Source: Spirochaetia bacterium (lineage in GTDB: Bacteria; Spirochaetota; Spirochaetia; UBA9216). From it: a DNA stretch of 64,000 bases. The DNA lies in contig OY776510.1 of assembly GCA_963675665.1 (NCBI GenBank), positions 4,480,001 through 4,544,000 on the forward strand. The letters run 5' to 3'. Position 1 is the stretch's first letter, and each line of letters begins with the position of its first letter. The position numbers and the translations under genes were made by a program. The notes beneath the pieces were generated by a model. That model made no database searches. It worked only from the letters and a program-made list of their open reading frames with translations, and was not told the DNA's origin. Shown here piece by piece: positions 1 to 64,000 of this stretch.

Positions 1-164
1 TTCAATAGATAATATAAATCCGTCTTAAATTTTTTCTTTTCTTTATTCTTTTTTATTTTTGCTATACAAAAACGAATAAAACCAACAACTACAATAATTG
101 TTGAAAGAATAGCACCATATAATGCAACTATATTGAATTCTTTCATTTCGCTCACATATTCCAT
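1..164 (-). CDS. Partial hypothetical membrane protein (C29, second gene; runs off window)
   Basis: Manual translation MEYVSEMKEFNIVALYGAILSTIIVVVGFIRF..., open to position 1; AGGA upstream. Confidence 0.55.
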   Translation of the reverse strand, partial: MEYVSEMKEFNIVALYGAILSTIIVVVGFIRFCIAKIKKNKEKKKFKTDLYYLL

Positions 165-183
165 TTTTATATTAAATCCTTAA

Positions 184-759
184 TTAGATTGCTCCAATAT
201 TTTCAAGAGAATTCTTTACAATCTTTAATGTTGGTATCATGATACACTCTTCAATAGAACTCAATCTTGTATAAACATCTAAGCCACCAAGTTGAATTGT
301 TTCATCATCATTCATATCGACTGTAGCCCACCATTCATCAATACTAGCAGCTCGACGATTGAGTCCGAAATATGTATTATATGAAATAGTCAAAAAATCC
401 TTATAAAAGTTTTCGGCATCATTAAGATGTTTTAAATTCGCAGTATATAATTCTATTCGTTTATCTACCCATTCAGGATTATATGATCCAATAGAACTAA
501 GATGACTATCAACACTTTGATTGAACCAAAGACGTATTTTATCATTATTTAAATTCAATTCACATATGAAATAATCATATCTAAAAAGAGCAAATATAGC
601 TGATTCGAATTTATAAACATCTTTGCATTTAATTGGCTGTATATCCATAGAAACACTAACCAGAGCCTTTACACGGTCAAGAAAAGCATTTTCAATTTTA
701 TCAAGATGTGAATAAATTTGTTCCCTCGTAAGTTTTATTTTCTTCCTAAATAGCCCCAC
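184..759 (-). CDS. Hypothetical protein (C29)
   Basis: 191-aa ORF, GGAG before GTG start, cassette position. Confidence 0.7.
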   Translation of the reverse strand: MGLFRKKIKLTREQIYSHLDKIENAFLDRVKALVSVSMDIQPIKCKDVYKFESAIFALFRYDYFICELNLNNDKIRLWFNQSVDSHLSSIGSYNPEWVDKRIELYTANLKHLNDAENFYKDFLTISYNTYFGLNRRAASIDEWWATVDMNDDETIQLGGLDVYTRLSSIEECIMIPTLKIVKNSLENIGAI

Positions 760-783
760 TTTTTTACTCCATGCTTCTTCATA

Positions 784-806
784 GCCCGTCGGCCGGAGGT
801 CCGGGC
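784..806 (+). repeat. Leader hairpin of scaffold-type cassette (C29)
   Basis: Exact GCCCGTCGGCCGGAGGTCCGGGC. Confidence 0.9.
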
Positions 807-878
807 TATTTCTTCAAACTTATTTTACACCCAGAAGGCTAACACTGCTATTATTTTTATTTTTAGCCCTTTAAGTGC

Positions 879-1016
879 ATTTAACGACCAAATCAGTTGC
901 AAAATCGGCCGAGTCTTCGAGGCTTGGCGCAGTTCTGGAGTGAAGCGCGATCAGCGCTGAACGTCTCCGCCAGAACTGTGACAAAGATTTTGACAACTGC
1001 ATTTGTCATGTTAAAT
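879..1016 (-). repeat. attC site (C28)
   Basis: ATTTAAC...GTTAAAT, paired L boxes with two extrahelical bases. Confidence 0.92.
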
Positions 1017-1029
1017 GCCTTTTCTTATC

Positions 1030-1054
1030 AGACCGTACGGCGGAGCCAAGGTCT
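1030..1054 (+). repeat. Trailer hairpin of scaffold-type cassette (C28)
   Basis: AGACCGTACGGCGGAGCCAAGGTCT, 20 nt from attC GTT. Confidence 0.9.
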
Positions 1055-1104
1055 GATTTCTTTTGATATTTATATTTTATAGCCAAGCTTCAAGTTCATT
1101 TTAT

Positions 1105-2478
1105 TCAATTTTCACACTGATTTATAAACTTTTCAACATATTTATAAATACTCTCATATTTTCTTGACTCACTATCCTCTGATAAAAATATTTTAAATTC
1201 TTCTCTTGCTAAATTAAAATCTTCATGCTTGTAAAAGAATAACAAGCCTAAACAATAATGCAATTGATATTTCTCAGGCTCCTCATCTAATATCCCATAT
1301 ATAAATTTTTCACATTGTATATGTACATTATTAGCAGCTCTATTTCTAAAACCTAATTTATAAAAATTATAAGCTTTATCTAACTTCTCTTCATAAGCAA
1401 ATAAAAATGCTTTACTATATGCCCATGTATAATCGCCGGTTGCTCTCTTCTTTGCTTCAAATAATCTTTCATGTGCAACTTTTAAATTTCTTTCATGAAA
1501 ATAAAAAATTGCACTAAGGGTACACATATCATAGCTCAAAGGACATAATTTTTCAGCTTCATGTACTTTTTCACCTATTTTCTCCCAATTACATTCCCCC
1601 AAATATTCATTTATTGCAAAGAAGTGTATTTCCGCCATTAGAAATTCTTTATTATTTTTCTGTATACGTTCAAAATTGGTTTTTAATATTTCAGTATCAC
1701 TTTCAATTTTGATTTGATTACATTTCTTATGCAATTTATATGCTATATCAATAAATCCATTATATGCACATGCTAATCCCAAAATATACAATGAGCCATA
1801 AGAAAATATAAGTGAATTCAGGCTGAAGCCAGTAAGTTCTTGATCATATGAAATCATTGAATTGCGAGGAAATACTGAATACATATCTTGAATAATATTA
1901 TTTTTCCTATCCAACGGTATAGTTTTATGAGAAATAGACTCATTAAATTCAATTACGTAATGCTCCTTACCATTTTGAATTCTATTCCTTGCAACACCAT
2001 ATAAAATAAATTTTGCTTTACTCTTATCATGATATTTCTTTGCTAACAATTTATTATCATTAATTTTCTCAGAATGATATTCAGACAATGTAATCACTTT
2101 AATTTTCTTATCTACACTTTTTATACTTCTTTCAATTTCATCAAAAAAATCTTTTTTAATTTTCTCTCTAACCTTATCATTATCTGTTCTAATCGCAAAC
2201 AAAACTCCAATATCATTTTTTCTAAATTTTGGGATTCTCCTTAAATAAAGCCATATAAAAATGAGAAATATATCTACTATACAAAAAACAATAATATTAT
2301 TTATTATTAAATTCTTATTCGTTGATAATACTTCCAAAGCTGGTATATTATAATCATCAATGGATCCATACAATTTGATTATCCAACTTATAAATAATAA
2401 GAATTGAACCCCTGTAATTGAAATTTTCCTTTCAAGGAGTAGTTTCATTCTGCGCAATGTATCATAACTATCTAACAT
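1105..2478 (-). CDS. Membrane-anchored TPR-like protein (C28; near-identical copy of C20)
   Basis: Two N-terminal hydrophobic helices, C-terminal TPR-like pattern (LHYCLGLLFFY...AREEFKIFL). Confidence 0.75.
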   Translation of the reverse strand: MLDSYDTLRRMKLLLERKISITGVQFLLFISWIIKLYGSIDDYNIPALEVLSTNKNLIINNIIVFCIVDIFLIFIWLYLRRIPKFRKNDIGVLFAIRTDNDKVREKIKKDFFDEIERSIKSVDKKIKVITLSEYHSEKINDNKLLAKKYHDKSKAKFILYGVARNRIQNGKEHYVIEFNESISHKTIPLDRKNNIIQDMYSVFPRNSMISYDQELTGFSLNSLIFSYGSLYILGLACAYNGFIDIAYKLHKKCNQIKIESDTEILKTNFERIQKNNKEFLMAEIHFFAINEYLGECNWEKIGEKVHEAEKLCPLSYDMCTLSAIFYFHERNLKVAHERLFEAKKRATGDYTWAYSKAFLFAYEEKLDKAYNFYKLGFRNRAANNVHIQCEKFIYGILDEEPEKYQLHYCLGLLFFYKHEDFNLAREEFKIFLSEDSESRKYESIYKYVEKFINQCEN

Positions 2479-2517
2479 TTTATAATCTCCGATTTTATTC
2501 TTAATAATTCTATCATC

Positions 2518-2540
2518 GCCCGTCGGCCGGAGGTCCGGGC
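2518..2540 (+). repeat. Leader hairpin (C28)
   Basis: Exact 23-nt core. Confidence 0.9.
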
Positions 2541-2611
2541 GATTTCTCTTACTTATTTTACACCCAGAACTCGAAAACGGCTAACAATTTCATCGAAACA
2601 TCCCTAAGTGC

Positions 2612-2751
2612 ATTTAACGACGTTTTGAGCTGCCTGGCGGCCGCAGTCTTCTGCGGCATTGGCGTGATTCTGGAGTGGAGCGCGATCAGCGCGAAACGTC
2701 TCCGCCAGAATCATGACAATAGCCAGGACTGCTCCAAAACTTTTGTTATAT
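2612..2751 (-). repeat. attC site (C27)
   Basis: ATTTAAC...GTTATAT family repeat. Confidence 0.92.
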
Positions 2752-3073
2752 TTTTGTCTTTCATAATAAGTTTTCAATATCATCAAGTGATAATTTCTCA
2801 TATTCAATATCATATCCTGGATATTTCATTATTAAATTCTTTGCTTTTTCTTTTAGTTTATCCAATTTTATCTTATCTTTATTCATCTTTACTTCTACAA
2901 TTATCAATTTCTTTTCAATTTCATCTAATGCGACTATATCTATTTCATTCTTATTACCTTTTTCCCAATATGTACCAATTAATCCAAGATTCGGATTATC
3001 TTTTTTTATCTCAATAAATAATTTTTCTAATATTGGTCCAGAATATGTACTTAAATCTTTTTCTATAATTTTC

Positions 3074-4348
3074 CATAGCTGTCCAAAATAAGGACTATTA
3101 ATAGCCTGAATCCCTGGTTATAATGAATTGAGCGGGCAAGCTTAAATCATTACAACGGAAGGAAAACAGGCAATGAGTTATAAGAATAGCATTTTAAATC
3201 AGATACTTCAAATCATTCCGAGACATGAATTTGAAAGATCTGTCAGAAAGTATAAAGGAGATTTTGCTTCAAAAGGATTCTCCTGTTGGGAACAATTTGT
3301 TTCAATGCTGTTTGCCCAATTTACAGGACAGACCGGACTTAGAGGCATAGAAACAGCATTGGATTCGATTAAAAACATGCTTTATCATTTGGGGGTAAAA
3401 AAGATTAAACGCTCAACACTTTCCTATGCAAATAACAACAGACCCTCAGAAATTTATGAAAATGTATTCAATAACCTGCTGACAAAGATCCTTAAAATGA
3501 AAAGGTCTCATAAGCATAGATTTAAAAATCCGCTGTACAGTGTTGATGCGACAACCATCGATTTATGCCTGTCAGTATTTCCATGGGCGAAGTTTAGAAA
3601 GAATAAAGGCGGAATCAAACTTAATGTAAAACTTGATCACAGCGGATATATTCCGGACTTTGTATCTGTTACAACAGCTCAAACCCATGAGCTTAATTCA
3701 CTCAAGAAAATGAAATTCAATAAAGGTGATGTAGTTGCATTCGATCGGGCCTATACAGATTTCAAATTATTTGCAAGTTATTGTATTGCAGGCATTTATT
3801 TTATTACTCGTATGAAAAAGAATGCAGATTATAAAGTTTTTCAAAGAAATAATGTTTCAAAATATGAAAATATTTCATCAGATCAAATAATTGAAATGCG
3901 AGGATACTACACCAGCAAGAAGTGTCCACTCCAATTACGGCGAATTAGAATAAAAGATCCGGAAACAGGAAAATATATTGTAATTCTTACAAATCAGCTT
4001 GATTGGGCACCTACAACAGTTGCTGCTGTCTATAAGGACAGATGGCAGATAGAAATATTCTTCAAAACAATCAAACAGAACCTGAAAATAAAGAAGTTTT
4101 TTGGAACGACGAAAAATGCAGTAATGACTCAGATCTGGATAGCATTGATAACTCATCTGATGCTGCAATATCTGAAGATGTTATCTTCCGGTGGATGGAC
4201 TCATTATTCGCTTATGAAATTGCTTCCATCAATCCTGACGACCAGAAAAGATCTCTGGAATATTCTGAATAAACTACCGCCGCCCGGCAGAAATGAGCCA
4301 GGCTTAAAACTTCAAATGGAGCTGTTATGATTGTTTTGGACAGCTATG
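3074..4348 (+). mobile_element. IS4-family insertion sequence, copy 1 (1275 bp)
   Basis: IRs CATAGCTGTCCAAAA / TTTTGGACAGCTATG; 9-bp TSD ATAATTTTC. Confidence 0.95.
3173..4330 (+). CDS. IS4-family DDE transposase
   Basis: VDATTI, FDRAY, YKDRWQIEIFFK (YREK) motifs. Confidence 0.95.
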   Translation: MSYKNSILNQILQIIPRHEFERSVRKYKGDFASKGFSCWEQFVSMLFAQFTGQTGLRGIETALDSIKNMLYHLGVKKIKRSTLSYANNNRPSEIYENVFNNLLTKILKMKRSHKHRFKNPLYSVDATTIDLCLSVFPWAKFRKNKGGIKLNVKLDHSGYIPDFVSVTTAQTHELNSLKKMKFNKGDVVAFDRAYTDFKLFASYCIAGIYFITRMKKNADYKVFQRNNVSKYENISSDQIIEMRGYYTSKKCPLQLRRIRIKDPETGKYIVILTNQLDWAPTTVAAVYKDRWQIEIFFKTIKQNLKIKKFFGTTKNAVMTQIWIALITHLMLQYLKMLSSGGWTHYSLMKLLPSILTTRKDLWNILNKLPPPGRNEPGLKLQMELL

Positions 4349-5398
4349 ATAATTTTCTTTATTAATTCATATCGTTCATCCTCTATTAGCCTTATATTTT
4401 TATAAATATATCTAAACCAGAATTTTATAAAATTATCCTTTATTCCATATTTTTGACTTTTTCCATTTTTTTTACTTCCAACTGGTTTTATTTTTTCAAT
4501 TACATCATATTCTACTTCTAACTTTTCTAAATACCCGCCTATACTTTTTTCTAATATGGATTCTATTTCACTTCGAGAAGTACGCCCAACTGAAATCATC
4601 TCCAATATTGAAAAATATATTCCATAATCCTTTCCAAATTCTTGAATTAATAAATTCTTTCCTTCTCCTATAAAAAAAGAGTCCTTTTCCAATATCAAAT
4701 CAAGTATTTTATCAAAGCTATAACATTTTTCTTTTACCAATATTTCTTGGTATCTTGGCACTCCACCTGTTATTAAATAATTATAAAAAAGATTTTCTTT
4801 GCTGTAAGCATTATTATCAATTAATATTTCTTTTATAACTTTCACTTCAAAAGGTTTTATATATAAAATTCTATCTGCCCTTCCATATAAAGGTTCTTTT
4901 GAATTTTGAAAGATTCGTATCATCATTGAGTATATCGAACCTATAAATATTACATAGACTTTTGTCTCAAATTTATATTTATCCCATAAATTTTGTATTT
5001 CAGAATAAATACTCGAATTTATATTATTAAACTCCTGAAACTCATCTATTATTAATACATAAGGATTGTCTTTTCCAAATTTCAATAATTGCTCGAATAA
5101 CTTTGTGAAACTCTTTACTTCTCCAATTATTTCCTGACCAGTAAATTTTTCATATTCTTCTTTCAATTCTTCACACAATAACGGTTCAGCTTTTTTACTT
5201 GTAAAGAAATATAGGTGCTTTTTATCTTTGGCAAATTCTTTTGATAACAGTGTTTTCCCTACACGACGTCTACCTGTTAAAACAGTTATTGCTCCGTATG
5301 ATTCTTCACATTTTGAGTATATATCGTTTAATATTGTTAATTCTTTATAACGGTCATAAAATCTCATAGCAACCTCCGTTACTGTAACAGCTATTGCT

Positions 5399-5428
5399 AT
5401 TATAATATCCTTATCACGGAGTTGTCAA
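5399..5428 (-). promoter_or_regulatory. Cassette-borne sigma70 promoter (C27)
   Basis: TTGACA-18-TATAAT, followed by GGAGG RBS. Confidence 0.75.
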
Positions 5429-5431
5429 TAA

Positions 5432-5567
5432 ATATAACGACGATTTGAGTAGCAAAATTGATCGGCGTCTTCGCCGAATTGGCGCGATTCTGGAACGAGC
5501 GATCAGCGAGTGTCTTTAGCCAGAATCGTGACAATAAATTTTGACTACTCCAAATCTTTTGTTATAT
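5432..5567 (-). repeat. attC site (C26)
   Basis: ATATAAC...GTTATAT family repeat. Confidence 0.92.
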
Positions 5568-5580
5568 GCCATATTTTATC

Positions 5581-5605
5581 AGACCGTACGGCGGAGCCAA
5601 GGTCT
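5581..5605 (+). repeat. Trailer hairpin (C26)
   Basis: AGACCGTACGGCGGAGCCAAGGTCT. Confidence 0.9.
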
Positions 5606-5618
5606 GATTTCTTCATAA

Positions 5619-6740
5619 TTACGATCTACTTAGATCTTTGAAATGTATTTCTACAACTTTTGAATAATTACCATAAGTTCTTATCAATTTCTTAGTTTTG
5701 ATAAATAATTCCTCATCTCTTAATTTATTTCTTAATAATTCTACATACTCTGATTTAATCATATTCGCATTTATATAAAATCTTAATAAATCTTCTATCT
5801 CTTTATTATTATTTATTCCTTGATCATTTTTAATTTCATCTTCATTTTCTTTTGCTTTATCTTCTATAATTTCTTGTTCTTCAATTTTTTCATTACTTTC
5901 AGATAATGGAGAATTAGTGTCCGAACTTTCTATATCATTCTTTAATTGCTCTCCGAAAAAAGAATATACAACTCCTGAAAATGTACCATAAGTTCTTATC
6001 AATTTAATAGCATGTTCATAATTATTTCTTTTCATCAGATTTTTATATAAATTGTTCATCTCAAAATCATTTATATTTCTGGAATTAATATAATGCTCAG
6101 TAATTGACTTTATTTTTTCAAATTTTTCTTGCTCAGTATGTTCATCTTTTATTATTGGTTTTTCAGGTAATATGTTTATGGCCACTTTTTTCGGGCCATT
6201 ATATTTCCATCTATTCTTTAAATAAATTCCGTTTATCAGCCACAAAACTGGATTAAATGAAATTATCGTCGCAATCAAGAATGCATATTTATTATATTTA
6301 AGAATTTGAATCATTAATACATTTATAATAATCATGTATATTATTCCAAAAACTGGATATTCAATTGCTGTAAATATTAAAATTATATTTCCTAAAGTTA
6401 AATTTAGCCAACCCCAGAATTTCCACCATTCATATCCCCAATCGTTATTATCATTTAAATTATTCTCTTTTTTTTCACAACTACTTTTTTTATCATTTTT
6501 TCCCTTTGCGTTATTGATTATATTGCCTACAACATTATCTTTGTGCTCCACTTTAATGGGAAGATTTTCTATACTTTTATTATTTTCTTTTATTTTATCA
6601 ACTTTTAAATTAATGTATTTATACTTGGCCTTTACTTCATCTCCTTCAGAGAGAACTATTGCTTTTGCCCATAATGCTTCATCAACATCACCACTTTCAA
6701 ATTCTTTTGTGATATTCAAAAATATAACTTCATCATCCAT
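5619..6740 (-). CDS. Hypothetical membrane protein with duplicated C-terminal module (C26)
   Basis: Central hydrophobic helices; YIN...KLIRTYG..S.VV occurs twice. Confidence 0.75.
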   Translation of the reverse strand: MDDEVIFLNITKEFESGDVDEALWAKAIVLSEGDEVKAKYKYINLKVDKIKENNKSIENLPIKVEHKDNVVGNIINNAKGKNDKKSSCEKKENNLNDNNDWGYEWWKFWGWLNLTLGNIILIFTAIEYPVFGIIYMIIINVLMIQILKYNKYAFLIATIISFNPVLWLINGIYLKNRWKYNGPKKVAINILPEKPIIKDEHTEQEKFEKIKSITEHYINSRNINDFEMNNLYKNLMKRNNYEHAIKLIRTYGTFSGVVYSFFGEQLKNDIESSDTNSPLSESNEKIEEQEIIEDKAKENEDEIKNDQGINNNKEIEDLLRFYINANMIKSEYVELLRNKLRDEELFIKTKKLIRTYGNYSKVVEIHFKDLSRS

Positions 6741-6814
6741 AAATATTCCTTTTTAATTATCAAACAATTACACCATATTCTTTTGTATCATTTTCGCATT
6801 TCAATTTCTTCATA

Positions 6815-6837
6815 GCCCGTCGGCCGGAGGTCCGGGC
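6815..6837 (+). repeat. Leader hairpin (C26)
   Basis: Exact 23-nt core. Confidence 0.9.
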
Positions 6838-6906
6838 TATTTCTTCTTCATTTTACACCCAACAGCCCAAATCACCTAATATTTTTATTTCATCTCAATT
6901 TCGTGC

Positions 6907-7052
6907 ATATAACGACAATTTGAGCTGCGCCCTCGCTCCTGGAGCGAAGCGGAAGGAATTGGCGTGATTCTGGAGTGTAGCGCGATCAGCGCGGAACGTC
7001 TCTGCCAGAATCATGACAATAGACGGCGACTGCTCCAAATTTTTTGTTAAAT
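6907..7052 (-). repeat. attC site (C25)
   Basis: ATATAAC...GTTAAAT family repeat. Confidence 0.92.
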
Positions 7053-7064
7053 GCCTTTCTTAGC

Positions 7065-7089
7065 AGACCGCACGACGGAGTCAAGGTCT
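7065..7089 (+). repeat. Trailer hairpin (C25)
   Basis: AGACCGCACGACGGAGTCAAGGTCT. Confidence 0.9.
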
Positions 7090-7097
7090 GGTTTCTA

Positions 7098-8240
7098 TTA
7101 ATCTATATATTTCTTCAGTTTTCTTTGAACTAAATTTAAAGATATATTATCCTTATAAGTAAAATAGATCACGTTTACTTTGTTTTCTTTACATAACTCA
7201 AATTTCTGCTTATCTCTTTTTTGCCCTTTTAAAAATGCTTCCTCTCCACCAAAAACATTTACCGGTACAAAATGCTGTTTTCCTTGATACTCAATAGCTA
7301 AATTTATTTCTTTTATAAAAATATCTATTCTTAATGGACTCAACCAAGAAGGACTATATTCACGAATAATAGTATAATCAGAAAAATTTTCCTTTATTAT
7401 TGAATATAAAAGACCTTCATTTTTCCATTTTGATGTTTTTAACAATCTATCAATTTCGGCTCTTGCTGTTTGTGAATCAATTTCGGCAAATAGCTCCATA
7501 TAATCAATAAAAGGCTTTTTATAAAAAATGTAGTTTGTTCCATATTTTGATTGAAGAATTTTAATTCCATCATTTTTTGCTATGCACAAATGACAAATAT
7601 TTTCACGTATTTTTGCTCCATCAGGAATACCTCCTGCTTTTTTAAATACTTCTTTCGAACATGCACAAATATTAGCACCACCATTTATAGCATTGTAATA
7701 GATTGGTAATAATCGTCTTTTATCCTCACTGATATATTTCTCATCCCATATCAAATAATCTTCAATTTTATTTTTATTGTATATATTTATAACATTCTTA
7801 AATATAATAGAGGGCAGGAATAATGTAGATAATCTAGTTTTTAAATTTACTTGTGTCTTTAGTTCTTTTTTATAAAAATGTTGATTTTTTCTTACACCAT
7901 AACCATAATTATAATATTTAAATTCTGCACCAATTACTTCGAATTCAATTTCTTCGATAATCGTTGGTTTTTTCCATTTTGTAATTATATCAATATTATG
8001 TATTTTCAATCCGTCTTCTATTAACATATTTATGGATAAATTTTTATTATTATAACAATCATGTGTTAATACTGAAAAATCAATATTGTTTTCTATACTT
8101 TCATTAATTTGCTTATTCATTTCATCATAAATCTTTTCTTTTATTACTCTTTCTACATCTTTTATAGGTTTCTTAGGCTTTTTTGATAAAGATTTAACTA
8201 TATCATTCTCAATCTTATGAAAATTCAATATAATATTCAT
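7098..8240 (-). CDS. Protein with C-terminal DUF559/Vsr-like PD-(D/E)xK nuclease domain (C25)
   Basis: LRIDIFIKEINLAIEYQGKQH...RDKQK motif; CxC/CxxC cluster upstream. Confidence 0.7.
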   Translation of the reverse strand: MNIILNFHKIENDIVKSLSKKPKKPIKDVERVIKEKIYDEMNKQINESIENNIDFSVLTHDCYNNKNLSINMLIEDGLKIHNIDIITKWKKPTIIEEIEFEVIGAEFKYYNYGYGVRKNQHFYKKELKTQVNLKTRLSTLFLPSIIFKNVINIYNKNKIEDYLIWDEKYISEDKRRLLPIYYNAINGGANICACSKEVFKKAGGIPDGAKIRENICHLCIAKNDGIKILQSKYGTNYIFYKKPFIDYMELFAEIDSQTARAEIDRLLKTSKWKNEGLLYSIIKENFSDYTIIREYSPSWLSPLRIDIFIKEINLAIEYQGKQHFVPVNVFGGEEAFLKGQKRDKQKFELCKENKVNVIYFTYKDNISLNLVQRKLKKYID

Positions 8241-9240
8241 ATATTATTCCGCATAACATTCACAATTTTTCATTATCCATTTAGAACCGGTGAAACAGTT
8301 AATTTTTTTAACGCTTTTTCATAGAATCCAAAATCAGAATCTGAATATATAGTCTGTAAACCTTTAACTAATTCTAAATCATTCTTTTGTTCATATTCAA
8401 GAAGACCTTTATGTATAACTGTCCTATATAGTTTACATGATAAAGGAGACGTCATATATATTTTTTTAACCAAAGTACTACAAAACTTTTCTGAATCTAT
8501 TTGTTTTTTTGCAGGGAAAACTACATTTATTGTCTTATTAGGATCAATATTATTAACATTTACTCTTGTTGAAGAAAATATTATTCCATCAATATTACTA
8601 TTTCTTTGCACATGTTGCATTAATATTTGTGGGATAATATATTCTGGTTTAAAAGGCATCTGCCTTTCTTTTACTTTAATTTGACATGATGCAATAATAG
8701 GCCAAAGAATTAAATAACTATTTATTGTTTTAATTAATGTCTTAATTGTAATCCTTTCATCAAATTCTTCTTCCGGAAATTTATTCAAATATGATAATAG
8801 TATTTTATTTGTAACTGATATATTGAGCAAATTTACAGTATTATCTTCTGCTAATTCGAATTTAGAAATATGTATCTCATCAAATGATGGACGATCCATT
8901 TCCTCCCAACAGATGTAAGATGACGTTCCTAAATATAAAGCAGGATTTCCTGGTATACTAAAACGGTATGAATTTATGATTCTTCGCTTATTGTAAGGTA
9001 CATGAAATAAGTCTCCCATTTCTAACGATGGCAAGTCTGAAAGTCTTATTCTATATAATTCTTTGTATGGCATTAATTCTTTATCACGTTCAAGTAATTT
9101 AAAGCTATCAAGTACTGGATCTATTTTTTTCATAAGATAATTGAAACTATTATAAGAGGCGATTACATTTCCTTCTAAATAATGAGAAATAACCAATAAG
9201 ATTTTCTCTTCGACTTTTTTAATCATTTGATAATCATTTT

Positions 9241-10515
9241 CATAGCTGTCCAAAATAAGGACTATTAATAGCCTGAATCCCTGGTTATAATGAATTGAGC
9301 GGGCAAGCTTAAATCATTACAACGGAAGGAAAACAGGCAATGAGTTATAAGAATAGCATTTTAAATCAGATACTTCAAATCATTCCGAGACATGAATTTG
9401 AAAGATCTGTCAGAAAGTATAAAGGAGATTTTGCTTCAAAAGGATTCTCCTGTTGGGAACAATTTGTTTCAATGCTGTTTGCCCAATTTACAGGACAGAC
9501 CGGACTTAGAGGCATAGAAACAGCATTGGATTCGATTAAAAACATGCTTTATCATTTGGGGGTAAAAAAGATTAAACGCTCAACACTTTCCTATGCAAAT
9601 AACAACAGACCCTCAGAAATTTATGAAAATGTATTCAATAACCTGCTGACAAAGATCCTTAAAATGAAAAGGTCTCATAAGCATAGATTTAAAAATCCGC
9701 TGTACAGTGTTGATGCGACAACCATCGATTTATGCCTGTCAGTATTTCCATGGGCGAAGTTTAGAAAGAATAAAGGCGGAATCAAACTTAATGTAAAACT
9801 TGATCACAGCGGATATATTCCGGACTTTGTATCTGTTACAACAGCTCAAACCCATGAGCTTAATTCACTCAAGAAAATGAAATTCAATAAAGGTGATGTA
9901 GTTGCATTCGATCGGGCCTATACAGATTTCAAATTATTTGCAAGTTATTGTATTGCAGGCATTTATTTTATTACTCGTATGAAAAAGAATGCAGATTATA
10001 AAGTTTTTCAAAGAAATAATGTTTCAAAATATGAAAATATTTCATCAGATCAAATAATTGAAATGCGAGGATACTACACCAGCAAGAAGTGTCCACTCCA
10101 ATTACGGCGAATTAGAATAAAAGATCCGGAAACAGGAAAATATATTGTAATTCTTACAAATCAGCTTGATTGGGCACCTACAACAGTTGCTGCTGTCTAT
10201 AAGGACAGATGGCAGATAGAAATATTCTTCAAAACAATCAAACAGAACCTGAAAATAAAGAAGTTTTTTGGAACGACGAAAAATGCAGTAATGACTCAGA
10301 TCTGGATAGCATTGATAACTCATCTGATGCTGCAATATCTGAAGATGTTATCTTCCGGTGGATGGACTCATTATTCGCTTATGAAATTGCTTCCATCAAT
10401 CCTGACGACCAGAAAAGATCTCTGGAATATTCTGAATAAACTACCGCCGCCCGGCAGAAATGAGCCAGGCTTAAAACTTCAAATGGAGCTGTTATGATTG
10501 TTTTGGACAGCTATG
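9241..10515 (+). mobile_element. IS4-family insertion sequence, copy 2
   Basis: Same IRs; 9-bp TSD AATCATTTT. Confidence 0.95.
9340..10497 (+). CDS. IS4-family DDE transposase
   Basis: Identical protein to 3173-4330. Confidence 0.95.
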   Translation: MSYKNSILNQILQIIPRHEFERSVRKYKGDFASKGFSCWEQFVSMLFAQFTGQTGLRGIETALDSIKNMLYHLGVKKIKRSTLSYANNNRPSEIYENVFNNLLTKILKMKRSHKHRFKNPLYSVDATTIDLCLSVFPWAKFRKNKGGIKLNVKLDHSGYIPDFVSVTTAQTHELNSLKKMKFNKGDVVAFDRAYTDFKLFASYCIAGIYFITRMKKNADYKVFQRNNVSKYENISSDQIIEMRGYYTSKKCPLQLRRIRIKDPETGKYIVILTNQLDWAPTTVAAVYKDRWQIEIFFKTIKQNLKIKKFFGTTKNAVMTQIWIALITHLMLQYLKMLSSGGWTHYSLMKLLPSILTTRKDLWNILNKLPPPGRNEPGLKLQMELL

Positions 10516-10717
10516 AATCATTTTTATTTATTGTTATATGAGGGTTTTTATCAATAATGCCTTCAACAAATCTATTATATTTTTTAAAAACATGCTTTAA
10601 CCCTGTTGAAATATTTTCTGATGTAAGAACTATTGGAAATCCTATAATCTCATTTGAAAGTATCTCTTTTAATGTTTTCATACTAAACACCTTTTAGATT
10701 TTATGCTTTATTCTTTC

Positions 10718-10740
10718 GCCCGTCGGCCGGAGGTCCGGGC
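10718..10740 (+). repeat. Leader hairpin (C25)
   Basis: Exact 23-nt core. Confidence 0.9.
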
Positions 10741-10812
10741 GATTTCTTCTCCCCTATTTTACACCTCAAAACGGTTATCAGCTAACATTTTTATTGAATC
10801 AATCTAATGTGC

Positions 10813-10950
10813 ATTTAACGACGATTTGAGTAGCAAAATCGGCCGAGTCTTCGAGGCTTGGCGCAGTTCTGGAACGTAGCGCGATCAGCGCGGAGTGTCT
10901 CTGCCAGAACTGTGACAAAGATTTTGACTACTCCAAATCTCTTGTTATAT
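10813..10950 (-). repeat. attC site (C24)
   Basis: ATTTAAC...GTTATAT family repeat. Confidence 0.92.
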
Positions 10951-10963
10951 GCTGTTCTTAACC

Positions 10964-10988
10964 AGACCGTACGGCGGAGCCAGGGCTG
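10964..10988 (+). repeat. Trailer hairpin (C24)
   Basis: AGACCGTACGGCGGAGCCAGGGCT variant. Confidence 0.85.
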
Positions 10989-11078
10989 GTTTATTATCTA
11001 ACTTTATTGAAATTCATAGCATTTTTTTGATGACCGTCCTAATCGGATTAAAACAGCCTATTTCTTCAATTATAAAAG

Positions 11079-11537
11079 CTATTCCTTTACAAATTCCTTT
11101 ACTTCTTCATAAATTTTTTCTAATTCTTTTTTATCAATTGTATACTTCCCAACATTTTCATCTAAATGCTGAATTGCAAATTTACTCCAAGTATATAGAT
11201 AAGCATTTCTATCTGAGACGCTATGATACGCGACTCCATACTGCAATACAACTTTATTATAAACTTCGTCAGAAAATTCCTTTATTTCAGATTCTGGAAA
11301 ATTCCTTGAATGATATTCTTCCATCATATCTATCTTTATATCTTTAATGGTTTCCATCATCTTTTTATATTCTTCTCTTTTAATATCATCTTCATTTCTT
11401 TTTTTATTTATTTGCTTCCGAATATAATCAATAACAAAGCAAATACCTATAATTATTATAGTTGCTCTTATTGCAAAAGGGAGAGTATCAAAAAAATAAA
11501 ACAATAAAATACATCCAGCAGCTATTAATATTTGCAT
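11079..11537 (-). CDS. Hypothetical membrane protein (C24)
   Basis: Two N-terminal TM helices, AGGAG upstream. Confidence 0.7.
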   Translation of the reverse strand: MQILIAAGCILLFYFFDTLPFAIRATIIIIGICFVIDYIRKQINKKRNEDDIKREEYKKMMETIKDIKIDMMEEYHSRNFPESEIKEFSDEVYNKVVLQYGVAYHSVSDRNAYLYTWSKFAIQHLDENVGKYTIDKKELEKIYEEVKEFVKE

Positions 11538-11555
11538 CTTTTCTTCTCCTATTTC

Positions 11556-12044
11556 TTATGGATATGCTTCACAAAGTGTTAAAGCGTCAGTATATTTTAT
11601 TTCTTTTTTTATTTTATAATGTTCTTGTATTTCATTATATTTTAATCTTCTTCCTGAAGTAGCTTCATAATAATAGTTCTTCCATTTTACCCAAGCATGC
11701 CCGTTTCCATCAACTGTGCCTGTTATTATAATTGGATCACTAAATTTTCCTGGCAAACTATTCTTTATCTTATAAGCGAGCAATATTGAAAAATCCTCAC
11801 AATCTCCAGTTTTACGATGTATTGTTTCTTGGGGTAATTGCCAATAATCTTTGACACCATGTACATATTCATCTTTTCTATAATTTATTTCTTCTTGTAT
11901 TTCATAACGGTATTTCGCAACCATAGCATGACTTGCTGGCCTTAAAATGAAAATATTTATTATCCATCCAACCGTAGAGAATATAAACAAAGAAATATAT
12001 ATTACCCCACAACCATTTCCAATAATTTTAAACGGATTTATCAT
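11556..12044 (-). CDS. Transglutaminase-like cysteine peptidase with N-terminal TM helix (C24)
   Basis: DYWQLPQET...GDCEDFSIL...GHAWV. Confidence 0.8.
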   Translation of the reverse strand: MINPFKIIGNGCGVIYISLFIFSTVGWIINIFILRPASHAMVAKYRYEIQEEINYRKDEYVHGVKDYWQLPQETIHRKTGDCEDFSILLAYKIKNSLPGKFSDPIIITGTVDGNGHAWVKWKNYYYEATSGRRLKYNEIQEHYKIKKEIKYTDALTLCEAYP

Positions 12045-12109
12045 CCTTCACCTCATAATAATGACATCCAATCAAAATATTCATTATGACTAAATATGCA
12101 CTCTTCACA

Positions 12110-12132
12110 GCCCGTCGGCCGGAGGTCCGGGC
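12110..12132 (+). repeat. Leader hairpin (C24)
   Basis: Exact 23-nt core; flanks covary (ACA..TGT). Confidence 0.9.
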
Positions 12133-12204
12133 TGTTTCTTCTCACTTATTTTACACCCAACCAAAAAAATAACCTAACATTTTTATTTTTTCCTAATTTC
12201 ATGC

Positions 12205-12350
12205 ATATAACGACAAAATCAGTTGCGCCCTCGATCCTGAGCCGCAGGCGAAGGAATTGGCGTGATTCTGGAACGTAGCGCGATCAGCGCGGAGTGTCTC
12301 CGCCAGAATCATGACAATAGACGGCGACAACTGCATTTTTTTTGTTATAC
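12205..12350 (-). repeat. attC site (C23)
   Basis: ATATAAC...GTTATAC family repeat. Confidence 0.92.
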
Positions 12351-12977
12351 ATAATTTTCAAATATCTTTAATGTTTTCCTGAAATCTTGTTCAATATCTT
12401 TCAATATTTTTGGAGTTTCATTCTGTATTAATTCACAACTTTTTTCCCATATATTTTCTGCTCGTTCATCCAATCCTTTATCTTCATTCTTAACAACTGA
12501 ATTTTTAAAAAATATGATTTGATCACTTATTTGTTTTATAAATCCATCTATTTTTTTAGTTATATCTTCATCAAGAAACAATCTATTCATAGAATAATAT
12601 TCATATAATTCTTTATACTTTTTATTATATTCTTCATATCTTTCCTTTTTTGAAGGCCAAGAAGACTGTTCTATTACACTTACAAGAAATGAAGCACTAT
12701 TCTGAAATTCAATAATTCTTTTATAAATTTCATGCACAGCATCTAATTTTTTCTCATAAATTCTTTTATATGAAATATCATGCTCTATTATTCTTTTATT
12801 AAGCTCATGCTTATATATTTCCATATTTCTATTGTATTCATTGCTTAATTCATTTTTATTTTTTTCTAAATTCTTATCTGATAAATATTTTATCAAATTT
12901 GTAGCGCTAAACGTAATTATTGCGGCTATAACACCTGGAAGACCAATTTCTTTAATAATAAATTCAAATAAATCCAT
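12345..12977 (-). CDS. Hypothetical single-TM coiled-coil protein (C23)
   Basis: 210-aa ORF whose TAA lies in the attC R'' core. Confidence 0.75.
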   Translation of the reverse strand: MDLFEFIIKEIGLPGVIAAIITFSATNLIKYLSDKNLEKNKNELSNEYNRNMEIYKHELNKRIIEHDISYKRIYEKKLDAVHEIYKRIIEFQNSASFLVSVIEQSSWPSKKERYEEYNKKYKELYEYYSMNRLFLDEDITKKIDGFIKQISDQIIFFKNSVVKNEDKGLDERAENIWEKSCELIQNETPKILKDIEQDFRKTLKIFENYV

Positions 12978-13003
12978 AAAACTTTTTTCCTATATATATT
13001 TAT

Positions 13004-13519
13004 TTACTCATAATCCTGATTATGATCATATATACAATTTTTTATATCACCCTTTTCATCCACTAATATGTAATAGCCACGGAAGGTGCCTCTCACATAT
13101 TTTTCTCTAAAACGATTTTTTTCGATCAAGTCACTCCACTTGTATCTCCAAATCTTGTTAACCGTATAATCTTTTCTTAAGTTGACGAAAACAAGATCAG
13201 TTGGTGTATTTTCACCATTAATCTTAGGAATTATACTAGTCTGCTTCCATCCGCTATTTCGACCCTTTCGAGTCTTAACAGATATTTTCAATCCTTCTTT
13301 GGTTTCAACATCATGCTCATTAGAATCATCGACAAGAAAACCGCCAAAAATCATTTTAGTATATATTTCTCCCAAACATCCTACAATCTCATTTCCTTTT
13401 AAAACTTTTCCATTTGAATAATTTTTCAATATTTCAACAATTTCTTCTTGGATTGATTGTAATACATTAAATTTCTTTAGCAATTCGCTTTCTAATTGTT
13501 TAAATGCATCATTTTCCAT
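13004..13519 (-). CDS. Putative PD-(D/E)xK nuclease-fold protein (C23)
   Basis: G.LGE...HDVET...ISVKTR. Confidence 0.6.
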   Translation of the reverse strand: MENDAFKQLESELLKKFNVLQSIQEEIVEILKNYSNGKVLKGNEIVGCLGEIYTKMIFGGFLVDDSNEHDVETKEGLKISVKTRKGRNSGWKQTSIIPKINGENTPTDLVFVNLRKDYTVNKIWRYKWSDLIEKNRFREKYVRGTFRGYYILVDEKGDIKNCIYDHNQDYE

Positions 13520-13537
13520 TTATAACCCTCTATTTAT

Positions 13538-13679
13538 GTATAACGACAATTTTAGCTGCCTGGCGGCGCGCGTCTTCGCGCGCATTGGCGCGGTTTTAGA
13601 GCGTAGGCACGATCAGTGCCGTAGCGTCTCCGCTAAAACCGTGACAATAGCCAGGACTGCTACAAATTTCATGTTTTGT
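13538..13679 (-). repeat. attC site (C22)
   Basis: GTATAAC...GTTTTGT family repeat. Confidence 0.9.
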
Positions 13680-14308
13680 GTAACGACCCCATACCCACTA
13701 CTTTCTTTTATCTTAACAGTATCCTTTTTCTTACTTTGCCCCTTCTTTACTCAGCGTTCTCGCTGGGTTCATCCCAATTAATCATACAACAGTTTCATCT
13801 TTGCAGGTATTTTTATTTTCACTCAATAACTTCTACTCTGTTTTTTAGCATTTCTTTTCTTCATTTCCTTTTTATTCACTTTCAACATTTGGCCGCTAAA
13901 ATCTTTATACAGGTGAGCTGTAGTTTTTTTGAGAAGCTTAAAATAGGACCTATAGATACGAAATAGTTTTTTTCAATGCAAGGATATTATTTCATATAAC
14001 CGAACAGGGCTCCAGAAATGTTCATCATCTTTATGGGATATAAATCAAACAAGATTTCATAGAAAGAAACAGCTTTGGTTACTACGCTCTATTCTTAAAG
14101 ACACAAATACATTTCACGTCGTAGGTTATGGGAAATTATCGAAAACAGAATAATGAACTCCATAAACTTCTTTATACTATCTGCAAATTATTATTTTATC
14201 AAAGAACTAAATTAAACATTTTTTTTAATATGTTTTTCACTTATGTGTCATTCTAAACGTGAACCGTATAAAATCTTTATTTTAGCCCAATTCTCGTTTA
14301 CACAAAAC
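13673..14308. other. Gene-less cassette, long form (C22)
   Basis: No credible ORF; homologous to C1, C7, C8, C17 with ~145 bp extra. Confidence 0.8.
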
Positions 14309-14447
14309 GACAATTTGAGCTGCGCCCTCGATCCTGGAGCGAAGCGGAAGGAATTGGCGTGATTCTGGAGTGTAGCGCGATCAGCGCGAAACGTCTCCGC
14401 CAGAATCATGACAATAGACGGCGACTGCTCCAAATTTTTTGTTAAAT
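14302..14447 (-). repeat. attC site (C21)
   Basis: ACAAAAC...GTTAAAT family repeat. Confidence 0.92.
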
Positions 14448-14460
14448 GCCGCTTCTTACC

Positions 14461-14485
14461 AGACCGCACGGCGGAGTCAAGGTCT
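14461..14485 (+). repeat. Trailer hairpin (C21)
   Basis: AGACCGCACGGCGGAGTCAAGGTCT. Confidence 0.9.
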
Positions 14486-14522
14486 GGTTCTATTCTTTTA
14501 AAATAGAATTACATCAATTAAT

Positions 14523-15773
14523 TCAAATAGACCATTCATCAGTAGTACCTTCATCACGATATTTAAAAATATCAGGGATATCATTATCCTCCAATAACTC
14601 TCGACAATGTTCTCTTTCAATAATAATTCCATCAAAGCTTCTTCCCGGTGCATTTCGTCCTTCAGTAGCAATAGCAAGAATTCTGTTAACATTTTCTAAA
14701 TTATCGTTTTTATCCATAGATTTACATAATGAACAACTCATCTGAAGCAGTTTTTCTTGTCTTATTTCTCTATTCCTCTCATTAGTAATTATAAATAAAT
14801 ATGCAATTGTTTTAATCGGAAGCGAAAAATATCTTAATTCTTCTTTATCAGTCGATTCATATTTCTTTCGAAATGTTTCATCGATTATTATACGTTGAGT
14901 TCTTGTCAACTTTGACAGTTCTCCGACGATAGTCAGCATACTTTCAATAGCTAGTTTTTGTTCATCAGGATTTTGCTCTAAATAATAATCAAGATGCGAA
15001 GAAAATTCATTGATCATTAACTCAACAATTGTAAGTCTAAATTTTTTTCTATCTCTCTTTTTTATTTCTTCTAATTTAGTCTTTCTATATTCCTCCCAAA
15101 TACCCGGTTGTAAAATTACTTTTCCTACTATTAAATTCTTAATTTCTTCAATTTTATCGTAATTGGAACACCATAAAGCTAAGAAATCCAATTCATTTAC
15201 ATAATCCTGAACTGTTCGTTTTAATATTTCTTTTCTATCATTTAAAAAGTTTACAAAATCACCATAAGTATTAATCTCAGTTAATAAAACATATAAATCT
15301 CTAAGAATAAAAGCATGAATATCTATATCTCGATGTGTTTCATGTTTTAATGGTAATTGATATCTAAAGTCTGGATCTTCATATAATTCATCATTAACAT
15401 TTACTGTTACAATTCCGATTTTATTTTTTATTAATGTCCATGGAATTTCAAATTCGACATCAGTTATAGTCTTTAGTTTAACATCTACATCTCTGTTCGC
15501 TGCATTCAGTGTTCTATTTAATTGTTTTTTTGCTTTCTCATATTTATTTAACACTCTTTTAGCATGTATTTGATCTGCCTTAGAAACTTCAATATCAATT
15601 GATTTTGATTGAATCGTTATAATTGTGTCTCCCGCAAGAATTAATATATCAGTCAATTCAACTTTTTTACCTGCTTCGGTATTAGTATATGGAGATTTGT
15701 ATACTAAAGCTTTTCCAAACATTCTCGAGCATATTAATTCCAGAGTATCTTCGGCGAATTTTCCATGATCCAT
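14523..15773 (-). CDS. Protein with N-terminal NERD/PD-(D/E)xK-like nuclease domain (C21)
   Basis: GKFAE...ELTDILIL...IQSKS. Confidence 0.65.
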   Translation of the reverse strand: MDHGKFAEDTLELICSRMFGKALVYKSPYTNTEAGKKVELTDILILAGDTIITIQSKSIDIEVSKADQIHAKRVLNKYEKAKKQLNRTLNAANRDVDVKLKTITDVEFEIPWTLIKNKIGIVTVNVNDELYEDPDFRYQLPLKHETHRDIDIHAFILRDLYVLLTEINTYGDFVNFLNDRKEILKRTVQDYVNELDFLALWCSNYDKIEEIKNLIVGKVILQPGIWEEYRKTKLEEIKKRDRKKFRLTIVELMINEFSSHLDYYLEQNPDEQKLAIESMLTIVGELSKLTRTQRIIIDETFRKKYESTDKEELRYFSLPIKTIAYLFIITNERNREIRQEKLLQMSCSLCKSMDKNDNLENVNRILAIATEGRNAPGRSFDGIIIEREHCRELLEDNDIPDIFKYRDEGTTDEWSI

Positions 15774-15808
15774 ACTCTATCCTTTCTCAAATACTTTTCA
15801 ATATAATA

Positions 15809-15831
15809 GCCCGTCGGCCGGAGGTCCGGGC
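15809..15831 (+). repeat. Leader hairpin (C21)
   Basis: Exact 23-nt core. Confidence 0.9.
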
Positions 15832-15906
15832 TATTTCTATTCTTAATCATTTTAACCCCAATCTCAAAAACTGACTAACAAAATTATTGGACTAATTATG
15901 GCGTGC

Positions 15907-16044
15907 ATTTAACGACCAAATCAGTTGCAAAATCGGCCGAGTCTTCGAGGCTTGGCGCAGTTCTGGAGTGAAGCGCGATCAGCGCTGAACGTCTCCGCCA
16001 GAACTGTGACAAAGATTTTGACAACTGCATTTGTCATGTTAAAT
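15907..16044 (-). repeat. attC site (C20)
   Basis: Identical to 879-1016. Confidence 0.92.
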
Positions 16045-16057
16045 GCCTTTTCTTATC

Positions 16058-16082
16058 AGACCGTACGGCGGAGCCAAGGTCT
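16058..16082 (+). repeat. Trailer hairpin (C20)
   Basis: AGACCGTACGGCGGAGCCAAGGTCT. Confidence 0.9.
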
Positions 16083-16132
16083 GATTTCTTTTGATATTTA
16101 TATTTTATAGCCAAGCTTCAAGTTCATTTTAT

Positions 16133-17506
16133 TCAATTTTCACACTGATTTATAAACTTTTCAACATATTTATAAATACTCTCATATTTTCTTGACTCAC
16201 TATCCTCTGATAAAAATATTTTAAATTCTTCTCTTGCTAAATTAAAATCTTCATGCTTGTAAAAGAATAACAAGCCTAAACAATAATGCAATTGATATTT
16301 CTCAGGCTCCTCATCTAATATCCCATATATAAATTTTTCACATTGTATATGTACATTATTAGCAGCTCTATTTCTAAAACCTAATTTATAAAAATTATAA
16401 GCTTTATCTAACTTCTCTTCATAAGCAAATAAAAATGCTTTACTATATGCCCATGTATAATCGCCGGTTGCTCTCTTCTTTGCTTCAAATAATCTTTCAT
16501 GTGCAACTTTTAAATTTCTTTCATGAAAATAAAAAATTGCACTAAGGGTACACATATCATAGCTCAAAGGACATAATTTTTCAGCTTCATGTACTTTTTC
16601 ACCTATTTTCTCCCAATTACATTCCCCCAAATATTCATTTATTGCAAAGAAGTGTATTTCCGCCATTAGAAATTCTTTATTATTTTTCTGTATACGTTCA
16701 AAATTGGTTTTTAATATTTCAGTATCACTTTTAATTTTGATTTGATTACATTTCTTATGCAATTTATATGCTATATCAATAAATCCATTATATGCACATG
16801 CTAATCCCAAAATATACAATGAGCCATAAGAAAATATAAGTGAATTCAGGCTGAAGCCAGTAAGTTCTTGATCATATGAAATCATTGAATTGCGAGGAAA
16901 TACTGAATACATATCTTGAATAATATTATTTTTCCTATCCAACGGTATAGTTTTATGAGAAATAGACTCATTAAATTCAATTACGTAATGCTCCTTACCA
17001 TTTTGAATTCTATTCCTTGCAACACCATATAAAATAAATTTTGCTTTACTCTTATCATGATATTTCTTTGCTAACAATTTATTATCATTAATTTTCTCAG
17101 AATGATATTCAGACAATGTAATCACTTTAATTTTCTTATCTACACTTTTTATACTTCTTTCAATTTCATCAAAAAAATCTTTTTTAATTTTCTCTCTAAC
17201 CTTATCATTATCTGTTCTAATCGCAAACAAAACTCCAATATCATTTTTTCTAAATTTTGGGATTCTCCTTAAATAAAGCCATATAAAAATGAGAAATATA
17301 TCTACTATACAAAAAACAATAATATTATTTATTATTAAATTCTTATTCGTTGATAATACTTCCAAAGCTGGTATATTATAATCATCAATGGATCCATACA
17401 ATTTGATTATCCAACTTATAAATAATAAGAATTGAACCCCTGTAATTGAAATTTTCCTTTCAAGGAGTAGTTTCATTCTGCGCAATGTATCATAACTATC
17501 TAACAT
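16133..17506 (-). CDS. Membrane-anchored TPR-like protein (C20)
   Basis: Differs from 1105-2478 by one residue (KIKSD vs KIESD). Confidence 0.75.
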   Translation of the reverse strand: MLDSYDTLRRMKLLLERKISITGVQFLLFISWIIKLYGSIDDYNIPALEVLSTNKNLIINNIIVFCIVDIFLIFIWLYLRRIPKFRKNDIGVLFAIRTDNDKVREKIKKDFFDEIERSIKSVDKKIKVITLSEYHSEKINDNKLLAKKYHDKSKAKFILYGVARNRIQNGKEHYVIEFNESISHKTIPLDRKNNIIQDMYSVFPRNSMISYDQELTGFSLNSLIFSYGSLYILGLACAYNGFIDIAYKLHKKCNQIKIKSDTEILKTNFERIQKNNKEFLMAEIHFFAINEYLGECNWEKIGEKVHEAEKLCPLSYDMCTLSAIFYFHERNLKVAHERLFEAKKRATGDYTWAYSKAFLFAYEEKLDKAYNFYKLGFRNRAANNVHIQCEKFIYGILDEEPEKYQLHYCLGLLFFYKHEDFNLAREEFKIFLSEDSESRKYESIYKYVEKFINQCEN

Positions 17507-17545
17507 TTTATAATCTCCGATTTTATTCTTAATAATTCTATCATC

Positions 17546-17568
17546 GCCCGTCGGCCGGAGGTCCGGGC
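17546..17568 (+). repeat. Leader hairpin (C20)
   Basis: Exact 23-nt core. Confidence 0.9.
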
Positions 17569-17639
17569 GATTTCTCTTACTTATTTTACACCCAGAACTC
17601 GAAAACGGCTAACAATTTCATCGAAACATCCCTAAGTGC

Positions 17640-17778
17640 ATTTAACGACGATTTGAGTAGCAAAATCGGCCGAGTCTTCGAGGCTTGGCGCAGTTCTGGA
17701 ACGCAGCGCGATCAGCGCGGAGTGTCTTTAGCCAGAACTGTGACAAAGATTTTGGCTACTCCAAATCTTTTGTTATAC
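17640..17778 (-). repeat. attC site (C19)
   Basis: ATTTAAC...GTTATAC family repeat. Confidence 0.92.
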
Positions 17779-17813
17779 AGGTTTCTTTATTTCTTGATAT
17801 TTTTCCAATTCAT

Positions 17814-18968
17814 CTAATTTAACACTGAATCAATTACAATCTTTTCACTAGCTTTTGTTTTCTCAAATAATGCCTTCTGTTTATCATTCATGTATGAATT
17901 ATATTTAGACTCCAATAAAAGATCTAAGTTCTTTATATAAAAATCTATTTCTATCCCATCTTCATATAAATAATATATATCATGTTGTTTCAGCTTTAGA
18001 AATAAGTAATTTTCAAAATAGCTCCCGAAATCTCTTGCCCCTGTAAAACAATGTTTTATTCCTAAATCATTACAATATATCTTTTTCGGAGATAATATCT
18101 TTTCATTTGTTTTTCCATATCTTGATAGTAATTGTATTAAGAATGTATCATTAAAATAATATAGATACTTTCGAGCAGAGTTGACTGATATTTTCAGAAT
18201 ATTTGCAATCTTATTAATACTTAATTGTTTACCACTTCGTTCCATCAATAATAAAAAGTAATCCTTTATCATTTGGGGATCTTTAATTGAGTGTTCCGAA
18301 ATAATATCTTTATGTAAGATATCATCTACTAAACTAAATAAAAACTCTCTTTCTTCATTCAATACGTAATATGGAATTCCTCCAATTTGAAGAAAATCAT
18401 CAAAATATGGTTCAAGCAATTTATTATCTTTTCTTGATATTTTAATATTCTTAAAATAAAGATATTCATCAAAATCTAAGGGTTTTACTTCATAAATATA
18501 TGCTCTTCCAGTTAAAAAGGCTTTTCTATCCTTCAACTTTATACTTGAAGATGAGGAAGCATATACTTTTGCGTTCTGTCTATCATGGATATTTTTTAGT
18601 TGTTGATGAAAATCTTCTTTATAAATTATTTCGTCTAAAAATAGATAGACTTTATCATCAACTGGTATACGATGTAATTTCCTATATTCATCTAATACAT
18701 CCAGGATGGATTTATCCTTAAAAACATAATCATCTAAACTGACATATAATATATGATCAGCAGAAATTCCCATTTCTTCAATAAGCTCCTTGATAATAAG
18801 CTTCATCAAGGTTGTTTTCCCAATGCGTCGTAATCCTGTCAAGAAAATTATATGCTCATTTTGCAGATTTCTACGAAGCAACTCGAGATATTTCTTTCTG
18901 GGTATAATCCTATCTAAAGAAATTTCACCTTCCCACCACGGGTTGTATTGATATAATGCATCTATCAT
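17814..18968 (-). CDS. AAA_14 / DUF4143-type ATPase (C19)
   Basis: NPWW, GLRRIGKT, FLDEI, GGIP, KIYCNDLG, EIDF. Confidence 0.88.
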   Translation of the reverse strand: MIDALYQYNPWWEGEISLDRIIPRKKYLELLRRNLQNEHIIFLTGLRRIGKTTLMKLIIKELIEEMGISADHILYVSLDDYVFKDKSILDVLDEYRKLHRIPVDDKVYLFLDEIIYKEDFHQQLKNIHDRQNAKVYASSSSSIKLKDRKAFLTGRAYIYEVKPLDFDEYLYFKNIKISRKDNKLLEPYFDDFLQIGGIPYYVLNEEREFLFSLVDDILHKDIISEHSIKDPQMIKDYFLLLMERSGKQLSINKIANILKISVNSARKYLYYFNDTFLIQLLSRYGKTNEKILSPKKIYCNDLGIKHCFTGARDFGSYFENYLFLKLKQHDIYYLYEDGIEIDFYIKNLDLLLESKYNSYMNDKQKALFEKTKASEKIVIDSVLN

Positions 18969-18974
18969 ATAGTT

Positions 18975-19003
18975 ATTCTACCACTGAAAGCATATTATTG
19001 CAA
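18975..19003 (-). promoter_or_regulatory. Cassette-borne promoter, predicted leaderless transcript (C19)
   Basis: TTGCAA-17-TAGAAT (TG extension), 6 nt to ATG, no SD. Confidence 0.65.
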
Positions 19004-19048
19004 CTTTTTATACTTTCTAAAAGTATATTTTTCCGATTTCTTAACTCT

Positions 19049-19187
19049 GTATAACGACGATTTGAGTAGCGAAACCGGCCGAGTCTTCGAGGCTTGGCGC
19101 AGTTCTGGAACGTAGCGCGATCAGCGCGAAGTATCTTTAGCCAGAACTGTGACAAAGGTTTTGACTACTCCAAATCTCTTGTTATAA
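19049..19187 (-). repeat. attC site (C18)
   Basis: GTATAAC...GTTATAA family repeat. Confidence 0.92.
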
Positions 19188-20516
19188 ACATTCTTCCTCT
19201 ATCACTTCATCAATATCATTTAACCCAAGTCCAATATATTCTATTTCATAATCCTGATATTTCTTGATAAATTTATTTGATTTTTCATGCAACTTATTCA
19301 TATTCACTTTTTCCTTATTCATTTTGATTTCACCGATCAGCATTTTCTTATTTATCTCATCAATGCAAACCAGATCTATTTCATTTTGATTTCCTTTTTC
19401 CCAATAATTTCCAATTTCTACATATTTTCCAGAATATCGATATATTTCATGATAAAATTTTTCGAGAATGGGTCCGCTATATGTTCTTAAATCATCTTCT
19501 AATTTCTTTCTTATATATAGATAATTATTGTTCTCAATTGCAGAACGATATTTGTAAACATATCTAAACCAGAATTTTAAGAAATTATCTTTTATAAAAT
19601 ATTTTTGTATTCTTCCTGTCGGTTTTGCCCCTATCGGTTTAATTTTTCCAACAACATCATAATCGATTACTAATTTTTCTAAGTATCCACCAATATCTTT
19701 CTCTAATATCGATTCTATTTCACTACGAGATGTTCTTCCGTCAGACATTAATTCTAATATTGAAAAATATGTTCCATATTCTTTTCCAAATTCTTCAATA
19801 AGTATTGTTCTGCCTTCTTCAATAAATGGTGAATCAATCTCAAAATAGAAATCGAGGATTTCTTCTTCTGTATATTTTTCATTATCTAATAATATCTCTT
19901 GATATCTGGGTACTCCCCCAGTTAACATATAATTTATAAATAAATTATCTATACTATATTTATTATTATCAATCAGAATTTCCTTTATCACTTTTGGTGG
20001 AAATGCCTTAAGATACATTATTCTATCTGCTCTTCCAAAAAGCGGTTCTTTGCTATTCTTAAATATTTTATGCATCAGAGAGTAAATTGAACCTATAAAT
20101 ATTAGATGCACCTTTGATTCATTCTTATATTCATCCCATAGATTTTGTATCTCTGAATAAACTGATTCATTTATTTGGAAGAATTCCTGAAATTCATCAA
20201 TAATCACTACGATTTTTTCATTCTTTCCTAATTCCATTATCAACTTAAAGACATCTTTAAATCTTTTTATTTCTCCAATAACCGGAATATTGAAATCTTC
20301 TTTTATTCGTTGTATGAACTCCTCACAGAGAAGTATTTCATCTTTCTTTGATATGAATAGATATAGAGTTTTTTTATTCTTTGCGTATATTTTTGACAGT
20401 GATGTTTTCCCTATTCTTCTTCTACCTGTTATCACAGTCATAATGGATTTACAACTAACCTGGTTATACTGTTTTTCGAGCAAATCTAATTCACGTTCTC
20501 TTGCATAGAACTTCAT
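19182..20516 (-). CDS. AAA ATPase, archaeal-ATPase/DUF234 type (C18)
   Basis: GRRRIGKT, IIDEFQ, TGGVPRY, DNFLKFWF, EIDLV...GEIK. Confidence 0.9.
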   Translation of the reverse strand: MKFYARERELDLLEKQYNQVSCKSIMTVITGRRRIGKTSLSKIYAKNKKTLYLFISKKDEILLCEEFIQRIKEDFNIPVIGEIKRFKDVFKLIMELGKNEKIVVIIDEFQEFFQINESVYSEIQNLWDEYKNESKVHLIFIGSIYSLMHKIFKNSKEPLFGRADRIMYLKAFPPKVIKEILIDNNKYSIDNLFINYMLTGGVPRYQEILLDNEKYTEEEILDFYFEIDSPFIEEGRTILIEEFGKEYGTYFSILELMSDGRTSRSEIESILEKDIGGYLEKLVIDYDVVGKIKPIGAKPTGRIQKYFIKDNFLKFWFRYVYKYRSAIENNNYLYIRKKLEDDLRTYSGPILEKFYHEIYRYSGKYVEIGNYWEKGNQNEIDLVCIDEINKKMLIGEIKMNKEKVNMNKLHEKSNKFIKKYQDYEIEYIGLGLNDIDEVIEEECL

Positions 20517-20585
20517 TTGTCCCTTCTTTTATAGTAATATCTTTTACTGTAACATATATTACTATATCATGCAAGTCTGAATTGT

Positions 20586-20728
20586 TTATAATGACAATTT
20601 TAGCTGCCTGGCGGCGCGAGTCTTTCGAGCGCATTGGCGCGGGTTTAGAGCGTAGGCACGATCAGTGCCGTAGCGTCTCCGCTAAAACCGTGACAATAGC
20701 CAGGACTGCTACAAATTTCATGTTTTGT
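20586..20728 (-). repeat. attC site (C17) with mutated R' (GTT>ATT)
   Basis: TTATAAT instead of TTATAAC at left end. Confidence 0.88.
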
Positions 20729-21212
20729 GTAACGACCCCATACCCACTACTTTCTTTTATCTTAACAGTATCCTTTTTCTTACTTTGCCCATTCTTTACC
20801 CAGCGTTCTCGCTGGGTTCATCCCAATTAATCATACAACGATTTAATCTTTGCAGGTATTTTTATTTTTTACACTATAACTTCTTCTCTGTTTCTTAGCA
20901 TTTTACTTCTTCATTTCCGTCATTTTCATTTTCAACATTTGGCCGCTAAAATTTTATGCAGGTTAGCTGTGATTTTTTTGAGAAGCTTAAAATAGAACAT
21001 AGATATGAATACGTTTCACGTCGGAGGTTATGGGAAACTATTGAAAACAGGATGATTAACTCCATAAACTTCTTTATTTAACCTGCAAATTATTATTTTA
21101 TCAAAGAACTGAATCAAATATTTTCTTTTTAATATATTTTTCACTTATGTGTCATTCTAAACGGGAACCGTATAAAATCTTTATTTTAGCCCAATTCTCG
21201 TTTACACAAAAC
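20722..21212. other. Gene-less cassette, short form (C17)
   Basis: ~490-bp conserved non-coding family member. Confidence 0.85.
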
Positions 21213-21353
21213 GACAAAATCAGTTGCGCCCTCGATCCTGAGCCGCAGGCGAAGGAATTGGCGCGGTTTTAGAGTGAAGGCGCGATCAGCGCCGGAACGT
21301 CTCCGCTAAAACCGTGACAATAGACGGCGACAACTGCATTTTTTTTGTTATGT
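21206..21353 (-). repeat. attC site (C16)
   Basis: ACAAAAC...GTTATGT family repeat. Confidence 0.92.
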
Positions 21354-22487
21354 AGCAAATTTCCCATCATATTCTATTAGATCATCAACAGAAAGAGTTT
21401 TTTTATTAATTGAAAAATTAATAATTAATTCTTTCTTTATAGGCTTTATTATATTTTCACCATAGAATATAAAATTGAATTTAAATATTGTAGTAATATT
21501 TGGGCATATAAAGAAATCATCAAATATTATCATTTCTCCAGGGAAAATATCATTAGAACGGAATCCAATATTATAAGTATTTTTTTCATAATCTTCATTT
21601 ATCCAAAAATAATATCTTGGCTGTACTCTATCTATTACAGATGAACCAATAATTAAATCATCAAAGGATCCTTCTTTTTTATGTGGAAATCCTAATTTTA
21701 CTTTTGTCATTGATAATGATTCGATCGAAATATTATTTTCTGAATAGATATTATAGATTGTTTCAGGACTATTATTTTTTATATAACAATTCACCTTTTT
21801 AAATTCTTCACGTACCTTTATCCAATTAGCAAGTTCTCTATAATAATCTCTATTATCTCTTTGAACTAAATCGAATACGGTGTTTTCTTGACCATAATCT
21901 GGAATATCATCTTCTTCTGGAAGATTTATTCTATTTACTTCTAAATTTATTTCTTCCCCTATTATATCGTTATTTTCTTTACTATAAAAACCAAAATCAA
22001 AATTTATCTCACTATTATCTTTTTGATTTTTTCCCATATCAGCAATTTCTGAAGGATTTGCAATTACAGTAGAAGATCCTCTTCTTATATATACTGTTTC
22101 TGCCATTAATTTTGTATAATTTTTTTTCAAATAATATGGTCTTTTTTTTTGAATAGGTATCTCAAATATTCCAACCTTTTTATTATCCAATTCCTTTTCA
22201 TAGTAAAGAAATTCAATTGGACTATTGACTTTGGTATTTACAAATTGTTGTATTTTAGCATCATCTATACTTTCATCTATCCCTACTATCTCAGCAGGCT
22301 TTCCTTTTCTCTCTTTTAATCCAACTAAAATATAAGCAGTTTCTCTTCTCCAAGCATTAGCAAATGCTATTATATCTTTAAGCAACTCTGCCTTTTCATT
22401 ATCTGGAGCTTTATCAAAAGGATATTGTTTCTGCTTAAAATCGAGGCTATTTCCTTCAGGTTCATAAAATAAATCCTCTGTTTTCAA
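21348..22487 (-). CDS. Schlafen/AlbA_2-domain protein (C16)
   Basis: EGNSLDFK...KDIIAFAN...YILVG...YIRRGSS. Confidence 0.85.
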   Translation of the reverse strand: MKTEDLFYEPEGNSLDFKQKQYPFDKAPDNEKAELLKDIIAFANAWRRETAYILVGLKERKGKPAEIVGIDESIDDAKIQQFVNTKVNSPIEFLYYEKELDNKKVGIFEIPIQKKRPYYLKKNYTKLMAETVYIRRGSSTVIANPSEIADMGKNQKDNSEINFDFGFYSKENNDIIGEEINLEVNRINLPEEDDIPDYGQENTVFDLVQRDNRDYYRELANWIKVREEFKKVNCYIKNNSPETIYNIYSENNISIESLSMTKVKLGFPHKKEGSFDDLIIGSSVIDRVQPRYYFWINEDYEKNTYNIGFRSNDIFPGEMIIFDDFFICPNITTIFKFNFIFYGENIIKPIKKELIINFSINKKTLSVDDLIEYDGKFAT

Positions 22488-22591
22488 TATCTTTACACCT
22501 CGTTATATAATTATCAAATTCTGCATAATTATATCATCTGTTTTAGGGAAATTAAAATCCAATATTTTTATTTTATCCAAGTTTTTCGTCT

Positions 22592-22730
22592 ACATAACGA
22601 CGATTTGAGTAGCAAAACCGGCCGAGTCTTCGAGGCTTGGCGCGGTTCTGGAACGTAGCGCTATCAGCGCGAAGTGTCTTCAGCCAGAACCGTGACAAAG
22701 GTTTTGACTACTCCAAATCTTTTGTTATGC
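22592..22730 (-). repeat. attC site (C15)
   Basis: ACATAAC...GTTATGC family repeat. Confidence 0.92.
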
Positions 22731-22820
22731 AAATTTGCTCTTCGTCATATACTACTTCCAAATTTCTTCTATATTCTTCTTTCAAATTTTCTTGTATAGA
22801 TTTTTTAATTTTCTTCCAAA

Positions 22821-23096
22821 TTATTGAAAATTTACTACTACTTGTTTATTAAAAACTTCAGCAACTTTTTCTATAGTAGACAATCGGACACTTTCTGAAT
22901 GATTTTCTAATCTCGATATTGCGCTTTTAGTTGTTGATAGCCGTTTTGCTAATTCCTCTTGTGTCATCCCGGAATTTAGTCTCATTTGTTTTATTTCTTC
23001 CCCTATTCTTAATAATTTTACTTCATCTTCAACTTTCTTTTTAAACCCTGGGGAAACAGCCTCTTTTCTCTCTATAAATTTATCTACATCACTCAT
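22821..23096 (-). CDS. XRE-family HTH antitoxin, HigA-like (C15)
   Basis: MTQEELAKRLSTTKSAISRLEN; ATGA overlap with toxin. Confidence 0.88.
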   Translation of the reverse strand: MSDVDKFIERKEAVSPGFKKKVEDEVKLLRIGEEIKQMRLNSGMTQEELAKRLSTTKSAISRLENHSESVRLSTIEKVAEVFNKQVVVNFQ

Positions 23097-23440
23097 TTCT
23101 TCCTCCTAAGATAATCTTGACGATATTTCTCTGCCAAAACAATTTCTTTTTTTGGAGTTTTCATCGTTTTCTTTTGAAATCCATGTGTTAGCACAACAAT
23201 GTTTCCTTTATCAAAAAAAAATGGAAACCTGTAAATATTTGATACCCATTCTATTCTTACTTCAAACAGTTTTGTATCTGATAATTTCTTTAGAAATTTC
23301 TTTGGAACATTATCTTGTGTTTCTAATAATTTAAATACTGAGATTATCTTTACTTGAAGATTCTCTGCAGAAGACTCTAAAAACTCTTCAACTGGGCAAT
23401 CATTATTCTCTTTTCTGTAGAATATTATTTTCCTACTCAT
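23093..23440 (-). CDS. RelE/HigB-like (Gp49/DUF891) toxin (C15)
   Basis: CPVEEFL, LFEVR, YRF, LTHGFQKKT.KTP. Confidence 0.88.
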   Translation of the reverse strand: MSRKIIFYRKENNDCPVEEFLESSAENLQVKIISVFKLLETQDNVPKKFLKKLSDTKLFEVRIEWVSNIYRFPFFFDKGNIVVLTHGFQKKTMKTPKKEIVLAEKYRQDYLRRKK

Positions 23441-23447
23441 CAATTAA

Positions 23448-23476
23448 ATGTTAGCATATTTGTGAACTTTTTTCAA
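23448..23476 (-). promoter_or_regulatory. Cassette-borne promoter, predicted leaderless transcript (C15)
   Basis: TTGAAA-17-TAACAT (TG extension), 7 nt to ATG. Confidence 0.6.
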
Positions 23477-23643
23477 TGTATTTGTATAAATTTCCATAAA
23501 AGACGTATAAATCAAAATATCTTATACATACGTTTATCTTTATTTCGTGCTCATTACGGTAAATTTCTTATTATTAACCCCAAATGGTTCCCAGGAACAG
23601 GCAATTAACGCAGCCTGAAATATTGATGTCCCGCGGAGCGGGT

Positions 23644-23791
23644 GCATAACGACAAAATCAGTTGCGCCCTCGATCCTGAGCCGCAGGCGAAGGAATTGGC
23701 GCGGTTTTAGAGCGTAGGCACGATCAGTGCCGCAGCGTCTCCGCTAAAACCGTGACAATAGACGGCGACAACTGCATTTTTTTTGTTAAGC
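23644..23791 (-). repeat. attC site (C14)
   Basis: GCATAAC...GTTAAGC family repeat. Confidence 0.92.
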
Positions 23792-23799
23792 GGTTCAAT

Positions 23800-24132
23800 C
23801 TAATAGAATCGCATTAGCTTTTTTATTAATAATTCTTCTAAATTTCTTCTTGAATCAACTATTGCATGTATAATAATTGAGTGTTCCTGGATTTCATAAA
23901 TTATCCTATAATTACCCTCAATTAATTCTCTATAATCAACAATATCTTGTTCTTCAAGTTCAGGAACAATTCTACCCAATTCTGGAAAATCTTTAAGATT
24001 GTTTACTTTTTCTTCTATTGCGTAAAATAAATTCTTCGAAAAATCAGCATTTACAGAATTATAATATTCGATAATCTCTATTAGATCTTCCTCTGAATAT
24101 CTTGAAAATATAACCTTATATCTTTTCTTCAT
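23800..24132 (-). CDS. ParE/RelE-family toxin (C14)
   Basis: DLIEIIEY...FPELGRIVPE...YRELIEGNYRIIY...DSRR. Confidence 0.9.
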   Translation of the reverse strand: MKKRYKVIFSRYSEEDLIEIIEYYNSVNADFSKNLFYAIEEKVNNLKDFPELGRIVPELEEQDIVDYRELIEGNYRIIYEIQEHSIIIHAIVDSRRNLEELLIKKLMRFY

Positions 24133-24141
24133 ATTTTATTC

Positions 24142-24420
24142 TTAGAATTTAAATTTTTGCTTTATTTCATCAAACACTTGATCTGATTCTTTTATATTCC
24201 CTGTTTTAATATCCTTTTCTGACAATTGAATCATTTTCAAGATATTAAAAGCATTTTTCATCGTTTGATATGATTCTATATCAATTAAAGCAGCTTTAGC
24301 CTCACCATGCTGAGTTATTATTATAGTATTCTTATTCTCATTTATATATTTCATCATATCAGCTGCATTTGTTTTGATATATGATATTGGTTTTATATCA
24401 TCCTTAAAATTCACAGACAT
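24142..24420 (-). CDS. Phd/YefM-family antitoxin (C14)
   Basis: DIKPISYIK...IIITQHGEAKAALIDIESY. Confidence 0.9.
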   Translation of the reverse strand: MSVNFKDDIKPISYIKTNAADMMKYINENKNTIIITQHGEAKAALIDIESYQTMKNAFNILKMIQLSEKDIKTGNIKESDQVFDEIKQKFKF

Positions 24421-24439
24421 ATCGCCCTCCAGTTCTTTA

Positions 24440-24468
24440 ATAATACTTTATAAAGACTATTTGGTCAA
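24440..24468 (-). promoter_or_regulatory. Cassette-borne promoter (C14)
   Basis: TTGACC-17-TATTAT then GGAGG RBS. Confidence 0.7.
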
Positions 24469-24635
24469 TATTTTTCAAATTGTCCAAACTCGATCGAACT
24501 TATGCCATTTGAGTATCTTATTAGATCAACCTTAGCTTAATCAATTTGTATCTCCCTGGAGGTTTTTATTCTTATTACAATTTGACCTTATAATAATACT
24601 TTATATATACTATCTCTGGGAAAAATCTTGAATAC

Positions 24636-24774
24636 GCTTAACGACGATTTGAGTAGCAAAATTGATCGGCGTCTTCGCCGAATTGGCGCGATTCTGGAGT
24701 GAGGGCCATTGCCCGAACGTCTTTAGCCAGAATCGTGACAATAAATTTTGACTACTCCAAATCTCTTGTTAAAT
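24636..24774 (-). repeat. attC site (C13)
   Basis: GCTTAAC...GTTAAAT family repeat. Confidence 0.92.
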
Positions 24775-24787
24775 GCCTTCTCTTACC

Positions 24788-24812
24788 AGACCGCACGACG
24801 GAGTCAAGGTCT
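24788..24812 (+). repeat. Trailer hairpin (C13)
   Basis: AGACCGCACGACGGAGTCAAGGTCT. Confidence 0.9.
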
Positions 24813-25374
24813 GGTTTTCTTAAATATTATTAATAATTGAAACTTTGATTATCTAATTCTTGAGTTTTAATATATCCACCATAGACCCATCCATTAATAT
24901 TTTCTTTTCTAATATTTACCCATGGAAAATCCATATTATCCAATTTATATGATATTGGTGTAACTCCCAACATTTCAATTTCTTCATTCTCTTGCAATAA
25001 TCCAAGAATATCTGAATCAGTACTAGGTAGTTTTCTAATTCTAAGGTTTTTTGTATTACAATATCCTTTATAAGGTTTTTGATATTGATAATCAATATTA
25101 CGTGCTCCCATACTATCCATAACTCTTACAAATTCCGAATTTTCTCCATGCAACTTGATTGCAATAGCCAATGGGGACATATAATCATTAAGTAAATTAA
25201 CTGTTGTTATTTTTGCTTTATTTTCAATTAAGATTTTAAAAGCTTTAATATTGTTTTTCTTTATAGCAAATACTAATGGATTTTCAAAAGATACTTGTAT
25301 ATCAAAGTTATTTACATTAAATCCATATTTTATACACAAATCAGTATAGAGATCATTTTTTATTCTTATTGACT

Positions 25375-26649
25375 CATAGCTGTCCAAAATAAGGACTATT
25401 AATAGCCTGAATCCCTGGTTATAATGAATTGAGCGGGCAAGCTTAAATCATTACAACGGAAGGAAAACAGGCAATGAGTTATAAGAATAGCATTTTAAAT
25501 CAGATACTTCAAATCATTCCGAGACATGAATTTGAAAGATCTGTCAGAAAGTATAAAGGAGATTTTGCTTCAAAAGGATTCTCCTGTTGGGAACAATTTG
25601 TTTCAATGCTGTTTGCCCAATTTACAGGACAGACCGGACTTAGAGGCATAGAAACAGCATTGGATTCGATTAAAAACATGCTTTATCATTTGGGGGTAAA
25701 AAAGATTAAACGCTCAACACTTTCCTATGCAAATAACAACAGACCCTCAGAAATTTATGAAAATGTATTCAATAACCTGCTGACAAAGATCCTTAAAATG
25801 AAAAGGTCTCATAAGCATAGATTTAAAAATCCGCTGTACAGTGTTGATGCGACAACCATCGATTTATGCCTGTCAGTATTTCCATGGGCGAAGTTTAGAA
25901 AGAATAAAGGCGGAATCAAACTTAATGTAAAACTTGATCACAGCGGATATATTCCGGACTTTGTATCTGTTACAACAGCTCAAACCCATGAGCTTAATTC
26001 ACTCAAGAAAATGAAATTCAATAAAGGTGATGTAGTTGCATTCGATCGGGCCTATACAGATTTCAAATTATTTGCAAGTTATTGTATTGCAGGCATTTAT
26101 TTTATTACTCGTATGAAAAAGAATGCAGATTATAAAGTTTTTCAAAGAAATAATGTTTCAAAATATGAAAATATTTCATCAGATCAAATAATTGAAATGC
26201 GAGGATACTACACCAGCAAGAAGTGTCCACTCCAATTACGGCGAATTAGAATAAAAGATCCGGAAACAGGAAAATATATTGTAATTCTTACAAATCAGCT
26301 TGATTGGGCACCTACAACAGTTGCTGCTGTCTATAAGGACAGATGGCAGATAGAAATATTCTTCAAAACAATCAAACAGAACCTGAAAATAAAGAAGTTT
26401 TTTGGAACGACGAAAAATGCAGTAATGACTCAGATCTGGATAGCATTGATAACTCATCTGATGCTGCAATATCTGAAGATGTTATCTTCCGGTGGATGGA
26501 CTCATTATTCGCTTATGAAATTGCTTCCATCAATCCTGACGACCAGAAAAGATCTCTGGAATATTCTGAATAAACTACCGCCGCCCGGCAGAAATGAGCC
26601 AGGCTTAAAACTTCAAATGGAGCTGTTATGATTGTTTTGGACAGCTATG
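25375..26649 (+). mobile_element. IS4-family insertion sequence, copy 3
   Basis: Same IRs; 9-bp TSD TTATTGACT. Confidence 0.95.
25474..26631 (+). CDS. IS4-family DDE transposase
   Basis: Identical protein to other copies. Confidence 0.95.
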   Translation: MSYKNSILNQILQIIPRHEFERSVRKYKGDFASKGFSCWEQFVSMLFAQFTGQTGLRGIETALDSIKNMLYHLGVKKIKRSTLSYANNNRPSEIYENVFNNLLTKILKMKRSHKHRFKNPLYSVDATTIDLCLSVFPWAKFRKNKGGIKLNVKLDHSGYIPDFVSVTTAQTHELNSLKKMKFNKGDVVAFDRAYTDFKLFASYCIAGIYFITRMKKNADYKVFQRNNVSKYENISSDQIIEMRGYYTSKKCPLQLRRIRIKDPETGKYIVILTNQLDWAPTTVAAVYKDRWQIEIFFKTIKQNLKIKKFFGTTKNAVMTQIWIALITHLMLQYLKMLSSGGWTHYSLMKLLPSILTTRKDLWNILNKLPPPGRNEPGLKLQMELL

Positions 26650-26947
26650 TTATTGACTCATAAAATAAATAATTTGCTCTATTAATTTCACCAGGCATGA
26701 TATCCAAAGGTGATGCACCTTTATCAAGTAATAAATTTACAATTTCAATATTTTTATTGCTTGCTGCTATAAATATTGGTGATATTCTATCCCAAAACCA
26801 ATATTCTTCTACCCCCTTAACATCCGCCCCATTTCCTATTAAAAATTTAATAATTTCATTACTATTATTTTCTAAAGCATATTTAAATACTTTAGAATCC
26901 ATATCTGGATTAAAATTATATTCGCCTTTATAATTATTATATAATGT

Positions 26948-28222
26948 CATAGCTGTCCAAAATAAGGACTATTAATAGCCTGAATCCCTGGTTATAATGA
27001 ATTGAGCGGGCAAGCTTAAATCATTACAACGGAAGGAAAACAGGCAATGAGTTATAAGAATAGCATTTTAAATCAGATACTTCAAATCATTCCGAGACAT
27101 GAATTTGAAAGATCTGTCAGAAAGTATAAAGGAGATTTTGCTTCAAAAGGATTCTCCTGTTGGGAACAATTTGTTTCAATGCTGTTTGCCCAATTTACAG
27201 GACAGACCGGACTTAGAGGCATAGAAACAGCATTGGATTCGATTAAAAACATGCTTTATCATTTGGGGGTAAAAAAGATTAAACGCTCAACACTTTCCTA
27301 TGCAAATAACAACAGACCCTCAGAAATTTATGAAAATGTATTCAATAACCTGCTGACAAAGATCCTTAAAATGAAAAGGTCTCATAAGCATAGATTTAAA
27401 AATCCGCTGTACAGTGTTGATGCGACAACCATCGATTTATGCCTGTCAGTATTTCCATGGGCGAAGTTTAGAAAGAATAAAGGCGGAATCAAACTTAATG
27501 TAAAACTTGATCACAGCGGATATATTCCGGACTTTGTATCTGTTACAACAGCTCAAACCCATGAGCTTAATTCACTCAAGAAAATGAAATTCAATAAAGG
27601 TGATGTAGTTGCATTCGATCGGGCCTATACAGATTTCAAATTATTTGCAAGTTATTGTATTGCAGGCATTTATTTTATTACTCGTATGAAAAAGAATGCA
27701 GATTATAAAGTTTTTCAAAGAAATAATGTTTCAAAATATGAAAATATTTCATCAGATCAAATAATTGAAATGCGAGGATACTACACCAGCAAGAAGTGTC
27801 CACTCCAATTACGGCGAATTAGAATAAAAGATCCGGAAACAGGAAAATATATTGTAATTCTTACAAATCAGCTTGATTGGGCACCTACAACAGTTGCTGC
27901 TGTCTATAAGGACAGATGGCAGATAGAAATATTCTTCAAAACAATCAAACAGAACCTGAAAATAAAGAAGTTTTTTGGAACGACGAAAAATGCAGTAATG
28001 ACTCAGATCTGGATAGCATTGATAACTCATCTGATGCTGCAATATCTGAAGATGTTATCTTCCGGTGGATGGACTCATTATTCGCTTATGAAATTGCTTC
28101 CATCAATCCTGACGACCAGAAAAGATCTCTGGAATATTCTGAATAAACTACCGCCGCCCGGCAGAAATGAGCCAGGCTTAAAACTTCAAATGGAGCTGTT
28201 ATGATTGTTTTGGACAGCTATG
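26948..28222 (+). mobile_element. IS4-family insertion sequence, copy 4
   Basis: Same IRs; 9-bp TSD ATATAATGT. Confidence 0.95.
27047..28204 (+). CDS. IS4-family DDE transposase
   Basis: Identical protein to other copies. Confidence 0.95.
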   Translation: MSYKNSILNQILQIIPRHEFERSVRKYKGDFASKGFSCWEQFVSMLFAQFTGQTGLRGIETALDSIKNMLYHLGVKKIKRSTLSYANNNRPSEIYENVFNNLLTKILKMKRSHKHRFKNPLYSVDATTIDLCLSVFPWAKFRKNKGGIKLNVKLDHSGYIPDFVSVTTAQTHELNSLKKMKFNKGDVVAFDRAYTDFKLFASYCIAGIYFITRMKKNADYKVFQRNNVSKYENISSDQIIEMRGYYTSKKCPLQLRRIRIKDPETGKYIVILTNQLDWAPTTVAAVYKDRWQIEIFFKTIKQNLKIKKFFGTTKNAVMTQIWIALITHLMLQYLKMLSSGGWTHYSLMKLLPSILTTRKDLWNILNKLPPPGRNEPGLKLQMELL

Positions 28223-28407
28223 ATATAATGTTATAAATCTTTTTAGATCATTTTGTTTTATTGCAAGATTAAACTCATCCCCATAATTTTCCATTGAAAA
28301 AATATTCATCACTTTAAATAAAAGCAATATAAAAATTATACAAAGATGTTTGTTCATAATGCTTTCTCTTCTCCAATCTTATATAAATCAACAATTATGT
28401 AATTATC

Positions 28408-28430
28408 GCCCGTCGGCCGGAGGTCCGGGC
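28408..28430 (+). repeat. Leader hairpin (C13)
   Basis: Exact 23-nt core. Confidence 0.9.
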
Positions 28431-28503
28431 AATTTCTTCTTGCTTATTTTACACCCAGAACACGAAATCTACTATTATTTTTATTTGAACACCCTTTAAG
28501 TGC

Positions 28504-28642
28504 ATTTAACGACGATTTGAGTAGCAAAATTGTTCGGCGTCTTCGCCGAATTGGCGCGATTCTGGAGTGAGGGCCATTGCCCGAACGTCTTTAGCCAGAA
28601 TCGTGACAATAAATTTTGACTACTCCAAATCTCATGTTTTAC
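28504..28642 (-). repeat. attC site (C12)
   Basis: ATTTAAC...GTTTTAC family repeat. Confidence 0.9.
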
Positions 28643-29251
28643 GTAACTGCCCATTATTGCAGTTCATCTTTTAACGATATTGGGACTATTACAACTAACC
28701 GCCCCAAATATATACCCAGCGATCAGCTGGGTTTCCTTGTTACATCTTTTTATCAGGTTACTTCTTTGCTGGTCAACGATGATATATCAATATTGCATTT
28801 TAACACGTTTCATTAACATTCTTATATTATTTATTTTTGATTATTCTGTTCGCGCCATATAAATTTTTCTACAGGATGAGAATAGTTATTACAGATACGT
28901 TGCAGTTTATTCCAGGTTTTTTTAAGTTATACAATTCTTATAATTATCATATCATCATTTTCCCAAGGGTTTTAAGAATGTTCATCAGCCTTATGCATTA
29001 GATATATTAAGTATTGTGATTCAAAACCAGATATTTTGTAAAATCGAAACTTTTTATAGGTTAGTTGGCTATCTATCAATACAATTGGAACGCATCTGAA
29101 ACATGATGTAGTTCAATTATTCTCTTTCTTAGACCTGCAAACTTTCGTTTTATCAAAGAACTGGTTTATCTATAATATGTTTTTTGATATTTTCATCTAC
29201 TGTTAGCTGCATAACTTCTGTTTTCAGCCTAAAATGCAGTTTAGGTAAAAC
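28636..29251. other. Gene-less cassette, divergent long form (C12)
   Basis: No credible ORF; colinear short motifs shared with C22. Confidence 0.75.
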
Positions 29252-29383
29252 GACGATTTGAGTAGCAAAATTGTTCGGCGTCTTCGCCGAATTGGCGCGA
29301 TTCTGGAGTGAGGGCCATTGCCCGAACGTCTTTAGCCAGAATCGTGACAATAAATTTTGACTACTCCAAATCTCTTGTTAAAT
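29245..29383 (-). repeat. attC site (C11)
   Basis: GTAAAAC...GTTAAAT family repeat. Confidence 0.92.
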
Positions 29384-29396
29384 ACCACTAATATCT

Positions 29397-29421
29397 TGGC
29401 CGAACGTCGGAGCCAAGGCCT
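29397..29421 (+). repeat. Trailer hairpin, divergent (C11)
   Basis: TGGCCGAACGTCGGAGCCAAGGCCT, 20 nt from GTT; GGCC/GGCC replaces GACC/GGTC. Confidence 0.8.
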
Positions 29422-29431
29422 GGTATTCTTC

Positions 29432-30328
29432 TTATAATTTCTTCTTAGCCATTGCTCTATCTATTTCGTTTTGCATTTTTTCCTCAATTGAGGGATAATC
29501 CTTTTTCTCAATATCTCGTACAAATTCTTTATACGGAAAACCATTAATCCAATCTAATTTAGTCAGCCTGATATTTAAATCTTTACATTTCCTATACATC
29601 ATTTTAGTATATTCATTTGTAACCTGTTCACCCAAAACAATTTCTTCTATACTATTTAATATATTTAAATAATACGACATAATTTCGCTATTTTTATCAT
29701 ATATACTATATCGATATTCATGCTCAGTTGACCAGTCTGACATTTTTGTAAAAATAAATAATTCTCTATGTCCCCAAATATAATCCGTTAAAATATGCTT
29801 TTTATAACCATTCTCCTCTAACATTTTATCAATTTCATAATTATTAAAAATTGATTTCAATTTATCTTTTTTTGATTCTAAATTATAATAGACTCTTCTA
29901 TTTGCATAATTATTTTGTTTATTCTTTATTTTCTTAAACTCTTGATCTAATTTATCTTTTCGAAGAATAATGCAACATCCTTTGTGCATATCACCATATT
30001 GTTCCCACATTCTTGGTTTTTTAACTATTAATTCCATATTGTCTTCTTGTATAAAGCATAATACTTTAAACATATCTTTAAGATTATCTTTTATAATTCT
30101 TTCAGAAGTAGTTACTAAACCACCATGAGCATGACGCACCGCAATTTTAAATAGAATATTCTTATTTTCAAATGGATCATTTGTATTGCTTAAGCTACTA
30201 AATTTAAATTGCATATTTTCTAATATTAATTCAAGCTTTCTTAAATTTGTAAAATGACCCAAAAAAGTAACTTTATCACTTTTATTATTCATTAAATAAG
30301 TCCTTATTAGTTCATCTTTTATATCCAA
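29432..30328 (-). CDS. DUF2971-family protein (C11)
   Basis: HFT, NDPFE, CF, MWEQYGDMHKGCCI, K..DWSTEHEYR. Confidence 0.8.
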   Translation of the reverse strand: MDIKDELIRTYLMNNKSDKVTFLGHFTNLRKLELILENMQFKFSSLSNTNDPFENKNILFKIAVRHAHGGLVTTSERIIKDNLKDMFKVLCFIQEDNMELIVKKPRMWEQYGDMHKGCCIILRKDKLDQEFKKIKNKQNNYANRRVYYNLESKKDKLKSIFNNYEIDKMLEENGYKKHILTDYIWGHRELFIFTKMSDWSTEHEYRYSIYDKNSEIMSYYLNILNSIEEIVLGEQVTNEYTKMMYRKCKDLNIRLTKLDWINGFPYKEFVRDIEKKDYPSIEEKMQNEIDRAMAKKKL

Positions 30329-30397
30329 TAAAGAATCTAATCCATTGCATTGATTCTACAACTTATATGCAAATAATGGCTCTAATGTTTCTCCATA

Positions 30398-30420
30398 GCC
30401 CGTCGGCCGGAGGTCCGGGC
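30398..30420 (+). repeat. Leader hairpin (C11)
   Basis: Exact 23-nt core. Confidence 0.9.
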
Positions 30421-30488
30421 TATTTATCTTATTCTACCCCCAATCTCAAATAATAGCTAATAAAGTTATTGGGCATTTTAGAGTGTGT

Positions 30489-30628
30489 ATTTAACGACGT
30501 TTTGAGCTGCCTGGCGGCGCGTGTCTTCACGCGCATTGGCGTGATTCTGGAGTGTAGCGCGATCAGCGCGAAACGTCTCCGCCAGAATCATGACAATAGC
30601 CAGGACTGCTCCAAAACTTTTGTTATAC
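30489..30628 (-). repeat. attC site (C10)
   Basis: ATTTAAC...GTTATAC family repeat. Confidence 0.92.
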
Positions 30629-30636
30629 AGCTATTT

Positions 30637-31278
30637 CTATTTTACATAATATCCTTTCATTTTTAATTCTTCATCTGTATTATTTATTTTAATAATTTTT
30701 CTATCTCTTAAAATTCCTATCTCATCACTTATTTTACGAACAGCATGATGGTTATGATCAGTTATAATTATACCATGCTCCTTGCTCTTCTTATTAATCA
30801 TTCTACTTAGCTTTTCTATATACATTGGTTCAATTTCAGAAAAGGGTTCATCCAATAATATAAATTTTCTATTCAATCCTAATATTATAAGAGTTTCTAA
30901 ATACCGTTTCTCCCCTCCTGATAATTTTCCTATTCTAAATTCTTTTAATTTATCTATTCTTTCATCAAAATCTATTGAAGAGGATAATATTTTAATTGCG
31001 GTTTTTACTTTCATATCAAAAGGCAGAAAATTTCTCTGATTTAAATAACTAAAATATTTCCATCTTTCTTTATTTTCTATTAGTCTATCATTTATCTTTA
31101 ATAACCCAGTTTCGCCACTATTTATTCCAGATAGACAGTTAAAGAATGTTGTTTTCCCGGCACCATTCAATCCAAAAAGACCAAATATTCCTTTTTTCTT
31201 CATTTTAAAATGAATATTGCCCAAGAGCTTATCATGCTTATAAGAATAGTTTATGCCTTCAATTACTAATTCATCCAT
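30637..31278 (-). CDS. ABC transporter ATP-binding protein (C10)
   Basis: GLNGAGKT, LSGGE, LLDEPF, ITDH. Confidence 0.92.
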   Translation of the reverse strand: MDELVIEGINYSYKHDKLLGNIHFKMKKKGIFGLFGLNGAGKTTFFNCLSGINSGETGLLKINDRLIENKERWKYFSYLNQRNFLPFDMKVKTAIKILSSSIDFDERIDKLKEFRIGKLSGGEKRYLETLIILGLNRKFILLDEPFSEIEPMYIEKLSRMINKKSKEHGIIITDHNHHAVRKISDEIGILRDRKIIKINNTDEELKMKGYYVK

Positions 31279-31651
31279 ATATAAATTTTCTCATTTGAAT
31301 GCCAATCAGGAACACAGCTATTACAATTATAATATTCAAAAAGTATAAAATACCATATCTCTTAATTCTATTTATTCCATAAAGACAATATAAATGATTT
31401 TCATCACGACGTATCCATTCACTGAATATCAATGAAATTCCAAATCCAAAAGAAATCATTGAGATTAACAACATTCTTAAAGCATTCATATAAATTTCTT
31501 CATGTGATGCTTTTCGAAACTGATTAGTGAATCCGAGTGTGATCAATAAAGCGATTATTGAAATTATAATATTATTCGGAAGAACCTTTTTAAGATTATG
31601 ATACAGTAATTTTATTTTAACCTTTATTTCTATATTATTTCTTTTTTTCAT
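31271..31651 (-). CDS. Small three-TM membrane protein, likely ABC partner (C10)
   Basis: Three hydrophobic segments, overlaps ATPase start. Confidence 0.7.
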   Translation of the reverse strand: MKKRNNIEIKVKIKLLYHNLKKVLPNNIIISIIALLITLGFTNQFRKASHEEIYMNALRMLLISMISFGFGISLIFSEWIRRDENHLYCLYGINRIKRYGILYFLNIIIVIAVFLIGIQMRKFIYG

Positions 31652-31691
31652 TTCATGCCTTCATGACATTTTTCCACCATATCGGACGTCT

Positions 31692-31831
31692 GTATAACAA
31701 CGATTTGAGCTGCCTGGCGGCCCGAGTCTTCGAGGGCATTGGCGTGGTTCTGGAACGGAGGGCGATCAGCCCGGAGTGTCTACGCCAGAACCATGACAAT
31801 AGCCAGGACTGCTCCAAATCTCACGTTATGT
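31692..31831 (-). repeat. attC site (C9)
   Basis: GTATAAC...GTTATGT family repeat. Confidence 0.92.
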
Positions 31832-31835
31832 GTTG

Positions 31836-32885
31836 CTATTCCCTTTTATTAACCAATCTATTAATATTTTCATAATCATATTCAATAATATTTTCTTCTA
31901 AAGCCCATATCTTTAACTCGTTAAGAATTTTATCATCTATTCTACTATCATAAAACTGATAGGATTTATACCAATTATTATAGCCTCCACAATGTAAAAT
32001 TTCATTCTTTTGTTCTTCAATAATTTTTCTTCTAATATTTTCCTCTGTTAAATTCGGTAGTTCTTCAATCCATTTCCTTATATCTTTAATTTCTTCATCA
32101 TCTTTAATTATTTTCAAAATATATTCATACTCATTATCATGAATTGCTGTTGGTATTATATTCATTTCATCACCATATCCAGCACCAAAAATTGGGATCT
32201 TTTTAATTGTTCCAAATTTTTTTATTAAGTAATCACTACCGTATCTGATTGTCAAAGTTGGATATCTTAATAGATGTAGAATTTCAATAAATCTGATGAT
32301 CCTTTTAAATATATCTATCCATCTTTTAAATTCAATTTCTTCTAAATTATCAACTAAGACTTTTCTATGAGAAATAAGATTAGAATATGACTTGCCTTTT
32401 GTATGTACATAATCAGATAGATCAATGTTTTTAATGTCATTAATTAGATCAAATTTTTCATTAAACTCTTTAATATATTCATTTTGTAATATTATCTTCC
32501 AAAAATCTTTCCCTTTAAATGGTGTATTCTTCTTTGATTTTAACCATTCTTTAAAATCATTATTCTCAAATCCTTTATTAGTCCAATATATTGACATTAA
32601 TCCAATATCTAATGATGTTCGTAAACTTATCATAGATTGTTTATAGAACCCTAATTTCATCAATTCATATGATACTTCCAATTCTTCATAACATTCATTT
32701 AGAGAAAAATCTTCATCAGAAAAAAAGTCTGCAACATCCCTTTTGGGGATATTTTGACTTATTAAAAAAACAGACGACAGATATCCTTCAATCTTATTTT
32801 TTAAGTTTTTTTCTTTCTCGATATTTTTAATAATCTCGTAATGTTTCTCATACTGTTCAAAAGTCTTTAATATTACTCTAATCAT
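31836..32885 (-). CDS. Hypothetical protein, possibly HEPN-like (C9)
   Basis: YKQSMISLRTSLD ... LSDYVH pattern. Confidence 0.6.
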   Translation of the reverse strand: MIRVILKTFEQYEKHYEIIKNIEKEKNLKNKIEGYLSSVFLISQNIPKRDVADFFSDEDFSLNECYEELEVSYELMKLGFYKQSMISLRTSLDIGLMSIYWTNKGFENNDFKEWLKSKKNTPFKGKDFWKIILQNEYIKEFNEKFDLINDIKNIDLSDYVHTKGKSYSNLISHRKVLVDNLEEIEFKRWIDIFKRIIRFIEILHLLRYPTLTIRYGSDYLIKKFGTIKKIPIFGAGYGDEMNIIPTAIHDNEYEYILKIIKDDEEIKDIRKWIEELPNLTEENIRRKIIEEQKNEILHCGGYNNWYKSYQFYDSRIDDKILNELKIWALEENIIEYDYENINRLVNKRE

Positions 32886-32935
32886 ACAAATTCCTTAACA
32901 ATATTTCATCACTACTGCTTTTAATCTATGCATAC

Positions 32936-33078
32936 ACATAACGACAATTTTAGCTGCCTGGCGGCGCGAGTCTTTCGAGCGCATTGGCGCGGTTTTAGAG
33001 CGCAGGCACGATCAGTGCCGTAGCGTCTCCGCTAAAACCGTGACAATAGCCAGGACTGCTACAAATTTCATGTTTTGT
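32936..33078 (-). repeat. attC site (C8)
   Basis: ACATAAC...GTTTTGT family repeat. Confidence 0.9.
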
Positions 33079-33561
33079 GTAACGACCCCATACCCACTAC
33101 TTTCTTTTATCTTAACAGTATCCTTTTTCTTACTTTGCCCATTCTTTACCCAGCGTTCTCGCTGGGTTCATCCCAATTAATCATACAACGATTTAACCTT
33201 TGCAGGTATTTTTATTTTTACACTATAACTTCTTCTCTGTTTCTTAGCATTTTACTTCTTCATTTCCGTCATATTCATTTTAAACATTTGGCCGCTAAAA
33301 TTTTATGCAGGTTAGCTGTGATTTTTTTGAGAAGCTTAAAATAGAACATAGATATAAATACGTTTCACGTCGGAGGTTATGGGAAACTATCGAAAACAGG
33401 ATGATTAACTCCATAAACTTCTTTATTTAACCTGCAAATTATTATTTTATCAAAGAACTGAATCAAATATTTTCTTTTTAATATATTTTTCACTTATGTG
33501 TCATTCTAAACGGGAACCGTATAAAATCTTTATTTTAGCCCAATTCTCGTTTACACAAAAC
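33072..33561. other. Gene-less cassette, short form (C8)
   Basis: ~490-bp conserved non-coding family member. Confidence 0.85.
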
Positions 33562-33697
33562 GACAATTTTAGCTGCCTGGCGGCGCGAGTCTTTCGAGCG
33601 TATTGGCGCGGGTTTAGAGCGTAGGCACGATCAGTGCCGTAGCGTCTCCGCTAAAACCGTGACAATAGCCAGGACTGCTACAAATTTCATGTTTTGT
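33555..33697 (-). repeat. attC site (C7)
   Basis: ACAAAAC...GTTTTGT family repeat. Confidence 0.9.
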
Positions 33698-34181
33698 GTA
33701 ACGACCCCATATCCAATACTTTCTTTTATCTTTATATTATTCCTTATCTTTTTTTCACTCTTCTTTACCCAGCGTTCTCGCTGGGTTCATCCCAATTAAT
33801 CATACAACGATTTCATCTTTGCAGGTATTTTTATTTCTTACACCATAACTACTGTTCTGTTTCTTAGCATTTTACTTTTTCATTTCCGTCATTTTCATTT
33901 TCAACATTTGGCCGCTAAAATTTTACGCAGGTTAGCTGTGATTTTTTTGAGAAGCTTAAAATAGAACATAGATACGAATACGTTTCACGTCGGAGGTTAT
34001 GGGAAACTATCGAAAACAGGATGATTGACTCCATAAACTTCTTTATTCAACCTGCAAATTATTATTTTATCAAAGAACTGAATCAAATATTTTCTTTTTA
34101 ATATGTTTTTCATTTATGTGTCATTCTAAACGGGAACCGTATAAAATCTTTATTTTAGCCCAATTCTCGTTTACACAAAAC
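33691..34181. other. Gene-less cassette, short form (C7)
   Basis: ~490-bp conserved non-coding family member, tandem with C8. Confidence 0.85.
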
Positions 34182-34310
34182 GACGATTTGAGTAGCAAAA
34201 TTGTTCGGCGTCTTCGCCGAATTGGCGCGATTCTGGAACGAGCGATCAGCGAGTGTCTTTAGCCAGAATCGTGACAATAAATTTTGACTACTCCAAATCT
34301 CTTGTTATGT
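34175..34310 (-). repeat. attC site (C6)
   Basis: ACAAAAC...GTTATGT family repeat. Confidence 0.92.
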
Positions 34311-34314
34311 ATAA

Positions 34315-35340
34315 TTATTTCCATCTATTTATTCCTGGTGGTAACACGGAATAATAATCATCAGTTAATGAATTTAATAAATAATTAGGGAATGAGCGGC
34401 TACCATAAGACAATGATTTTTTAAGTATAGCAGAATAATCTTCTTCATTTATCAAATTCATCCATTCTTTTGGGTAATATCTAACCATATTGCTTGTAGC
34501 ATAATAAATCAGATATTTAATCTCGTATTGTAAAAATTGATATCTTATGTTTTCTATTAATAGGGGAGAAGTAATAAATGATTCGTTTTTATACGATTTT
34601 TCATAAATAAAATCTGGTATATCTTTATATTCATCAAAAATAGCTTCTACGGTATATCCTTTTTCAAAAACATATTGTTTTTCACATAGTTTAAATTCAC
34701 TTAGACCTAAATTCTTATATCTTTGTTTATCTTTTTCAAAATTCTCTTTAACACCAGCCAATTGCAATTTTACTACATATTTATCATTTTCTTTTTTATA
34801 TCTAAAATCGTGTAAAGGATATGATTTATCATAAAACTGACATTGATCAAATACGTCTATATCCATTATCAATAAGTCATCCAAATCTATTACTTTCCCA
34901 ATTATATTTTCTATTGGTGTTTGTCTATTTTTACAAGATAATAATTCTATAAATGTACCTTTATTTTGTATCTTTATTAGCATTTTCATATCTTTAACGC
35001 TGCGAGTATTTTCAAGAGAGAATTTTAAACCATGACTTTTTAATAAGGTATTTGTCTTCTTTCCTAATTTCTTCATAATTAATATTTTTGAGAGTAGAGA
35101 AAATGAATAAAAATGCAATAATGGAGATGTTAAATATGAAGCATCCATTCCAGATCTAAAAAATTCATTACTTTGCTTATAAAATGTTTGTATTTTATTC
35201 ACATCATTTTTTGAATACTGTATTTTGCTCCCATTATTAAAGTATCGCTCAGTTACATTCAATCGCAGCAAATCCCAGATCTCATCTGATGGATTCTCAC
35301 TGACAATTAGATTTTTTCTTATTGAATTTTGTTTCAGCAC
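34315..35340 (-). CDS. YaaC-like protein (C6)
   Basis: QSNEFF...SPLLHFYS...SHGL...SNMVRYYP.EW. Confidence 0.75.
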   Translation of the reverse strand: MLKQNSIRKNLIVSENPSDEIWDLLRLNVTERYFNNGSKIQYSKNDVNKIQTFYKQSNEFFRSGMDASYLTSPLLHFYSFSLLSKILIMKKLGKKTNTLLKSHGLKFSLENTRSVKDMKMLIKIQNKGTFIELLSCKNRQTPIENIIGKVIDLDDLLIMDIDVFDQCQFYDKSYPLHDFRYKKENDKYVVKLQLAGVKENFEKDKQRYKNLGLSEFKLCEKQYVFEKGYTVEAIFDEYKDIPDFIYEKSYKNESFITSPLLIENIRYQFLQYEIKYLIYYATSNMVRYYPKEWMNLINEEDYSAILKKSLSYGSRSFPNYLLNSLTDDYYSVLPPGINRWK

Positions 35341-35487
35341 TTAAATCTCTCTCCATTCTTTTTACAATAATATCTTAATAATTCCTCTTGTATAATCCGA
35401 GCTGTTCATACTGATCATTGTGTACAATTTTTTAATAGCCACATATACAGAATTTCGTAACCGTAAAAACAACCGCACCCTGAAAAA

Positions 35488-36999
35488 TCAGTTAAGATAA
35501 ATATTCCAGGGAAGAAGCTCCTGCCAATCTTCACTGGACTTCATCAACGGAGCTTCGGTAAATACTTTTCTCAGATAAACATAAGGGTTGAGATCGTTTT
35601 GCTTTGCTGTTTCAACAAGTGAATAAATCCCGCAAGAACTCTCAGCACCTTTTGGGCTGCCGGCAAACAACCAGTTTTTCCTGCCCAACACAAACGGCCT
35701 GATAGCATTTTCACAGGCATTATTATCCGGAGTCAAATAAGGTGATTCAAGATAATTTACAAGTTTGCTCCATTGCCCAATTGTATATGATATCGCTTTT
35801 CCGAGTTCAGTCGAAGGAACAACATTATGCTGCCTTTTCTCAAGCCAGGAACTGAACTTGGCCAATAGCGGTTCTGCCTTCTTTTTTCTTTCTGCAAGAA
35901 ACTCGGGTTCACTTAAGTTTTTAGCTCTGAGTTCATTCTCTATCAAATACAGTTTCTGAATATATTTCAGCCCTTCAGCAGCACTGCCAGGTTTCTTGGA
36001 TACTCTTGATGCATCAAAGAATTTCCGTCTTGCATGAGCAAAACAACCGGCATGAATTATATCTGGATAATCTTTCAACGCTGTAACATATGCTTCATAA
36101 CCGTCAGTCTGAAGATAGCCGCTGAATCCGTCCAGAAAACTGCGAATATTCTTAGAACCCCTCGTTTCATGATATTCATATAGAATTGCAACTTGCCCCG
36201 GAGGCCCCCCTCGGGCAAGCCACATATAGGAGTTTCGAGTAGCAGGCCTATCCGGTTCATTGTGAACCTGTATTCTCGTTTCATCCATCTGCATAACCGA
36301 ACCGGTTTTCAGATGTTCTTTCATCAGTTCAAGCAGGATTATAAGAGCTTCATATGCCTGTCTTTGCCAGTTGCTCATATCCTGTCGGCTTATGCTGATC
36401 CCTATTCGCTCAAATCTCTTTTCCTGCCGGTAGAAAGGCAAATGATCTACATATTTATTTACAAGCAAAAATGCAAGGAGCTCGGGTGTTACTATGCTTT
36501 TGGGAAAGATTGTGGGAGCAGTCGGGGCTATCCGCACCGCAGGTTTATCTTCATCTCCGCTGCCTTCACAAGTCTTACAGGCATATTTGGGTCTGATGGT
36601 TCTTTCTACCCACATCTGTTCCGGTACAACTTTTATTCGTTCGGATATTTCTTCGCCTATTCTAACCAGTTCTGCTCCGCAAGCGCATTTCTTCTCTTCT
36701 TCGGGTATATCAATAAGGATTTCTTCACGGGGAAGATTCTCGTTTATCTTCTTTCGACCAGGTTTCTTTTTGGTATAGGATTCTACCTTCTGAGTTTCAG
36801 ATTCTTCTTCGGGAGCAATATCCGGTTCACTATCAAAAAGTAATATCTGAGCGGCTGTGTCTTTCTCGCTGGAACGATTATATTTCTTGAACAATTCAAG
36901 CTTGAAACGCTCTTCCAGCGCCTGGTATTTCGTTGCCCATTTTCGTTCAATATCTTTGATGTATTGCTGTACTTCTTCAGGAAGCTTTTCAACATCCAT
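35488..36999 (-). CDS. tnpC: IS66 DDE transposase TnpC
   Basis: MDET, QTDGY, CFAHARRKF, DNNACENAIRP, GRKNWLF. Confidence 0.95.
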   Translation of the reverse strand: MDVEKLPEEVQQYIKDIERKWATKYQALEERFKLELFKKYNRSSEKDTAAQILLFDSEPDIAPEEESETQKVESYTKKKPGRKKINENLPREEILIDIPEEEKKCACGAELVRIGEEISERIKVVPEQMWVERTIRPKYACKTCEGSGDEDKPAVRIAPTAPTIFPKSIVTPELLAFLLVNKYVDHLPFYRQEKRFERIGISISRQDMSNWQRQAYEALIILLELMKEHLKTGSVMQMDETRIQVHNEPDRPATRNSYMWLARGGPPGQVAILYEYHETRGSKNIRSFLDGFSGYLQTDGYEAYVTALKDYPDIIHAGCFAHARRKFFDASRVSKKPGSAAEGLKYIQKLYLIENELRAKNLSEPEFLAERKKKAEPLLAKFSSWLEKRQHNVVPSTELGKAISYTIGQWSKLVNYLESPYLTPDNNACENAIRPFVLGRKNWLFAGSPKGAESSCGIYSLVETAKQNDLNPYVYLRKVFTEAPLMKSSEDWQELLPWNIYLN

Positions 37000-37043
37000 A
37001 TCTTAAGTCTAGCATTTTTTGATCCGAGGGTAAATTCCTTATA

Positions 37044-37427
37044 CTATGTTATTTCAGAATATTTTAATTCTGTATGAGCATTCCAGAAATCTATACCCTT
37101 TAGAAGCATGTCAAGCTCAGTCTGCTTCAGCTCTATTGCATCCTGATTATTTTTCGGCCATGGAAAGCGATGTTTTTCAAGTTTCTTCTGCCATAAACAA
37201 AACCCGTTTTTATCCCAATAGAGAGCTTTCAAATTCCGTCTCTCTTTATTGCAAAATAAAAATAGATTGCCTGATAGTGGATCTGATTCAAGCTCATCAG
37301 CTACTATCATAGATAAGCCATTTATTGCTTTTCTCATATCGGTACTGCCTGGTTTTATGAATATCTTTATCTTGGAGAAATCAGGAAACACTTTTCGTTT
37401 CCACCAGGTCCATCGCTGCCATTGCAT
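37044..37427 (-). CDS. tnpB: IS66 accessory protein TnpB (true start probably GTG near 37391)
   Basis: TDMRKAINGL, LFLFCN, LYWDKNGFCLWQKKLE. Confidence 0.92.
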   Translation of the reverse strand: MQWQRWTWWKRKVFPDFSKIKIFIKPGSTDMRKAINGLSMIVADELESDPLSGNLFLFCNKERRNLKALYWDKNGFCLWQKKLEKHRFPWPKNNQDAIELKQTELDMLLKGIDFWNAHTELKYSEIT

Positions 37428-37695
37428 CTTCTCTGCTGAATCCAGGCTGCAGGATTATTTTCCAACCACCGTGTTCGAGGATTATATTTTTCTTCACAGC
37501 AGGTATTTCAAGCATTGGCAATTTTACGAAACCCGGTTTTTGTGTTCTCTGTTTCTGCCGTTCTTGTTTGGTCCAGTTATAAAACGTGGTTGGCCGTATA
37601 TCATTCTCACGGCAGAACTGACCTCCGGACATCCCGGACTCACGCCATTCTGTGAGATAGTCTGCTCGCTCTTTAGCGGTATATTGCTTGTTCAT
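37381..37695 (-). CDS. tnpA: IS66 accessory protein TnpA
   Basis: WRESGMSGGQFCRE...TFYNW HTH. Confidence 0.88.
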   Translation of the reverse strand: MNKQYTAKERADYLTEWRESGMSGGQFCRENDIRPTTFYNWTKQERQKQRTQKPGFVKLPMLEIPAVKKNIILEHGGWKIILQPGFSREDAMAAMDLVETKSVS

Positions 37696-38004
37696 TATTT
37701 CCTCCAGCTTCCCGGAGTTTAATAGATTTCAGAGTTCAACATAAGGTGCGGTTGTTTTGACGGTTACAGAATTTCTCGTATTTCTATCATTTTAAGACTG
37801 TTTTCGGCCCTTGGGAACTATATTTTATAAATAATTCTATCATGCTCAACTTGATATAGACAATTGTTTCGTAATTCCTATAATTCTTTTAGGAGTATCA
37901 TCTTAATCTGGATATCATCTTTTCTCTTTTTCTTAATAAATCACAGCTGTACACTATTCTATTAGAAATTTGTTGATCAAGTTACAAGCTGTTACTCTAT
38001 TTAT

Positions 38005-38140
38005 ACATAACGACGATTTGAGTAGCAAAATTGTTCGGCGTCTTCGCCGAATTGGCGCGATTCTGGAGTGAGCGATCAGCGAATGTCTTTAGCCAGAATC
38101 GTGACAATAAATTTTGACTACTCCAAATCTCTTGTTAAAT
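38005..38140 (-). repeat. attC site (C5)
   Basis: ACATAAC...GTTAAAT family repeat. Confidence 0.92.
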
Positions 38141-38153
38141 GCCGTTTCTTACC

Positions 38154-38178
38154 AGACCGAACGACGGAGTCGAGGTCT
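38154..38178 (+). repeat. Trailer hairpin (C5)
   Basis: AGACCGAACGACGGAGTCGAGGTCT. Confidence 0.9.
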
Positions 38179-38211
38179 GGTATTAATATAAATTACAATA
38201 TAATCTAATAT

Positions 38212-40452
38212 TCATGATCTGCTAAAAAGATCATGTATATCAGAAATATAGTTCACTCCTTTATAGTCACCATCATCGTCAGGTCTATAATTATCTAAGA
38301 AACTATCAACCATCCCATCGATGTCTATTTCCGATTCAATTAACTCTTTTAAATCTATATCAATTTCTCCTATTTCGGTATTTGATACTAGAAATAACGA
38401 TTCATCTAATTTCTCTTCAAAATAATTTACTATCCCAGTGTAATCAACATTTAAATCTTCACGAAAATCGATATAATTTCCTATCTCAATTTCATTTTCT
38501 AAATCACTTATTTCATATGATAAGTATTCACCAATAATTTCTTTCCTAAAATCAATAAAATCTTGATCATATTGATCTAATTTTAAATAGATTTCTGTGA
38601 TAAGATTTATTTCCTTATATGAAATGCTTTCACCACTACTAATAATCTCAATTAATTTATTTGTTGTGAGATTGTTTAAATTTATAAAAATCTCATTAAT
38701 AAGAAAAAGAAGCTTTGATATTTCAGAGATACCAGCACAATCAGCTAAAACTGCATCTATCATATTTGACACAGCTTCCGTATCATTATTTATTTCATAA
38801 TAAATAAAACATAAATATATTGTATAATTACTTTCAAAATCAGTATTATAATTCCCAAATACATTTTCTATGATTGTGCAATATTGTTCATATTTAATAA
38901 GTTCACTTTTGTAAATTGAGTATATTTGTTCTAATGATTTTATAGTATTTAATGATTGCATAATTAATATAATTTCATCAATTTCACCTACATAATTTCT
39001 AAGAATATAATCTGATATAGATGGATTAAACACTGTATAATCAATTATTCCAGCACTCATATTTTTAACAATCATAGATTTTGTAGACAATTTTATTATC
39101 GTATCAAATCTATAATCTATTGTTTTTGATTCTTCGATCTTTTTTAGACTACAATATTCTTTATATGCTTTTTTTAAATCTTCTTCTCCAATTTTACCAC
39201 CATTAAATACTACCAAGAATACAACACTTCTTATATAAATATTGCTTTGCACATCAAGATATTTCTCCCAAATATCTGCAGGATTATTCAATCTATCAAT
39301 AATTGAAATCCAATAATTTACAAGATCAGTATCGATCCTATCAATATCAGTAATAAACTCAATTAACCTAGGATTATAATTCCTATGTAAAATTACTTTC
39401 ATATAATTCGAATCTTTATAAAATTCATCAATGTAATCATCACCTAAATTACTAAACCAAATATGATTATATAAAATTCGGGCTTTATCCATTATAGATA
39501 AATCATTCATAGTCATTAAGAATTCATTCTTGTTTAATTTTTTGTCATTAAATACTGGACTAACATGTAAACCTTTATTTATTATGTTTGTTCTTGAAGT
39601 TAAAATAAAGATTTTATTCTTGGCCCTATTAATTCTTTCAATAAAATTCATTATATGCGTATCTTTTCTATTTTCTATTGCTTCAAAATAATTACTACCT
39701 AGAAAATCATCGAAATAAAATATTTGTTTGGAATCTTTATCAAATAAATCCTCCCCTTCTTTAACACCTTCTTCAATTGCTATAAACTCGTAATCATGTG
39801 CTAAATAATGCAAGCATAAATTATTTGCTAAGGTTGTCTTACCAATTCCTGGTTCTCCAGAAATTATTATCACCTTATTTCTTTTTAAATGTTCTAATGC
39901 ACGATAATGATTTTCAGTATAAACATATTTATTAGAATTTAACTTAATATTTTCAATAATAAACTCGCTACGACCTTTAATTGCATTTTTAAGAATTCTT
40001 GATAATACTGTTGAGCTATTAATCCATAATTTATAGTGCTTTTCTTCGATTTGTTTATATTCACTTAAGAAATCATTAAGATCCTCACAACCCCAAATAT
40101 CTGATTCAATTTTTATATAAGGAGCAAAAATTGACTTTATTTTAGTTTTATTCGCTCTTGATAAGGGTACAGATGTTACAAATATATATTTAGCTGGTTT
40201 TAGTTTCTTAACTTTTAAAGCCTCTTTGTGTTCTAAATCATATAATAATTTTTTTAATCCGGATTGATAATAGTGTTTACATTGTAAGATTTCTTCTTTC
40301 CTATCAATGTTAAAATATCGTCCATCAACCCCTGCATCTTTGCCTGGTTTAAAACGTTCTATTCGCTTGTTTGTAACTTTAGTAACTAAATCACAAACAA
40401 GATATTCAAATTCTTTATCGTTTAAACTGCTAAAGGTATAATCCATATCCAA
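38212..40452 (-). CDS. Mrr-like restriction endonuclease fused to nSTAND3-type NTPase (C5)
   Basis: EFEYLVCDL...GKDAGVD...QCKHY; GEPGIGKT; FDDFLG; LTSR; NYNPRLIE. Confidence 0.82.
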   Translation of the reverse strand: MDMDYTFSSLNDKEFEYLVCDLVTKVTNKRIERFKPGKDAGVDGRYFNIDRKEEILQCKHYYQSGLKKLLYDLEHKEALKVKKLKPAKYIFVTSVPLSRANKTKIKSIFAPYIKIESDIWGCEDLNDFLSEYKQIEEKHYKLWINSSTVLSRILKNAIKGRSEFIIENIKLNSNKYVYTENHYRALEHLKRNKVIIISGEPGIGKTTLANNLCLHYLAHDYEFIAIEEGVKEGEDLFDKDSKQIFYFDDFLGSNYFEAIENRKDTHIMNFIERINRAKNKIFILTSRTNIINKGLHVSPVFNDKKLNKNEFLMTMNDLSIMDKARILYNHIWFSNLGDDYIDEFYKDSNYMKVILHRNYNPRLIEFITDIDRIDTDLVNYWISIIDRLNNPADIWEKYLDVQSNIYIRSVVFLVVFNGGKIGEEDLKKAYKEYCSLKKIEESKTIDYRFDTIIKLSTKSMIVKNMSAGIIDYTVFNPSISDYILRNYVGEIDEIILIMQSLNTIKSLEQIYSIYKSELIKYEQYCTIIENVFGNYNTDFESNYTIYLCFIYYEINNDTEAVSNMIDAVLADCAGISEISKLLFLINEIFINLNNLTTNKLIEIISSGESISYKEINLITEIYLKLDQYDQDFIDFRKEIIGEYLSYEISDLENEIEIGNYIDFREDLNVDYTGIVNYFEEKLDESLFLVSNTEIGEIDIDLKELIESEIDIDGMVDSFLDNYRPDDDGDYKGVNYISDIHDLFSRS

Positions 40453-40483
40453 TTAAATTCCTATTTATAATAATACATTCTTA

Positions 40484-40506
40484 GCCCGTCGGCCGGAGGT
40501 CCGGGC
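40484..40506 (+). repeat. Leader hairpin (C5)
   Basis: Exact 23-nt core. Confidence 0.9.
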
Positions 40507-40575
40507 TATTTCTTACTAATTTTACACCCAGCAACAGAAATATCCTAACATTTTTATTATTCTCCCATTTCGTGC

Positions 40576-40714
40576 ATTTAACGACGATTTGAGTAGCGAA
40601 ACCGGCCGAGTCTTCGAGGATTGGCGCAGTTCTGGAACGCAGCGCGATCAGCGCGGAGTGTCTTTAGCCAGAACTGTGACAAAGGTTTTGACTACTCCAA
40701 ATCTCTTGTTATAC
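40576..40714 (-). repeat. attC site (C4)
   Basis: ATTTAAC...GTTATAC family repeat. Confidence 0.92.
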
Positions 40715-40721
40715 GGATTTT

Positions 40722-41012
40722 CTATACTTTTTCTAATAATTTCCCAGATACATATTTATGCAATATCATTGATACTAGGGTTTGGTATGGTAAACCTTCC
40801 TCCATTGCTTTTATCTTTAAATTCTTTAAATCTCTTTCTGATATTCTTATATTCATTCTTTTATCTTTTTTCATTGTAGCTTCAGCATATTTTTTTGCCT
40901 GGAGCTTGTATTCTTCATTTTCTTCTATCTCTTCCCATTCACCATTTTCAAGTGAAATTATTAAATCGCGTTCTTCTTCATCTATCGGAGTAAATATTTT
41001 TTTCTCTTTCAT
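40722..41012 (-). CDS. CopG/RHH-type antitoxin (C4)
   Basis: KDKRMNIRISERDL...EGLPYQTLVSMILHKY. Confidence 0.85.
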   Translation of the reverse strand: MKEKKIFTPIDEEERDLIISLENGEWEEIEENEEYKLQAKKYAEATMKKDKRMNIRISERDLKNLKIKAMEEGLPYQTLVSMILHKYVSGKLLEKV

Positions 41013-41296
41013 TCCTTTCCTCCATTCTTCAATAATTTCTTAGTATATTCCCTACTCGGGTATATTGTTTTTAGAAATATCTCTTTATCTTCTTTATTTT
41101 CAACAAAAGGCACCACATAAATATAATCATTATAGTTAATTAGATAAATTTTTTGATTTCCATATTTTTCTTCATTTGGATTTTTTAATACCTTTACAAC
41201 CCTTCCTTCAGAAATACACAATATAATTTCTTCAAATGATATATTGCGTTGTTCCTTCAGAATTTCATTCTTTTCATCATTCCAATTATAGGTCAT
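41009..41296 (-). CDS. BrnT-like toxin (C4); start revised to ATG 41296
   Basis: YNWNDEKNEILKEQRNISFEEI...YVVPFV...FLKTIYPSR; the TTG at 41332 is the -35 box. Confidence 0.85.
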   Translation of the reverse strand: MTYNWNDEKNEILKEQRNISFEEIILCISEGRVVKVLKNPNEEKYGNQKIYLINYNDYIYVVPFVENKEDKEIFLKTIYPSREYTKKLLKNGGKE

Positions 41297-41302
41297 GATA
41301 TA

Positions 41303-41332
41303 AAGATAATCCCCCAGTGTGCCTTTTGTCAA
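41303..41332 (-). promoter_or_regulatory. Cassette-borne promoter, predicted leaderless transcript (C4)
   Basis: TTGACA-18-TATCTT, 6 nt to ATG. Confidence 0.55.
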
Positions 41333-41433
41333 TACACTATATTTCTTAAATTTTTACGAAGTCTCGATTTAACCACGATTGAACCCCAAAACCGTGAATC
41401 CTATCAATATTATTTTATCTAATTCTTAATTCC

Positions 41434-41567
41434 GTATAACGACGAAATCAGTAGCGAAACCGGCCGAGGTCTTCCGAGGATTGGCGCGGTTCTGGAATGA
41501 GCGATCAGCGAATGTCTCCGCCAGAACCGTGTCAAAGGTTTTGACTACTGCATTTCTTTTGTTATGT
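41434..41567 (-). repeat. attC site (C3)
   Basis: GTATAAC...GTTATGT family repeat. Confidence 0.92.
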
Positions 41568-41575
41568 AGAGACTT

Positions 41576-42295
41576 CTAATTTTTTATATAATTTTCAATT
41601 ATTTCTTTCATTAAATCGAAGATAGAAACATCCTTTTCAGAAGCGATTTTAATCAAACTTGAATAGTTTTCAATTTCATCGCCTTGCCAGACCAAAGACA
41701 AACGCCTTTCATTTATTAGTGCAATATGCTCATATTCTTTAGGATCTGCCCAATAACACTTTTTACATATTTCTTCATCCTTTTCATTATTCCAATTATG
41801 ACAATGCTCACAAGACCATGATTTCGCTCTATTACATGAAGCACACAATAAAAGGAAATCATTAATATTTTCTACTTCATAATCATCACCAGAAACTTCA
41901 AAAGGCACTTTATGATCGATTTGAAAGTATCTTATTTCAAGATGAGTGTTACAAACAGCACAAGTTCCTTCATATTTTGCAAATAAATCATTTTTTAATT
42001 TTTTAGAAAAGTTCCTTCTACCTTTCTTATTCTTATTATCAATTTTAGATAAATCACCAAATTTATAAGCTGCTATATTCCTGCCATCAGATGATTTTAC
42101 CTTATATGTTTCTAACGGAATTCCTAATTCTCTAACATCTCGTGCAGCGCGCGGGGGATGATTATAACCATATTTTTTTTCTAATTGTTCAGTTGTAATA
42201 AAACCATTTTCAATAATATGGTCAAGAACCACTCTTGCTCTCTTATTTCTAACATTTCTTATAATTTCTTTTAATTCATCAGGAAAATCTTTCAT
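41576..42295 (-). CDS. HNH endonuclease, putative type II restriction enzyme (C3)
   Basis: CAVC...IDHKVP...LLCASCNRAK; directly downstream of MTase. Confidence 0.85.
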   Translation of the reverse strand: MKDFPDELKEIIRNVRNKRARVVLDHIIENGFITTEQLEKKYGYNHPPRAARDVRELGIPLETYKVKSSDGRNIAAYKFGDLSKIDNKNKKGRRNFSKKLKNDLFAKYEGTCAVCNTHLEIRYFQIDHKVPFEVSGDDYEVENINDFLLLCASCNRAKSWSCEHCHNWNNEKDEEICKKCYWADPKEYEHIALINERRLSLVWQGDEIENYSSLIKIASEKDVSIFDLMKEIIENYIKN

Positions 42296-42298
42296 ATC

Positions 42299-43219
42299 TC
42301 ATCCAAATAGCGTCATTTGCTTATTTTCTTTATAAATACTTTTAAAAATAGTATCTTCAATTTCTAATTTATCTATATTAGAGAAAATGTTTTCAGATAA
42401 ATAAATTGATTCATAGGTCATATCAGTGTTATTATTTAGTGTAGCTTGAGATGAACGCCCCACCTCTAATTCTATTCTTTTTAGTTTCAAATGTTCAGGT
42501 AATAATTCTCCATATTTTTTATTACCTAATCTTCCATCATAACTAATAATGTATTTAATATTTTTATCATTTAATATCTCTAAAGATTCTATAAATTCGT
42601 TTCGACCTAATCCATTCATATATCTATTATCTCTTTTATTAGAAACGCCTTCATATGGAGGGTCCATATAAACAAGATCCTTTTCATTTGCTTTAAAAAT
42701 AATATCTCTATAATCGGTACTAAAAATTTCAGTTTTTCCATTCAAAATCGAAGAAGCATTCAATATTTCATTTGCCATTCTCTTTGGATGTTTTCCTTTT
42801 CTTCGATTATCAGGGCTTTGGTTAAATTCGCCTTTTGTATTATATCGTACAGCAGCTTTAACACATCTAGCTAATAAATATAGAAGATATCCAGACTCCT
42901 TTGTCTCATTAAATTTATCTCGAATTAAATTATAATAATTTTTTTCATCACCTAATTGTTCATTCCAGTAATATGAATATTTTTCGATTATATCATTTGG
43001 ATTATTTATTATAGCGCCCCATAAATCCATCAACGGTTTGTTAATATCATTGATTATTACTTTATCAACTTTATTATAATAAAGCGATGCAATACTTATT
43101 GCAGCTGATCCAGCAAATGGCTCTATCAATGAATGTATGTTGTTTGGGTAGTAATCTATTATAGTTTGTGCTAACGCTCTTTTACTACCCTGATATGGTA
43201 TAGGTTGTGGCATCTTCAT
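42299..43219 (-). CDS. Dam/D12-class N6-adenine DNA methyltransferase (C3); start revised to 43219
   Basis: PYQGSK, EPFAGS, IND, YMDPPY. Confidence 0.92.
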   Translation of the reverse strand: MKMPQPIPYQGSKRALAQTIIDYYPNNIHSLIEPFAGSAAISIASLYYNKVDKVIINDINKPLMDLWGAIINNPNDIIEKYSYYWNEQLGDEKNYYNLIRDKFNETKESGYLLYLLARCVKAAVRYNTKGEFNQSPDNRRKGKHPKRMANEILNASSILNGKTEIFSTDYRDIIFKANEKDLVYMDPPYEGVSNKRDNRYMNGLGRNEFIESLEILNDKNIKYIISYDGRLGNKKYGELLPEHLKLKRIELEVGRSSQATLNNNTDMTYESIYLSENIFSNIDKLEIEDTIFKSIYKENKQMTLFG

Positions 43220-43225
43220 AATCTT

Positions 43226-43254
43226 ATTATATCCCATATTTTACTATTTTGCAC
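43226..43254 (-). promoter_or_regulatory. Cassette-borne promoter, predicted leaderless transcript (C3)
   Basis: GTGCAA-17-TATAAT, 6 nt to ATG 43219. Confidence 0.55.
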
Positions 43255-43294
43255 TACACAAATGTTAACCTAATACATTTTCTCCAAGTATTCT

Positions 43295-43433
43295 ACATAA
43301 CGACGAAATAAGTAGCGAAATCGTTCCGCGTCTTCGCGGAATTGGCGCGATTCTGGAGAGAGGGCCATTGCCCGAACGTCTTTAGCCAGAATCGTGACAA
43401 TAGATTTTGACTACTTCATTTCTCTTGTTATCA
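43295..43433 (-). repeat. attC site (C2)
   Basis: ACATAAC...GTTATCA family repeat. Confidence 0.92.
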
Positions 43434-43567
43434 AGAGCTTTTTTCTTAATATTCTTTTCTTCTTTCTTTATCTCTTCTATTTCTTATTTCCCACTTTTTC
43501 GCTTCCACTGGGGTTATTATACTCCTTGTTTCACTTCCATTGGGATTTAAAATTTCTTATTTCTTTC

Positions 43568-44020
43568 TTAATATCTAGAATTCTCTTTTTTCCATTCCAT
43601 TATATATTCTTGTTCTCCAGTATCATTATCAATTGATTCTGATATTATTCTAAAATCTTTTTTCTTATAAAATTCTATGCTTTTTACATTCTTTTTATAT
43701 ACTTTTAATTGTATTCTCTTTCGAATTTCTTTCACATGATTTATTAATTCACTACCAATTCCTAAACCTTGCATATTTGTCCTTATAAAGATTGCCGCAA
43801 GATATTCATCCATCATGGATACAAATCCCAAAAGTGTATTATTATTTTTAGCGATGTAAGTTTCAGACATTGGAATATATTTTTCTTTCATCTGCGATTT
43901 ATTTTCATTCCAATATTCATCCGGAATAAAATCATGTGCTTTTATTGATGACTCATACCAAATTTCAATTATTTCATCTAAATCCTTATCACTTAATTTT
44001 TGCATTCTTATATCTTTCAA
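43568..44020 (-). CDS. GNAT N-acetyltransferase (C2)
   Basis: AHDFIP..YW, LAAIFI...QGLGIGSELI, N..SIEFYKK.DF. Confidence 0.92.
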   Translation of the reverse strand: MKDIRMQKLSDKDLDEIIEIWYESSIKAHDFIPDEYWNENKSQMKEKYIPMSETYIAKNNNTLLGFVSMMDEYLAAIFIRTNMQGLGIGSELINHVKEIRKRIQLKVYKKNVKSIEFYKKKDFRIISESIDNDTGEQEYIMEWKKENSRY

Positions 44021-44198
44021 ATAATTTCCTCATGAAATCTTTTTTATTTACGAAGTCTCTATTCCCCGCCCTAATGCTCGCTCCCACTGGTGTTTTCCTT
44101 TCAGTTTAACTTCCACTAGATTCTTCCGATTCGTTCCCCAAACGTTACTCATTTCCATTACTTTTATTCAATCATTTTTCAACTACAATTCTGGTTCT

Positions 44199-44340
44199 TG
44201 ATAACGACAATTTTAGCTGCCTGGCGGCGCGAGTCTTTCGAGCACATTGGCGTGATTCTGGAGTGGAGCGCGATCAGCGCGAAACGTCTTTAGCCAGAAT
44301 CATGACAATAGCCAGGACTGCTACAAATTTCATGTTTTGT
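44199..44340 (-). repeat. attC site (C1)
   Basis: TGATAAC...GTTTTGT family repeat. Confidence 0.9.
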
Positions 44341-44824
44341 GTAACGGCCCCATACTCACTACTTTCATCTACATTCATAATTATCCTTTTTCTTACTTTG
44401 CCCCTTCTTTACCCAGCGTTCTCGCTGGGTTCATCCCAATTAATCATACAACGATTTCCTCTTTGTAGGTATTTTTATTTTTAAACAATAACTACTGTTC
44501 TGTTTCTTAACATTTTACTTCTTCATTTCCGTAATATTCATTTTAAACATTTGGCCGCTAAAATTTTACGCAGGTTAGCTGTGATTTTTTTGAGAAGCTT
44601 AAAATAGGACATAGATACGAATACGTTTCACGTCGGAGGTTATGGGAAACTATCGAAAACAGGATGATTAACTCCATAAACTTCTTTATTCAACCTGCAA
44701 ATTATTGTTCTATCAAAGAACTAAATCAAATATTTTCTTTTTAATATGTTTTTCACTTATGTGTCATTTTAAACGGGAACCGTATAAAATCTTTATTTTA
44801 GCCTAATTCTCTTTTACACAAAAC
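44334..44824. other. Gene-less cassette, short form, first position (C1)
   Basis: Family homology ends exactly at AAC 44824. Confidence 0.85.
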
Positions 44825-44860
44825 ATATTATATTAAGTTGTTTTACCTATAAAAACTACC
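44818..44860 (-). other. attI site (crossover G/TT at 44824/44823)
   Basis: Cassette homology stops at G|TTTTGT with no attC beyond; minus strand GGTAAAACAACTTAATATAATATG/TT; lies between array and intI. Confidence 0.8.
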
Positions 44861-45040
44861 AGCTTATCCTATCATTCCAGTATATAACACCGATATTTCC
44901 CTTGATAAACGGCTGAGGTAATAAAACTTTACATACTTTTCTATATAACTCAGTATAACTTATCTTATAAGTAGTTTAATCCAGTTTCTTGAGAATTTGA
45001 AATTCTTTTATCTAATCGATAAATTTTTAAATCAGAAAAT

Positions 45041-46318
45041 ATGAACTCAGGTATTAAATATATGATGAAGAATAGAATTGATGATACTGTGATTTTGGAC
45101 CGGTTCAAGACTCATTTAATTAACAACACAGGTATGGAACAAAGATATATTGAACATTATCTTAAATGGATTGCGCTGTATCTGAATGAACAGGTAAAGT
45201 CCACTAAACAGTTAAGTGCAATAGCATTCAGTAATGATTTGGCGCTGAGTAATAAATATGCTGACTAGCAGATAAAACAAGCAAAAACAGCAGTTAATTT
45301 GTTCATTCAGTTCCGAAGTTCAAATTATTCCATTCCCAAACCGATAATAAAAGCCGATGTTTGCTGGGAACAATTAAAAGAACAAAATCGGAGACAACTT
45401 CGATTGATGCACAAGTCACTTCAAACGGAAAAAACATATCAGCGCTGGCTTGTTGATTTTATTACATATACAGAGACGTCTGCTGATTTGATATCAGCAG
45501 ACGATCTAAAGCGTTACCTTACCTATCTCGCGGTTAAAAGAAAGGTTGCGCAAGCTACTCAAAAGCAGGCATTCAATGCTCTTCTTTTCTTTTACCGACA
45601 TATACTTCACATACGTATTGAAAATCTTGATGGAACAATTATGTCAAAACAATCTTCAAGGCTTCCTCTGGTTTTAACCAGGAATGAAGTAAAACGAGTT
45701 CTATACCAGTTGAAGGATCCATATTTACTAATGGCTGAGCTGATATATGGAAGCGGGATACGATTGAATGAATGCCTGAATTTAAGAATTAAAGATCTTG
45801 ATTTTGAACGGGGAAGCTTGTTGATACTATCCGGTAAAGGAAATAAAGACAGACTGACTCTTATGCCGGAAAAAATAAAGACTAGAATTTCAAAACATCT
45901 CAATTGTGTCAAATCTTTGTATGAAGCTGATCGTCAGAATAATATCTCGGGCGTTATGCTTCCTGATGCCCTGTGTAGAAAATATCCGAATGCATCAACA
46001 ACCTGGTCTTGGTTCTGGGTATTTCCTTCTCACAAACTTTCTATAGATCCCTATTCAAATACGGTTCGAAGATTTCATATATATCCGAGTACTTTGCAAA
46101 AGGCTTTTAAGACAGCAGTTTCCTCCTCCGGCATCACCAAAAATGCAAGCATTCATACTTTGCGGCATAGTTTTGCCACCAGCCTGATTGAAGCAGGATA
46201 TGACATAAGGACTATTCAGGAGCTCCTCGGGCATTCGGATCTTAGTACCACAATGATCTATACTCATGTAGCGAATAAAAACAAACTTGGCGTGAAGAGC
46301 CCGTTTGACAGTCTCTGA
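45041..46318 (+). pseudogene. intI: Integron integrase with in-frame TAG at 45266-45268 (catalytic part 45299-46318 intact)
   Basis: YGSGIRLNE, GKGNKDR, integron-specific insertion (LPDALCRKYPNA...WFWVFPS), HTLRHSFAT, LLGHSDLSTTMIYTH; the two ORFs are in the same frame. Confidence 0.92.
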
Positions 46319-46322
46319 TTCT

Positions 46323-46353
46323 TAAAATCCCCTTAACGTATAAGGGGATTTTA
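46323..46353. terminator. Bidirectional intrinsic terminator
   Basis: TAAAATCCCCTTA-acgta-TAAGGGGATTTTA between convergent genes, followed by T-run. Confidence 0.8.
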
Positions 46354-46371
46354 GATTTTTTTTAAGATTAA

Positions 46372-47736
46372 CTATAACTGCTTTATAATCTGTTCAGAAG
46401 CCAGGACAAGACCATTTGCTGCAGGAAAGAATGACTGATAGGGCTGTGAAGAATAACTCAATGCGCTCAAATCTTCAATTGTTGAATCCTTTTGTATTGC
46501 AAATGTGATTAAATCAATCACCGATGTTACCGGTTCGCCGCTGACAATCTGACCGCCTATTATTTTCCCTGTCCGTTTATCAACAATAATTTTTAAATTC
46601 ATCTTTTTGGCTTCAGGCATAATGGGAAACTGGGTAGTTACTTCACTGTATCCTGAAATAACATCATAACCGGCTTTTAATGCAGCAGCCTCACTCAACC
46701 CGGTTCCTCCGACAAAATACCTGCCAACTTTAGTCGCCGCCCCGTTATAGAATCCGGGATATCTTCTGGTTCCTCCAAGAAGATTAAAACCGAGCACTTT
46801 TGCCATCGGTACAGCATTGGTTGCCAGCTTTCCGGGATGTACTCCGCAGGTTATACCGCTTTTAAATTGAGTGCAATCTCCAACTGCATATACATCAGCC
46901 ATTGATGTTTCCATTCTGTCATTTACAATAATGCCGCCGCGGCCCAGTTCAATATCGCTCTTTTCAACCAGTTCAACCTGGGGTTTCATTCCGGCAGCAA
47001 AAATTACTATTCCGTCATGAGTAAAATTTTCAGCGATTGTGCATTCGTCTTTTGCATCAAAATGAATAGTTTTCCCATTATCCAGATTAACATGTTCAAC
47101 CCATTCCTTGCCATCAAGAGAAATAACTTTTGCATTCAGATGCAGTTTAACTCCTTTCTGAATTATTTCCGCTTCTATATCATCGGTCATCTCTTTATCA
47201 ACAAGATTGGGCAGAACCGAGCTTCCCATATCTACCAGATGAACTTCAAGACCTGCATCGGTTAAGGCTTGCGCAAGCTCAATTCCTATTGCTCCGGCAC
47301 CAACTACAACCGCTTTTTTTAAACCTTCGGAAATCATCGTTTTGATTGCTTTAAGATCCGTTTCGGTTTTAAACCCGCTCACACCTTTTAACTCATTTCC
47401 GGGAACCGGCGGGATTACCGGCGTTGCTCCTGTAGCAAGAACAAGTTTTTTATAAGTAAGTTCAGTATTGGTACTGAGCTTTACCGTTTTATTATTAAAA
47501 TCTATTTCAACAACTTCAGCTCTAATCAACTCTGCTCCGCTGCCTGTCACAAGGGTATCTTTTTTAAGGGTTTTTTCAGTATCAATTAACCCTTCAATCA
47601 CATACGGCATTGCACAATAGATCATAGAATAATCTTCCGGTCTTATAACTGCCATCTTCAATTTTCCGCCAAGCATTTTGGCAAGTGTTATACCTGCCGG
47701 ACCGCCGCCGATTACGATTAATTCAAAGTAACTCAT
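46372..47736 (-). CDS. NADH oxidase / CoA-disulfide reductase family flavoprotein
   Basis: GGGPAG, YCAMPY redox Cys, GAGAIGIE, YAVGDC. Confidence 0.9.
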   Translation of the reverse strand: MSYFELIVIGGGPAGITLAKMLGGKLKMAVIRPEDYSMIYCAMPYVIEGLIDTEKTLKKDTLVTGSGAELIRAEVVEIDFNNKTVKLSTNTELTYKKLVLATGATPVIPPVPGNELKGVSGFKTETDLKAIKTMISEGLKKAVVVGAGAIGIELAQALTDAGLEVHLVDMGSSVLPNLVDKEMTDDIEAEIIQKGVKLHLNAKVISLDGKEWVEHVNLDNGKTIHFDAKDECTIAENFTHDGIVIFAAGMKPQVELVEKSDIELGRGGIIVNDRMETSMADVYAVGDCTQFKSGITCGVHPGKLATNAVPMAKVLGFNLLGGTRRYPGFYNGAATKVGRYFVGGTGLSEAAALKAGYDVISGYSEVTTQFPIMPEAKKMNLKIIVDKRTGKIIGGQIVSGEPVTSVIDLITFAIQKDSTIEDLSALSYSSQPYQSFFPAANGLVLASEQIIKQL

Positions 47737-47856
47737 TTAATCTCTCCTTGATATTTTTTCCTGTCACTAATTTATTAAGGGATTTTATGTAAATAAAGGT
47801 AATGCACATATGCTCATAAGTCAAGCTCTATATATAATTATTTTTATATAAAATAT

Positions 47857-47885
47857 TTGACACATTTTGAATAATAACGTATATT
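47857..47885 (+). promoter_or_regulatory. sigma70 promoter for thioredoxin
   Basis: TTGACA-17-TATATT; AGGAG RBS downstream. Confidence 0.65.
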
Positions 47886-47911
47886 AATTTTTATTATATA
47901 GGAGTTTATTT

Positions 47912-48310
47912 ATGTTGGTAGTTGGAATTATTGCTGGTGTTATCATTCTTTTTTTCGGGTTTCAATACCTGACAATACTCAGAATGAAATTAAAAAAGGG
48001 AAAGCCCGCCCCAAACCTTTCCGGCGTGTACGGAAAAGCCGTAAATAACAAAAAAACATCAGTCTTTTATTTTTACAGCCCCCATTGCGGCGCCTGCAAG
48101 GTTATGACTCCGGTTGTCGAACGTTATACTAAAAACAACCCGCGGTGCTTTAAAATTGATATCTCGAAAGACAGTTCTACAGCTTCCGCTTTCGGGATAA
48201 TGGCAACACCGTCTACTGCGGTTATAGAAAACGGAGTGATCAAGGATTTCATCGTCGGCGCAAAACCTCAATCGGACCTGGTTCAGCTTCTGGAGCAGAC
48301 AAGGCTCTGA
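47912..48310 (+). CDS. Membrane-anchored thioredoxin-family protein
   Basis: N-terminal TM, CGAC, cis-Pro ATP motif. Confidence 0.88.
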   Translation: MLVVGIIAGVIILFFGFQYLTILRMKLKKGKPAPNLSGVYGKAVNNKKTSVFYFYSPHCGACKVMTPVVERYTKNNPRCFKIDISKDSSTASAFGIMATPSTAVIENGVIKDFIVGAKPQSDLVQLLEQTRL

Positions 48311-48343
48311 TTATGCAAGGCCTTCAGCTGTAGCCTGCAGATA

Positions 48344-48859
48344 CTATTCTACGAGGAATCCACGTTTACGTAAAAGTTCGATCGCACGATTCAGTTTTCC
48401 ATTGTCCCGTGCGGTAATAGTGTGAAGATGGATTCCTCCGGTCATCTCCGAGAGCAGCACTGCATTACTGCTTTTTACCTGCTCAAGAAAACTGTTTACA
48501 TCGTCCCTGCAGGCAAGATGCAGGTATCCCCGTATTTCTCCGTAAATATCATGTTCAACAATTACATCAAGAACTTCTGCTCCCGAATCAACTATTGTAT
48601 AAAGTTCTTCTTCGGTTTCTTCAGGTTTATGGCAGAGTGCAATTACCGCTTTCGGGCTGTCGGATTCTGTTATATGAAGTCTGTAACCCCTCGGGCCAGC
48701 TTGAATATCTGCTCCCGAAGCTCTTAATACCGCCATATCCTGAACAATAACCTGACGGCTGACATTGTTTTCTGTAGCCAGATCTGATCCTGTTACAGGT
48801 TCTGCACTTTCAATGAGTCTTCTTTTTATCCTGTTTCTTCGTTCCTCTGAACTTACCAT
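48344..48859 (-). CDS. niaR: Niacin-responsive repressor NiaR (HTH + 3H domain)
   Basis: VSRQVIVQD, VEHDIYG, GIHLHT; end of nad operon. Confidence 0.92.
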   Translation of the reverse strand: MVSSEERRNRIKRRLIESAEPVTGSDLATENNVSRQVIVQDMAVLRASGADIQAGPRGYRLHITESDSPKAVIALCHKPEETEEELYTIVDSGAEVLDVIVEHDIYGEIRGYLHLACRDDVNSFLEQVKSSNAVLLSEMTGGIHLHTITARDNGKLNRAIELLRKRGFLVE

Positions 48860-48872
48860 TACGCCTCCCCGT

Positions 48873-50396
48873 CTATGGTACTATAAAATGACAGCCTCGG
48901 CTAACCTTATTTTTTGATGCCGCTTCCGCAATAAGAACAGCTGCTGAACTCATGTTTCTCAGACCGGCGGTTTCAGCTGACGGCCCGGTTCGGCGGTATA
49001 TCTCTTCAGCGGAAACCTGAAGCGCCCTTAATTCGGAGACTGCTTCATTCAGCTTTGGAGACTCCCTGATAATGCCGACCTTTTCCCACATTACAGTCCT
49101 TATTCTACTTTCTATTTTCTGAATCTGCGGAAACATTTCCTTGACTTTATTATTAATTTTATGGATAAACGGAACAGGATCTGACGTGGCTTGTTTTCGA
49201 TCCTGCATGTTTTCAGCAATGTGTTCCGCTGCCCTTTCCGCCCATACTATACCTTCCAGCAGAGAAGTGCTTGCCAGTCGGTTTGCACCGTGCAGCCCGG
49301 TGCAACTGCATTCGCCAAGGGCATACAGCCCCTTTACAGTGGTTTCAGCACAGTTGTCGACATGAACTCCTCCGCAGGAAAAATGAGCCGCCGGGGCAAC
49401 TGGGAGAAGTTCCCTTGTTATATCAATACCGTACTGCATACAGCGTTTGTATATTGTGGGAAAGCCGTAGATGATTTGTCGGGACGAAATATAGTCAAAG
49501 AAATTAAGATATACATTTGATGTGCGATTATTTTCCATTTCCGCACCGACGGCACGGGTGACGACATCCCGCGGCGCCAAATCCTGCCAGAGAGGATCAT
49601 ATTTACGCATAAACGGAACGTTATCAGCAGTCACCAGTCTGGCTCCGGCCCCCCGTGCGGCTTCCGAGATTAAAAAAGACTCAACGCCGGGCAAAGCCAG
49701 AGCTGTCGGGTGAAACTGGATATATTCCAGATCCCTGAGCAGGGCTCCGGCCCTGTGAGCCATAGCAATACCGGTTCCATTTGTGCCGCAGGGATTACTC
49801 GTACGTGAGTACAGGGTCCCGGAGCCGCCCGTTGCGAGTATTGTAGAGTCGGAGTGTATTGCCCCGGGGTTCCCGCTGCTGTCTATTATTTCGGCGCCGG
49901 AACATGCTCCGCCTGAAACGTATAAATCAACAACCGTGCAGCCGGTCAGCGGGTTAATCAGCGGGTGTTTTATAATCTCCGCCTGCATAGCCTTCATAAT
50001 TACGCTGCCGGTTGCATCACGGCTGTGAATAATCCGGGCGCAGCTATGCGCAGCTTCTTTCGTAAAAGAGAGATTTCCGTCGGATGTTCGATCAAAACAA
50101 ACTTTAAGCCTTTGAAGAAGCAGCCTTTCAACAACATCCGGACCGGTTCGGGCAAGCATGTTGATAATTTCGCGATCTCCGCATTGCGCACCCGCCTGCC
50201 AGATATCGCCGGCAAGGATCTGAGGATTGTCGGCCTTTCCCCTGTATACTATTCCGCCCTGCGCCTGATAACTTGATGTCTCTTCGGGCGATTGGGAAGA
50301 ACTGACAATCGTAACGGGAATACCGCGATCAGCAAGCCCCAGCGCAGCCGCACATCCTGCTATCCCGCTTCCGATTATTAAAACGCGGGCTTTCAA
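48873..50396 (-). CDS. nadB: L-aspartate oxidase
   Basis: AQGGI, EAAHS, QFHPT, LISEAARG, GLHGANRLASTSLLE. Confidence 0.95.
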   Translation of the reverse strand: MKARVLIIGSGIAGCAAALGLADRGIPVTIVSSSQSPEETSSYQAQGGIVYRGKADNPQILAGDIWQAGAQCGDREIINMLARTGPDVVERLLLQRLKVCFDRTSDGNLSFTKEAAHSCARIIHSRDATGSVIMKAMQAEIIKHPLINPLTGCTVVDLYVSGGACSGAEIIDSSGNPGAIHSDSTILATGGSGTLYSRTSNPCGTNGTGIAMAHRAGALLRDLEYIQFHPTALALPGVESFLISEAARGAGARLVTADNVPFMRKYDPLWQDLAPRDVVTRAVGAEMENNRTSNVYLNFFDYISSRQIIYGFPTIYKRCMQYGIDITRELLPVAPAAHFSCGGVHVDNCAETTVKGLYALGECSCTGLHGANRLASTSLLEGIVWAERAAEHIAENMQDRKQATSDPVPFIHKINNKVKEMFPQIQKIESRIRTVMWEKVGIIRESPKLNEAVSELRALQVSAEEIYRRTGPSAETAGLRNMSSAAVLIAEAASKNKVSRGCHFIVP

Positions 50397-50398
50397 AT

Positions 50399-51415
50399 TC
50401 AGCCTCCGGAAACCTGCAGCATACGTTTTACCGATTCTGAGGCTGATTCCCGAAGATCTTCAGGAATCTCAACCTCATACTGCTCTTCACGCAGCGCCAG
50501 CAGGATGTTTTCAAGCGTAAGCTTCTCCATATGAGGACAACGAAACTGCGGAGCCGGTATAAATTTTTTACGGGAATCATTAAGGATAATGTTCTTTTCC
50601 ATTGCCGCTTCCGAAAAAAGACAGAACTCTTCAGCGCTGCTGCTCTGCATATGTTTTATCATAGCGGAAGTACTCCCGACATAGTCTGCTGCATCTGCAA
50701 CATCAGGCGGACATTCCGGGTGTGCAAGTATTACTGCTCCGGGATAATCTGAGCGGATTTTATCAATATCGCTCAACGAAAACCTTTCATGCACTTCGCA
50801 CCGGCCTTTCCATCCGATAATCTCTCGGCGGGTTCCATTGTTGGAACCTGCATTATTTTTATTTAAAGTCCGTGAGATATTGGCCATTAGATATTCATCC
50901 GGAAGAAAGAGTATCTGATCCTTGTCCAGTATCTCCAGAACATTCTCTGCATTGCCGGAAGTACAGCAGATATCTATCTCCGCCTTTACCTCCGCATATG
51001 TATTTATATATGCTGCAACAGCTGCATCAGGATATTTCCTTTTAAGTGCGCGAACATCTTCAGCCGTGATACTTTCTGCAAGTGAACAGCCTGCGTCAGT
51101 AACCGGGATGAGAACTTTTTTATCAGGATTCAGCAGCTTGGCGGTTTCAGCCATAAATGAAACCCCGCAGACAATCAGCATATCATTTTCGGCGCTTACT
51201 GCCCTGCGGCTGAGTTCCAGGGAATCACCGGTTATATCGGCGACGCTGTGAAAAATCAACGGGTCGATATAATTATGCACAAGAAGCAGCGCGTTCTTTT
51301 CCCGTTTAACACGCAGAATTTCTTCAGCTATTTCAGCTTTCTCCCGAAGCAGGCCGGCAGGGAGCTCCTCTCCCAATATTGTTTTCAGCCTGCCATGGAT
51401 TGCTGCTGCTATCAT
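50399..51415 (-). CDS. nadA: Quinolinate synthase
   Basis: HNY, GDSLEL, CGVSFMAET, AGCSLA, YINT, HPEC, CPHM. Confidence 0.95.
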   Translation of the reverse strand: MIAAAIHGRLKTILGEELPAGLLREKAEIAEEILRVKREKNALLLVHNYIDPLIFHSVADITGDSLELSRRAVSAENDMLIVCGVSFMAETAKLLNPDKKVLIPVTDAGCSLAESITAEDVRALKRKYPDAAVAAYINTYAEVKAEIDICCTSGNAENVLEILDKDQILFLPDEYLMANISRTLNKNNAGSNNGTRREIIGWKGRCEVHERFSLSDIDKIRSDYPGAVILAHPECPPDVADAADYVGSTSAMIKHMQSSSAEEFCLFSEAAMEKNIILNDSRKKFIPAPQFRCPHMEKLTLENILLALREEQYEVEIPEDLRESASESVKRMLQVSGG

Positions 51416-51417
51416 GT

Positions 51418-52281
51418 TTATACCCCCGGTTGTTCCATTAACAGAGATATATCAAGGGCCTTAACTGAATGAGTAAGACTTCCGACAGAGATATAATCAA
51501 CGCCTGTGCCGGCAATTTGCCTGACCCGTTCCAGGGTTACATTCCCCGACGCTTCAAGAGGTACCAGTCCGCCGGCAATCTGCACAGCTTTTTCCATTTC
51601 CTTATCCGGCATATTATCAAGAAGAATTCGGTCGACATTGAGATCAAGCGCCTCACGAAGTTCGTCGATATTTTTCACTTCCACTTCAATTTGCATATCA
51701 TCGGAAACGCAACGCCGTATTCGATTAACAGCTTCGGAGATACTCCCGGCTGAGCTTATATGGTTTTCCTTGATAAGCACCATATCAAACAGCCCGAACC
51801 GGTGATTCTGCCCTCCGCCGATTTTAACGGCTAATTTATCGAGGAATCTCAATCCCGGCGTTGTTTTTCTGGTATCGAGAATCACTGCTGACGTTCCGGC
51901 AACAGCCTTTACAAATTCCCCTGTTGCAGTTGCTATTCCGGACATTCTCTGAAGGATATTAAGGACAGTGCGCTCAGCTGAAAGAATTACACGGGAGGGC
52001 CCGCACACCCTGGCAATATCCTGACCTGCGGTTACCCTTTCTCCGTCTTTTACCGAGGGTGAAAAAACTACCAGGTCGCCTGCGGCTGCGAAAGTTTCTT
52101 TTACGATATCCATTCCTGCAATAATGCCGTCCTCTTTCGCCAAAAGCCGCGCCGTCTGAAACTGGTGTTCGGGAACTATACAGAGGGTTGTTACATCTCC
52201 GGTGCCTATATCTTCACTTAAAGCCTGCTCAATTACGGCCCGGATTCTGCTCTGAGTTGTTTTATCACATGCTACGTTCAC
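51418..52281 (-). CDS. nadC: Nicotinate-nucleotide pyrophosphorylase (QPRTase)
   Basis: DTRKTTPG, NHRFGL, IKENH, LLDN, EASG, ISVGSLTHS. Confidence 0.96.
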   Translation of the reverse strand: MNVACDKTTQSRIRAVIEQALSEDIGTGDVTTLCIVPEHQFQTARLLAKEDGIIAGMDIVKETFAAAGDLVVFSPSVKDGERVTAGQDIARVCGPSRVILSAERTVLNILQRMSGIATATGEFVKAVAGTSAVILDTRKTTPGLRFLDKLAVKIGGGQNHRFGLFDMVLIKENHISSAGSISEAVNRIRRCVSDDMQIEVEVKNIDELREALDLNVDRILLDNMPDKEMEKAVQIAGGLVPLEASGNVTLERVRQIAGTGVDYISVGSLTHSVKALDISLLMEQPGV

Positions 52282-52331
52282 TCTGTCTCCTCATTATCAG
52301 TGATAGCTTGACTGCAGCGATTGTAGGACAA

Positions 52332-52377
52332 GTTAACTGAAAAGTCAATTGTCTTGTCACTTGTCTTTTCAGTTAAC
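52332..52377. promoter_or_regulatory. Long palindrome containing probable NiaR operator
   Basis: GTTAACTGAAAAG...CTTTTCAGTTAAC around TGTCTTGTCA (close to TGT-N4-ACA), upstream of nadC. Confidence 0.6.
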
Positions 52378-52422
52378 CTGAATAGATACTGTAAATCTGA
52401 AAACAGCCATTGCCCTGCTTCC

Positions 52423-52472
52423 AAAAAAAAGCCCGAAACGGGAACCGGACAATACCGGGCTTCCGCTTCGGA
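52423..52472 (-). terminator. Intrinsic terminator after lipoprotein gene
   Basis: GC-rich stem followed by T8 on minus strand. Confidence 0.7.
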
Positions 52473-54125
52473 CCTGATATGATGTCCTGATCTTCCGTAA
52501 GCTCTAATCTTTCATCAGCAATCCCGAGCTATTGTACTTCCATACAATCATATCGGTGGTTCCGGCAGTATAACTTTCGCCGCAGACATATATATTTCCT
52601 GCTGAATCCAGCGCTATTCCCAGCCCCATATCGTCATTGTTCGCTCCGCCGCTTGCAGCCCCATTGTGGGACACAATACCGTCTTCATCAAAGCTGGTCA
52701 CAGGATTTCCGCTGCTGTCATACTTCCAGATTGTCATATCAAGAGTTGCCGTTGTTTCATCGTTATAACTGCTGCCGCAGATGTATAAGTTTCCATCATT
52801 GTCAATCACAATAGCCCTGCCGTAATCATCTCCGTCCACAGCTCCCGCGGCACCGTTTGATATCAGAACCCCGCCTGAACCGAATGAAGAAACAGGGCTT
52901 CCGCTGTTGTTATATTTCCAGACTGCCATATCAATATCGTTGCCGTTATCAATTGTCCCAGCAATATAGATGTTTCCGTCCGGAGCAATAACCAAATCAT
53001 TGGCAGATGCGGTGTTAATACCGTTATCATAGGTTACATAGCCGTCGTCATCAAAACTCAGATCAAGGCTCCCGCCTGAATCATATTTCCAGAGGATCAT
53101 ATCGTAATTACTTGCACCGTCGCCGGTATTCCCGGCAATAAATATACTCCCGTCATCGTCTACAGCAATAGCATATCCGCAATCAAAGCTGCTTGTTTCA
53201 TCCGAACCGCTGACGTTCTGCTTAACCCACCCGGAAGTATCGAAATTATCAGCATCAATATTTCCTGCAGGAGAATATTTTACCAAAAACATATCATCGC
53301 GATTTTGATCAGGTCCTGAAGCATTTTGATAACGTCCGGTTACATAGATATTTCCATCGATCCCGATTGCCAGATCTTCAGCCCATGCATGAGATCCGCC
53401 CGGATTACCGACCGTTGAGACTTCTATACCGTCGCCGCTGAAACCGTTGTCAAGATCGCCCGCTGCGGTATGCTTCCATGTACAGCTGTAGACAAGCCCA
53501 AGGAAACTGTTTCCTGCTGCGTAGACACCTCCGGCTGAATCAAGCGCTATTGCCTTAGCCGAATCGCCGTTGGGATATGCAGTATCATAGCCACCGTCCC
53601 TGAATACAATTCCACCGTTGCCGAAATCCGTATCAAGCGTGCCCGATCGATCAAATTTCCAGATTGCCATATCATTTTCAGTTAATGCGTTCACACCTTC
53701 TACGCTGTAACCGGCAACAAAGACATTGCCTTCGGAATCGACAACTATATCATAACCCTTATCATAATCATCAGCCGTTTCATTATTCCAGACATAAAAA
53801 CCGTCGCCGTCGAACGAATCAGAAAAGAGATCCGTCCATCCTGCATAAAGTGTCATATCAGACTGGACCCTGTCTGCAGCAAAATCCCACTTTTTCGACA
53901 AGATTGAATCACTGAACCATCCCCCTATACTGTAGCCGGCTAACAACGGAGAGGCAGGTTCGGTTATTAAACCGCCGGCGACCACTACCTGGTCGGCTAC
54001 AGCAGAACCTCCATTGGACTCGAAAACAACAGTATAAGTGACAGGATTATTTGTATCCGGTGAATCGACACAGGATATCAGAAAAAATAAAATTATCAAC
54101 ACCAGAAATGCCGGAAATACTTTTT

Positions 54126-55331
54126 TGGCCGGAGAAGAAACATGGTTCCCCCCTGTTGCCCAAAGTCAACGAAATCAGGCAGCATAGGGTTCCACAAAAA
54201 ACCAACCCAAGGAAGGAACCATGTATACATACTACCAACTTATCAAAAACAGTAAAGACCCTGTGCCGCATAGAGCAGAATTAGTAAAATATGCCATCAA
54301 GCATGGAAACAAGCCTGCAGCACGAAAGTTCCAAACCAGCGTAAAGACAGTTAGAAAATGGCGTAGACGATATGAAGAAGGTAAACGCCCTGCGTTACGA
54401 GATAGCTCAAGACGTCCTCACCATTCGCCAAATGAAATCATGCCATTCTGGCGATTCAAGATACTTGATATTTGTGAAACAGCAAAGAAACGAAGAAAGC
54501 GAATAAACGCAGTTCTTATCAAACGCAAATACAATATCCCTTATTCAACAAAAACCATATTGAAAATAATGCATGAATCAGGCTTCCTCCCCCAGAAACA
54601 GCGGAAATATCAACGGAAACGCGACCTCAGAGAACTAAAAAAGATGCTGAAACCGTTTGAGAAGATTCAGGTCGATATCAAGTATCTTGATGATATTCCT
54701 GAGTTCTATACCGCATATAGGGTTTTCAGACTTCCAAAATACCAGATTACAGCCCGATGTGTTCGTACAGGGGCCTTATTCTATGCGTATGCTGAACAAA
54801 AAACATCAACAGCCACTACGATGTTTCTGTTGAGGCTTGGAGAGCATCTTCAGGAACATGGGGTTGATTTGAAAACAGTAACAATACAGACCGATAACGG
54901 TACAGAATTTGCCTCAACCTGGAACAGTCTTAATAAGTGTGTATTTACAAAGGCAATTGAACAGATTTGGAAGTCTGAGCATAGAACCATACCTCCTGGG
55001 GCTAAAACGTGGCAGAGTGATGTTGAAACTTCTCACAGGTTGATTGAGGACGAGTTTTATGCATTTGAAGAGTTTCCAACACGCTTCCAATTCTTCCGAA
55101 AGGCGGCTAAATATCAGCGCTGGTATAATTGCGAACGAAACAATTCATACAAGAATGGAACACCTCTTCAAATTATGCGGCAGGCACAGGTCAAATATGA
55201 TTCAAGTATAATGATTTTGAAACCTATACGAATTGACACTATGTATAAAAAATACAAAGATACATTCAAAATCCTTGCTGCCTGATTTCATCATTGCAAC
55301 AGGGGGGGGAACCATCACTTTTCAGATCCCA
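54126..55331 (+). mobile_element. IS481-like insertion sequence
   Basis: Subterminal IR ATGGTTCCCCCC(CC)TGTTGC 16 nt inside TGG/CCA ends; 15-16 bp direct repeat CCGGAAATACTTTTT(T). Confidence 0.88.
54221..55285 (+). CDS. IS481-like DDE (rve) transposase
   Basis: N-terminal HTH (TVRKWRRRY...SRRPHHSP), QVDIK, QTDNGTEF, VETSHR, YNCER. Confidence 0.9.
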   Translation: MYTYYQLIKNSKDPVPHRAELVKYAIKHGNKPAARKFQTSVKTVRKWRRRYEEGKRPALRDSSRRPHHSPNEIMPFWRFKILDICETAKKRRKRINAVLIKRKYNIPYSTKTILKIMHESGFLPQKQRKYQRKRDLRELKKMLKPFEKIQVDIKYLDDIPEFYTAYRVFRLPKYQITARCVRTGALFYAYAEQKTSTATTMFLLRLGEHLQEHGVDLKTVTIQTDNGTEFASTWNSLNKCVFTKAIEQIWKSEHRTIPPGAKTWQSDVETSHRLIEDEFYAFEEFPTRFQFFRKAAKYQRWYNCERNNSYKNGTPLQIMRQAQVKYDSSIMILKPIRIDTMYKKYKDTFKILAA

Positions 55332-55409
55332 CCGGAAATACTTTTTTCATTTTACAACTCCATTAATAAATAATATAATTGTAACACCCATATAGAAATA
55401 TGAAAAACA

Positions 55410-55459
55410 AAAAAAGCCCTGGGCGGAAAACCGGTAATACCGGCCCTCCGCATCGGGCT
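55410..55459 (-). terminator. Intrinsic terminator downstream of tyrS / upstream of lipoprotein
   Basis: GC-rich stem followed by T7; similar to 52423-52472. Confidence 0.65.
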
Positions 55460-55665
55460 AAATTCAATATCTCCGTCCCGGCGAATAAAACCCTGCAAGG
55501 CAATTCTCCGGAAGTCTTTATTTTTTCTCTTTGCCGGAGCGCTATAAACACTCCCGGGCGGTTGCAGACTTATCCGCACATAACGTCTTAATCGCCCCGC
55601 AACCATCCATCCGGCAGCGGCTTGGGTTCGGCGGTTGTTTAACCTGCAGCTGCAATCAGAATTAT

Positions 55666-56919
55666 TTACTTCACCACTACTCGAAAGTATCTTTTTTTGC
55701 CTGCCTTGAGCATTATCTCGCCGTCGACAATGCTGTCGCTGCCGATAACCGCATCGATATTGGTTATCTGCTCTTCGTTCACGCGCGCGCCGCCCTGCTG
55801 GACAAGACGCCTCGCCTCGCCTCGCGAACTGCACAGATCGGTCCGGGCAAAAAGGTCCATAATGCCTATGCCCGCATCAAGCTCGGCGGCAGGGATCTCT
55901 ACAGATGGAATGGCATCCCTGTCTGCAGCTCCGCCTGTTCCACCTCCGGAGCTGAACGCGGCGCGGGCCGCCTCAAGCGCCTTCTGCGCCTCCTGCTCGC
56001 CGTGGATAATCTTAGTCTGCTCGAATGCAAGCCGTTCCTTGGCGCGGTTAATCTCGGCGCCGGGCAAAGCTTCAAGCTCGGCTATCTCTTCCATTTCAAG
56101 GAAGGTGAAAAACTTCAGGAACTTGCCCACGTCGGCGTCGGCGACGTTTCTCCAGTACTGGAAAAACTCATAGGGGCTGAACATATCCGGGTCAAGGAAT
56201 ACGGCCCCTTTTTCGGTCTTTCCCATCTTCTTGCCGTCGGAACGTGTGACAAGCGGGAAAGTCAGCCCGATTGCCTCCGCTTCCGGCCCCTCGATACGGC
56301 GTATAAGCTCCATGCCGGCGACAATATTCCCCCACTGGTCGTCGCCGCCCATCTGCATCTTACAGCCGTAGTCCTGGTGCAGTTTTAAAAAGTCGTAGGA
56401 CTGCAGCAGTTGATAGTTGAACTCGATAAAATTAAGGCCCTTCTCAAGCCGCTGCTTGTACGACTCAAAACTCAGCATCCGGTTGACCGAAAAGTGAATT
56501 CCTATATCGCGCAGAAACTCGAGGTAGTTCAGAGGGCCCAGCCAGTCGTAGTTATTGACCATCAGCGCCTTTCCCTCGCCGAAGTCGATTATCTTTCCAA
56601 GCTGGTCCTTAATAGACTTTGAGTTTTCCTGAATCTGCTCTATTGTGAGCATCTTCCGCATGTCGGATTTCCCCGAAGGGTCTCCGATCATCGAGGTGCC
56701 GCCGCCGACAAGGGCAATAGGCCTGTGCCCTGCTTTCTGAAGGTGGTGCATCGCGAAAAACGGCACCATATGCCCGATATGCAGGCTCTTCCCCGTCGGA
56801 TCAACCCCTACGTAGAAGGTAACCTGTTCAGTCTCAAGAAGCCTTTCAAGCGCTTCCAGATCCGTACACTGCTGTACGAATCCTCTTTCCTGTAATATTT
56901 CAAGGCCCGATTTAGCCAT
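55666..56919 (-). CDS. tyrS: Tyrosyl-tRNA synthetase
   Basis: DPT..SLHIGH, GGDDQWGNI, KMGKT, C-terminal S4. Confidence 0.98.
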   Translation of the reverse strand: MAKSGLEILQERGFVQQCTDLEALERLLETEQVTFYVGVDPTGKSLHIGHMVPFFAMHHLQKAGHRPIALVGGGTSMIGDPSGKSDMRKMLTIEQIQENSKSIKDQLGKIIDFGEGKALMVNNYDWLGPLNYLEFLRDIGIHFSVNRMLSFESYKQRLEKGLNFIEFNYQLLQSYDFLKLHQDYGCKMQMGGDDQWGNIVAGMELIRRIEGPEAEAIGLTFPLVTRSDGKKMGKTEKGAVFLDPDMFSPYEFFQYWRNVADADVGKFLKFFTFLEMEEIAELEALPGAEINRAKERLAFEQTKIIHGEQEAQKALEAARAAFSSGGGTGGAADRDAIPSVEIPAAELDAGIGIMDLFARTDLCSSRGEARRLVQQGGARVNEEQITNIDAVIGSDSIVDGEIMLKAGKKRYFRVVVK

Positions 56920-56948
56920 ATATTTATCCTCTAACCGTTTGATTTGCG

Positions 56949-56977
56949 TGAAGTATTCACGGCACGTGAATACTTCA
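56949..56977. other. Perfect 13-bp stem-loop between glyQS and tyrS
   Basis: TGAAGTATTCACG-gca-CGTGAATACTTCA. Confidence 0.6.
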
Positions 56978-56997
56978 AATTAAAGATTACGGACGCG

Positions 56998-58350
56998 TTA
57001 TACGCGTTTGTAATCTTTAATAGCTTTTTTGATAGTCGGAACAAGCTCGTCTATTCCGACCCTGACCTGCTCCATCGAATCGCGCATTCGAAGCGTTACG
57101 GTTTTATCTTCCTTGCTGTCATAGTCGACAGTAACGCAGAATGGTGTTCCGATTTCGTCCTGGCGCCGGTAGCGTCTACCGATAGCGCCGGACTGGTCAT
57201 AAAACGTAGTGAAGTCGTCGCGCAGGTCTTCTTCGATCCCGCGGGCCAACTCCGCAAGCCCGTCCTTTTTTACGAGCGGAAAAACCGCCACGGTAATGGG
57301 AGCAATATTCGGATGAAACCGCATTACGGTCCTTGAATCCGGGTTGCCCTTTGAGTCGACCCCAAGGTCTTCCTCTTCATACGCGTCCGAAAGAATCATC
57401 AGCACGCTTCGGGTAAGCCCGGCCGATGTTTCGATAACGTACGGTATATATCGTTCCTTTGTTTCTTCTTCAAGGTAATTGATTTCCTTGCCGCAGTACT
57501 CGCTGTGGCGGCCCAGGTCAAAATCAGTTCGGTTGTGAACGCCCTCAAGCTCGGAAAATCCGAACGGAAAATCAAACTCGATATCGTAGGCGTCTTTTGC
57601 ATAATGGGCAAGCTCGCCCTCGCCGTGCTGGTGCCAGCGGATGCTGTCCGGATTTATTCCGAGCTTGTTCACATAGTAGTTCCAGCGCTGTTCCCGCCAG
57701 TAATCAAACCACTTCTCGTCCTCGCCCGGTTTTACGAAAAACTGCATCTCCATCTGCTCAAACTCGCAGGTACGGAAAATGAAGTTCTTGGTAGTAATCT
57801 CGTTACGAAAGGCCTTTCCCACCTGGGCTATTCCGAACGGAATCTTCACCCGGCTCGACTGCATTACGTTCTTGAAGTTGACAAAAATTCCCTGCGCTGT
57901 CTCGGGCCTGAGGTAAACTACCGAGCCGTCGTCGGCAACGGGCCCCATGTGGGTCTGAAACATCAGGTTGAACTGGCGCGGTTCGGTCAGCTCGCCGCCG
58001 CATTCCGGACACTTCTTCGATTCAAGCGCTTCCGGCTTAAGATGGTCGGCGCGGAAACGGGTTTTGCACTGCTTGCAGTCAACCAGCGGGTCCGAAAAGT
58101 TTTCGACATGACCGGAAGCCTCCCACACGCGCGGGTGCATCAGGATAGCCGCGTCAAGACCGACGATATTATCGTGCAGCTGCGTCATCTCCTTCCACCA
58201 GACATTCTGAATGTTCTTTTTAAGTTCCACTCCCAGCGGGCCGTAGTCCCAGGCGGAAGAAAGCCCTCCGTAGATCTCGCTCGACTGATATACAAAACCC
58301 CTGCGTTTGCACAGAGATACTAATTGGTCCATAGTTACGTTGTTCGCCAT
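56998..58350 (-). CDS. glyQS: Glycyl-tRNA synthetase, homodimeric type
   Basis: [45 protein letters not shown]; AGGTG before ATG 58350. Confidence 0.97.
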
Positions 58351-58457
58351 ATTTATCACCTTTGTAAGGAATTAAAACACCACCGGAGTCCCGAAGGTAC
58401 ATCTAAAATATAACAAATCGAGCATAGTTTCAAGCGTAAGATTATTATGGAAGAGTT

Positions 58458-58560
58458 GGGCGTGCCCCCCGCCCCGGCTGCGCCATTGCGGGGGTCGGGC
58501 TGCTGTAGGCTCCGCTCCCGCTCCGGCCGCTATGCGGCTGCCCTTGCGCATCCCTCACGC
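58458..58560 (+). ncRNA. Flavo-1-like structured intergenic element
   Basis: GGGCGTGCCC...GGGTCGGGCT...ATCCCTCACGC architecture, recognised from memory only. Confidence 0.5.
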
Positions 58561-58631
58561 GGGGACTTTCTCCTTGAAATTTCATACCTGTTATATGATT
58601 TTTCAAGCATATATGATATACTTGAAGAGGT

Positions 58632-59774
58632 ATGAAATACATAAAAAGAAAGAAAGATCTTTATGAAGTAAACTCTTTGATTGATCAATTCCCGGTTACA
58701 GCCATCCTGGGGCCTCGCCAGTGCGGAAAAACAACACTTGCTAAAGATATAAAATCAACTGTTTATTTTGATTTGGAGAATCCCCGCGATCTGGTAAAGT
58801 TTGATAATCCCCAGCTATTGTTAGAGGATATAAAGGGTCTAATAGTAATAGATGAAATTCAGCGAAAACCCGAATTATTTCCTCTATTGCGTTACCTGGT
58901 AGATAACAACAAGAAACAAAAATACCTTATACTCGGAAGCGCTTCAAAAGATTTAATAAGACAAAGTTCCGAATCTCTTGCAGGACGGATTGCTTATCAT
59001 GAACTATCAGGCTTTACCCTCGGCGACGTCGGGGCTGAGCAGATAAAAAAAATATGGGAGTACGGCAGTTTTCCCGAATCTTTTCTGGCAGTAAACAGCG
59101 AAAAAAGTTATCTGTGGCGGGAAAACTATATTACAAATTTTCTGGAAAGAGACATCCCTCAGCTAGGTATACAGATTCCAGCCGGCGCCCTGAGGCGTTT
59201 CTGGATGATGCTGTCGGATTATCACGGAAATATAATCAATTACTCCGAATTAGCCCGTTCTTTTGGAATATCAGATATGACGGTCAGAAAATATATTGAG
59301 ATTCTACAGGGCACATTCATGGTAAGGGTTTTACAGCCGTGGTTTGAAAACATAAATAAAAGGCTGGTAAAGAACCCCAAAATCTACTTAAGAGACAACG
59401 GCATCTACCATACGCTGCTCACTATTGAAAGCTATGAAGATCTATTGAATTCTTCAAAACTCGGCGCATCGTGGGAAGGCTTCGCCCTTGAGGAGGTCTC
59501 AAAGGTACTTGATAAAAGAAGCGAAGAGCTGTTCTTCTGGCGTACTCATGCTGGGGCGGAGCTTGATCTCTACTGGAAACAGCATGGAAACAGTTACGGC
59601 ATTGAATTCAAATACAACGAAGCCCCCAAAACCACAAAATCAATGAAAATTGTTATTGAAGACCTGAAGCTTTCTCATCTGTGGATTGTATACCCGGGTA
59701 ACGATCTTTATAAACTTGATAAAGATATCACTGTATTACCGCTGAAGCAGATAAATATCCTGTCTGAAATTTAA
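58632..59774 (+). CDS. AAA_14 / DUF4143-type ATPase
   Basis: GPRQCGKT, IDEIQ, ESLAGR, KNPKIY, ELDL...IEFK. Confidence 0.9.
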   Translation: MKYIKRKKDLYEVNSLIDQFPVTAILGPRQCGKTTLAKDIKSTVYFDLENPRDLVKFDNPQLLLEDIKGLIVIDEIQRKPELFPLLRYLVDNNKKQKYLILGSASKDLIRQSSESLAGRIAYHELSGFTLGDVGAEQIKKIWEYGSFPESFLAVNSEKSYLWRENYITNFLERDIPQLGIQIPAGALRRFWMMLSDYHGNIINYSELARSFGISDMTVRKYIEILQGTFMVRVLQPWFENINKRLVKNPKIYLRDNGIYHTLLTIESYEDLLNSSKLGASWEGFALEEVSKVLDKRSEELFFWRTHAGAELDLYWKQHGNSYGIEFKYNEAPKTTKSMKIVIEDLKLSHLWIVYPGNDLYKLDKDITVLPLKQINILSEI

Positions 59775-59807
59775 CAATCAGCATCCGGAAGCAATATGTT
59801 TCACTCC

Positions 59808-59866
59808 CTGCTCCGCCTTTTCAGTTGCTACGAAGCAGCCTCGGTTGAGCTGAAGGCGGAGGGCAG
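59808..59866. terminator. GC-rich stem-loop between convergent genes
   Basis: CTCCGCCTT...AAGGCGGAG. Confidence 0.5.
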
Positions 59867-59890
59867 AAACCCCGGAGCATATTCTTTCAC

Positions 59891-61631
59891 CTACCGGGAG
59901 CGAGCAGGACGTAAGCCAAAGCGACTATCCCCATCTCCTGGGCCATAAGCTCCCCGACTGTATACCCGGCAACGATCCTCAGTATTGAGCCAGCAGCCAC
60001 CTCGTAAAATCCGGGAGGAACCAGAGGATGGGCCTGTCGGATTAGTCACTGGTGTATAATTGTAGTCGCCGGACCAGTCCCAACACCATTCCCAGACATT
60101 CCCACTCATATCGTACAGACCAAGCTCGTTAGCTGCTTTAGTGCCAACCGTTTTTGTATCACTGTCGCTGTTCTCAGTATACCAAGCTACACCATTTATA
60201 CTATTACTGCCTGAGTATGTATAACCACTGCTGTTGTTTCCCCCTCTTGCGGCAAACTGCCACTCTGCCTCGGTCGGCAGACGGTAGCCATTCTCGTTCC
60301 AGTCGCATCCCGCGTTATCGCAGGTTGTTGCATTTGAATCCTTTATAACTACGCTGCTGTAGGTATATACAGGTGTTAGTCCTTCATACTCGCTTGCGGC
60401 ATTGCACCAAACCATCGCATCGCGCCAATTGATACTTGTCACCGGCTCGTCGAAAGTATCGGACGGCGTTCCATCATCCCCAGCTTGCCCGGCATTGTCG
60501 AAGCTGTAGCCGTGGCTTAAAGCCCAGGCGTAAACCTCCTCCCATTCGGCAAATGTTACTTCATATTTTCCTATTGTAAAATCAGACAGTGTCACCTCGC
60601 TTCCAAGGATAAATGTACCGCCGTCAACAGAGACCATTTCTACGATTATTATAAGAAAATCAGAAACAGCAGACCAGGCGCCGTACTGATCGTCGCCGTC
60701 CTTCGTCCGCACCTGCCAGAAGAGTGTATCTCCGACGTTCAGGCTTGAAGGGTATTGATATTCCGTTGTCGGAGCTGTAACTGTATGTACAGTGACTGAA
60801 GCTATATCGCTGCCTCCGGCAGTTGTTGTATAACGCAGCTCATAGCCTGCAGCACCGTCAACTGAATCCCAGCTCAACGTCGGGGTTGTGTCGGTTGTTG
60901 AGCCGTCATCGGTGGGGCTTATACCGCTGATTGTGCCCCAACTTACCTGCAGACTGTATACACTGCTCCACGCTGCATGTTGCCCATTTGTATTTACAGC
61001 TCGTACTCTCCAGTAATGGATCTGATTGTTCGTCATCGCTGCCGTAGGGGTGTAGCTGTTTGCTTCGGCAGTTTCGATTGCTGCCGATGTAACGCCTGTT
61101 TCAGTGTAAGCTATCTGTACCTCATAGCTTACGGCGCCGTCTACAGCGTCCCAGCTCAGCGTCGGGGTTGTGTCAGTTGTTAAACCACCGTTTGTCGGGT
61201 TGATTCCGCTTATTGCATCGGAAGGGGTGAGGGGTGATACTTCTGACCCCCCCCCAGTCACCGTCCTTATAAGCGGAAACACGCCAGTAATAGGTAACTT
61301 CTGCAGTCAGGTTAGCATCGATACTTAAAATATGGCTGCTGAAATCATCTGCGGAATAGATTATATCCGTAAAACCTGAATCCGTTGCTATCTCTATCTT
61401 ATAAGCCTCAGCGCCGACTACCTCGCTTACGGTCAGGCTTATGAAGTACTCAACCTCATCATCAACCACCGGTTTTATATCATCCGGGTTGCTGATTGTT
61501 TCAAAACCCTGGTAGTAGTCTGTCGACAGCGGGTCGGTTACGTTGTTGAACTCATGAGAACAGGAAACGGTAATAAAAATCAGTGCAACCAAGCCGACTG
61601 ACAATACTGCTGCGATAAACCTTTCTTTCAT
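59891..61631 (-). pseudogene. Lipoprotein with Fn3-like repeats and C-terminal FGE-sulfatase (CLec) domain, frameshifted at a G9 tract
   Basis: Lipobox ITVSC; YYWRV repeats; RLPTEAEW, NELGLYDMSGNVWEW, RGG.W; frames switch at 61247-61255. Confidence 0.85.
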
Positions 61632-63370
61632 TATTCCATTCCCCCTTCAAGTTTTGCCAGCTCAGCTGAAACGCGGGCTATGCCTTCATCATAGTCTCCC
61701 GGAGATTCGCCGATAAATCCGAATATTAATCCTGCAGCTGATGCAACTCCACCCGCTATTCCTGCAGCAAGACTAACGGTGTCCCATAATTCAACCTGCG
61801 AACGGTATTCCGATGTCTCGGGGGTAATAGTCGAGGTTTGATAATCGGCATACGCCAGGTTAGCCAAAATTATTCCCATACCCATAACGGCCAAAGCAGC
61901 ACCTCCTGTGCTTAAAGCTGCAATACTGATAATTTTTTTCGTCTTTTTTGACGATTCAGCTTTTTCCTTCGACGCGTGAAGTTCATCTAGTTCATTTTTC
62001 AGGGATTCTATTCTGTATTGCCGGTATTCTTCTTCCGTATTGTTTTTAAGATTAACGACCGAGGTTAGAATATTTTCATCTTTATATTGAGAATTGTCAA
62101 TTTCACCTGTAAGAATTTCCAGATCAGTTATAAACGATTTTACTGCAGCCTTATCATCAAATGAAGTCTTTACTGATTCCGCTTCCGTCTGAAGCTCATT
62201 AAACCGTTTAGTCCAGATTTCCCGCTGCTCATTTTCCTTATAGGCTTCTGTATGTTCAAGCTGAGGAGACAACGAAGCTGTTCTGCCCTTTACAATCCGC
62301 ACGGAACCTTCAGAAGTTTTATAATCCCTGCCGCTTAAAGAATAACTGTATTCACCGGTCTGTAAATTAACAATTCTGCCGTTTCTGCTGAATCTATGTA
62401 AAGCACCGCCGGAGCCCTTCAGGGTACCGGATACGCCCGAAGGTAAAATATATTCAAAAATTCCTACCGCATACGGATATGCATCAACCTTTGTAGTATC
62501 ACCCTCAGTGATATTGACCTCTTCGCTGTAATAGAATCCCCCTCCTGAAAGTTCGAGCTTCGCAGTGCCTACAGACAAATCCTTAAAAAGACCCGAACCG
62601 AGAGAGCCGAGGTCTCTACCGTTTAGAGAAACATTAACACCGCTCTCCGAAGACTTGATAAACAGGTTACCCTGCTTTATTTTCAAGCTTAATTCCAGCT
62701 CCTGCATTCCTTCTACGATATTTACTTCCCGTGATGCATACATATTCCCTGAACGCGCCTCAACCATAACTTTGCCGACCGGAATACGGCTGAATACATC
62801 GGGGCTTTTCCCCTTCTGCACGCCGTTTATATAGATATCGCAACCGGAAGGCTCTGTCGAAATAAACACTTCTCCAAAGGCGTCCGCGATCTGCACCGAA
62901 CCTCCTGAAGTATATGTTAAACCGGCAATGGCATAAGCAAGTGTCTTTGACTTTTCCGGCATCTCCGACAAGCTCATCGCTTGAATATCCGCCGCTTGCA
63001 GGTTTTTTCCAAGCTTTACATCAATCAGTTTTGCTGTAAGCACGTAGGTTCCGCCAATCTGCGACATCGAACCCAGCACGATCTGCTCGGCGGACAGGAG
63101 TTCTCCTATCTCGATGGCACAGGCGTCGTCGGTACATCCCGAAAGGCTGAATGCCTGTGCATCAAGTATCTCTTCAATCTTGTTCTGCTCTATTACATTA
63201 AAAGCGCCTGTATTGACGAGACCGGTTTCAAATAAGGCTGATACAGCCCGAGCATCAGTTTCGGATACGCCAATAGGTTCAAAAGGAATAATCGCCACTC
63301 GCGGCTGGTTTTGCGCCGATAAAAAAAGTGGAGTAAGCAAAACCAGGCAAATAACCAGTATTTTTTTCAT
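61631..63370 (-). CDS. Exported CsgG/TolB_N-like + PEGA-domain protein with C-terminal TM helices
   Basis: Signal peptide, CTDDACAIEIG.LL.AE, ISTEPSGCDIYING...GKSP. Confidence 0.8.
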   Translation of the reverse strand: MKKILVICLVLLTPLFLSAQNQPRVAIIPFEPIGVSETDARAVSALFETGLVNTGAFNVIEQNKIEEILDAQAFSLSGCTDDACAIEIGELLSAEQIVLGSMSQIGGTYVLTAKLIDVKLGKNLQAADIQAMSLSEMPEKSKTLAYAIAGLTYTSGGSVQIADAFGEVFISTEPSGCDIYINGVQKGKSPDVFSRIPVGKVMVEARSGNMYASREVNIVEGMQELELSLKIKQGNLFIKSSESGVNVSLNGRDLGSLGSGLFKDLSVGTAKLELSGGGFYYSEEVNITEGDTTKVDAYPYAVGIFEYILPSGVSGTLKGSGGALHRFSRNGRIVNLQTGEYSYSLSGRDYKTSEGSVRIVKGRTASLSPQLEHTEAYKENEQREIWTKRFNELQTEAESVKTSFDDKAAVKSFITDLEILTGEIDNSQYKDENILTSVVNLKNNTEEEYRQYRIESLKNELDELHASKEKAESSKKTKKIISIAALSTGGAALAVMGMGIILANLAYADYQTSTITPETSEYRSQVELWDTVSLAAGIAGGVASAAGLIFGFIGESPGDYDEGIARVSAELAKLEGGME

Positions 63371-63471
63371 ATCATTTCCTTAATTTACATTGTATAAACA
63401 CTTTAAAACATTATTTACTAAACAACATTTTATACCATGGATCTTTCCTATACAATTAAAAAATATCGCAT

Positions 63472-63500
63472 TTGACAGCCCTGTCAGGCGGTCATATAAT
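63472..63500 (+). promoter_or_regulatory. Perfect consensus sigma70 promoter, leaderless ppk2
   Basis: TTGACA-17-TATAAT, 6 nt before ATG 63507. Confidence 0.8.
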
Positions 63501-63506
63501 TTATTT

Positions 63507-64000
63507 ATGAGTGAAACAGACAGCAGACTATCCGTAAAAATCGGGAAGAAAGAATACGAAGCCGAACTCAGGCGGCTGCAGATAGAACTTGTCAAACTTC
63601 AGGAGTGGCTCAAGGATGAAGGAATCAAGGTTGTGGCAATTTTCGAGGGGCGCGACGCGGCGGGCAAAGGCGGCGCAATCAAACGGATAACCGAAAGCCT
63701 TAACCCGCGCTACTGCAGGGTGGCGGCCCTGGGGACCCCGTCGGACCGTGAGAAATCACAGTGGTATTTTCAGCGTTATGTACAACACCTGCCGGCGGCC
63801 GGCGAGATTGTTCTGTTCGACCGATCGTGGTATAACCGCGCCGGGGTTGAACATGTTATGGGTTTCTGCACCGACTCGCAGTACCGTGAATTTCTGCGCA
63901 GCTGTCCGGAATTTGAGAGGATGCTTGTCCGTTCCGGAATTAAACTGCTTAAATACTGGTTCTCCGTCAGCGATGAAGAACAGGAGAAGCGGTTTCAGGC
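63507..64000 (+). CDS. ppk2: Polyphosphate kinase 2 (partial, runs off window)
   Basis: Manual translation: [37 protein letters not shown]. Confidence 0.95.

Follow-up and report, generated by a model that had tools for sequence, protein, structure and literature searches.

The long integron array of a marine Spirochaetia bacterium (GCA_963675665.1, contig OY776510.1) includes cassettes in which unrelated genes lie between two small hairpins, and the question that this locus raises is what such hairpins do there. The window analysed is a stretch of 64,000 nt (positions 4,480,001 to 4,544,000 of the contig). Its integrase gene, intI (45299..46318, + strand), is oriented divergently from the array, and the product scores 392.5 bits against TIGR02249 (cut-off 265), shows the Pfam domains Phage_integrase and SAM_4, and aligns over its full length to VchIntIA (2a3v), the IntI-specific extra domain included. 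The array starts at an attI-like core, GTTATATAC as read on the cassette strand (44874..44890, - strand), whose position was deduced from a core match at 44880. Twenty-eight attC sites were found with nhmmer, in such a way that the window holds 28 complete cassettes and one cut by its edge, which agrees with the cassette numbering of the preliminary description. The cargo of the array includes toxin-antitoxin and defence-type genes. Compared with the VCR arrays of Vibrio, whose attC repeats are lineage-specific, as far as the available text of PMC4889954 describes them, the locus resembles such sedentary chromosomal integrons in several respects: its IntI includes the integron-specific domain and is oriented divergently from a long array of one orientation, and its cassettes end in an imperfect palindrome with RYYYAAC and GTTRRRY cores. 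It differs from them in a second conserved layer, internal to the cassette and flanking the genes at either end, which is common to several attC families and has one nearly invariant element.

The first element of this layer, h1, is the 23-nt hairpin GCCCGTCGGCCGGAGGTCCGGGC, with ten exact + strand copies in the window versus none expected from shuffles. All ten were recovered where the preliminary description had placed them: as features of the cassette (-) strand they occupy 784..806 in cassette C29 (where an outer stem reaches 781-809), 2518..2540 in C28, 6815..6837 in C26, 10718..10740 in C25, 12110..12132 in C24, 15809..15831 in C21, 17546..17568 in C20, 28408..28430 in C13, 30398..30420 in C11 and 40484..40506 in C5. 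The second element, h2, is related to h1. Its covariance model detected nine copies, all matching the + strand of the window with E <= 3e-10, and no tenth one in the window; seven are within three mismatches of the consensus first proposed, and those at 10964 and 29397 have four. The model spans, 35 nt in C28, lie on the - strand at 1025..1059 (C28), 5576..5610 (C26), 7060..7094 (C25), 10959..10992 (C24, with the outer stem displaced by one base), 14456..14490 (C21), 16053..16087 (C20), 24783..24817 (C13), 29392..29426 (C11, with the compensatory outer stem GGCC/GGCC) and 38149..38183 (C5). As had been claimed, h2 accompanies h1 in all nine complete cassettes (9/9) and neither hairpin is present in the other cassettes (0/19); the partner of the h1 in C29 lies 427 nt to the left of the window edge. 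As to the spacings, the end of h1 was counted at 74-81 nt from the 5' crossover in these promoter-bearing (type 1) cassettes (75-82 nt claimed), and, read along the + strand, h2 starts 20 nt past the R'' GTT (19-20 nt claimed).

Read along the coding strand, a cassette starts with the crossover and what remains of the attC stem, followed by a purine linker, h1, 5'UTR, genes, h2, a second purine linker and attC. Between a leader followed by h1 and an h2 followed by attC, all on the - strand, C5 (38007..40582) has a STAND NTPase/Mrr gene; C11 (29248..30495) a DUF2971 gene, with a divergent h2 and the attC core GTTAAATAC; C13 (24637..28510) an ankyrin/SH3 gene interrupted by two IS copies; C20 (15905..17646) and C28 (877..2618) a 457-aa gene each; C21 (14306..15913) a 416-aa gene; C24 (10811..12211) two genes (162 and 152 aa), with a divergent h2; C25 (6905..10819) genes of 59, 326 and 380 aa plus one IS insertion; and C26 (5432..6913) a 373-aa gene. 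The window includes the 5' part of C29 (1..885, - strand), with leader, h1 and a 191-aa gene. C20 and C28 are indeed duplicates, with 99.8% protein identity and identical attC. The core GTTAWATRC was found at both ends of the hairpin cassettes, as described (nine copies, and ten of its complement), and is confined to them apart from one attI-like site, but the covariation of the ends that was read into it is ordinary R'/R'' complementarity. The 5' end of a cassette pairs better with the 3' end of that cassette than with the one of the neighbour (17 vs 6, 9 ties, p = 0.012).

In the main array a promoter-like insert is added after the attC stem remainder and before the purine linker, upstream of h1 and not between h1 and the gene. 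In C29 this type-1 leader (807..884, - strand) has an A-rich tract that is conserved, together with a -35-like ATAGCA (846-851) and a -10-like TAAAAT (822-827); equivalent leaders are located, on the same strand, at 2541-2617, 6838-6912, 10741-10818, 12133-12210, 15832-15912, 17569-17645, 28431-28509, 30421-30494 and 40507-40581. From the conservation of the -35-like/-10-like pair we infer a putative promoter. The -10-like box is 15 nt upstream of h1 in C29 and 10-17 nt across the cassettes of the window, so that the transcript would open with h1.

Bacterial mRNAs are stabilised by REP/BIME elements and by 5'-terminal stem-loops, small GC-rich hairpins next to coding regions that can protect transcript ends; REPs are scattered over the chromosome and linked to RAYT transposases. 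IS200/IS605 elements and their non-autonomous derivatives have a pair of related, imperfect subterminal hairpins that point the same way and enclose a variable insert. The cassette hairpins are similarly GC-rich and conserved in structure, and the mode of action that we propose for them below is that of the REP/BIME elements and 5' stem-loops; like IS200/IS605 ends, they form a related pair in direct orientation around a variable insert, and one DNA strand would suffice to read both. Nevertheless, the 15 h1 and 17 h2 copies of the 5.15 Mb genome all lie within three attC loci and none outside them, which sets them apart from REP-like repeats, and viral contigs gave no matches. In 190/196 contexts tested, no more than 95 nt separate h1 from a following attC R'-type core. 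The Y1 HUH transposase (PF01797) is missing in five of the seven h1-positive genomes (G000, G002, G004, G008 and G010), which have 2 to 15 h1 copies each. In contrast to REPs, h1 and h2 are restricted to integron cassettes as a defined 5'/3' pair, with h1 fixed in sequence; in contrast to IS200/IS605, the main carriers are devoid of Y1 transposase, and the hairpins are not dispersed and keep a fixed position beside attC. That they are ends of IS200/IS605-like or REP/RAYT-type elements, or ordinary dispersed repeats, has a next to negligible probability, and membership in those families is refuted because the main carriers lack the transposase and the copies are not dispersed.

Exact h1 was found in 6/10 other genomes of the family, at about 126 loci in spirochaete MAGs from public sources and on 90 contigs from metagenomes. 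The same hairpins adjoin attC sites of at least four unrelated families, in cassettes that may or may not have the promoter leader, and h1 and h2 alternate strictly across every contiguous stretch, with a partner h2 for 43/45 h1 (that of C29 included). Across these contexts h1 is almost always 30-46 nt from the 5' crossover, or 79-83 nt in the promoter-bearing type, and the distance is fixed at 30-33 nt in 115/126 genome-contig contexts. No Rfam family matched the window or the related loci, even at E <= 1. Neither did we find paired in-cassette hairpins described in the literature searched, so the module is apparently undescribed so far. The DUF1874 RNA motif (Weinberg et al. 2017, PMC5737381) is, in the available text, a conserved multi-stem motif in consecutive intergenic regions before unrelated genes, which its authors suspected to be an unusual attC site or a single-stranded DNA structure. 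Here, by contrast, the hairpins lie apart from the canonical attC sites that the array also has, and the lack of any Rfam match at E <= 1 is a further difference provided that the library searched includes DUF1874.

The relation between hairpins and cargo was analyzed in 71 distinct bracketed units, all of which have sense-strand ORFs (71/71), with none empty and none inverted. Their one to three genes belong to functionally diverse families, which bears out that the bracketed cargo is unrelated; ORFs start mostly 18-130 nt past h1, and their stops fall between -3 and about 100 nt ahead of h2. Two pairs of orthologous cassettes, located in different attC types, have h1 identical at 23/23 and 22/23 positions and ORFs at 75-77%, whereas the 5'UTRs, at 61-67%, and the outside flanks, at 54-60%, are at the alignment's level for unrelated sequence. 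In both pairs the homologous segment extends from h1 across the gene, and in one as far as h2, and ends there, with attC and leader beyond it unrelated; in one pair the sole blastn HSP begins at the first base of h1. Cargo homology hence breaks at the hairpins, as had been anticipated. The proteins of a third pair are 49% identical. These alignments show that hairpins and cargo behave as one unit, inherited jointly across different attC families. As orthologous cassettes keep hairpins and cargo together but differ in attC and leader, the hairpins are, judging from sequence, universal junction elements between swappable cargo and attC-core modules; of the reusable backbone first proposed, the bracket around unrelated cargo stands, but a fixed attC/leader backbone does not, given the at least four attC families.

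Near-identical ends around unrelated cargo in a single orientation, an almost invariant h1 common to those attC families, and module boundaries at the hairpins would also suit joints that couple cargo to the attC core, that is, footprints or recognition sites of cassette genesis. We consider this quite improbable. A gene covarying with the motif had been expected, but none of those checked in the h1-positive genomes (Y1 HUH transposase, reverse transcriptase, NusG paralogue) covaries: besides the Y1 HUH absences given above, RVT_1 is missing in 3/7, and reverse transcriptase has six copies in this genome, all of them outside the arrays and away from attC sites. With no dedicated capture enzyme found, the cargo-capture mechanism stays speculation. 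Empty frames (0/71) are likewise missing, ordinary homologous exchange at conserved hairpins would give an equal modular pattern, and h1 has stayed the same next to neutral sequence that is now at background level, which points to selection still at work and not to a passive footprint. The group IIC-attC intron model for how a gene joins attC, as far as the text available from PMC3001079 goes, predicts a hairpin kept between gene and attC, but this would be the gene's own terminator, with no 5' hairpin, in contrast to the one conserved family seen here, to reverse transcriptases away from attC and to the genomes devoid of them.

The exact 23-mer h1 is found in 139/157 distinct contexts, with one double compensatory variant. 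In h2 the outer stem shows double changes at four pairs, and the inner stem takes the forms GGC/GCC, GAC/GTC, AAC/GTT, ATC/GAT, AGC/GCT and GCC/GGC among 77 distinct sequences. These patterns show strong purifying selection, which acts on the sequence of h1 and on the structure of h2. Both are predicted to fold stably as coding-strand RNA (-12 to -16 kcal/mol). The h1 inner stem has an A-C mismatch as coding-strand RNA and a G-T wobble on the attC bottom strand, where the predicted folding is -15.5 vs -12.1 kcal/mol on the coding strand, and G-C and A-T variants re-establish full pairing at that position. The hairpins flank the foot of the extended attC stem, h2 at 6-12 nt from it with conserved linkers, and junctions folded as ssDNA yield three separate hairpins (h1, attC and h2). 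The folding of these junctions, the wobble pairs restricted to the bottom strand, the position of h2 and the h1-crossover spacing, constant in most attC types, support a role in ssDNA, in which h1 and h2 of the recombinogenic bottom strand would promote recombination, either by clamping the attC flanks for correct folding or by giving IntI or a host protein an accessory site. We regard such a role as conceivable but rather unlikely. C12, without hairpins, adjoins C11 and C13 and has an attC near-identical to theirs, and IntI does not require hairpins, because cassettes of the same attC family lack them in the same array. Also against it, the promoter-like insert separates h1 from the crossover in type 1, a change of attC type leaves the hairpins with the cargo, h1 is invariant despite IntI proteins only 42-72% identical and differing attC types, and the strand test showed no bias for h2.

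The coding strand has no U-tract after h2, which is therefore no canonical terminator. On the bottom strand of this family, a pyrimidine-rich, T-rich tract with consensus GATTTCCTCTTG follows h1, and the similar tract after h2 has about 50-67% T vs 38% of background. Since intI lies on that strand and the IS transposase genes within cassettes face the same direction, the hairpins might be terminators or insulators against antisense transcription running towards intI. This is highly doubtful: in other attC lineages exact h1 is followed by sequence without T-tract, e.g., GAGCCACCCC, a U-tract would not demand as specific a C/T pattern as the linker conserves, such a function would not fix 23 nt, and a simple terminator scan did not pick up the hairpins.

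We tentatively favour that the hairpins are mRNA end structures that insulate or stabilise the cargo transcripts, a reading that we hold as possible, if short of probable. According to it, h1 and h2 would be the standard 5' and 3' end structures of the cargo transcript, protecting mRNA ends after the long RNA hairpins of attC have been cut or have stalled ribosomes, and keeping the attC arms from pairing with the ribosome-binding site of the cargo, in such a way that any gene between them could be expressed in any array context. A side effect would be that the 23-35 nt conserved at each flank of the cargo offer portable homology for the re-assortment of cargo and attC cores. The paired module bears on how cassettes are assembled and expressed.

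Some observations count against such a role. A plain stabiliser needs no invariant 23-mer, so the constraint on h1 is not accounted for; the better folding of h1 on the bottom strand than as coding-strand RNA also speaks against an mRNA function, and the fixed h1-crossover spacing and the position at the attC foot would equally suit DNA folding. In addition, 41/51 cassettes of the main array of the genome manage without hairpins.

The gene at 45299-46318 on the plus strand encodes a true integron integrase, IntI: its TIGR02249 score is 392.5 bits (cut-off 265), and its alignment with VchIntIA (PDB 2a3v) is full-length and ungapped and covers the additional domain specific to IntI. The locus has the organization of an integron, with a tyrosine recombinase of the IntI clade, an attC array of a single orientation that adjoins intI and runs divergently from it, and a G|TT crossover. 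The cassette array extends leftwards from intI with its genes on the minus strand, and an nhmmer search with a profile built from six attC copies located 28 attC sites in the window, each about 140 nt long, in agreement with the cassette numbering of the preliminary description (C1 next to attI). These sites are imperfect palindromes with RYYYAAC...GTTRRRY cores, which form a long bulged hairpin when folded as single-stranded DNA. Genome-wide (5.15 Mb in a single contig), nhmmer found 51 attC in the main array (4,417,885-4,524,338) and four strays, and the G+C content is about 30% in the array versus about 47% in the flanking chromosome. For the 5' end of a cassette, pairing is better with the 3' end of the same cassette than with that of its upstream neighbour (17 cases versus 6, with 9 ties; p = 0.012), and in C11 the core covaries between the two ends. 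The preference for the own end confirms the canonical crossover and places in one mobile unit the two hairpins with which this analysis is concerned, a 23-nt hairpin near the cassette 5' end (h1) and a related one between the cargo and attC (h2).

Ten cassettes of the window (C5, C11, C13, C20, C21, C24, C25, C26, C28 and C29) had been described as carrying h1, and the nine complete ones also h2. Ten exact copies of h1 were found, all on the plus strand, where shuffled sequences are expected to give none, and a covariance model made from 15 h2 copies of the source genome recovered the nine h2, also on the plus strand, with no others in the window. Seven of these lie within three mismatches of the consensus first proposed, those at 10964 and 29397 being more diverged. 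Every complete h1 cassette ends with h2, and the h2 of C29 lies 427 nt outside the window. The remaining 19 of the 29 cassettes have neither hairpin, some of them being near-identical in attC to carriers (C12 vs C11 and C13). These counts, the pairing and the restriction to ten cassettes confirm the original observation. The core GTTAWATRC is likewise confined to the h1/h2 cassettes, but what had been read as covariation reflects the usual complementarity between R' and R''.

On the coding strand, these cassettes start with G|TTAAATGCAC, followed by about 40 nt, an A-rich tract, a -35-like TTAGnn, an 18-nt spacer and TAAAAT; a purine-rich linker of 10-17 nt then leads to h1, to a 5'UTR with the gene's own Shine-Dalgarno sequence and to one to three genes, after which come h2, GRTAAGAAARG and, as the beginning of attC, the R'' core GCATTTAAC. 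Lying outside the R'' and R' boxes, neither hairpin is part of attC. Their extents had been set too short: the outer stems can be as long as 8 bp, and their additional pairs show covariation, as ATAG/CTAT, ATCG/CGAT and ACAG/CTGT in h1 and as ACCAGACC/GGTCTGGT versus ATCAGACC/GGTCTGAT in h2. Both hairpins give stable folds on both strands, and in the family of the source genome their flanks are conserved on the coding strand as CAAGAGGAAATC-h1-GARGA and h2-AAGAAG.

The source genome has 15 h1 (up to 5 mismatches) and 17 h2-like sequences, all of them in three attC loci, namely the integrase-proximal part of the main array and two attC clusters that lack an integrase, near 3.517 and 3.92 Mb. 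Neither hairpin is present in the 23 distal cassettes of the main array; the 23 attC to the left of the window (4417885-4478504) all stand without h1 or h2, and a 29-kb attC-free stretch (4448013-4477447) interrupts this distal part. The unpaired scatter through the chromosome that ordinary REP repeats would show was sought over the 5.15 Mb and was absent, and the confinement of the 15 h1 and 17 h2 to three attC loci rules out a dispersed repeat of the REP/BIME type. Searches of Rfam gave no match at the gathering score; at E ≤ 1 nothing was found in positions 600-18000 of the window, and six related loci gave chance microRNA matches only. An element mobilized by an IS200/IS605 or HUH transposase was discarded because a search for PF01797 (Y1 HUH transposase) found none in the source genome or in its relatives G002, G004, G008 and G010. 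A HUH or REP-type nature of the hairpins is rejected.

A gene whose presence covaries with the hairpins, as had been suggested, did not emerge among Y1_Tnp, RVT_1 and NusG-family proteins. PF01797 is missing in five of the seven h1-positive genomes of the family, including the four with most copies, and RVT_1 (reverse transcriptase) in three of the seven; the source genome has six identical RVT_1 copies, far from the arrays. Two NusG-family genes are found in all 11 family genomes irrespective of h1, and IntI, present in 10 of the 11, does not discriminate the h1 carriers either.

Outside the source genome, h1 (up to 2 mismatches) was detected in three genera of the family, in 6 of its 10 other genomes, whereas 50 genomes sampled elsewhere in the class gave none. 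When species-representative genomes were scanned with a 19-nt core, at least 172 stretches were returned. Among the matches listed, at least 126 are AT-rich loci with the full 23-mer, nearly all in marine Spirochaetia MAGs and a few on small contigs binned to other phyla, the others being partial, high-GC chance matches; one chromosome carries about 90 h1 copies across 314 kb. Metagenome contigs gave 90 exact h1, many at contig ends, and viral contigs none. Where enough flank was available, an R'-type attC core (xTAAC) follows h1 in 123 of 126 contexts on genome contigs and in 67 of 70 from metagenomes, versus an xTAAC motif within 50 nt in 284 of 2000 random control windows. The distance from h1 to this core is 30-33 nt in 115 of the 126 genome-contig contexts; elsewhere it is 40-52 nt, except in type 1, the attC type of the main array, where it is 79-83 nt. 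Five of the six contexts without the R' core have a degenerate one at about the expected distance, and the sixth (L133) is the GC-rich Treponemataceae locus described below.

Many of the metagenome contigs (loci L202-L291) end a few tens of bases after h1, with tails shorter than 60 nt in 18 of 88 distinct contexts, which suggests that assemblers break at the h1 repeat and that such arrays may be under-assembled in short-read data. The GC-rich locus belongs to a Treponemataceae MAG (G061:C3:813279-813478; L293, about 1280-1480) and is an intergenic stretch of 61% G+C with many GGAG motifs and three hairpins resembling h1, of which one is the exact 23-mer; it lies outside the integron array of that genome and is not conserved in 60 other Treponemataceae genomes searched.

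The hairpins are associated with several kinds of attC. The cluster at 3.517 Mb has a different and shorter attC of about 100 nt, whose stem runs 10-14 bp past the R boxes, so that the crossover falls inside the stem; there the promoter-like insert is missing, only about 30 nt separate h1 from the crossover, and h2 is 8-27 nt before R''. A further attC family, of about 190 nt, was found in one public spirochaete chromosome, and a fourth type, with quite different linkers after h1, in a Treponemataceae MAG and in metagenomes. In the Treponemataceae genome two substitutions in h1 perfect its inner stem, and at least one h2 is almost identical in sequence to h1, which supports the earlier remark that the two hairpins are related. 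The crossover is inside an extended stem in attC outside the main array generally (3510001-3530000 of the source genome, L199; also, for example, loci L036 and L084). The stem extensions of these sites come as a few discrete alleles, and the commonest in one public chromosome, GTTATCCACA, includes a perfect DnaA-box-like TTATCCACA. At 3518950-3519420, a truncated site of the other attC type (type 2) is fused to a full type-1 site.

Three cargo genes, each bracketed by the hairpins in two genomes and in different attC contexts, were compared. The first, of metallo-beta-lactamase fold, has a type-2 attC and no promoter insert in G008, and a type-1 attC with the promoter-like leader in G010. The identity was 23/23 for h1, 8/12 for the linker, 665/882 (75%) for the ORF and 22/31 for h2, and the values for the 5'UTR (37/61), the 200 nt upstream (114/200) and the 150 nt downstream (88/150) are at the level that a gap-tolerant alignment gives for unrelated attC types. 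The second, a Mrr-type nuclease gene with type 1 in G010 versus type 2 in the source genome, showed 22/23 for h1 and 599/780 (77%) for the ORF, with the upstream 200 nt at background (120/200); the sole blastn HSP starts at the first base of h1, and in one of the two cassettes a second gene is inserted before h2. For the third, the ankyrin/SH3 gene of C13, a bracketed cassette of G008 with type-2 attC holds a homologue of 49% identity. Homology thus runs from the linker and h1 through the gene (to h2 in the first pair) and stops there. The hairpins are part of the cargo unit, and it is the attC cores and leaders around them that are exchanged. The proposal of one shared backbone around a swappable insert is wrong in this respect, the hairpins staying with the cargo when the attC type changes.

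As anticipated, pairing is strict: h2 and h1 alternate along the bottom strand, the recombinogenic one for attC, in the window and in ten stretches from four genomes. The h2 partner was found inside the stretch for 42 of 45 h1, and that of C29 just outside the window; the exceptions are two h1 in one locus with no confident partner and two orphan h2. All 71 distinct bracketed units hold ORFs on the coding strand, none being empty or inverted, and the only opposite-strand genes between hairpins are IS transposases. Start codons mostly lie 18-130 nt after h1, and stop codons from -3 to about 100 nt before h2. The cargo is as varied as that of any integron, and includes GNATs, metallo- and serine-beta-lactamase folds, TIR, Mrr-type nucleases, HEPN, Shedu, SIR2, PIN, ParE/Phd, an outer-membrane barrel and a PAS response regulator, together with many products without a Pfam match.

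Judged from their variation, h2 behaves as a structure and h1 as a fixed sequence. In the seed alignment of h2, 89.6% of the cells are paired, versus at most 44% with the partners slid, and four outer pairs show double changes; among 77 distinct h2 sequences, six inner-stem variants keep the pairing, and the loop on the bottom strand is mostly GGA, and also AAC, ACC or TGGAA. The exact h1 23-mer is found in 139 of 157 distinct contexts, and its variants are mostly single changes, with one double compensatory change in the outer stem. The hairpin bracket is cassette-specific, paired, selected, inherited with its cargo and independent of the attC family.

Tentatively, and with somewhat less than even confidence, we propose that the hairpins act at the RNA level, as standard transcript end structures that protect and insulate the cargo message. 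In such a model h1 and h2 would be the ends of the cargo transcript and would shield the message beside the long RNA hairpins of attC. This role is favoured because the hairpins hug the coding region and travel with the gene, and also because in one attC type a promoter-like insert upstream of h1 would put it within a few nucleotides of the predicted 5' end. The invariance of h1, which a stabiliser would not need, weighs against it. The main rival, a role of the hairpins as single-stranded DNA in recombination, fits the geometry around the attC stem, the folding of the junction as three hairpins in single-stranded DNA and the G-T wobble of h1 on the bottom strand. A comparison of the strands gave mixed signals: h1 favoured the bottom one, its single-base variants giving three bottom-strand wobbles versus one on the coding strand; the mean RNA energy of h2 was equal on both strands, and most of the difference in wobble counts comes from a single conserved U-G pair. 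Antisense terminators would agree with the T-rich tails that follow the hairpins on the bottom strand in the family of the source genome, but not with other lineages, where the exact h1 has no T-rich tract. A Rho-independent terminator on the coding strand was discarded because both hairpins are followed by purine-rich linkers with no U-tract; a simple scan for promoters and terminators did not pick up the hairpins, which have internal loops, and its promoter-like sites were near the shuffle expectation. A leader peptide or start codon inside h1 was dropped, as the sequence has no start codon, and so was a pseudoknot of h1 with its GAGG flanks, which the loop geometry forbids.

It is also conceivable, but unlikely, that h1, h2 and their purine linkers are adaptor sites joining a hairpin-capped cargo to interchangeable attC cores, from which it could be re-joined to others. 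This would be the most consequential reading. The step that makes new cassettes would then become directly visible and testable in spirochaete integrons. Whatever the primary role of the hairpins, each cargo is flanked on either side by 23-35 conserved nucleotides, which supply portable homology, and exchange through it would explain, with no need for a special enzyme, how cargo and attC cores came to be re-assorted.

An integron cassette is usually described as a gene plus an attC site. The bracket adds a second, highly conserved layer, a 5'/3' hairpin pair around unrelated genes in several attC families and genera, and touches on how genes acquire attC and on what keeps genes without a promoter expressible far inside an array. 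If the hairpins are assembly adaptors they would bear on the origin of cassettes, and if they are RNA insulators they would be a natural counterpart of the synthetic parts that give context-independent gene expression. The element is short and easily mutated, which suits it to probing how cassette mRNA is processed and kept stable, how attC folds and how modules are exchanged, and the 23-mer is a practical marker to fish such cassettes from metagenomes, where many assemblies break at it. The literature searched, including passages of a review on cassette expression (PMC8876359), of a study of the Treponema integron (PMC3607928) and of Weinberg et al. 2017 (PMC5737381), gave no account of conserved hairpins on the two sides of cassette cargo.

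Some further features of the host genome and the array were recorded. The host SRP RNA (838084-838182, minus strand; L292) shares CCGTC-AGGTCCGG (CCGTC[A]GG[T]CCGGA[A]GG) with the bottom strand of h1; 14 of 17 positions agree, with three single-base gaps, and the likeness is probably due to chance between GC-rich hairpins. A cassette of about 620 nt has five copies, at 44202-44880 (C1), 33558-34182 (C7), 32936-33560 (C8), 20587-21212 (C17) and 13539-14308 (C22), with common ends (5' TTTGTGTAAACGAGAATTGGGC..., 3' ...GGGCAAAGTAAGAAAAAGGATA...GGGGTCGTTACAC) and, on the cassette strand, no ORF reaching 50 aa; they may form an ORF-less cassette family, perhaps with a promoter or a small RNA. A gene for a 385-aa transposase is present in four copies on the plus strand (3173-4330, 9340-10497, 25474-26631 and 27047-28204), the first of which was scanned against Pfam and showed DUF4372 and DDE_Tnp_1; all four are antisense to the cassettes and directed towards intI, and two interrupt the ankyrin/SH3 gene of C13. 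Cassette C6 contains an IS66-family element on the minus strand (35488-37427), consisting of a TnpB-like gene and a transposase.

Follow-up and report, generated by a model that had tools for sequence, protein, structure and literature searches.

The whole stretch of DNA analyzed here, 64,000 nucleotides of a spirochaete genome (the window), contains an array of integron cassettes in which two small hairpins recur on either side of attC. This raises the question of which strand and which molecule the hairpins are read from, and whether they belong to the recombination site. A preliminary description, made from the letters of the DNA, had proposed that both fold on the attC bottom strand as single-stranded-DNA (ssDNA) signals. 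The locus has the hallmarks of an integron: an integrase gene, intI (TIGR02249 score of 392.5 bits against a cut-off of 265), lies beside an array of attC-bounded cassettes, with about 29 attC junctions in positions 1-46000 of the window. The cassette ORFs are on the minus strand and intI is divergent from the array; by the criterion published in PMC5027507, in its available part, this genuine integron therefore has the + strand of the window as its attC bottom strand. The array also contains IS copies with + strand transcription, and unrelated ORFs are found between identical flanks.

Hairpin design and place in the cassette array

Pattern searches of the window returned ten exact copies of the leader hairpin (GCCCG/TC/GGCC-GGA-GGTC/CGGGC), all on the + strand, and eight + strand copies of the trailer hairpin, where shuffled sequences gave an expectation of zero; a degenerate ninth trailer lies at 10964 (Table 1). 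The two hairpins with C(GGA)G triloops that had been described on this strand are thus borne out, and the trailer variants named at that time are all present: GAC-GGA-GTC at 7065, 24788 and 38154, GGC-GGA-GTC at 14461 and GGCC/GGCC at 29397. So are the triloops reported in attC side arms, with GCGAAGC at 6944 and 14339 and GCCGCAGGC at 12241, 21242 and 23680.

Leader and trailer are two versions of a single structural design, which consists of an outer stem of 5-11 bp, surplus unpaired bases in the 5' arm (as either a 2-nt bulge or an internal loop of 3-4 nt against 1-2 nt), a G+C inner stem of 3-5 bp and the C(GGA)G triloop. Outer stems are GCCCG/CGGGC, AGACC/GGTCT or free sequence, and conserved AAC/GTT is absent. 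The unpaired bases on the GGA strand are purines, namely the GGA triloop plus GAA/GGA and A internal-loop bases. Among 75 unique leaders the triloop is GGA in 64, AGA and GAA in three each, AGG in two, and AAA, TGA and GGG in one each; CGGAG is present in 64 of the 75 and in all trailers found.

On the attC bottom strand, 15-50 nt separate the R'' box from the trailer on its 3' side, and 25-75 nt separate the R' box from the leader on its 5' side. The leader occupies the initial bases of the next cassette, so that once a cassette is excised as a circle, both hairpins flank its own attC. Across attC, leader and trailer are 251-255 nt apart in the window and 223-269 nt apart at 43 of the 46 junctions in genome G061. 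The two strictly alternate, ten of each, and every leader cassette of the window has a trailer in a scan that included the 10 kb to the left of the window. Hairpins were found only beside attC, and their position is coupled to attC, not to start codons. With each present at only about 10 of the roughly 29 attC junctions in the window, the hairpins are not essential.

Table 1. Positions of hairpins, attC sites and the integrase gene in the window.
Feature	Positions	Strand	Basis and context
Leader hairpin	784..806	+	Exact 23-mer and folds; 5' end of cassette with ORF 184-759; then attC 880-1015, trailer 1030
Leader hairpin	2518..2540	+	Exact 23-mer; cassette with ORF 1105-2478
Leader hairpin	6815..6837	+	Exact 23-mer; cassette with ORF 5619-6740
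Leader hairpin	10718..10740	+	Exact 23-mer; cassette broken by IS copy at ~9240
Leader hairpin	12110..12132	+	Exact 23-mer; outer flanks CA/TG
Leader hairpin	15809..15831	+	Exact 23-mer; cassette with ORF 14523-15773
Leader hairpin	17546..17568	+	Exact 23-mer; duplicated cassette, ORF 16133-17506
Leader hairpin	28408..28430	+	Exact 23-mer; cassette with two IS copies
Leader hairpin	30398..30420	+	Exact 23-mer; cassette with ORF 29432-30328
Leader hairpin	40484..40506	+	Exact 23-mer; nSTAND3/Mrr_cat cassette, ORF 38212-40452
Trailer hairpin, AGACC GTAC GGC GGA GCC AA GGTCT	1030..1054	+	Pattern and folds; 20 nt 3' of attC GTT box
Trailer hairpin	5581..5605	+	Pattern search
Trailer hairpin, compensatory inner stem GAC/GTC	7065..7089	+	Pattern search
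Degenerate trailer	10964..10988	+	3' loop one base shorter; outer-stem A/G mismatch
Trailer hairpin, inner stem GGC/GTC (G.T on + strand)	14461..14485	+	Pattern search
Trailer hairpin of duplicated cassette	16058..16082	+	Pattern search
Trailer hairpin, GAC/GTC	24788..24812	+	Pattern search
Trailer hairpin, GGCC/GGCC outer stem, inner T/C mismatch	29397..29421	+	Pattern search
Trailer hairpin, four-pair inner stem CGAC/GTCG	38154..38178	+	Pattern and folds
attC example, ~135-nt family between leader and trailer	880..1015	+ (bottom strand)	DNA folds, G:T bias
Other ~135-nt attC sites	2613-2750, 5433-5566, 6908-7051, 10814-10949, 12206-12349, 15908-16043, 17641-17777, 30490-30627, 40577-40713	+	DNA folds
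intI, integron integrase gene	45299..46318	+	TIGR02249, 392.5 bits; Pfam; divergent from cassette array

Conservation, covariation and the folded strand

Both hairpins are conserved across lineages. The leader is present in seven of the eleven genomes of the family, a single 300-kb array in a related spirochaete holds 146 leaders and 46 trailers, and 43 of the 53 leader copies from three genera share an identical 23-mer. The leader-attC-trailer module also occurs in over 127 metagenomic cassettes, with 127 unique trailers whose stems covary freely; in 80 of the 127 a GTTAGGC/GTTAGGT box precedes the trailer by 35-51 nt, and 38 loci have a leader 230-299 nt upstream. The contig scan gave at least 149 loci; among the matches listed, 94 in DNA of at least 55% G+C were treated as chance. 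MAG records with the module include, among the matches listed, Treponemataceae, Omnitrophota, Ignavibacteriales, Melioribacteraceae, Dehalococcoidia, Clostridiaceae and Bacteroidales, the spread over phyla being that given by the labels of these records. The GGA loop is kept between groups whose stems have no common sequence, and, cassettes apart, the integron recombination system is what these hosts have in common.

Covariation of both hairpins is above shuffle controls. In the leader alignment (A1, 75 unique sequences) seven pairs changed on both sides, against 2.9 in shuffles, and in the trailer alignment (A2, 127 unique metagenomic sequences) there were 181 cells with two-sided change against 59 +/- 10; for neither alignment did any of 500 shuffles reach as high. 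The flanks of the leader covary as previously described (TA/TA, TC/GA and CA/TG). These results bear on the possibility that the hairpins have no role in recombination or expression, and are either the ends of a lineage-specific repeat of about 250-300 nt (trailer-attC-spacer-leader) that is attached to genes as cassettes form and is kept by descent, gene conversion or cassette formation, or double-stranded palindromic binding sites. Towards the ORF, homology among cassettes indeed extends no more than about 10 nt beyond each hairpin, with identical flanks around unrelated ORFs, and the sharing of one 23-mer by most leader copies of three genera suggests recent spread or conversion. However, the compensatory changes keep pairing as the sequence drifts, which points to selection on the fold and not on a half-site or descent, and the GGA loop persists where stems share nothing in sequence. 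PF01797, the Y1 (HUH) transposase, has no match in the window's genome, which is 96% complete, and the six reverse-transcriptase copies of this genome all lie outside the arrays. We regard an absence of any role as very improbable. Mobilization of the IS200/IS605 or REP/RAYT type was rejected since the genome has no Y1 transposase, and group II intron targeting since none of the reverse-transcriptase copies is in the three array regions.

Wobble pairs can tell the strands apart, as a G.T pair on the + strand corresponds to an A.C mismatch in the minus-strand mRNA. The nine core pairs of the 75 unique leaders contain 65 G.T against one A.C (10 against one without the consensus G.T pair), and the 34 unique spirochaete trailers contain 15 against one. 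The strand bias suggested by the preliminary description therefore extends to the larger spirochaete alignments, but it is lost in the metagenomic group, where the outer stems of trailers have six G.T and six A.C among 685 cells and the leaders have one of each in nine of ten unique forms, a dubious tenth form adding another of each. The description needs one correction: a C/A juxtaposition found in 33 of the 34 unique spirochaete trailers is G.U on the mRNA strand, and owing to this constant C/A the trailer does not point to the bottom strand alone. In each of the three arrays of this genome, GC skew identifies the GGA strand as the template of leading-strand synthesis, and it is also the template strand of the cassette genes. 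Mutation is usually biased from C to T, and with the GGA strand in this position such a bias would be expected to favour the opposite kind of mismatch.

Nearest-neighbour energies do not decide the strand. DNA folds of leader and trailer copies are equal between strands within 0.5 kcal/mol, as calculated with tables that omit the extra stability of d(GNA) triloops. RNA energies differ in sign between the two hairpins: the mRNA-strand trailer equals or slightly exceeds its counterpart in stability (-15.8 against -14.7 kcal/mol), while the mRNA-strand leader loses its inner stem and is 2.9 kcal/mol weaker. RNA folds of the + strand hairpins range from -14.5 to -18.5 kcal/mol.

The attC sites themselves provide a comparison. 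In 53 unique sites of these arrays we counted 2.49 G:T pairs per site on the GGA strand and 0.79 on the opposite strand, and the GGA strand was the more stable one in 48 sites and the other strand in five; the metagenomic attC sites (n=59) have 162 G:T on the GGA strand against 50. Published attC bottom strands have 1.24 G:T against 0.39, purine-enriched unpaired parts and a conserved 5'-GAA-3' terminal loop, according to the available part of PMC5027507. The earlier proposal of ssDNA structures read on the same strand as attC is partly supported: it agrees with the wobble bias of the spirochaete hairpins, which matches that of attC in sign and size, but the metagenomic group lacks this bias, the constant C/A of the spirochaete trailer favours the mRNA strand and the energies do not separate the strands.

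Readings as messenger or antisense RNA

If the hairpins acted in the minus-strand mRNA, they would be stable stem-loops of the 5' and 3' UTRs that guard the message against exonucleases, set the sites of processing or keep the large attC RNA fold away from the coding part. They do bracket the ORF as paired, alternating elements; the trailer has its G.U in nearly all unique spirochaete copies and an RNA fold at least as strong on this strand, and the metagenomic group, having no wobble bias, offers no argument against it. On the other hand, an A.C mismatch would stand in the middle of the inner stem of 55 of the 75 unique leaders as a consensus, and the remaining leader wobbles, those of the trailer and the lost inner stem of the mRNA-strand leader are all unfavourable to the message. 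Many G061 cassettes have a TATAAT-like block downstream of the leader, which may therefore lie outside the cassette transcript, and on the sense strand the sequence after both hairpins is A-rich and lacks a U-run. Overall, a role in mRNA seems unlikely.

On the mRNA strand the loop reads UCC, within CCUCC in the leader, and it had been suggested that this loop could act as an anti-SD sequence pairing with the RBS of the cargo. This suggestion is weakened, and we rejected anti-SD pairing, as the first ORF of at least 60 aa begins at an unconstrained distance from the leader (6-923 nt to its first start codon in 125 G061 cassettes and 24-382 nt in nine cassettes of the window array) and the trailer lies past the stop codon.

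RNA of the + strand, antisense to the cassette genes, is harder to separate from ssDNA, since G.T bias and purine loops would look alike in both, and this counts against a firm ssDNA reading. In such RNA the hairpins could be terminators or insulators that keep transcription from IS copies or reversed cassettes out of attC and the ORFs, or GGA sites for a protein such as CsrA. T-rich sequence follows both spirochaete hairpins (for example TTTCTTTT and TTTCCTCTT), the + strand RNA folds are of the strength given above, CsrA is encoded in the genome and the array does contain + strand-transcribed IS copies. Like intrinsic terminators, the spirochaete copies are G+C-rich hairpins with T-rich sequence after them on the + strand. 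They differ from terminators in that T-richness is nearly equal on both sides of the leader (0.47-0.53 upstream, 0.49-0.60 downstream), in the antisense orientation, and in a near-invariant loop and bulge that a plain terminator would not need; copies in other phyla have no T-run after the hairpin. A + strand terminator as a general function was rejected because of this symmetry and the lack of T-runs in other lineages. The terminator and anti-SD readings are both weak. The hairpins were absent from the output of a consensus terminator and promoter scan, in which promoter-like sites were no commoner than chance predicts, and no conserved + strand promoter lies ahead, the region 5' of the leader being variable ORF sequence. 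A sigma-70-like TAAAAT block was seen by eye in the long leader spacer of the window and is absent from the short-spacer class. CsrA/RsmA sites are GGA-bearing hairpin loops in the mRNA under control, commonly overlapping the ribosome-binding site. As for such sites here, which had been offered as an alternative, the regulator is present in the genome, but GGA is held in a closed triloop and lies antisense to the cassette ORFs, not in the mRNA of genes that such a regulator would control, and binding is putative. We consider a function in antisense RNA quite unlikely.

Candidate accessory elements of the recombination site

The reading that we tentatively prefer, and hold to be a serious possibility though short of probable, is that the hairpins are accessory ssDNA hairpins of the recombination site. 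Strand bias, attC-like signature, coupling to attC, breadth of occurrence and d(GNA) stability are the reasons for it. We infer that the folded molecule is DNA, not RNA, and any effect on recombination is likewise presumed. The hairpins would fold once the bottom strand unwinds, under the same conditions as attC. They could then confine or insulate the ssDNA region, shielding the attC fold from ORF sequence, SSB or RecA, or they could be the target of a protein that recognizes both the GGA loop and the purine internal loop. A point against this reading is that the bottom strand, as leading-strand template, should seldom be single-stranded.

Triloops of the d(GNA) type closed by C-G are unusually stable in DNA (PMC3201870 and PMC13037366, available parts). 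The hairpins have this composition, GNA closed by 5' C and 3' G, with C-GGA-G on a short G+C stem, and their GAA variant keeps the G...A ends. While any middle base is allowed in d(GNA) mini-hairpins, the hairpins here keep G in 64 of the 75 unique leaders and across unrelated stems, which points to sequence recognition and not to stability alone.

The likeness to attC, as described by Nivina et al. 2016 (PMC5027507, available part), includes the strand, G:T excess, purine-only unpaired parts and a GNA triloop; the layout of stem, asymmetric spacer, stem and terminal loop, with structure kept and sequence free, is also similar. The G:T excess and purine unpaired parts are found in the spirochaete hairpins, and the excess is missing from the metagenomic trailer stems. 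Differences from attC are equally clear. The hairpins are 30-45 nt long against 57-141, have GGA where most mobile-integron sites have 5'-GAA-3', and have no RYYYAAC/GTTRRRY boxes, hence no AAC/GTT and no cleavage site (same source, available part). They lie outside the R boxes, the leader beyond the crossover point in the next cassette. In attC the extrahelical bases stand across from the arm that carries the bottom-strand AAC triplet (PMC5027507, available part), and DNA folds place the extra bases of the window attC sites on the 3' arm, whereas those of leader and trailer are on the 5' arm (bulge TC; loop of 4 against 2), so that IntI could not bind the hairpins in the way that it binds attC.

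Other elements were compared in the same way. No relevant Rfam match, DUF1874 included, was obtained in positions 1-46000 of the window at E up to 1, where two chance-level snoRNA hits had E values of 0.2 and 0.62. The DUF1874 motif is a structured motif in consecutive intergenic regions that is a suspected ssDNA site (Weinberg et al. 2017, PMC5737381, available part); its recurrence between genes resembles that of the hairpins, which differ in having no match to it. According to the same part of that article, its authors hold that ssDNA and RNA motifs are indistinguishable by sequence analysis. No account of attC-flanking hairpins was found in the literature, the available part of PMC3607928 included, in a search for which subscription journals were mostly outside coverage, leaving such absence unproven.

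The IS200/IS605 and REP/RAYT systems have subterminal ssDNA hairpins. The likeness lies in two similar imperfect hairpins, on one strand, around a variable segment and read as ssDNA, and the difference in the lack of a Y1 transposase in this genome and in the occurrence of the present hairpins only beside attC. The attI1 site has accessory integrase-binding direct repeats beside its core. The hairpins could similarly be additions to a core site with a modulating effect on the reaction, but the attI1 elements are double-stranded repeats at attI and those described here are folded hairpins at attC, to which IntI binding is putative.

A further and distinctly unlikely possibility is a tripartite site, in which the trailer-attC-leader module of about 250-300 nt would be the functional and evolutionary unit of the cassette, the attC-like mini-hairpins would be extra binding or folding elements of the bottom strand, for IntI or for a GGA-reading partner, and the module ends would be the points at which genes are joined to the site as new cassettes form. 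If this were true, it would provide a first sequence-level handle on the origin of cassettes.

Integron recombination is currently understood as the action of IntI on the folded attC bottom strand alone. Hairpins at fixed distances on both sides of attC suggest that the recombination site can include sequence beyond its R boxes, and they may contribute to folding, protect against SSB or bind a protein. If the ssDNA reading is true, the integron gains a previously undescribed component, seen in hundreds of cassettes and, by label, in several phyla. This would bear on how attC folding is controlled in large chromosomal arrays and on how unrelated genes come to be packaged in cassettes whose ends are uniform.

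Two hairpins of one design in a cassette array

The A+T-rich cassette array (about 30% G+C) of this 5.15-Mb, 43% G+C genome occupies window positions 1 to about 45000, with core genome thereafter, and is oriented divergently from the integron integrase gene intI. Cassette ORFs are carried on the minus strand. About 29 attC junctions, with attC sites of ~135 nt, were found within positions 1-46000 (among the 34 motif hits, five are double hits on one site). The DNA fold of attC on the + strand begins with ...TTTAAC, and the extra bases left unpaired lie across from it on the 3' arm. Since a passage of Nivina et al. (PMC5027507) places the extrahelical bases of the bottom strand opposite the AAC triplet, the + strand is the attC bottom strand, as the preliminary description had assumed.

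Two hairpins with GGA triloops, leader and trailer, had been described on the attC bottom strand. The leader 23-mer occurs in 10 exact copies in the window, all on the + strand, where none is expected, and the trailer pattern in eight copies plus a degenerate ninth; each listed trailer variant was confirmed at its coordinate. The proposed covariation of the leader flanks also holds, at three base pairs outside the core (TA/TA, TC/GA and CA/TG). All 15 leaders and 16 trailers of the genome lie within three array regions. Over a scanned stretch that includes 10 kb to the left of the window, 10 leaders and 10 trailers alternate strictly, so each leader-bearing cassette also has a trailer. The hairpins are present at about a third of attC junctions.

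Written in register, the leader is C GCCC G-TC-G GCC GGA GGT C-C GGGC G and the trailer is AGACC G-YA-C GGC GGA GCC A-A GGTCT; read from the sequences in this way, they fill the same 25 positions. The trailer mismatches G/A and C/A correspond to two paired positions in the leader, and a generic finder with one template recovered both. Leader and trailer are two versions of one design.

Among other features of the array, four IS copies lie within cassettes; they are identical across the 300 nt given for each repeat family, the stretch over which they were compared. An IS66-family element forms a 40% G+C island. One duplicated cassette has copies 15 kb apart that are 100% identical over the 300 nt compared. 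A hairpin-bearing cassette encodes a protein with Mrr_cat and nSTAND3 domains and looks like a defence gene; several other hairpin-bearing cassettes gave no Pfam match. Just upstream of intI, a small ORF lies in frame with a TAG between the two, and the integron-integrase profile is fully covered by the 339-aa intI ORF alone. A search of the genome for a Y1 transposase gave no match, nor did Rfam for window positions 1-46000, apart from two snoRNA hits at chance level. Six reverse-transcriptase genes of the contig score identically (144.1 bits), none inside arrays, and are probably one retroelement in six copies.

Features of the window (window coordinates) and of other regions (contig coordinates)
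Feature	Position	Strand	Detail
intI, integron integrase	45299-46318	+	TIGR02249, 392.5 bits (cut-off 265), profile positions 4-315 of 315
ORF upstream of intI	45041-45268		75 aa
IS copies in cassettes	3073-4400, 9240-10560, 25374-26700, 26947-28270	+	transposase DUF4372 + DDE_Tnp_1, 385 aa
IS66-family transposase	35488-36999
Duplicated cassette	875-2540 and 15903-17568		457-aa ORF, leader, trailer, attC
Mrr_cat/nSTAND3 gene	38212-40452	-	746 aa
Degenerate ninth trailer	10964	+
Array hairpins, genome-wide scan	3.517-3.527 Mb	-
Array hairpins, genome-wide scan	3.896-3.923 Mb	+
Array hairpins, genome-wide scan	4.480-4.520 Mb	+
Reverse-transcriptase genes, same contig	826976, 960669, 1091983, 3285602, 4209589, 4877892
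Isolated trailer L349 (G063:C1)	about 598.2 kb		ORF pair 110+92 aa
Isolated trailer L350 (G063:C1)	about 3577.7 kb		ORF pair 104+94 aa
Tandem hairpins (G066:C3, about 813.3 kb)	L207 2250-2490		three leader-like hairpins

Occurrence in other genomes and metagenomes

Within the family, the leader was detected in seven of 11 genomes (53 copies, 43 of them identical) and the trailer in four of 11 (20 copies). When one genome per species was scanned, the leader pattern turned up at no fewer than 149 loci; among the matches listed, 94 of 149 lie in DNA of ≥55% G+C and were treated as chance matches, and 55 in A+T-rich DNA. The latter include Spirochaetia MAGs and records labelled Treponemataceae (2), Omnitrophota, Ignavibacteriales, Melioribacteraceae, Dehalococcoidia, Clostridiaceae and Bacteroidales, labels that are taken from record titles and may reflect misbinned short contigs, though attC types differ. 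In each record not labelled Spirochaetia, an attC box follows the hairpin at 25-75 nt on the same strand. In a related spirochaete (G061), 146 leaders and 46 trailers were counted within 300 kb, with a leader in all 46 trailer cassettes and the longest open frame opposite the hairpins in 44 of them.

A Treponemataceae-labelled genome (G066) carries the same module with different stems: its leader is GCCCG AC GGCC GGA GGCC CGGGC and its trailer ATCTCCGCGCC GAA CGCCC GGA GGGCG A GGCGCGGAGAT. The inner part of this trailer matched at least 135 metagenomic loci (127 unique sequences). Among those listed, GTTAGGC or GTTAGGT stands 35-51 nt before 80 of the 127 trailers, plus one GTTGGAT, and in 38 loci the same strand also has a leader 230-299 nt upstream. 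When only structure was specified, a 5+2+4+3+4+5 hairpin was recovered in 36 of the 87 metagenomic regions with enough upstream sequence; its 10 unique forms, one of them dubious, all have the loop GGA. Of the 127, 105 have their open frames beyond the metagenomic trailer on the opposite strand, versus 19 on the hairpin strand.

Two isolated trailers in another genome (G063) adjoin single attC-like ends. Two small ORFs come next in either case, and the loci look like solitary toxin-antitoxin-type cassettes. Distant from the main array of G066, a G+C-rich non-coding stretch holds three tandem leader-like hairpins in a span of 200 nt; a longer inverted repeat encloses each of them, and one has a full compensatory change, GTCCG...CGGAC.

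Selection on the fold and the strand that folds

In an alignment of 75 unique leaders, 88.4% of cells are paired, against at most 51.7% with slid partners; seven pairs are changed on both sides (2.9 when shuffled), the covariation score is 0.143 (0.091 shuffled), and the column pair 17-25 takes four forms (G.U 55, G.C 13, A.U 6, C.G 1). For 127 unique metagenomic trailers, invariant by construction over the fixed part of the search pattern, 181 cells are changed on both sides (59 +/- 10 shuffled) and the score is 0.209 (0.099 shuffled). In each of the four comparisons with shuffles 0 of 500 was as high, a count that is not a probability because the copies are related. The hairpin fold is clearly under selection, which argues against a double-stranded operator or mere descent.

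Wobble-strand bias in a larger alignment had been put forward as a check, since G.T pairs of the GGA strand would be A.C mismatches in the cassette mRNA. A bias toward the GGA strand is present in spirochaetes, where leader cores have 605 Watson-Crick, 65 G.T, 1 A.C and 4 other pairs (585, 10, 1 and 4 without the consensus G.T pair, which may be a single inherited event). Corresponding values for 34 unique trailers, collected under rules that accepted G.T and A.C equally, are 218, 15, 1 and 4; the G.T form of the middle inner pair is combined with five or more different outer stems. The bias is missing from the metagenomic set: trailer stems at the listed loci have 673 Watson-Crick, 6 G.T and 6 A.C pairs, and nine leader forms have one G.T and one A.C, the dubious tenth adding one each. 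Conserved unpaired hairpin bases on the GGA strand are all purines. The hairpins could instead be elements of the sense mRNA, in which the C/A beside the inner stem of 33 of the 34 spirochaete trailers becomes G.U. This C/A may also be a single inherited event. We regard a sense-mRNA element as unlikely.

The attC sites, a known ssDNA structure, provided an internal control. In 53 unique sites, G:T accounts for 132 of 2511 pairs on the GGA strand versus 42 of 2379 on the other, and the GGA strand is more stable in 48 sites versus 5. In 59 metagenomic sites the G:T counts are 162 versus 50, the R' box having been chosen by the GGA-strand fold, a source of bias. These sites reproduce the bottom-strand signature given in passages of PMC5027507, namely G:T 1.24 vs 0.39, 2.12 kcal/mol, an enrichment in purines and a terminal loop conserved as 5'-GAA-3'. 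Folding energies for the GGA and other strand, from tables with no bonus for GNA loops, are -7.7 and -7.7 kcal/mol (leader) and -7.8 and -7.6 (trailer) with DNA parameters, and -16.1 and -13.2 (leader) and -14.7 and -15.8 (trailer) with RNA parameters; they do not discriminate between the strands. Taking ssDNA and antisense RNA together, the bottom strand is probably the one that folds.

Cumulative GC skew is lowest at 0.84 Mb and reaches its maximum, the presumed terminus, at 3.54 Mb. Three arrays (3.517-3.527, 3.896-3.923 and 4.470-4.525 Mb) flank the maximum, with GGA on the minus strand in the one before it and on the plus strand in the two after. Because orientation flips there, the GGA strand would be the leading-strand template in all three, assuming that leading strands are enriched in G, as is usual; in chromosomal integrons the attC bottom strand is reported as the leading-strand template. 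Replication- and transcription-linked C-to-T bias would give A.C, not G.T, on the GGA strand, so the observed G.T bias looks selected.

Coupling to attC

Across attC, leader and trailer are 251-255 nt apart in the window; in G061 the figure is 223-269 nt for 43 of 46 junctions. The leader-attC spacer is conserved within each class (about 30, 45 or 75 nt). The distance from leader to first start codon varies freely, from 24 to 382 nt in nine cassettes of the window's array and from 6 to 923 nt in 125 of G061. Such spacing disfavours the earlier suggestion that the loop acts in the mRNA as an anti-SD sequence, and argues for the hairpins being members of an attC-centred module. On the ORF side of each hairpin, cassettes cease to be homologous after no more than about 10 nt. 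Both hairpins are genuine, conserved and structured, and they are linked to attC; no description of this kind of hairpin beside attC was found in the literature searched.

In G061 (loci L180-L194), a conserved block, GAAGAAAATAGAATCTGCTGTATAATATAC...TTATACA..., follows many leaders on the sense strand. A perfect TATAAT lies in it along with an inverted repeat; the block is common to many unrelated cassettes and is possibly a cassette-borne promoter with operator.

Antisense RNA from the + strand could also carry the fold. T-rich sequence follows the hairpins in spirochaetes, but equally T-rich sequence precedes them, it is absent after the hairpin in other lineages, and no conserved promoter precedes the hairpins. 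CsrA, a possible ligand of the GGA loop, is encoded in the genome, yet the GGA is antisense to cassette genes. We consider antisense elements improbable, and give only a slim chance to the hairpins being module ends or something else. Accessory ssDNA hairpins of attC are our tentative interpretation, at somewhat less than an even chance. Between the two bottom-strand readings, ssDNA is more economical than antisense RNA, since its signature is known for attC, the position of the hairpins follows attC, and the hairpins accompany integrons from host to host.

Follow-up and report, generated by a model that had tools for sequence, protein, structure and literature searches.

The integron array and its gene-less cassettes

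The 64-kb window, that is, the whole stretch of DNA analysed, contains a chromosomal integron composed of an intI pseudogene, an attI site and 28 complete cassettes, with the cassettes on the minus strand and 28 matching attC sites. The intI product comprises Phage_integrase and SAM_4 domains, its homologues carry the name integron integrase, and its closest named relatives are from Spirochaetales. Its reading frame is interrupted by a TAG codon at a position occupied by W in a full-length homologue that is 98% identical; intI being a pseudogene, no current mobility is expected. In all 28 cassettes the 5' end is complementary to the cassette's own R'' box over 7-11 nt, which validates the 28 boundaries, and in all 28 the bottom strand of attC folds more stably than the top strand. 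One non-coding sequence family accounts for six of the cassettes: C1, C7, C8, C17, C22 and, more divergent, C12. The integrase gene, the attI junction and the six cassettes are positioned as follows.

45041..46318, plus strand: intI, integron integrase gene, interrupted by TAG at 45266-45268
44824..44870, no strand assigned: attI junction, crossover 44824/44825; C1 adjoins attI
44205..44823, minus strand: C1, attI-proximal family cassette (attC 44205-44340, body 44341-44823)
33561..34180, minus strand: C7, family cassette (attC 33561-33697)
32942..33560, minus strand: C8, family cassette immediately downstream of C7
28510..29250, minus strand: C12, divergent long-form member, core GTTTTAC
20592..21211, minus strand: C17, family cassette, 99% identical to C8
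13544..14307, minus strand: C22, long-form family cassette, body 628 nt

An earlier note on this DNA had described these six as an amplified gene-less family with one copy in the attI-proximal slot, and our analysis bears this out. The six bodies lie where that note had placed them, at 44334-44824 (C1), 33691-34181 (C7), 33072-33561 (C8), 20722-21212 (C17), 13673-14308 (C22) and 28636-29251 (C12). A profile built from the six copies recovers exactly those six in the window (E 1e-155 to 2e-82), with no other match below E=9. The family is the commonest cassette in the array (6 of 28), and its first-slot copy, C1, abuts attI. All six are complete cassettes of the IntI type, each bearing an attC and matching R boxes of its own, and the bodies are AT-rich. 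Five copies are close, with body identities of 88-99%, and C12 is at about 52%. The global alignment of C12 scores 45.5, compared with -36 +/- 8.5 (maximum -7.5) for 300 dinucleotide shuffles; C12 lies above all of them and is thus truly related despite its low identity. Although C8 immediately follows C7, the two bodies are only 93.5% identical, so C8 is not a recent tandem duplicate. The only other recurring cassettes in the array are the duplicate pair C20/C28 (99.9% identity over 1601 nt) and the paralogues C18/C27 (70% identical).

Cassette ends and attC sites

The R' core of the family is GTTTTGT or GTTTTAC. This GTTTT core, pointed out in the earlier note as atypical, is found in 6/6 family members and 0/22 other cassettes, all of which have GTTA. 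The family core departs from GTTRRRY by one base, and a T at the fourth core position (GTTT as opposed to GTTA) is the sole family-specific feature of the cassette ends. A non-RRRY consensus, GTTATGT, is likewise used in the description of gene-less Vibrio cassettes (PMC11014356). The attI side has GTTTTAC (44840-44846), in inverse orientation to the ACAAAAC contributed by C1. At its join to C18, the attC of C17 has ATT as R' in place of GTT.

Two further end features had been advanced as particular to the family, but neither proves special to it. The extended terminal complementarity is present, at 11 nt in the five close copies and as a run of 7 (10/14 overall) in C12, but it is not distinctive: complementarity of 7-11 nt is array-wide, reaching 11 nt in C6 and C23 and 10 nt in C2, C3, C4 and C18. 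As for a dedicated attC subtype, the outer arms are common to the five close copies, but the inner module of C1 is only 81-83% identical to that of the other four, whose modules share 97-99% identity, and the modules recur outside the family, in the gene-bearing cassettes C9, C10, C27, C14 and C16. In C12 the attC is of the type found in the adjacent C11 and C13. Mosaic in build, the attC sites combine modules common to the family and to gene-bearing cassettes, and an attC goes along with any duplicated cassette, so that attC sharing is no sign of special status. All six family attC sites are 133-137 nt long, with bottom strands folding at -39 to -50 kcal/mol. Their mean of -42.7 kcal/mol is ordinary beside the -40.2 +/- 3.2 kcal/mol of the others; the idea of a hyper-stable attC gained no support, and no hyper-recombinogenic site is evident.

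Coding potential

Each of the six copies has at least four stops in each of the six frames, in agreement with the claim that no ORF is conserved. Substitutions affect 84 of 483 columns and are spread evenly over codon phases (25/29/30), with no codon periodicity. When C12 was compared frame by frame with the other copies, similarity was equal in all frames and none was frame-specific. The longest sense ORF is 39 aa, or 52 aa in C12, where it extends into attC. By a mechanical ORF rule (>70 aa), antisense ORFs of 96 aa in C22 and 89 aa in C8 are called; the gene-less rule of Blanco et al. admits no annotated gene and no ORF >210 bp from ATG, GTG or TTG. Other antisense ORFs extend through attC (73 aa in C1, 81-82 aa in C17 and C22), and the length and frame of those >70 aa vary among copies. 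Word-indexed searches of predicted proteins found no relatives of the antisense ORFs, and one weak match from an exhaustive search (E 7.8e-4, to a 907-aa protein) was disregarded. Pfam searches with 67 stop-to-stop pieces of the family identified no domain, the best E being 0.0057. Neither a conserved small ORF nor a decayed known gene, the two findings named beforehand as contrary to a non-coding family, was thus encountered.

Long and short forms

C22 contains a segment of about 145 nt that is collinear in C12 and absent from the four short copies.

13954..14098, minus strand: ~145-nt segment in C22 (coordinates from alignment ends)

The segment is flanked by imperfect direct repeats (TATTTGTGTC / TATTTCGTATC), and the short form is therefore read as a deletion derivative. 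On this reading of the alignment, the long form (C22, C12) is ancestral, and the 483-nt form arose by the 145-nt deletion and later spread to four sites. Indels that differ between copies, as had been claimed, are present but few: about five small events, several of them of 1-2 nt, and this single large one.

Conserved islands and relatives outside the window

Conservation across all six copies, including C12, is concentrated in a few islands and in a GC-rich hairpin.

44695..44722 (C1), minus strand: best conserved island, AGTTCTTTGATA.AA......TTTGCAG, invariant in 6/6 copies
34052-34079, 33432-33459, 29135-29162, 21083-21110 and 14181-14208, minus strand: the same island, AGTTCTTTGATA, in the other copies
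44411..44430 (C1), 33767-33786 (C7) and 28714-28732 (C12), no strand assigned: conserved GC-rich hairpin ACCCAGCG-N4-CGCTGGGT

The hairpin lies about 70 nt before attC in a 48-nt region with a single variable column. The C12 copy of the hairpin is terminator-like on either strand. Against a background identity of about 52%, C12 shares a perfect match of 15-16 nt with the other copies. The five close copies show marginal heterogeneity of rate (P=0.052, 0.029 and 0.039 in three tests), and in four copies the body evolves faster than attC. Evidence for a selected function of the family is weak; it consists of the few islands shared by C12 and the other five, the hairpin, the marginal rate heterogeneity and weak folding z-scores.

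We performed a scan of genome contigs with the 28-nt invariant island. This revealed six loci, four from Sulfurimonas/Sulfurimonadaceae, one from Neobacillus and one from Desulfosporosinus, which were rejected as chance matches because the similarity stops at the 28-39-nt motif. A blastn search of C22 against plasmids and phages gave no match. Within the window, the only similarity or complementarity of the bodies to the remaining sequence consists of two chance-level matches. A group IIC-attC intron or transposable element was also considered and rejected, as there is no Rfam match and no ORF and the ends are exactly the cassette boundaries.

Predicted promoter sites

A sense-strand sigma-70-like match, TTGATT-17-AATAAT (TTGATA-17-TAGTAT in C22), is found in 5/5 close copies and overlaps the invariant island. 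A second match lies on the antisense strand in 5/5 close copies.

[quoted passage not shown]

These sigma-70-like matches agree with the consensus at only 9/12 positions, and neither site is retained in C12. Promoter-match counts are near shuffle expectation in four scans (4 vs 4.5, 3 vs 2.3, 4 vs 3.1 and 6 vs 3.8), C17 being the sole outlier of the five (5 vs 1.6 +/- 1.3 expected), and background-corrected scoring gave no outstanding site. A scan of the five close copies found no minus-strand terminator-like site. The leader shared by other cassettes is absent from 4/5 cassettes outside the family that lie downstream of a member, compared with 13/22 array-wide; this difference is not meaningful, and an enrichment of leaderless cassettes downstream of the family was rejected.

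Discussion

The reading that we tentatively prefer, by analogy with cassettes of Vibrio and Treponema, is that the six cassettes represent a new family within an already known kind, the gene-less or promoter cassettes. [quoted passage not shown] A promoter role is plausible here given this published precedent and the consensus-like sites retained in the five close copies. Any effect of the family would be on transcription in cis. The sense site in the best conserved island could drive read-through via attC into the next cassette, since no terminator match stands in its way on the minus strand of the five close copies. The second site, near the cassette 5' end, would act towards the upstream cassette and, in C1, towards intI. 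The integrase may have set the copies in place by excising and re-inserting them, or they may have been captured repeatedly from a cassette pool, as they are cassette-precise, scattered in the array and 1-12% diverged.

Nearly as likely as this promoter-cassette reading is that the family is a neutral relic or a selfish cassette without host function, its abundance reflecting an efficient or lucky integrase substrate or repeated pick-up from a rich pool. The substitutions over almost the whole body, the indels, the lower conservation of the body relative to attC in four copies, the weak folding with no covariation, the continued spread after the 145-nt loss and the failure to find a relative in the genome-contig, plasmid and phage collections searched are all consistent with it. 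Against this, C12 retains collinear islands, including the 15-16-nt perfect block and the hairpin, at about 52% identity; useless cassettes are readily lost by excision, as argued in PMC11014356; and the ordinary attC folding energies offer no obvious integrase advantage. The earlier suggestion of either a selected function or a selfish cassette is borne out in part: the family is real, non-coding, the most amplified in the array and present in the first slot, but the terminal complementarity, the attC subtype and the attC folding energy lend no support to a special status. Structured RNA found little support: Rfam gave no gathering-score match, with only noise at E up to 10 (C22) or 0.5 (whole window) and nothing at any threshold tried, whole-body folding z-scores are -1.4 on the minus strand and -2.1 on the plus strand, and the covariation term of the consensus fold is positive (+3.85), that is, penalising. 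A cassette-borne non-coding RNA gene, acting in trans or on the mRNAs of adjacent cassettes, accordingly meets evidence on both sides and seems unlikely to us. It would be expressed either as a sense transcript that starts at the conserved island and stops at the hairpin (about 290 nt for the short form, about 430 nt for the long one) or as an antisense transcript. Complementary sequences, TTTGCAGGT and ACCTGCAAA, occupy the two islands of highest conservation, with at most one mismatch per arm in 6/6 copies, a third similar motif copy (AACCTGC) lies between them, the hairpin is conserved and in C12 resembles a terminator on both strands, plus-strand sub-regions of the four short copies reach z-scores of -2.2 to -3.6 against shuffles, and sRNA-Xcc1 of Xanthomonas cassettes (as cited in PMC8876359 and PMC12444791) offers a precedent. 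However, the 9-bp helix contains a mismatch without compensation in each of the three divergent copies, minus-strand z-scores are only -0.1 to -1.2, plus-strand values for the long copies are -1.1 and -1.3, and no complementarity of at least 17 nt to the rest of the window exceeds chance. The hairpin of the leader shared by other cassettes does show compensatory pairs, so the method is able to detect them in this array.

We regard as quite improbable the more specific proposal of a mobile non-coding regulatory module, special to this integron lineage, that sets array or integrase expression. Three copies of AACCTGCAAA (one inverted) are retained together with the hairpin in C12 at about 52% identity, and could give alternative RNA pairings or a protein-binding platform; since the GTTTT core of the family mirrors the attI-side GTTTTAC/AAAAC (44840-44846), a copy entering the first slot would rebuild a symmetric attI. 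An insulator or terminator cassette that stops array transcription in one or both directions appears very unlikely. The position of the GC-rich hairpin ahead of attC, its terminator score on both strands in C12 and a weak plus-strand site, CGCAGGTTAGCTGTG followed by a T run, in C1 and C7 would suit such a role, but the main hairpin lacks a T run on both strands of the five close copies and goes uncalled there, the CGCAGGTTAGCTGTG site is called in only 2/6 copies, and the minus strand of the close copies is devoid of terminator-like sites. It is hardly credible that the family encodes a tiny protein or a leader peptide. The 39-aa sense ORF is open in C1, C7, C8 and C17, and a short ORF of 12-13 aa opens at the conserved ATGAACATT in both long forms, C22 and C12. 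Yet the former differs by four non-synonymous versus two synonymous changes, is only 22 aa long in C22 and lacks a start in C12, and the latter agrees between C22 and C12 in its first three residues only and is deleted from the four other copies.

Returning to the promoter-cassette reading, the family resembles the Vibrionaceae promoter cassettes (Blanco et al. 2024, PMC11014356) as described there in that its members are complete, have their own attC and no credible gene, are AT-rich, and belong to a large, sedentary array on the chromosome whose integrase is divergent. The sizes are 491-666 bp in Vibrionaceae versus 619-764 bp here. Some Vibrio gene-less cassettes derive from degenerated genes (PMC11014356), whereas our family bears no trace of an ancestral gene; the host here is Spirochaetales-like, the promoter role is predicted, and one family with its own GTTT core makes up 6/28 cassettes. 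The Treponema promoter cassettes of an oral metagenome (Tansirichaiya et al. 2019, PMC6557892) are likewise ORF-less and from spirochaete integrons. Their reported promoter activity is on either strand, as are the predicted sites of the family, and the first-slot effect on integrase proposed for them (PMC8876359) has its counterpart in the position of C1; in this window, however, intI is divergent, and the likeness drawn here is one of description. Like the family, sRNA-Xcc1 (Chen et al. 2011, as cited in PMC8876359 and PMC12444791) is associated with a recurring, array-moving cassette and is a non-coding product. That cassette is described as also bearing symE, both oriented against Pc (PMC12444791); the family, for its part, has no Rfam match and weak structural support. 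Duplicated cassettes of sedentary chromosomal integrons, such as C20/C28, are also cassette-precise repeats in one array. The gene-less family differs from them in having more copies (five plus one) and in their divergence of 1-12% (48% for C12), which does not fit one recent duplication.

Large chromosomal integrons were long held to be mostly silent past their first cassettes, and it is now known that gene-less cassettes bearing promoters activate their neighbours. As it stands, the family adds an example to this picture rather than a new principle. Here, one non-coding family represents a fifth of the array, in a phylum with little-studied canonical integrons, and it may thus serve as a convenient test case for distinguishing selected regulators from merely successful passengers.

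Integron setting of the cassettes

The window carries a sedentary chromosomal integron, organized as follows:

45041-46318, plus strand: intI, the integron integrase gene, with Phage_integrase and SAM-like domains
right of intI: housekeeping genes nadA, nadB-like, nadC, tyrS and hisS-like
44824/44825: attI junction, where the cassette array begins; it extends left of intI and is read on the minus strand

Thousands of intI homologues are named integron integrase, the nearest named ones being from Spirochaetales. In the source genome of the window, intI is a pseudogene, because an in-frame TAG (45266-45268) breaks it where a 98%-identical homologue of 418 aa has W. The G+C content is 31% in the array (1-44824) versus 46% in the chromosomal flank (46319-64000). 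Toxin-antitoxin and defence-like genes are numerous in the cassettes (ParE/Phd, Gp49/HTH, STAND NTPase, Schlafen AlbA_2, and an HNH and D12 methylase pair).

The map of the array shows 28 complete cassettes, C1 adjoining attI, and as many attC sites, each 128-142 nt long. The 5' bases of every cassette complement its own attC core box R'' over 7-11 nt, and the bottom (plus) strand of every attC folds more stably than the top strand; the map is thus internally validated. The extended terminal complementarity ascribed in the earlier note to the gene-less cassettes is accordingly real in them, but it is array-wide and not special.

An amplified gene-less family

The positions first assigned to the six gene-less bodies (cassettes without their attC) are correct. 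A search of the window with a profile of these bodies gives six matches and no more, at E-values from 1e-155 to 2e-82; the next one is at E=9. Body identity is 88-99% among C1, C7, C8, C17 and C22. C8 and C17, nine cassettes apart, are 99% identical, whereas the adjacent C7 and C8 share only 93.5%. C12 is about 52% identical to the other five but collinear over its full length, with a global alignment score of 45.5 against -36 +/- 8.5 (maximum -7.5) in 300 dinucleotide shuffles. The only other recurring cassettes are C20/C28 (99.9% identical) and C18/C27 (70%), so that the family is the most amplified cassette of the array. A segment of about 145 nt is common to C22 and C12 and absent from the four short copies, and imperfect direct repeats bound it in C22. 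For these reasons the long form is read as ancestral, and the 483-nt form would be a deletion derivative that later spread.

In every copy, none of the six frames has fewer than four stops. Between the five close copies 84 columns vary, spread evenly over the codon phases (25/29/30), and the similarity of C12 to the others is equal across all frames. The sole ORF common to several copies, a 39-aa sense ORF in C1, C7, C8 and C17, carries four non-synonymous against two synonymous differences; it is cut short in C22 and lacks its start in C12. Antisense ORFs of up to 96 aa lie on the pyrimidine-rich strand, varying in frame and length between copies; searches of two protein collections gave no relative of the longer ones. 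Pfam returned nothing better than E=0.0057 for 67 stop-to-stop pieces. Stops, codon phase, Pfam and frame comparison thus gave no sign of a conserved small ORF or of a decayed known gene, and by these tests the family appears, on sequence grounds, to be gene-less.

Recombination sites of the family

The atypical GTTTT core is family-specific (6/6 members, 0/22 other cassettes), as claimed; it differs by a single base from cores of the GTTATGT type, which neighbours such as C9 carry. The attI side (44818-44855) carries GTTTTAC (44840-44846) and TAAAAAC (44849-44855), facing ACAAAAC from C1; the unusual core therefore resembles motifs of attI itself.

The dedicated attC subtype was borne out in part. 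The outer arms are unique to the family, but C14 and C16 also have the inner module found in C7, C8, C17 and C22, C10 and C27 have that of C1, and C12 has the attC type of its neighbours C11 and C13. The folding energy is ordinary (-42.7 versus -40.2 +/- 3.2 kcal/mol in other cassettes). All 28 sites are branched and assembled from exchangeable modules (for example 28510-28642, 29251-29383 and 24642-24774), and are mosaics. The attCs of C11, C12 and C13 are nearly identical, which suggests local homogenisation. In the attC of C17 the R' core (20590-20592) is ATT, not GTT (AAT on the plus strand), which probably locks this gene-less cassette to the ATPase cassette C18.

Conserved islands and signals

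Several islands are common to C12 and the other five over the background identity of about 52%. The longest, AGTTCTTTGATA.AA......TTTGCAG, is invariant in all six copies; the others are ACCTGCAAAG and a hairpin rich in G and C (CCCAGCG-N4-CGCTGGG). The second island (ACCTGCAAA) reads as the reverse complement of the 3' half of the longest one (TTTGCAGGT), and each of the six copies has both arms, with no more than one mismatch per arm. Around the hairpin, the five close copies have one variable column in 48 nt, versus up to 18 in the next 48 nt, a heterogeneity for which permutation P is only 0.052, 0.029 and 0.039.

That these elements belong to an RNA gene we consider improbable. Each of three divergent copies has one uncompensated mismatch in the island-island pairing, and the covariation term of the consensus fold is positive, that is, penalising. 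A leader hairpin of other cassettes in the same array, which does show compensatory pairs, served as positive control. Whole-body folding z is weak (-1.4 on the minus strand, -2.1 on the plus strand). From island to hairpin, z on the minus strand is -0.1 to -1.2; the plus strand gives -2.2 to -3.6 in the short copies and -1.1 and -1.3 in the long ones. An Rfam search, one of the checks suggested, matched no family.

The main island contains a sense sigma-70-like match in all five close copies (TTGATT-17-AATAAT; TTGATA-17-TAGTAT in C22), and at 34-39 nt from their cassette starts there is an antisense one, GTGTCA-18-TAAAAT. That of C1 faces intI, whose start lies about 260 nt downstream. C12 retains neither. 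All matches are 9/12, and their number is near shuffle expectation except in C17. Minus-strand terminator-like sites are absent from the five close copies; at the conserved hairpin of C12, either strand gives a terminator score.

Other elements of the array

Further elements were observed:

cassette starts (e.g. 17526-17645, 40462-40581), minus strand: leader of C5, C11, C13, C20, C21, C24, C25, C26 and C28
just upstream of attC (e.g. 1017-1063, 38141-38187): second hairpin of these nine cassettes
3073-4330, 9240-10497, 25374-26631 and 26947-28204: IS copies (DDE_Tnp_1/DUF4372)
~35488-37700: IS66-family element, in C6

The leader, of about 110 nt (GTTAAATGCAC..TGTTAG..GGGTGTAAAATAAG..GCCCGGACCTCCGGCCGACGGGC), precedes unrelated ORFs and has no Rfam match. 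Its 23-nt hairpin is invariant, and the pairs at the hairpin's base change compensatorily (AU:5, CG:2, UG:1); C28 was left out of this fold as identical to C20. The second hairpin, CAGACC..CTCCG.CG...GGTCTG, lies between ORF stop and attC and resembles a terminator that would act on antisense transcripts, because a T-rich run follows it on the plus strand. The IS, encoding a 385-aa transposase, is present in four near-identical copies inside C27, C25 and C13 (twice). C28 and C20 (885-2617 and 15913-17645) are 99.9% identical duplicates, and Pfam finds no domain in their 457-aa ORF.

Relation to known gene-less cassettes

In Vibrio superintegrons, gene-less cassettes of 491-666 bp are a notable fraction; most of them act as promoters on the sense strand, and degenerated genes gave rise to some (PMC11014356). 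In Treponema, cassettes without an ORF act as promoters (PMC6557892). A review considers copies in the first slot whose antisense promoters raise expression of the integrase (PMC8876359), and a cassette-borne sRNA is known from Xanthomonas, as cited in PMC8876359 and PMC12444791. The family described here fits the gene-less kind known from Vibrio and Treponema. A scan of genome contigs for relatives gave chance motif matches only, and plasmid and phage collections held no match.

The observation made in the earlier note is confirmed, and its interpretation, a selected function or a selfish cassette, is partly supported. The best reading, a tentative one, is a putative cis-acting, promoter-type non-coding cassette; a neutral or selfish relic is only slightly less probable, and an RNA gene is improbable. 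Relative to known gene-less cassettes, the family is new in three respects: its host group, how far it has been amplified and its GTTT core.

Follow-up and report, generated by a model that had tools for sequence, protein, structure and literature searches.

What is kept in an integron cassette that has no gene? The 64-kb window analysed here, by which we mean the whole stretch of DNA, covers part of a large sedentary chromosomal integron array that extends upstream of the window. It contains 28 attC sites, each about 135-145 nt long, within positions 1-44826, and the cassette genes of the array lie on the - strand. Divergent from them, at 45299-46318 on the + strand, is a candidate integron integrase, a tyrosine recombinase whose ORF has domain matches to Phage_integrase (1.5e-37) and the SAM-like Phage_int_SAM_4 (9.5e-19). 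The 28 attC sites and this candidate integrase together form an array beside an integrase, the arrangement by which integron cassettes are recognized. Defence-type genes are abundant in the cassettes and include STAND NTPases, a Schlafen/AlbA_2 protein, an HNH protein with a D12 methylase, an AbiEii-like ATPase, and ParE/Phd, Gp49/HTH and BrnT-like pairs.

The orientation of the array can be read from its recombination sites. On the sense (-) strand of the cassettes, R' reads G|TTRRRY, so the + strand is the attC bottom strand. Folding bears this out: for each of the 28 attC sites the + strand gives the more stable fold (mean -55.8 kcal/mol, vs -46.5 kcal/mol on the - strand), and together they contain 88 G.T pairs on + vs 37 on -. 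Cumulative GC skew places the origin at ~0.8 Mb and the terminus at ~3.5 Mb, which makes the + strand of the array the leading-strand template. Large chromosomal integrons have been described with the same orientation, the attC bottom strand being the leading-strand template.

The cassette at 28507-29248, called C12 here, is a diverged relative of a family of ~620-nt cassettes that have no ORF; ORFs fill all other cassettes in the window. Five copies of the family lie in the window and eight in the genome, the other three being further upstream. They are 92-94% alike and dispersed across about 96 kb of the array. Within the window they occupy 13541-14305 (a long form of 764 nt, with about 145 nt extra), 20590-21209, 32939-33558 and 33558-34178 (a tandem pair), and 44202-44826, the first position, adjoining attI. 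The attC of C12 (28507-28643, + strand in the bottom-strand reading) has the boxes R'' GTAAAAC and R' G|TTTTAC, which bound it as they do an integron cassette, and an apex of GGGC-CATT-GCCC in place of the usual GATCA loop. The body (28644-29251) has the R' core TTTTAC, and its sense (-) strand contains no ORF common to the family. In contigs from two runs of a second organism, the neighbouring cassettes are covered at ~99% and the C12 body is hardly covered; these contigs provide no reliable join across it, with joint sides of <30.

Overall identity between C12 and the family is only about 50%, yet the two share colinear identical runs of 9-16 bases. With C12 as the sole query against the 5.15-Mb genome, nhmmer finds the family at E = 0.009. 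The chain of exact matches of at least 8 nt between C12 and the 33558 copy is reached in 0-1 of 300 dinucleotide shuffles; for the T-rich long copy at 13541, 21 of 300 shuffles reach it. Spacing is kept as well. From the start of hairpin H1 to the end of the left arm of helix H2 (both described below) is 60 nt in 6/6 window copies, C12 and five of the family, and the distances from a third element, P3, to ACCTGCAAA and from ACCTGCAAA to the island TTTTATCAAAGAACTG are identical between C12 and the family. Among 27 cassettes compared, a TTTT R' core occurs only in four family cassettes and C12, the other 22 having TTA, and the family copy adjoining attI likewise starts with TTTT. This start is a further derived trait common to C12 and the family. 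We conclude that a single non-coding integron cassette is represented here by two diverged lineages, C12 and the eight-copy family.

The initial annotation had proposed that C12 keeps colinear islands with the family, and every island it named is present in the same order, at the position it gave. From 5' to 3' on the + strand, C12 contains the H1 hairpin ACCCAGC-GATCA-GCTGGGT (28714-28732), the left arm of H2, TTTGCTGGT (28765-28773), the island AATGTTCATCAGCCTTATG (28977-28995), which is common only to C12 and the long family copy (at 14017), and the right arm of H2, ACCTGCAAA (29133-29141). The best-kept island, TTTTATCAAAGAACTG (29148-29163), reads CAGTTCTTTGATAAAA on the - strand, and its core resembles a type II-C CRISPR repeat. 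Our analysis adds two elements: P3, a two-tier hairpin at 29083-29118 on the + strand, and the island TAATATGTTTTT at 29173-29184, which is A-rich on the sense strand and lies upstream of a promoter-like block. Partners of the islands follow in the same order in the family copies at 13541, 20590, 32939, 33558 and 44202 (alignments A1 and A3), and colinear partners are also present in the three further copies upstream of the window.

Three helices are kept in both lineages. H1 is a hairpin, ACCCAGCG-TTCT-CGCTGGGT in the family and ACCCAGC-GATCA-GCTGGGT in C12. H2 is a 9-bp long-range helix in which TTTGCAGGT pairs with ACCTGCAAA; as the initial annotation had claimed, its arms are complementary across 232 nt in the short copies and 368 nt in C12, where the left arm has one T.T mismatch to the right arm. 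The outer stem of P3 is TATGGG/TCCATA in the family and AATTGG/TCAATT in C12 (in full, AATTGGA/TTCAATT). Its inner stem has 4-5 bp (GCATC/GATGT in C12) and closes an 8-nt loop, GAAAACAG or TGAAACAT, the latter in C12.

Alignment A3 supports this pairing: 94.4% of 179 cells pair, a share that drops to 36-46% once the 3' partners are shifted by 1-3 columns. Between the family and C12, both bases have been replaced in two pairs of P3 (T-A to A-T and G-C to T-A), and H1 and H2 contain no covarying pairs. There are just two compensatory pairs because there are just two lineages. In A3, the count of pairs changed on both sides is reached in 10/500 shuffles and the covariation score in 3/500. With two lineages, this falls short of the significant covariation that the initial annotation had set as a check.

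Substitutions among the eight family copies point to the strand on which pairing matters. These copies differ by 93 substitutions, 37 of them transversions. The 60 helix columns contain eight, all transitions (6 C>T, 2 G>A), an outcome that by our own arithmetic has a probability of 0.60^8 = 0.017. Seven of the eight keep or improve a pair on the + strand, vs two of eight on the - strand. C>T is the commonest + strand change everywhere (23, vs 15 G>A); allowing for this excess, the strand call from 6/7 events in G-C pairs stands at about p = 0.16 (own arithmetic). Two substitutions singled out earlier as making G.T pairs on the + strand (ACTCAGC and ATCTGCAAA) are real, but they belong to the copy at 13541-14305 and not to that at 20590.

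Predicted folds contain the helices to differing extents. For the 33558 copy, both the minimum-energy and the centroid fold of the + strand include H1 and H2, whether it is folded as RNA or as DNA. The + strand of C12 forms H1 and H2 in the RNA fold and clearly forms only H1 in the DNA fold, since its two near-identical flanking attC sites pair together. Fold-energy z-scores are -2.47 and -1.72 on the + strand and -0.85 and -0.63 on the - strand; eight equally long coding controls span -2.37 to +1.08 on +, with one of the eight reaching -2.37. The fold energies are thus unexceptional, and the z-scores are not distinctive evidence.

We also discarded a candidate helix, 'P0', that joins the cassette ends and has two compensatory pairs. 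It is not specific to the family: in 27/27 cassettes compared, the end of the cassette can pair with the inner end of the attC that belongs to it, so that 'P0' prolongs the attC R stem, mostly with a single base bulged out. A group II intron remnant or another known RNA was likewise rejected on comparison with Rfam. Its covariance models give 0 matches in the window at the gathering score, and at lax thresholds C12 and the long copy show chance-level matches only (E 0.47-2.3). Of the structured antisense RNA or single-stranded DNA proposed in the initial annotation, the ORF-less sense strand, the three kept helices and the better pairing on the + strand are supported; a single structured unit of ~620 nt, or an RNA, would go beyond this.

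Searches for relatives outside the genome found the family nowhere else. BLAST of the family body against 60 relatives returned short chance matches in coding DNA only, a CRISPR repeat in one genome (G054) apart, and in 100 relatives a covariance model built on the 3' module recovered nothing beyond the nine copies of this genome itself. A pattern scan of one genome per species gave 72 matches, of which 71 were single and had no further likeness. The same kind of scan gave 6 matches in metagenomes, all reading as coding DNA, 13 chance matches in viral contigs, and no match in plasmids and phages.

Could the islands instead be residues of a shared protein, the outcome that in the initial annotation's terms would explain the motifs away? 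On the - strand, no stop-to-stop frame is common to C12 and the family, and the best-kept 3' module has stops in every frame of all three sequences examined. A 39-aa - strand ORF of the short copies was dropped as a candidate: the long copy cuts it short, C12 lacks it, and its differences mostly change amino acids. The term gene-less, used of C12 in the initial annotation, accordingly holds for the sense strand; on the + strand it must be qualified by a short frame that is open over H1 and the H2 left arm, where a shared protein is weakly approached. In C12 this frame spans 28647-28862 (71 codons stop to stop, with a TTG at 28680). A hydrophobic product of only about 50-60 aa, encoded against the direction of the other cassette genes, is conceivable, with H1 (Y-P-A) and the H2 left arm (L-C-R/W) as residues of one frame; it might be a membrane peptide of the type I toxin kind. 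The frame runs without a stop in 9/9 copies up to the position of the family's LIIQ motif, which C12, open throughout, does not have, and it continues through the H2 left arm in eight copies. In the same register, C12 and the 32939 copy score BLOSUM 45, compared with 22 and 23 in the other frames; 0/200 whole shuffles reach 45, and 33/1000 do so with the islands held fixed. The H1 to H2-left length is also kept although the C12 loop is 1 nt shorter. However, no periodicity is seen in base composition across codon phases (p = 0.28 to 0.87, compared with 8.6e-5 to 0.074 for same-size pieces of five real cassette genes), and in one copy a TGA interrupts the kept part, at the H2 left arm. The frame also ends differently among copies (70-109 codons stop to stop, with four different C-terminal ends), lies in different reading frames in two sub-lineages upstream of an indel, and is not best or only weakly best against the 33558 and 13541 copies (scores of 36, 29, 30 and 27, 23, 33). 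The copies share no start codon or ribosome-binding site, the product has no homologue among clustered proteins, and by our reading of A3 the kept part has within the family about 7 protein-altering or stop changes vs 2 silent ones. The island TTTTATCAAAGAACTG falls in different frames in the two open + frames. A type I toxin-antitoxin locus would call for a conserved small hydrophobic ORF that has a start codon and a ribosome site, and for an antisense RNA; what is seen is an open + frame with a hydrophobic stretch, with no shared start and no codon-phase signal, and with a stop in one copy. A + strand protein is improbable on this evidence. The opposite possibility, that these are empty, decaying cassettes whose copies are passengers of the integrase and whose islands are leftovers, also seems unlikely. 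It agrees with the confinement of the family to one genome in the searches made, with the ordinary fold energies, and with variation among copies that looks near neutral and includes 1-nt indels and the presence or absence of 145 nt. Decay without function would not be expected to leave colinear identical runs of 9-16 bases with kept spacing at about 50% identity (0-1/300 shuffles for the 33558 copy), two compensatory pairs in P3 and helix columns without transversions, and it is hard to reconcile with the islands.

A promoter on the sense (-) strand is a more serious contender, possible though doubtful. The kept block at 29133-29184 reads on that strand AAAAACATATTA ... CAGTTCTTTGATAAAA(T/C) ... 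5 nt ... TTTGCAGGT, with A-rich sequence upstream and an extended -10-like element, TGATAAAAT in the family and TGATAAAAC in C12. A transcript starting near TTTGCAGGT would enter the attC and the next cassette, re-starting expression inside a long array. The fixed 5-nt distance of TGATAAAAT or TGATAAAAC from TTTGCAGGT suits this, as does the spread of the copies over about 96 kb of the array, and both tandem copies have TTGATT-17-AATAAT on the - strand at the island (34086-34058 and 33466-33438). Most gene-less cassettes tested elsewhere are promoters: sense-strand promoter activity was found for 8/10, 3/4 and 11/13 gene-less Vibrio cassettes (NAR 2024, PMC11014356), and oral ORF-less cassettes of Treponema were also active (Sci Rep 2019, PMC6557892). 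Those cassettes are bounded by attC, ORF-less and located in large chromosomal arrays, as is the family here, and the Treponema source is a spirochaete, as is our host; they are defined by measured promoter activity, whereas the family is defined by sequence alone and has a promoter-like block. The portion of PMC11014356 available contains no occurrence of 'secondary structure' and does not discuss kept helices; it states that such promoters are not predictable in silico. In our sequences, promoter-like matches are not above shuffles (6 vs 4.4, sd 2.2; 6 vs 3.9, sd 2.1). C12 has no promoter match at the block, without a -35 and AATAAT and with a -10 that ends in C, and the kept part is mostly spacer rather than hexamers. 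A promoter would also leave H1, P3, the fixed spacings and the substitutions that break pairs on the - strand unexplained. By eye we had also considered a sigma-54 promoter, a Bacteroidetes-type promoter, a DnaA box and an IHF-like site, the last with 8/9 specified consensus positions, and dropped all four. The promoter and folded-strand readings are compatible, and both can be true. Very much less likely is a role in conflict with CRISPR systems, in which TTTTATCAAAGAACTG would be a copy (-) or complement (+) of a type II-C CRISPR repeat and have as its target a Cas9 system in neighbouring spirochaetes; it would either mimic the repeat or take over from tracrRNA the pairing with crRNA.

The CRISPR likeness was the only notable match of the family among 60 relatives. 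It lies in G054, a genome of the same class as the host and of another family, in an array of 24 repeats of 36 nt with spacers of 30-31 nt, beside cas2, cas1 and cas9. The Cas9 has 1455 aa (RuvC_III 1.2e-32, HNH_4 2.5e-19), and just upstream of its gene is a tracrRNA with an anti-repeat, a nexus-like AAGGCTAT and a terminator. Between the repeat core and the family island 20/21 bases agree, and over the whole repeat 25/36; C12 agrees with the repeat in 21/36 only. Among the 72 places where a 20-nt pattern occurred in one genome per species, the G054 place alone is an array. Matches are numerous in just two of 401 genomes of the class, G054 (24) and that of the window (9), and other genomes have none with fewer than 2 mismatches among the matches listed (150 of 295 places). 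By a rough figure of our own, a chance match on a CRISPR repeat has a probability of 1e-4 or less. Other observations weigh against a CRISPR role. The seven bases with which the repeat starts, on the spacer side, have no match, the rest of the G054 CRISPR locus has no likeness to the cassette, and a search with the G054 Cas9 found no Cas9 in the window's genome, whose only array is of another type with a 32-nt repeat. No spacer matches the cassettes, whether among the 77 of the window's genome or the 22 of the G054 array.

Were the + strand transcribed, its RNA would carry a near-perfect 21-nt complement of the CRISPR repeat and might pair with the crRNA repeats of a neighbouring spirochaete better than that system's own tracrRNA. 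We give little credence to the resulting picture, an RNA anti-CRISPR that mimics tracrRNA and travels as an integron cassette among the defence cassettes. Like solitary CRISPR repeat units and RNA anti-CRISPRs (Nature 2023, PMC10651486), the island is a lone repeat-like stretch far from cas genes, beside a promoter-like element. Membership of that class would call for near full-length likeness, including the part read by the Cas protein, and for a cognate system in the host or target, whereas the cassette matches 25/36 only and misses the spacer-proximal end, and the cognate CRISPR-Cas system is in another genome of the class rather than in the window's genome. The carrier here is an integron cassette in a genome without a cognate Cas9; the word 'integron' has 0 occurrences in the main text of PMC10651486. 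Compared with a tracrRNA, the cassette has only a 21-nt stretch resembling an anti-repeat and lacks a nexus and a terminator. We keep the likeness as a lead suggested by the matching bases and not as an explanation. If real, it would link integron cassette pools to CRISPR conflicts.

We return to the folded strand. C12 and its relatives form a non-coding cassette family that probably acts as a folded single strand, and the attC sites suggest how. For the kept helices, the strand that pairs best is that of the attC sites, and G.T pairs are tolerated alike in both. The loop of the C12 hairpin is also, as noted in the initial annotation, the apical loop of most attC sites here: GATCA forms the apex in 23/28 and GCGATCAGC occurs in 17/28. 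The array contains 20 perfect-stem hairpins with a GATCA loop (stem of at least 4); 19 are attC apices and the other is H1 of C12, which has their orientation. The attC of C12 itself is among four that have a CATT apex instead of GATCA. H1 lacks the R and L boxes and the surrounding long arms of an attC site, and attC sites have no counterpart of H2 or P3. The idea that a second attC has decayed around H1, leaving it as the apex, was rejected, as the flanks of H1 do not pair.

Our preferred reading, put forward tentatively as somewhat short of probable, is that selection keeps the structure of the + strand, the attC bottom strand, at a folded-DNA stage of recombination. While the attC sites of a single-stranded bottom strand fold for the integrase, the body of the cassette would do likewise. 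H1 would present an attC-apex-like hairpin about 75 nt from the attC, and H2 would be a 9-bp helix closing a domain of 230-370 nt. Folding of the body would shorten the distance between the two flanking attC hairpins, and H1 of C12 could offer a second GATCA apex. The predicted effect is an altered frequency of cassette excision and re-insertion, which would account for the multiplication of a non-coding cassette to eight copies, including a tandem pair and one at attI.

We infer the formation of the helices in vivo, their DNA rather than RNA form and any effect on recombination from patterns that lend the folded-strand reading modest support. The leading-strand template, which the + strand is here, is seldom single-stranded, and the shuffles that reach the compensatory count, the T.T mismatch of H2 in C12 and the empty searches for relatives outside this genome also weigh against folded DNA. 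We nevertheless slightly favour a mechanism at a single-stranded-DNA stage over a + strand RNA, given the strand bias shared with attC sites, the apex mimic and the pattern of copies. The interpretation in the initial annotation is partly supported; of its two forms, single-stranded DNA fares better than RNA, because the + strand is the attC bottom strand and the same G.T bias is found in 28/28 attC sites.

Gene-less cassettes are already known, as are promoter and sRNA roles for them. To our knowledge they are common, and promoter activity is the sole function tested to date. Kept bottom-strand helices together with a mimic of the attC apex inside a cassette body were not met in the literature surveyed. 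If the body is kept through folding of the bottom strand with attC, sequence outside attC could tune recombination, and certain 'empty' cassettes might ride on the integrase as selfish passengers; this claim rests on nine copies, two lineages and one genome. The RNA form would resemble integron cassettes that encode sRNAs, which are also non-coding and thought to make RNA; the family has no Rfam likeness. One such sRNA-encoding cassette is reportedly carried by a Xanthomonas integron.

The ends of the cassettes in this array are complementary to their attC sites. Each of the 27 cassettes compared starts with bases that pair over 7-10 bp with the inner end of that cassette's own attC (examples lie at window 1011-1021 and at 29378-29389), and in 14 of these the pairing is extended by 2-6 bp past one bulged base or a short mismatch. 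The attC R stem of this integron thus exceeds the 7 bp of the classical site. The attC sites also share a preference for strand, as each of the 28 sites folds better on the + strand than on the - strand. Their apical loop is GATCA, which includes GATC, in 23 of 28 sites (window 882-44345); the apex is GGGC-CATT-GCCC in four others and TATCA in the remaining one. The array that carries these GATC-containing loops also holds a D12 adenine methylase cassette (42299-43237).

Beyond the attC sites, 8-10 cassettes carry a repeated element of approximately 130 nt (families D19 and D20) at their 5' end on the sense strand. The element begins directly after the R' box, and its 3' limit is a GC-rich hairpin, GCCCGTCGGCCGGAGGTCCGGGC on the + strand, located immediately before the start codon. 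Copies lie at 762-896, 2496-2629, 6793-6924, 10696-10830, 12088-12222, 17524-17657, 28386-28520 and 40462-40593, among others. The repeat could be a common leader or translation signal.

Defence-type cassettes are abundant in the array (window 1-44200). They include an nSTAND3 protein with an Mrr-like nuclease (38212-40452) as well as AAA_14/DUF4143, ATPase_2/DUF234, Schlafen AlbA_2, HNH with a Dam-type methylase, AbiEii-like ATPase and DUF2971 cassettes, together with three toxin-antitoxin pairs. Insertion sequences have entered cassettes as well: one element, encoding a 385-aa DDE_Tnp_1/DUF4372 transposase, is present in four identical copies (3073-4330, 9240-10497, 25374-26631 and 26947-28204), and there is a single IS66 element (35488-37427). 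The cassette adjoining C12, an ORF-less cassette, contains one of these insertion sequences. Duplication also affects coding cassettes, since one cassette of 1733 nt, whose ORF encodes 457 aa, occurs twice (882-2615 and 15910-17643). The two copies have equal cassette and ORF lengths and are 100% identical over a 300-nt stretch at the attC end; the ORF matches no Pfam family.

In the attI region, the + strand reads GTTGTTTTACCTATAAAAAC at 44836-44855, which resembles an inverted version of the sense-strand start of C12, GTCGTTTTACCTAAAC. GTTGTTTTACCTATAAAAAC may represent the attI L box, and its likeness to the C12 start may be due to chance.

Contigs from all four sequencing runs track C12 to window 29057 and then continue into unrelated sequence, a 19-nt piece of which is absent from the window's genome. 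These samples may thus hold a partial C12-like piece in a different context.

A related spirochaete of the same class but another family, G054, has a complete type II-C CRISPR locus (L032 504-2060, 2166-7787 and 7786-7875). Its array, whose repeats end in TAAAAT, reads opposite to cas9-cas1-cas2. A tracrRNA oriented divergently to cas9 comprises an anti-repeat, AAGGCTAT, and a GC hairpin with a T run. The window's genome carries a CRISPR array in which a 32-nt repeat, GTCGCTCCCTTCGCGGGAGCGTGGATTGAAAC, occurs 79 times (G000:C1:2309554-2315000); one pair of neighbouring spacers in it is identical.
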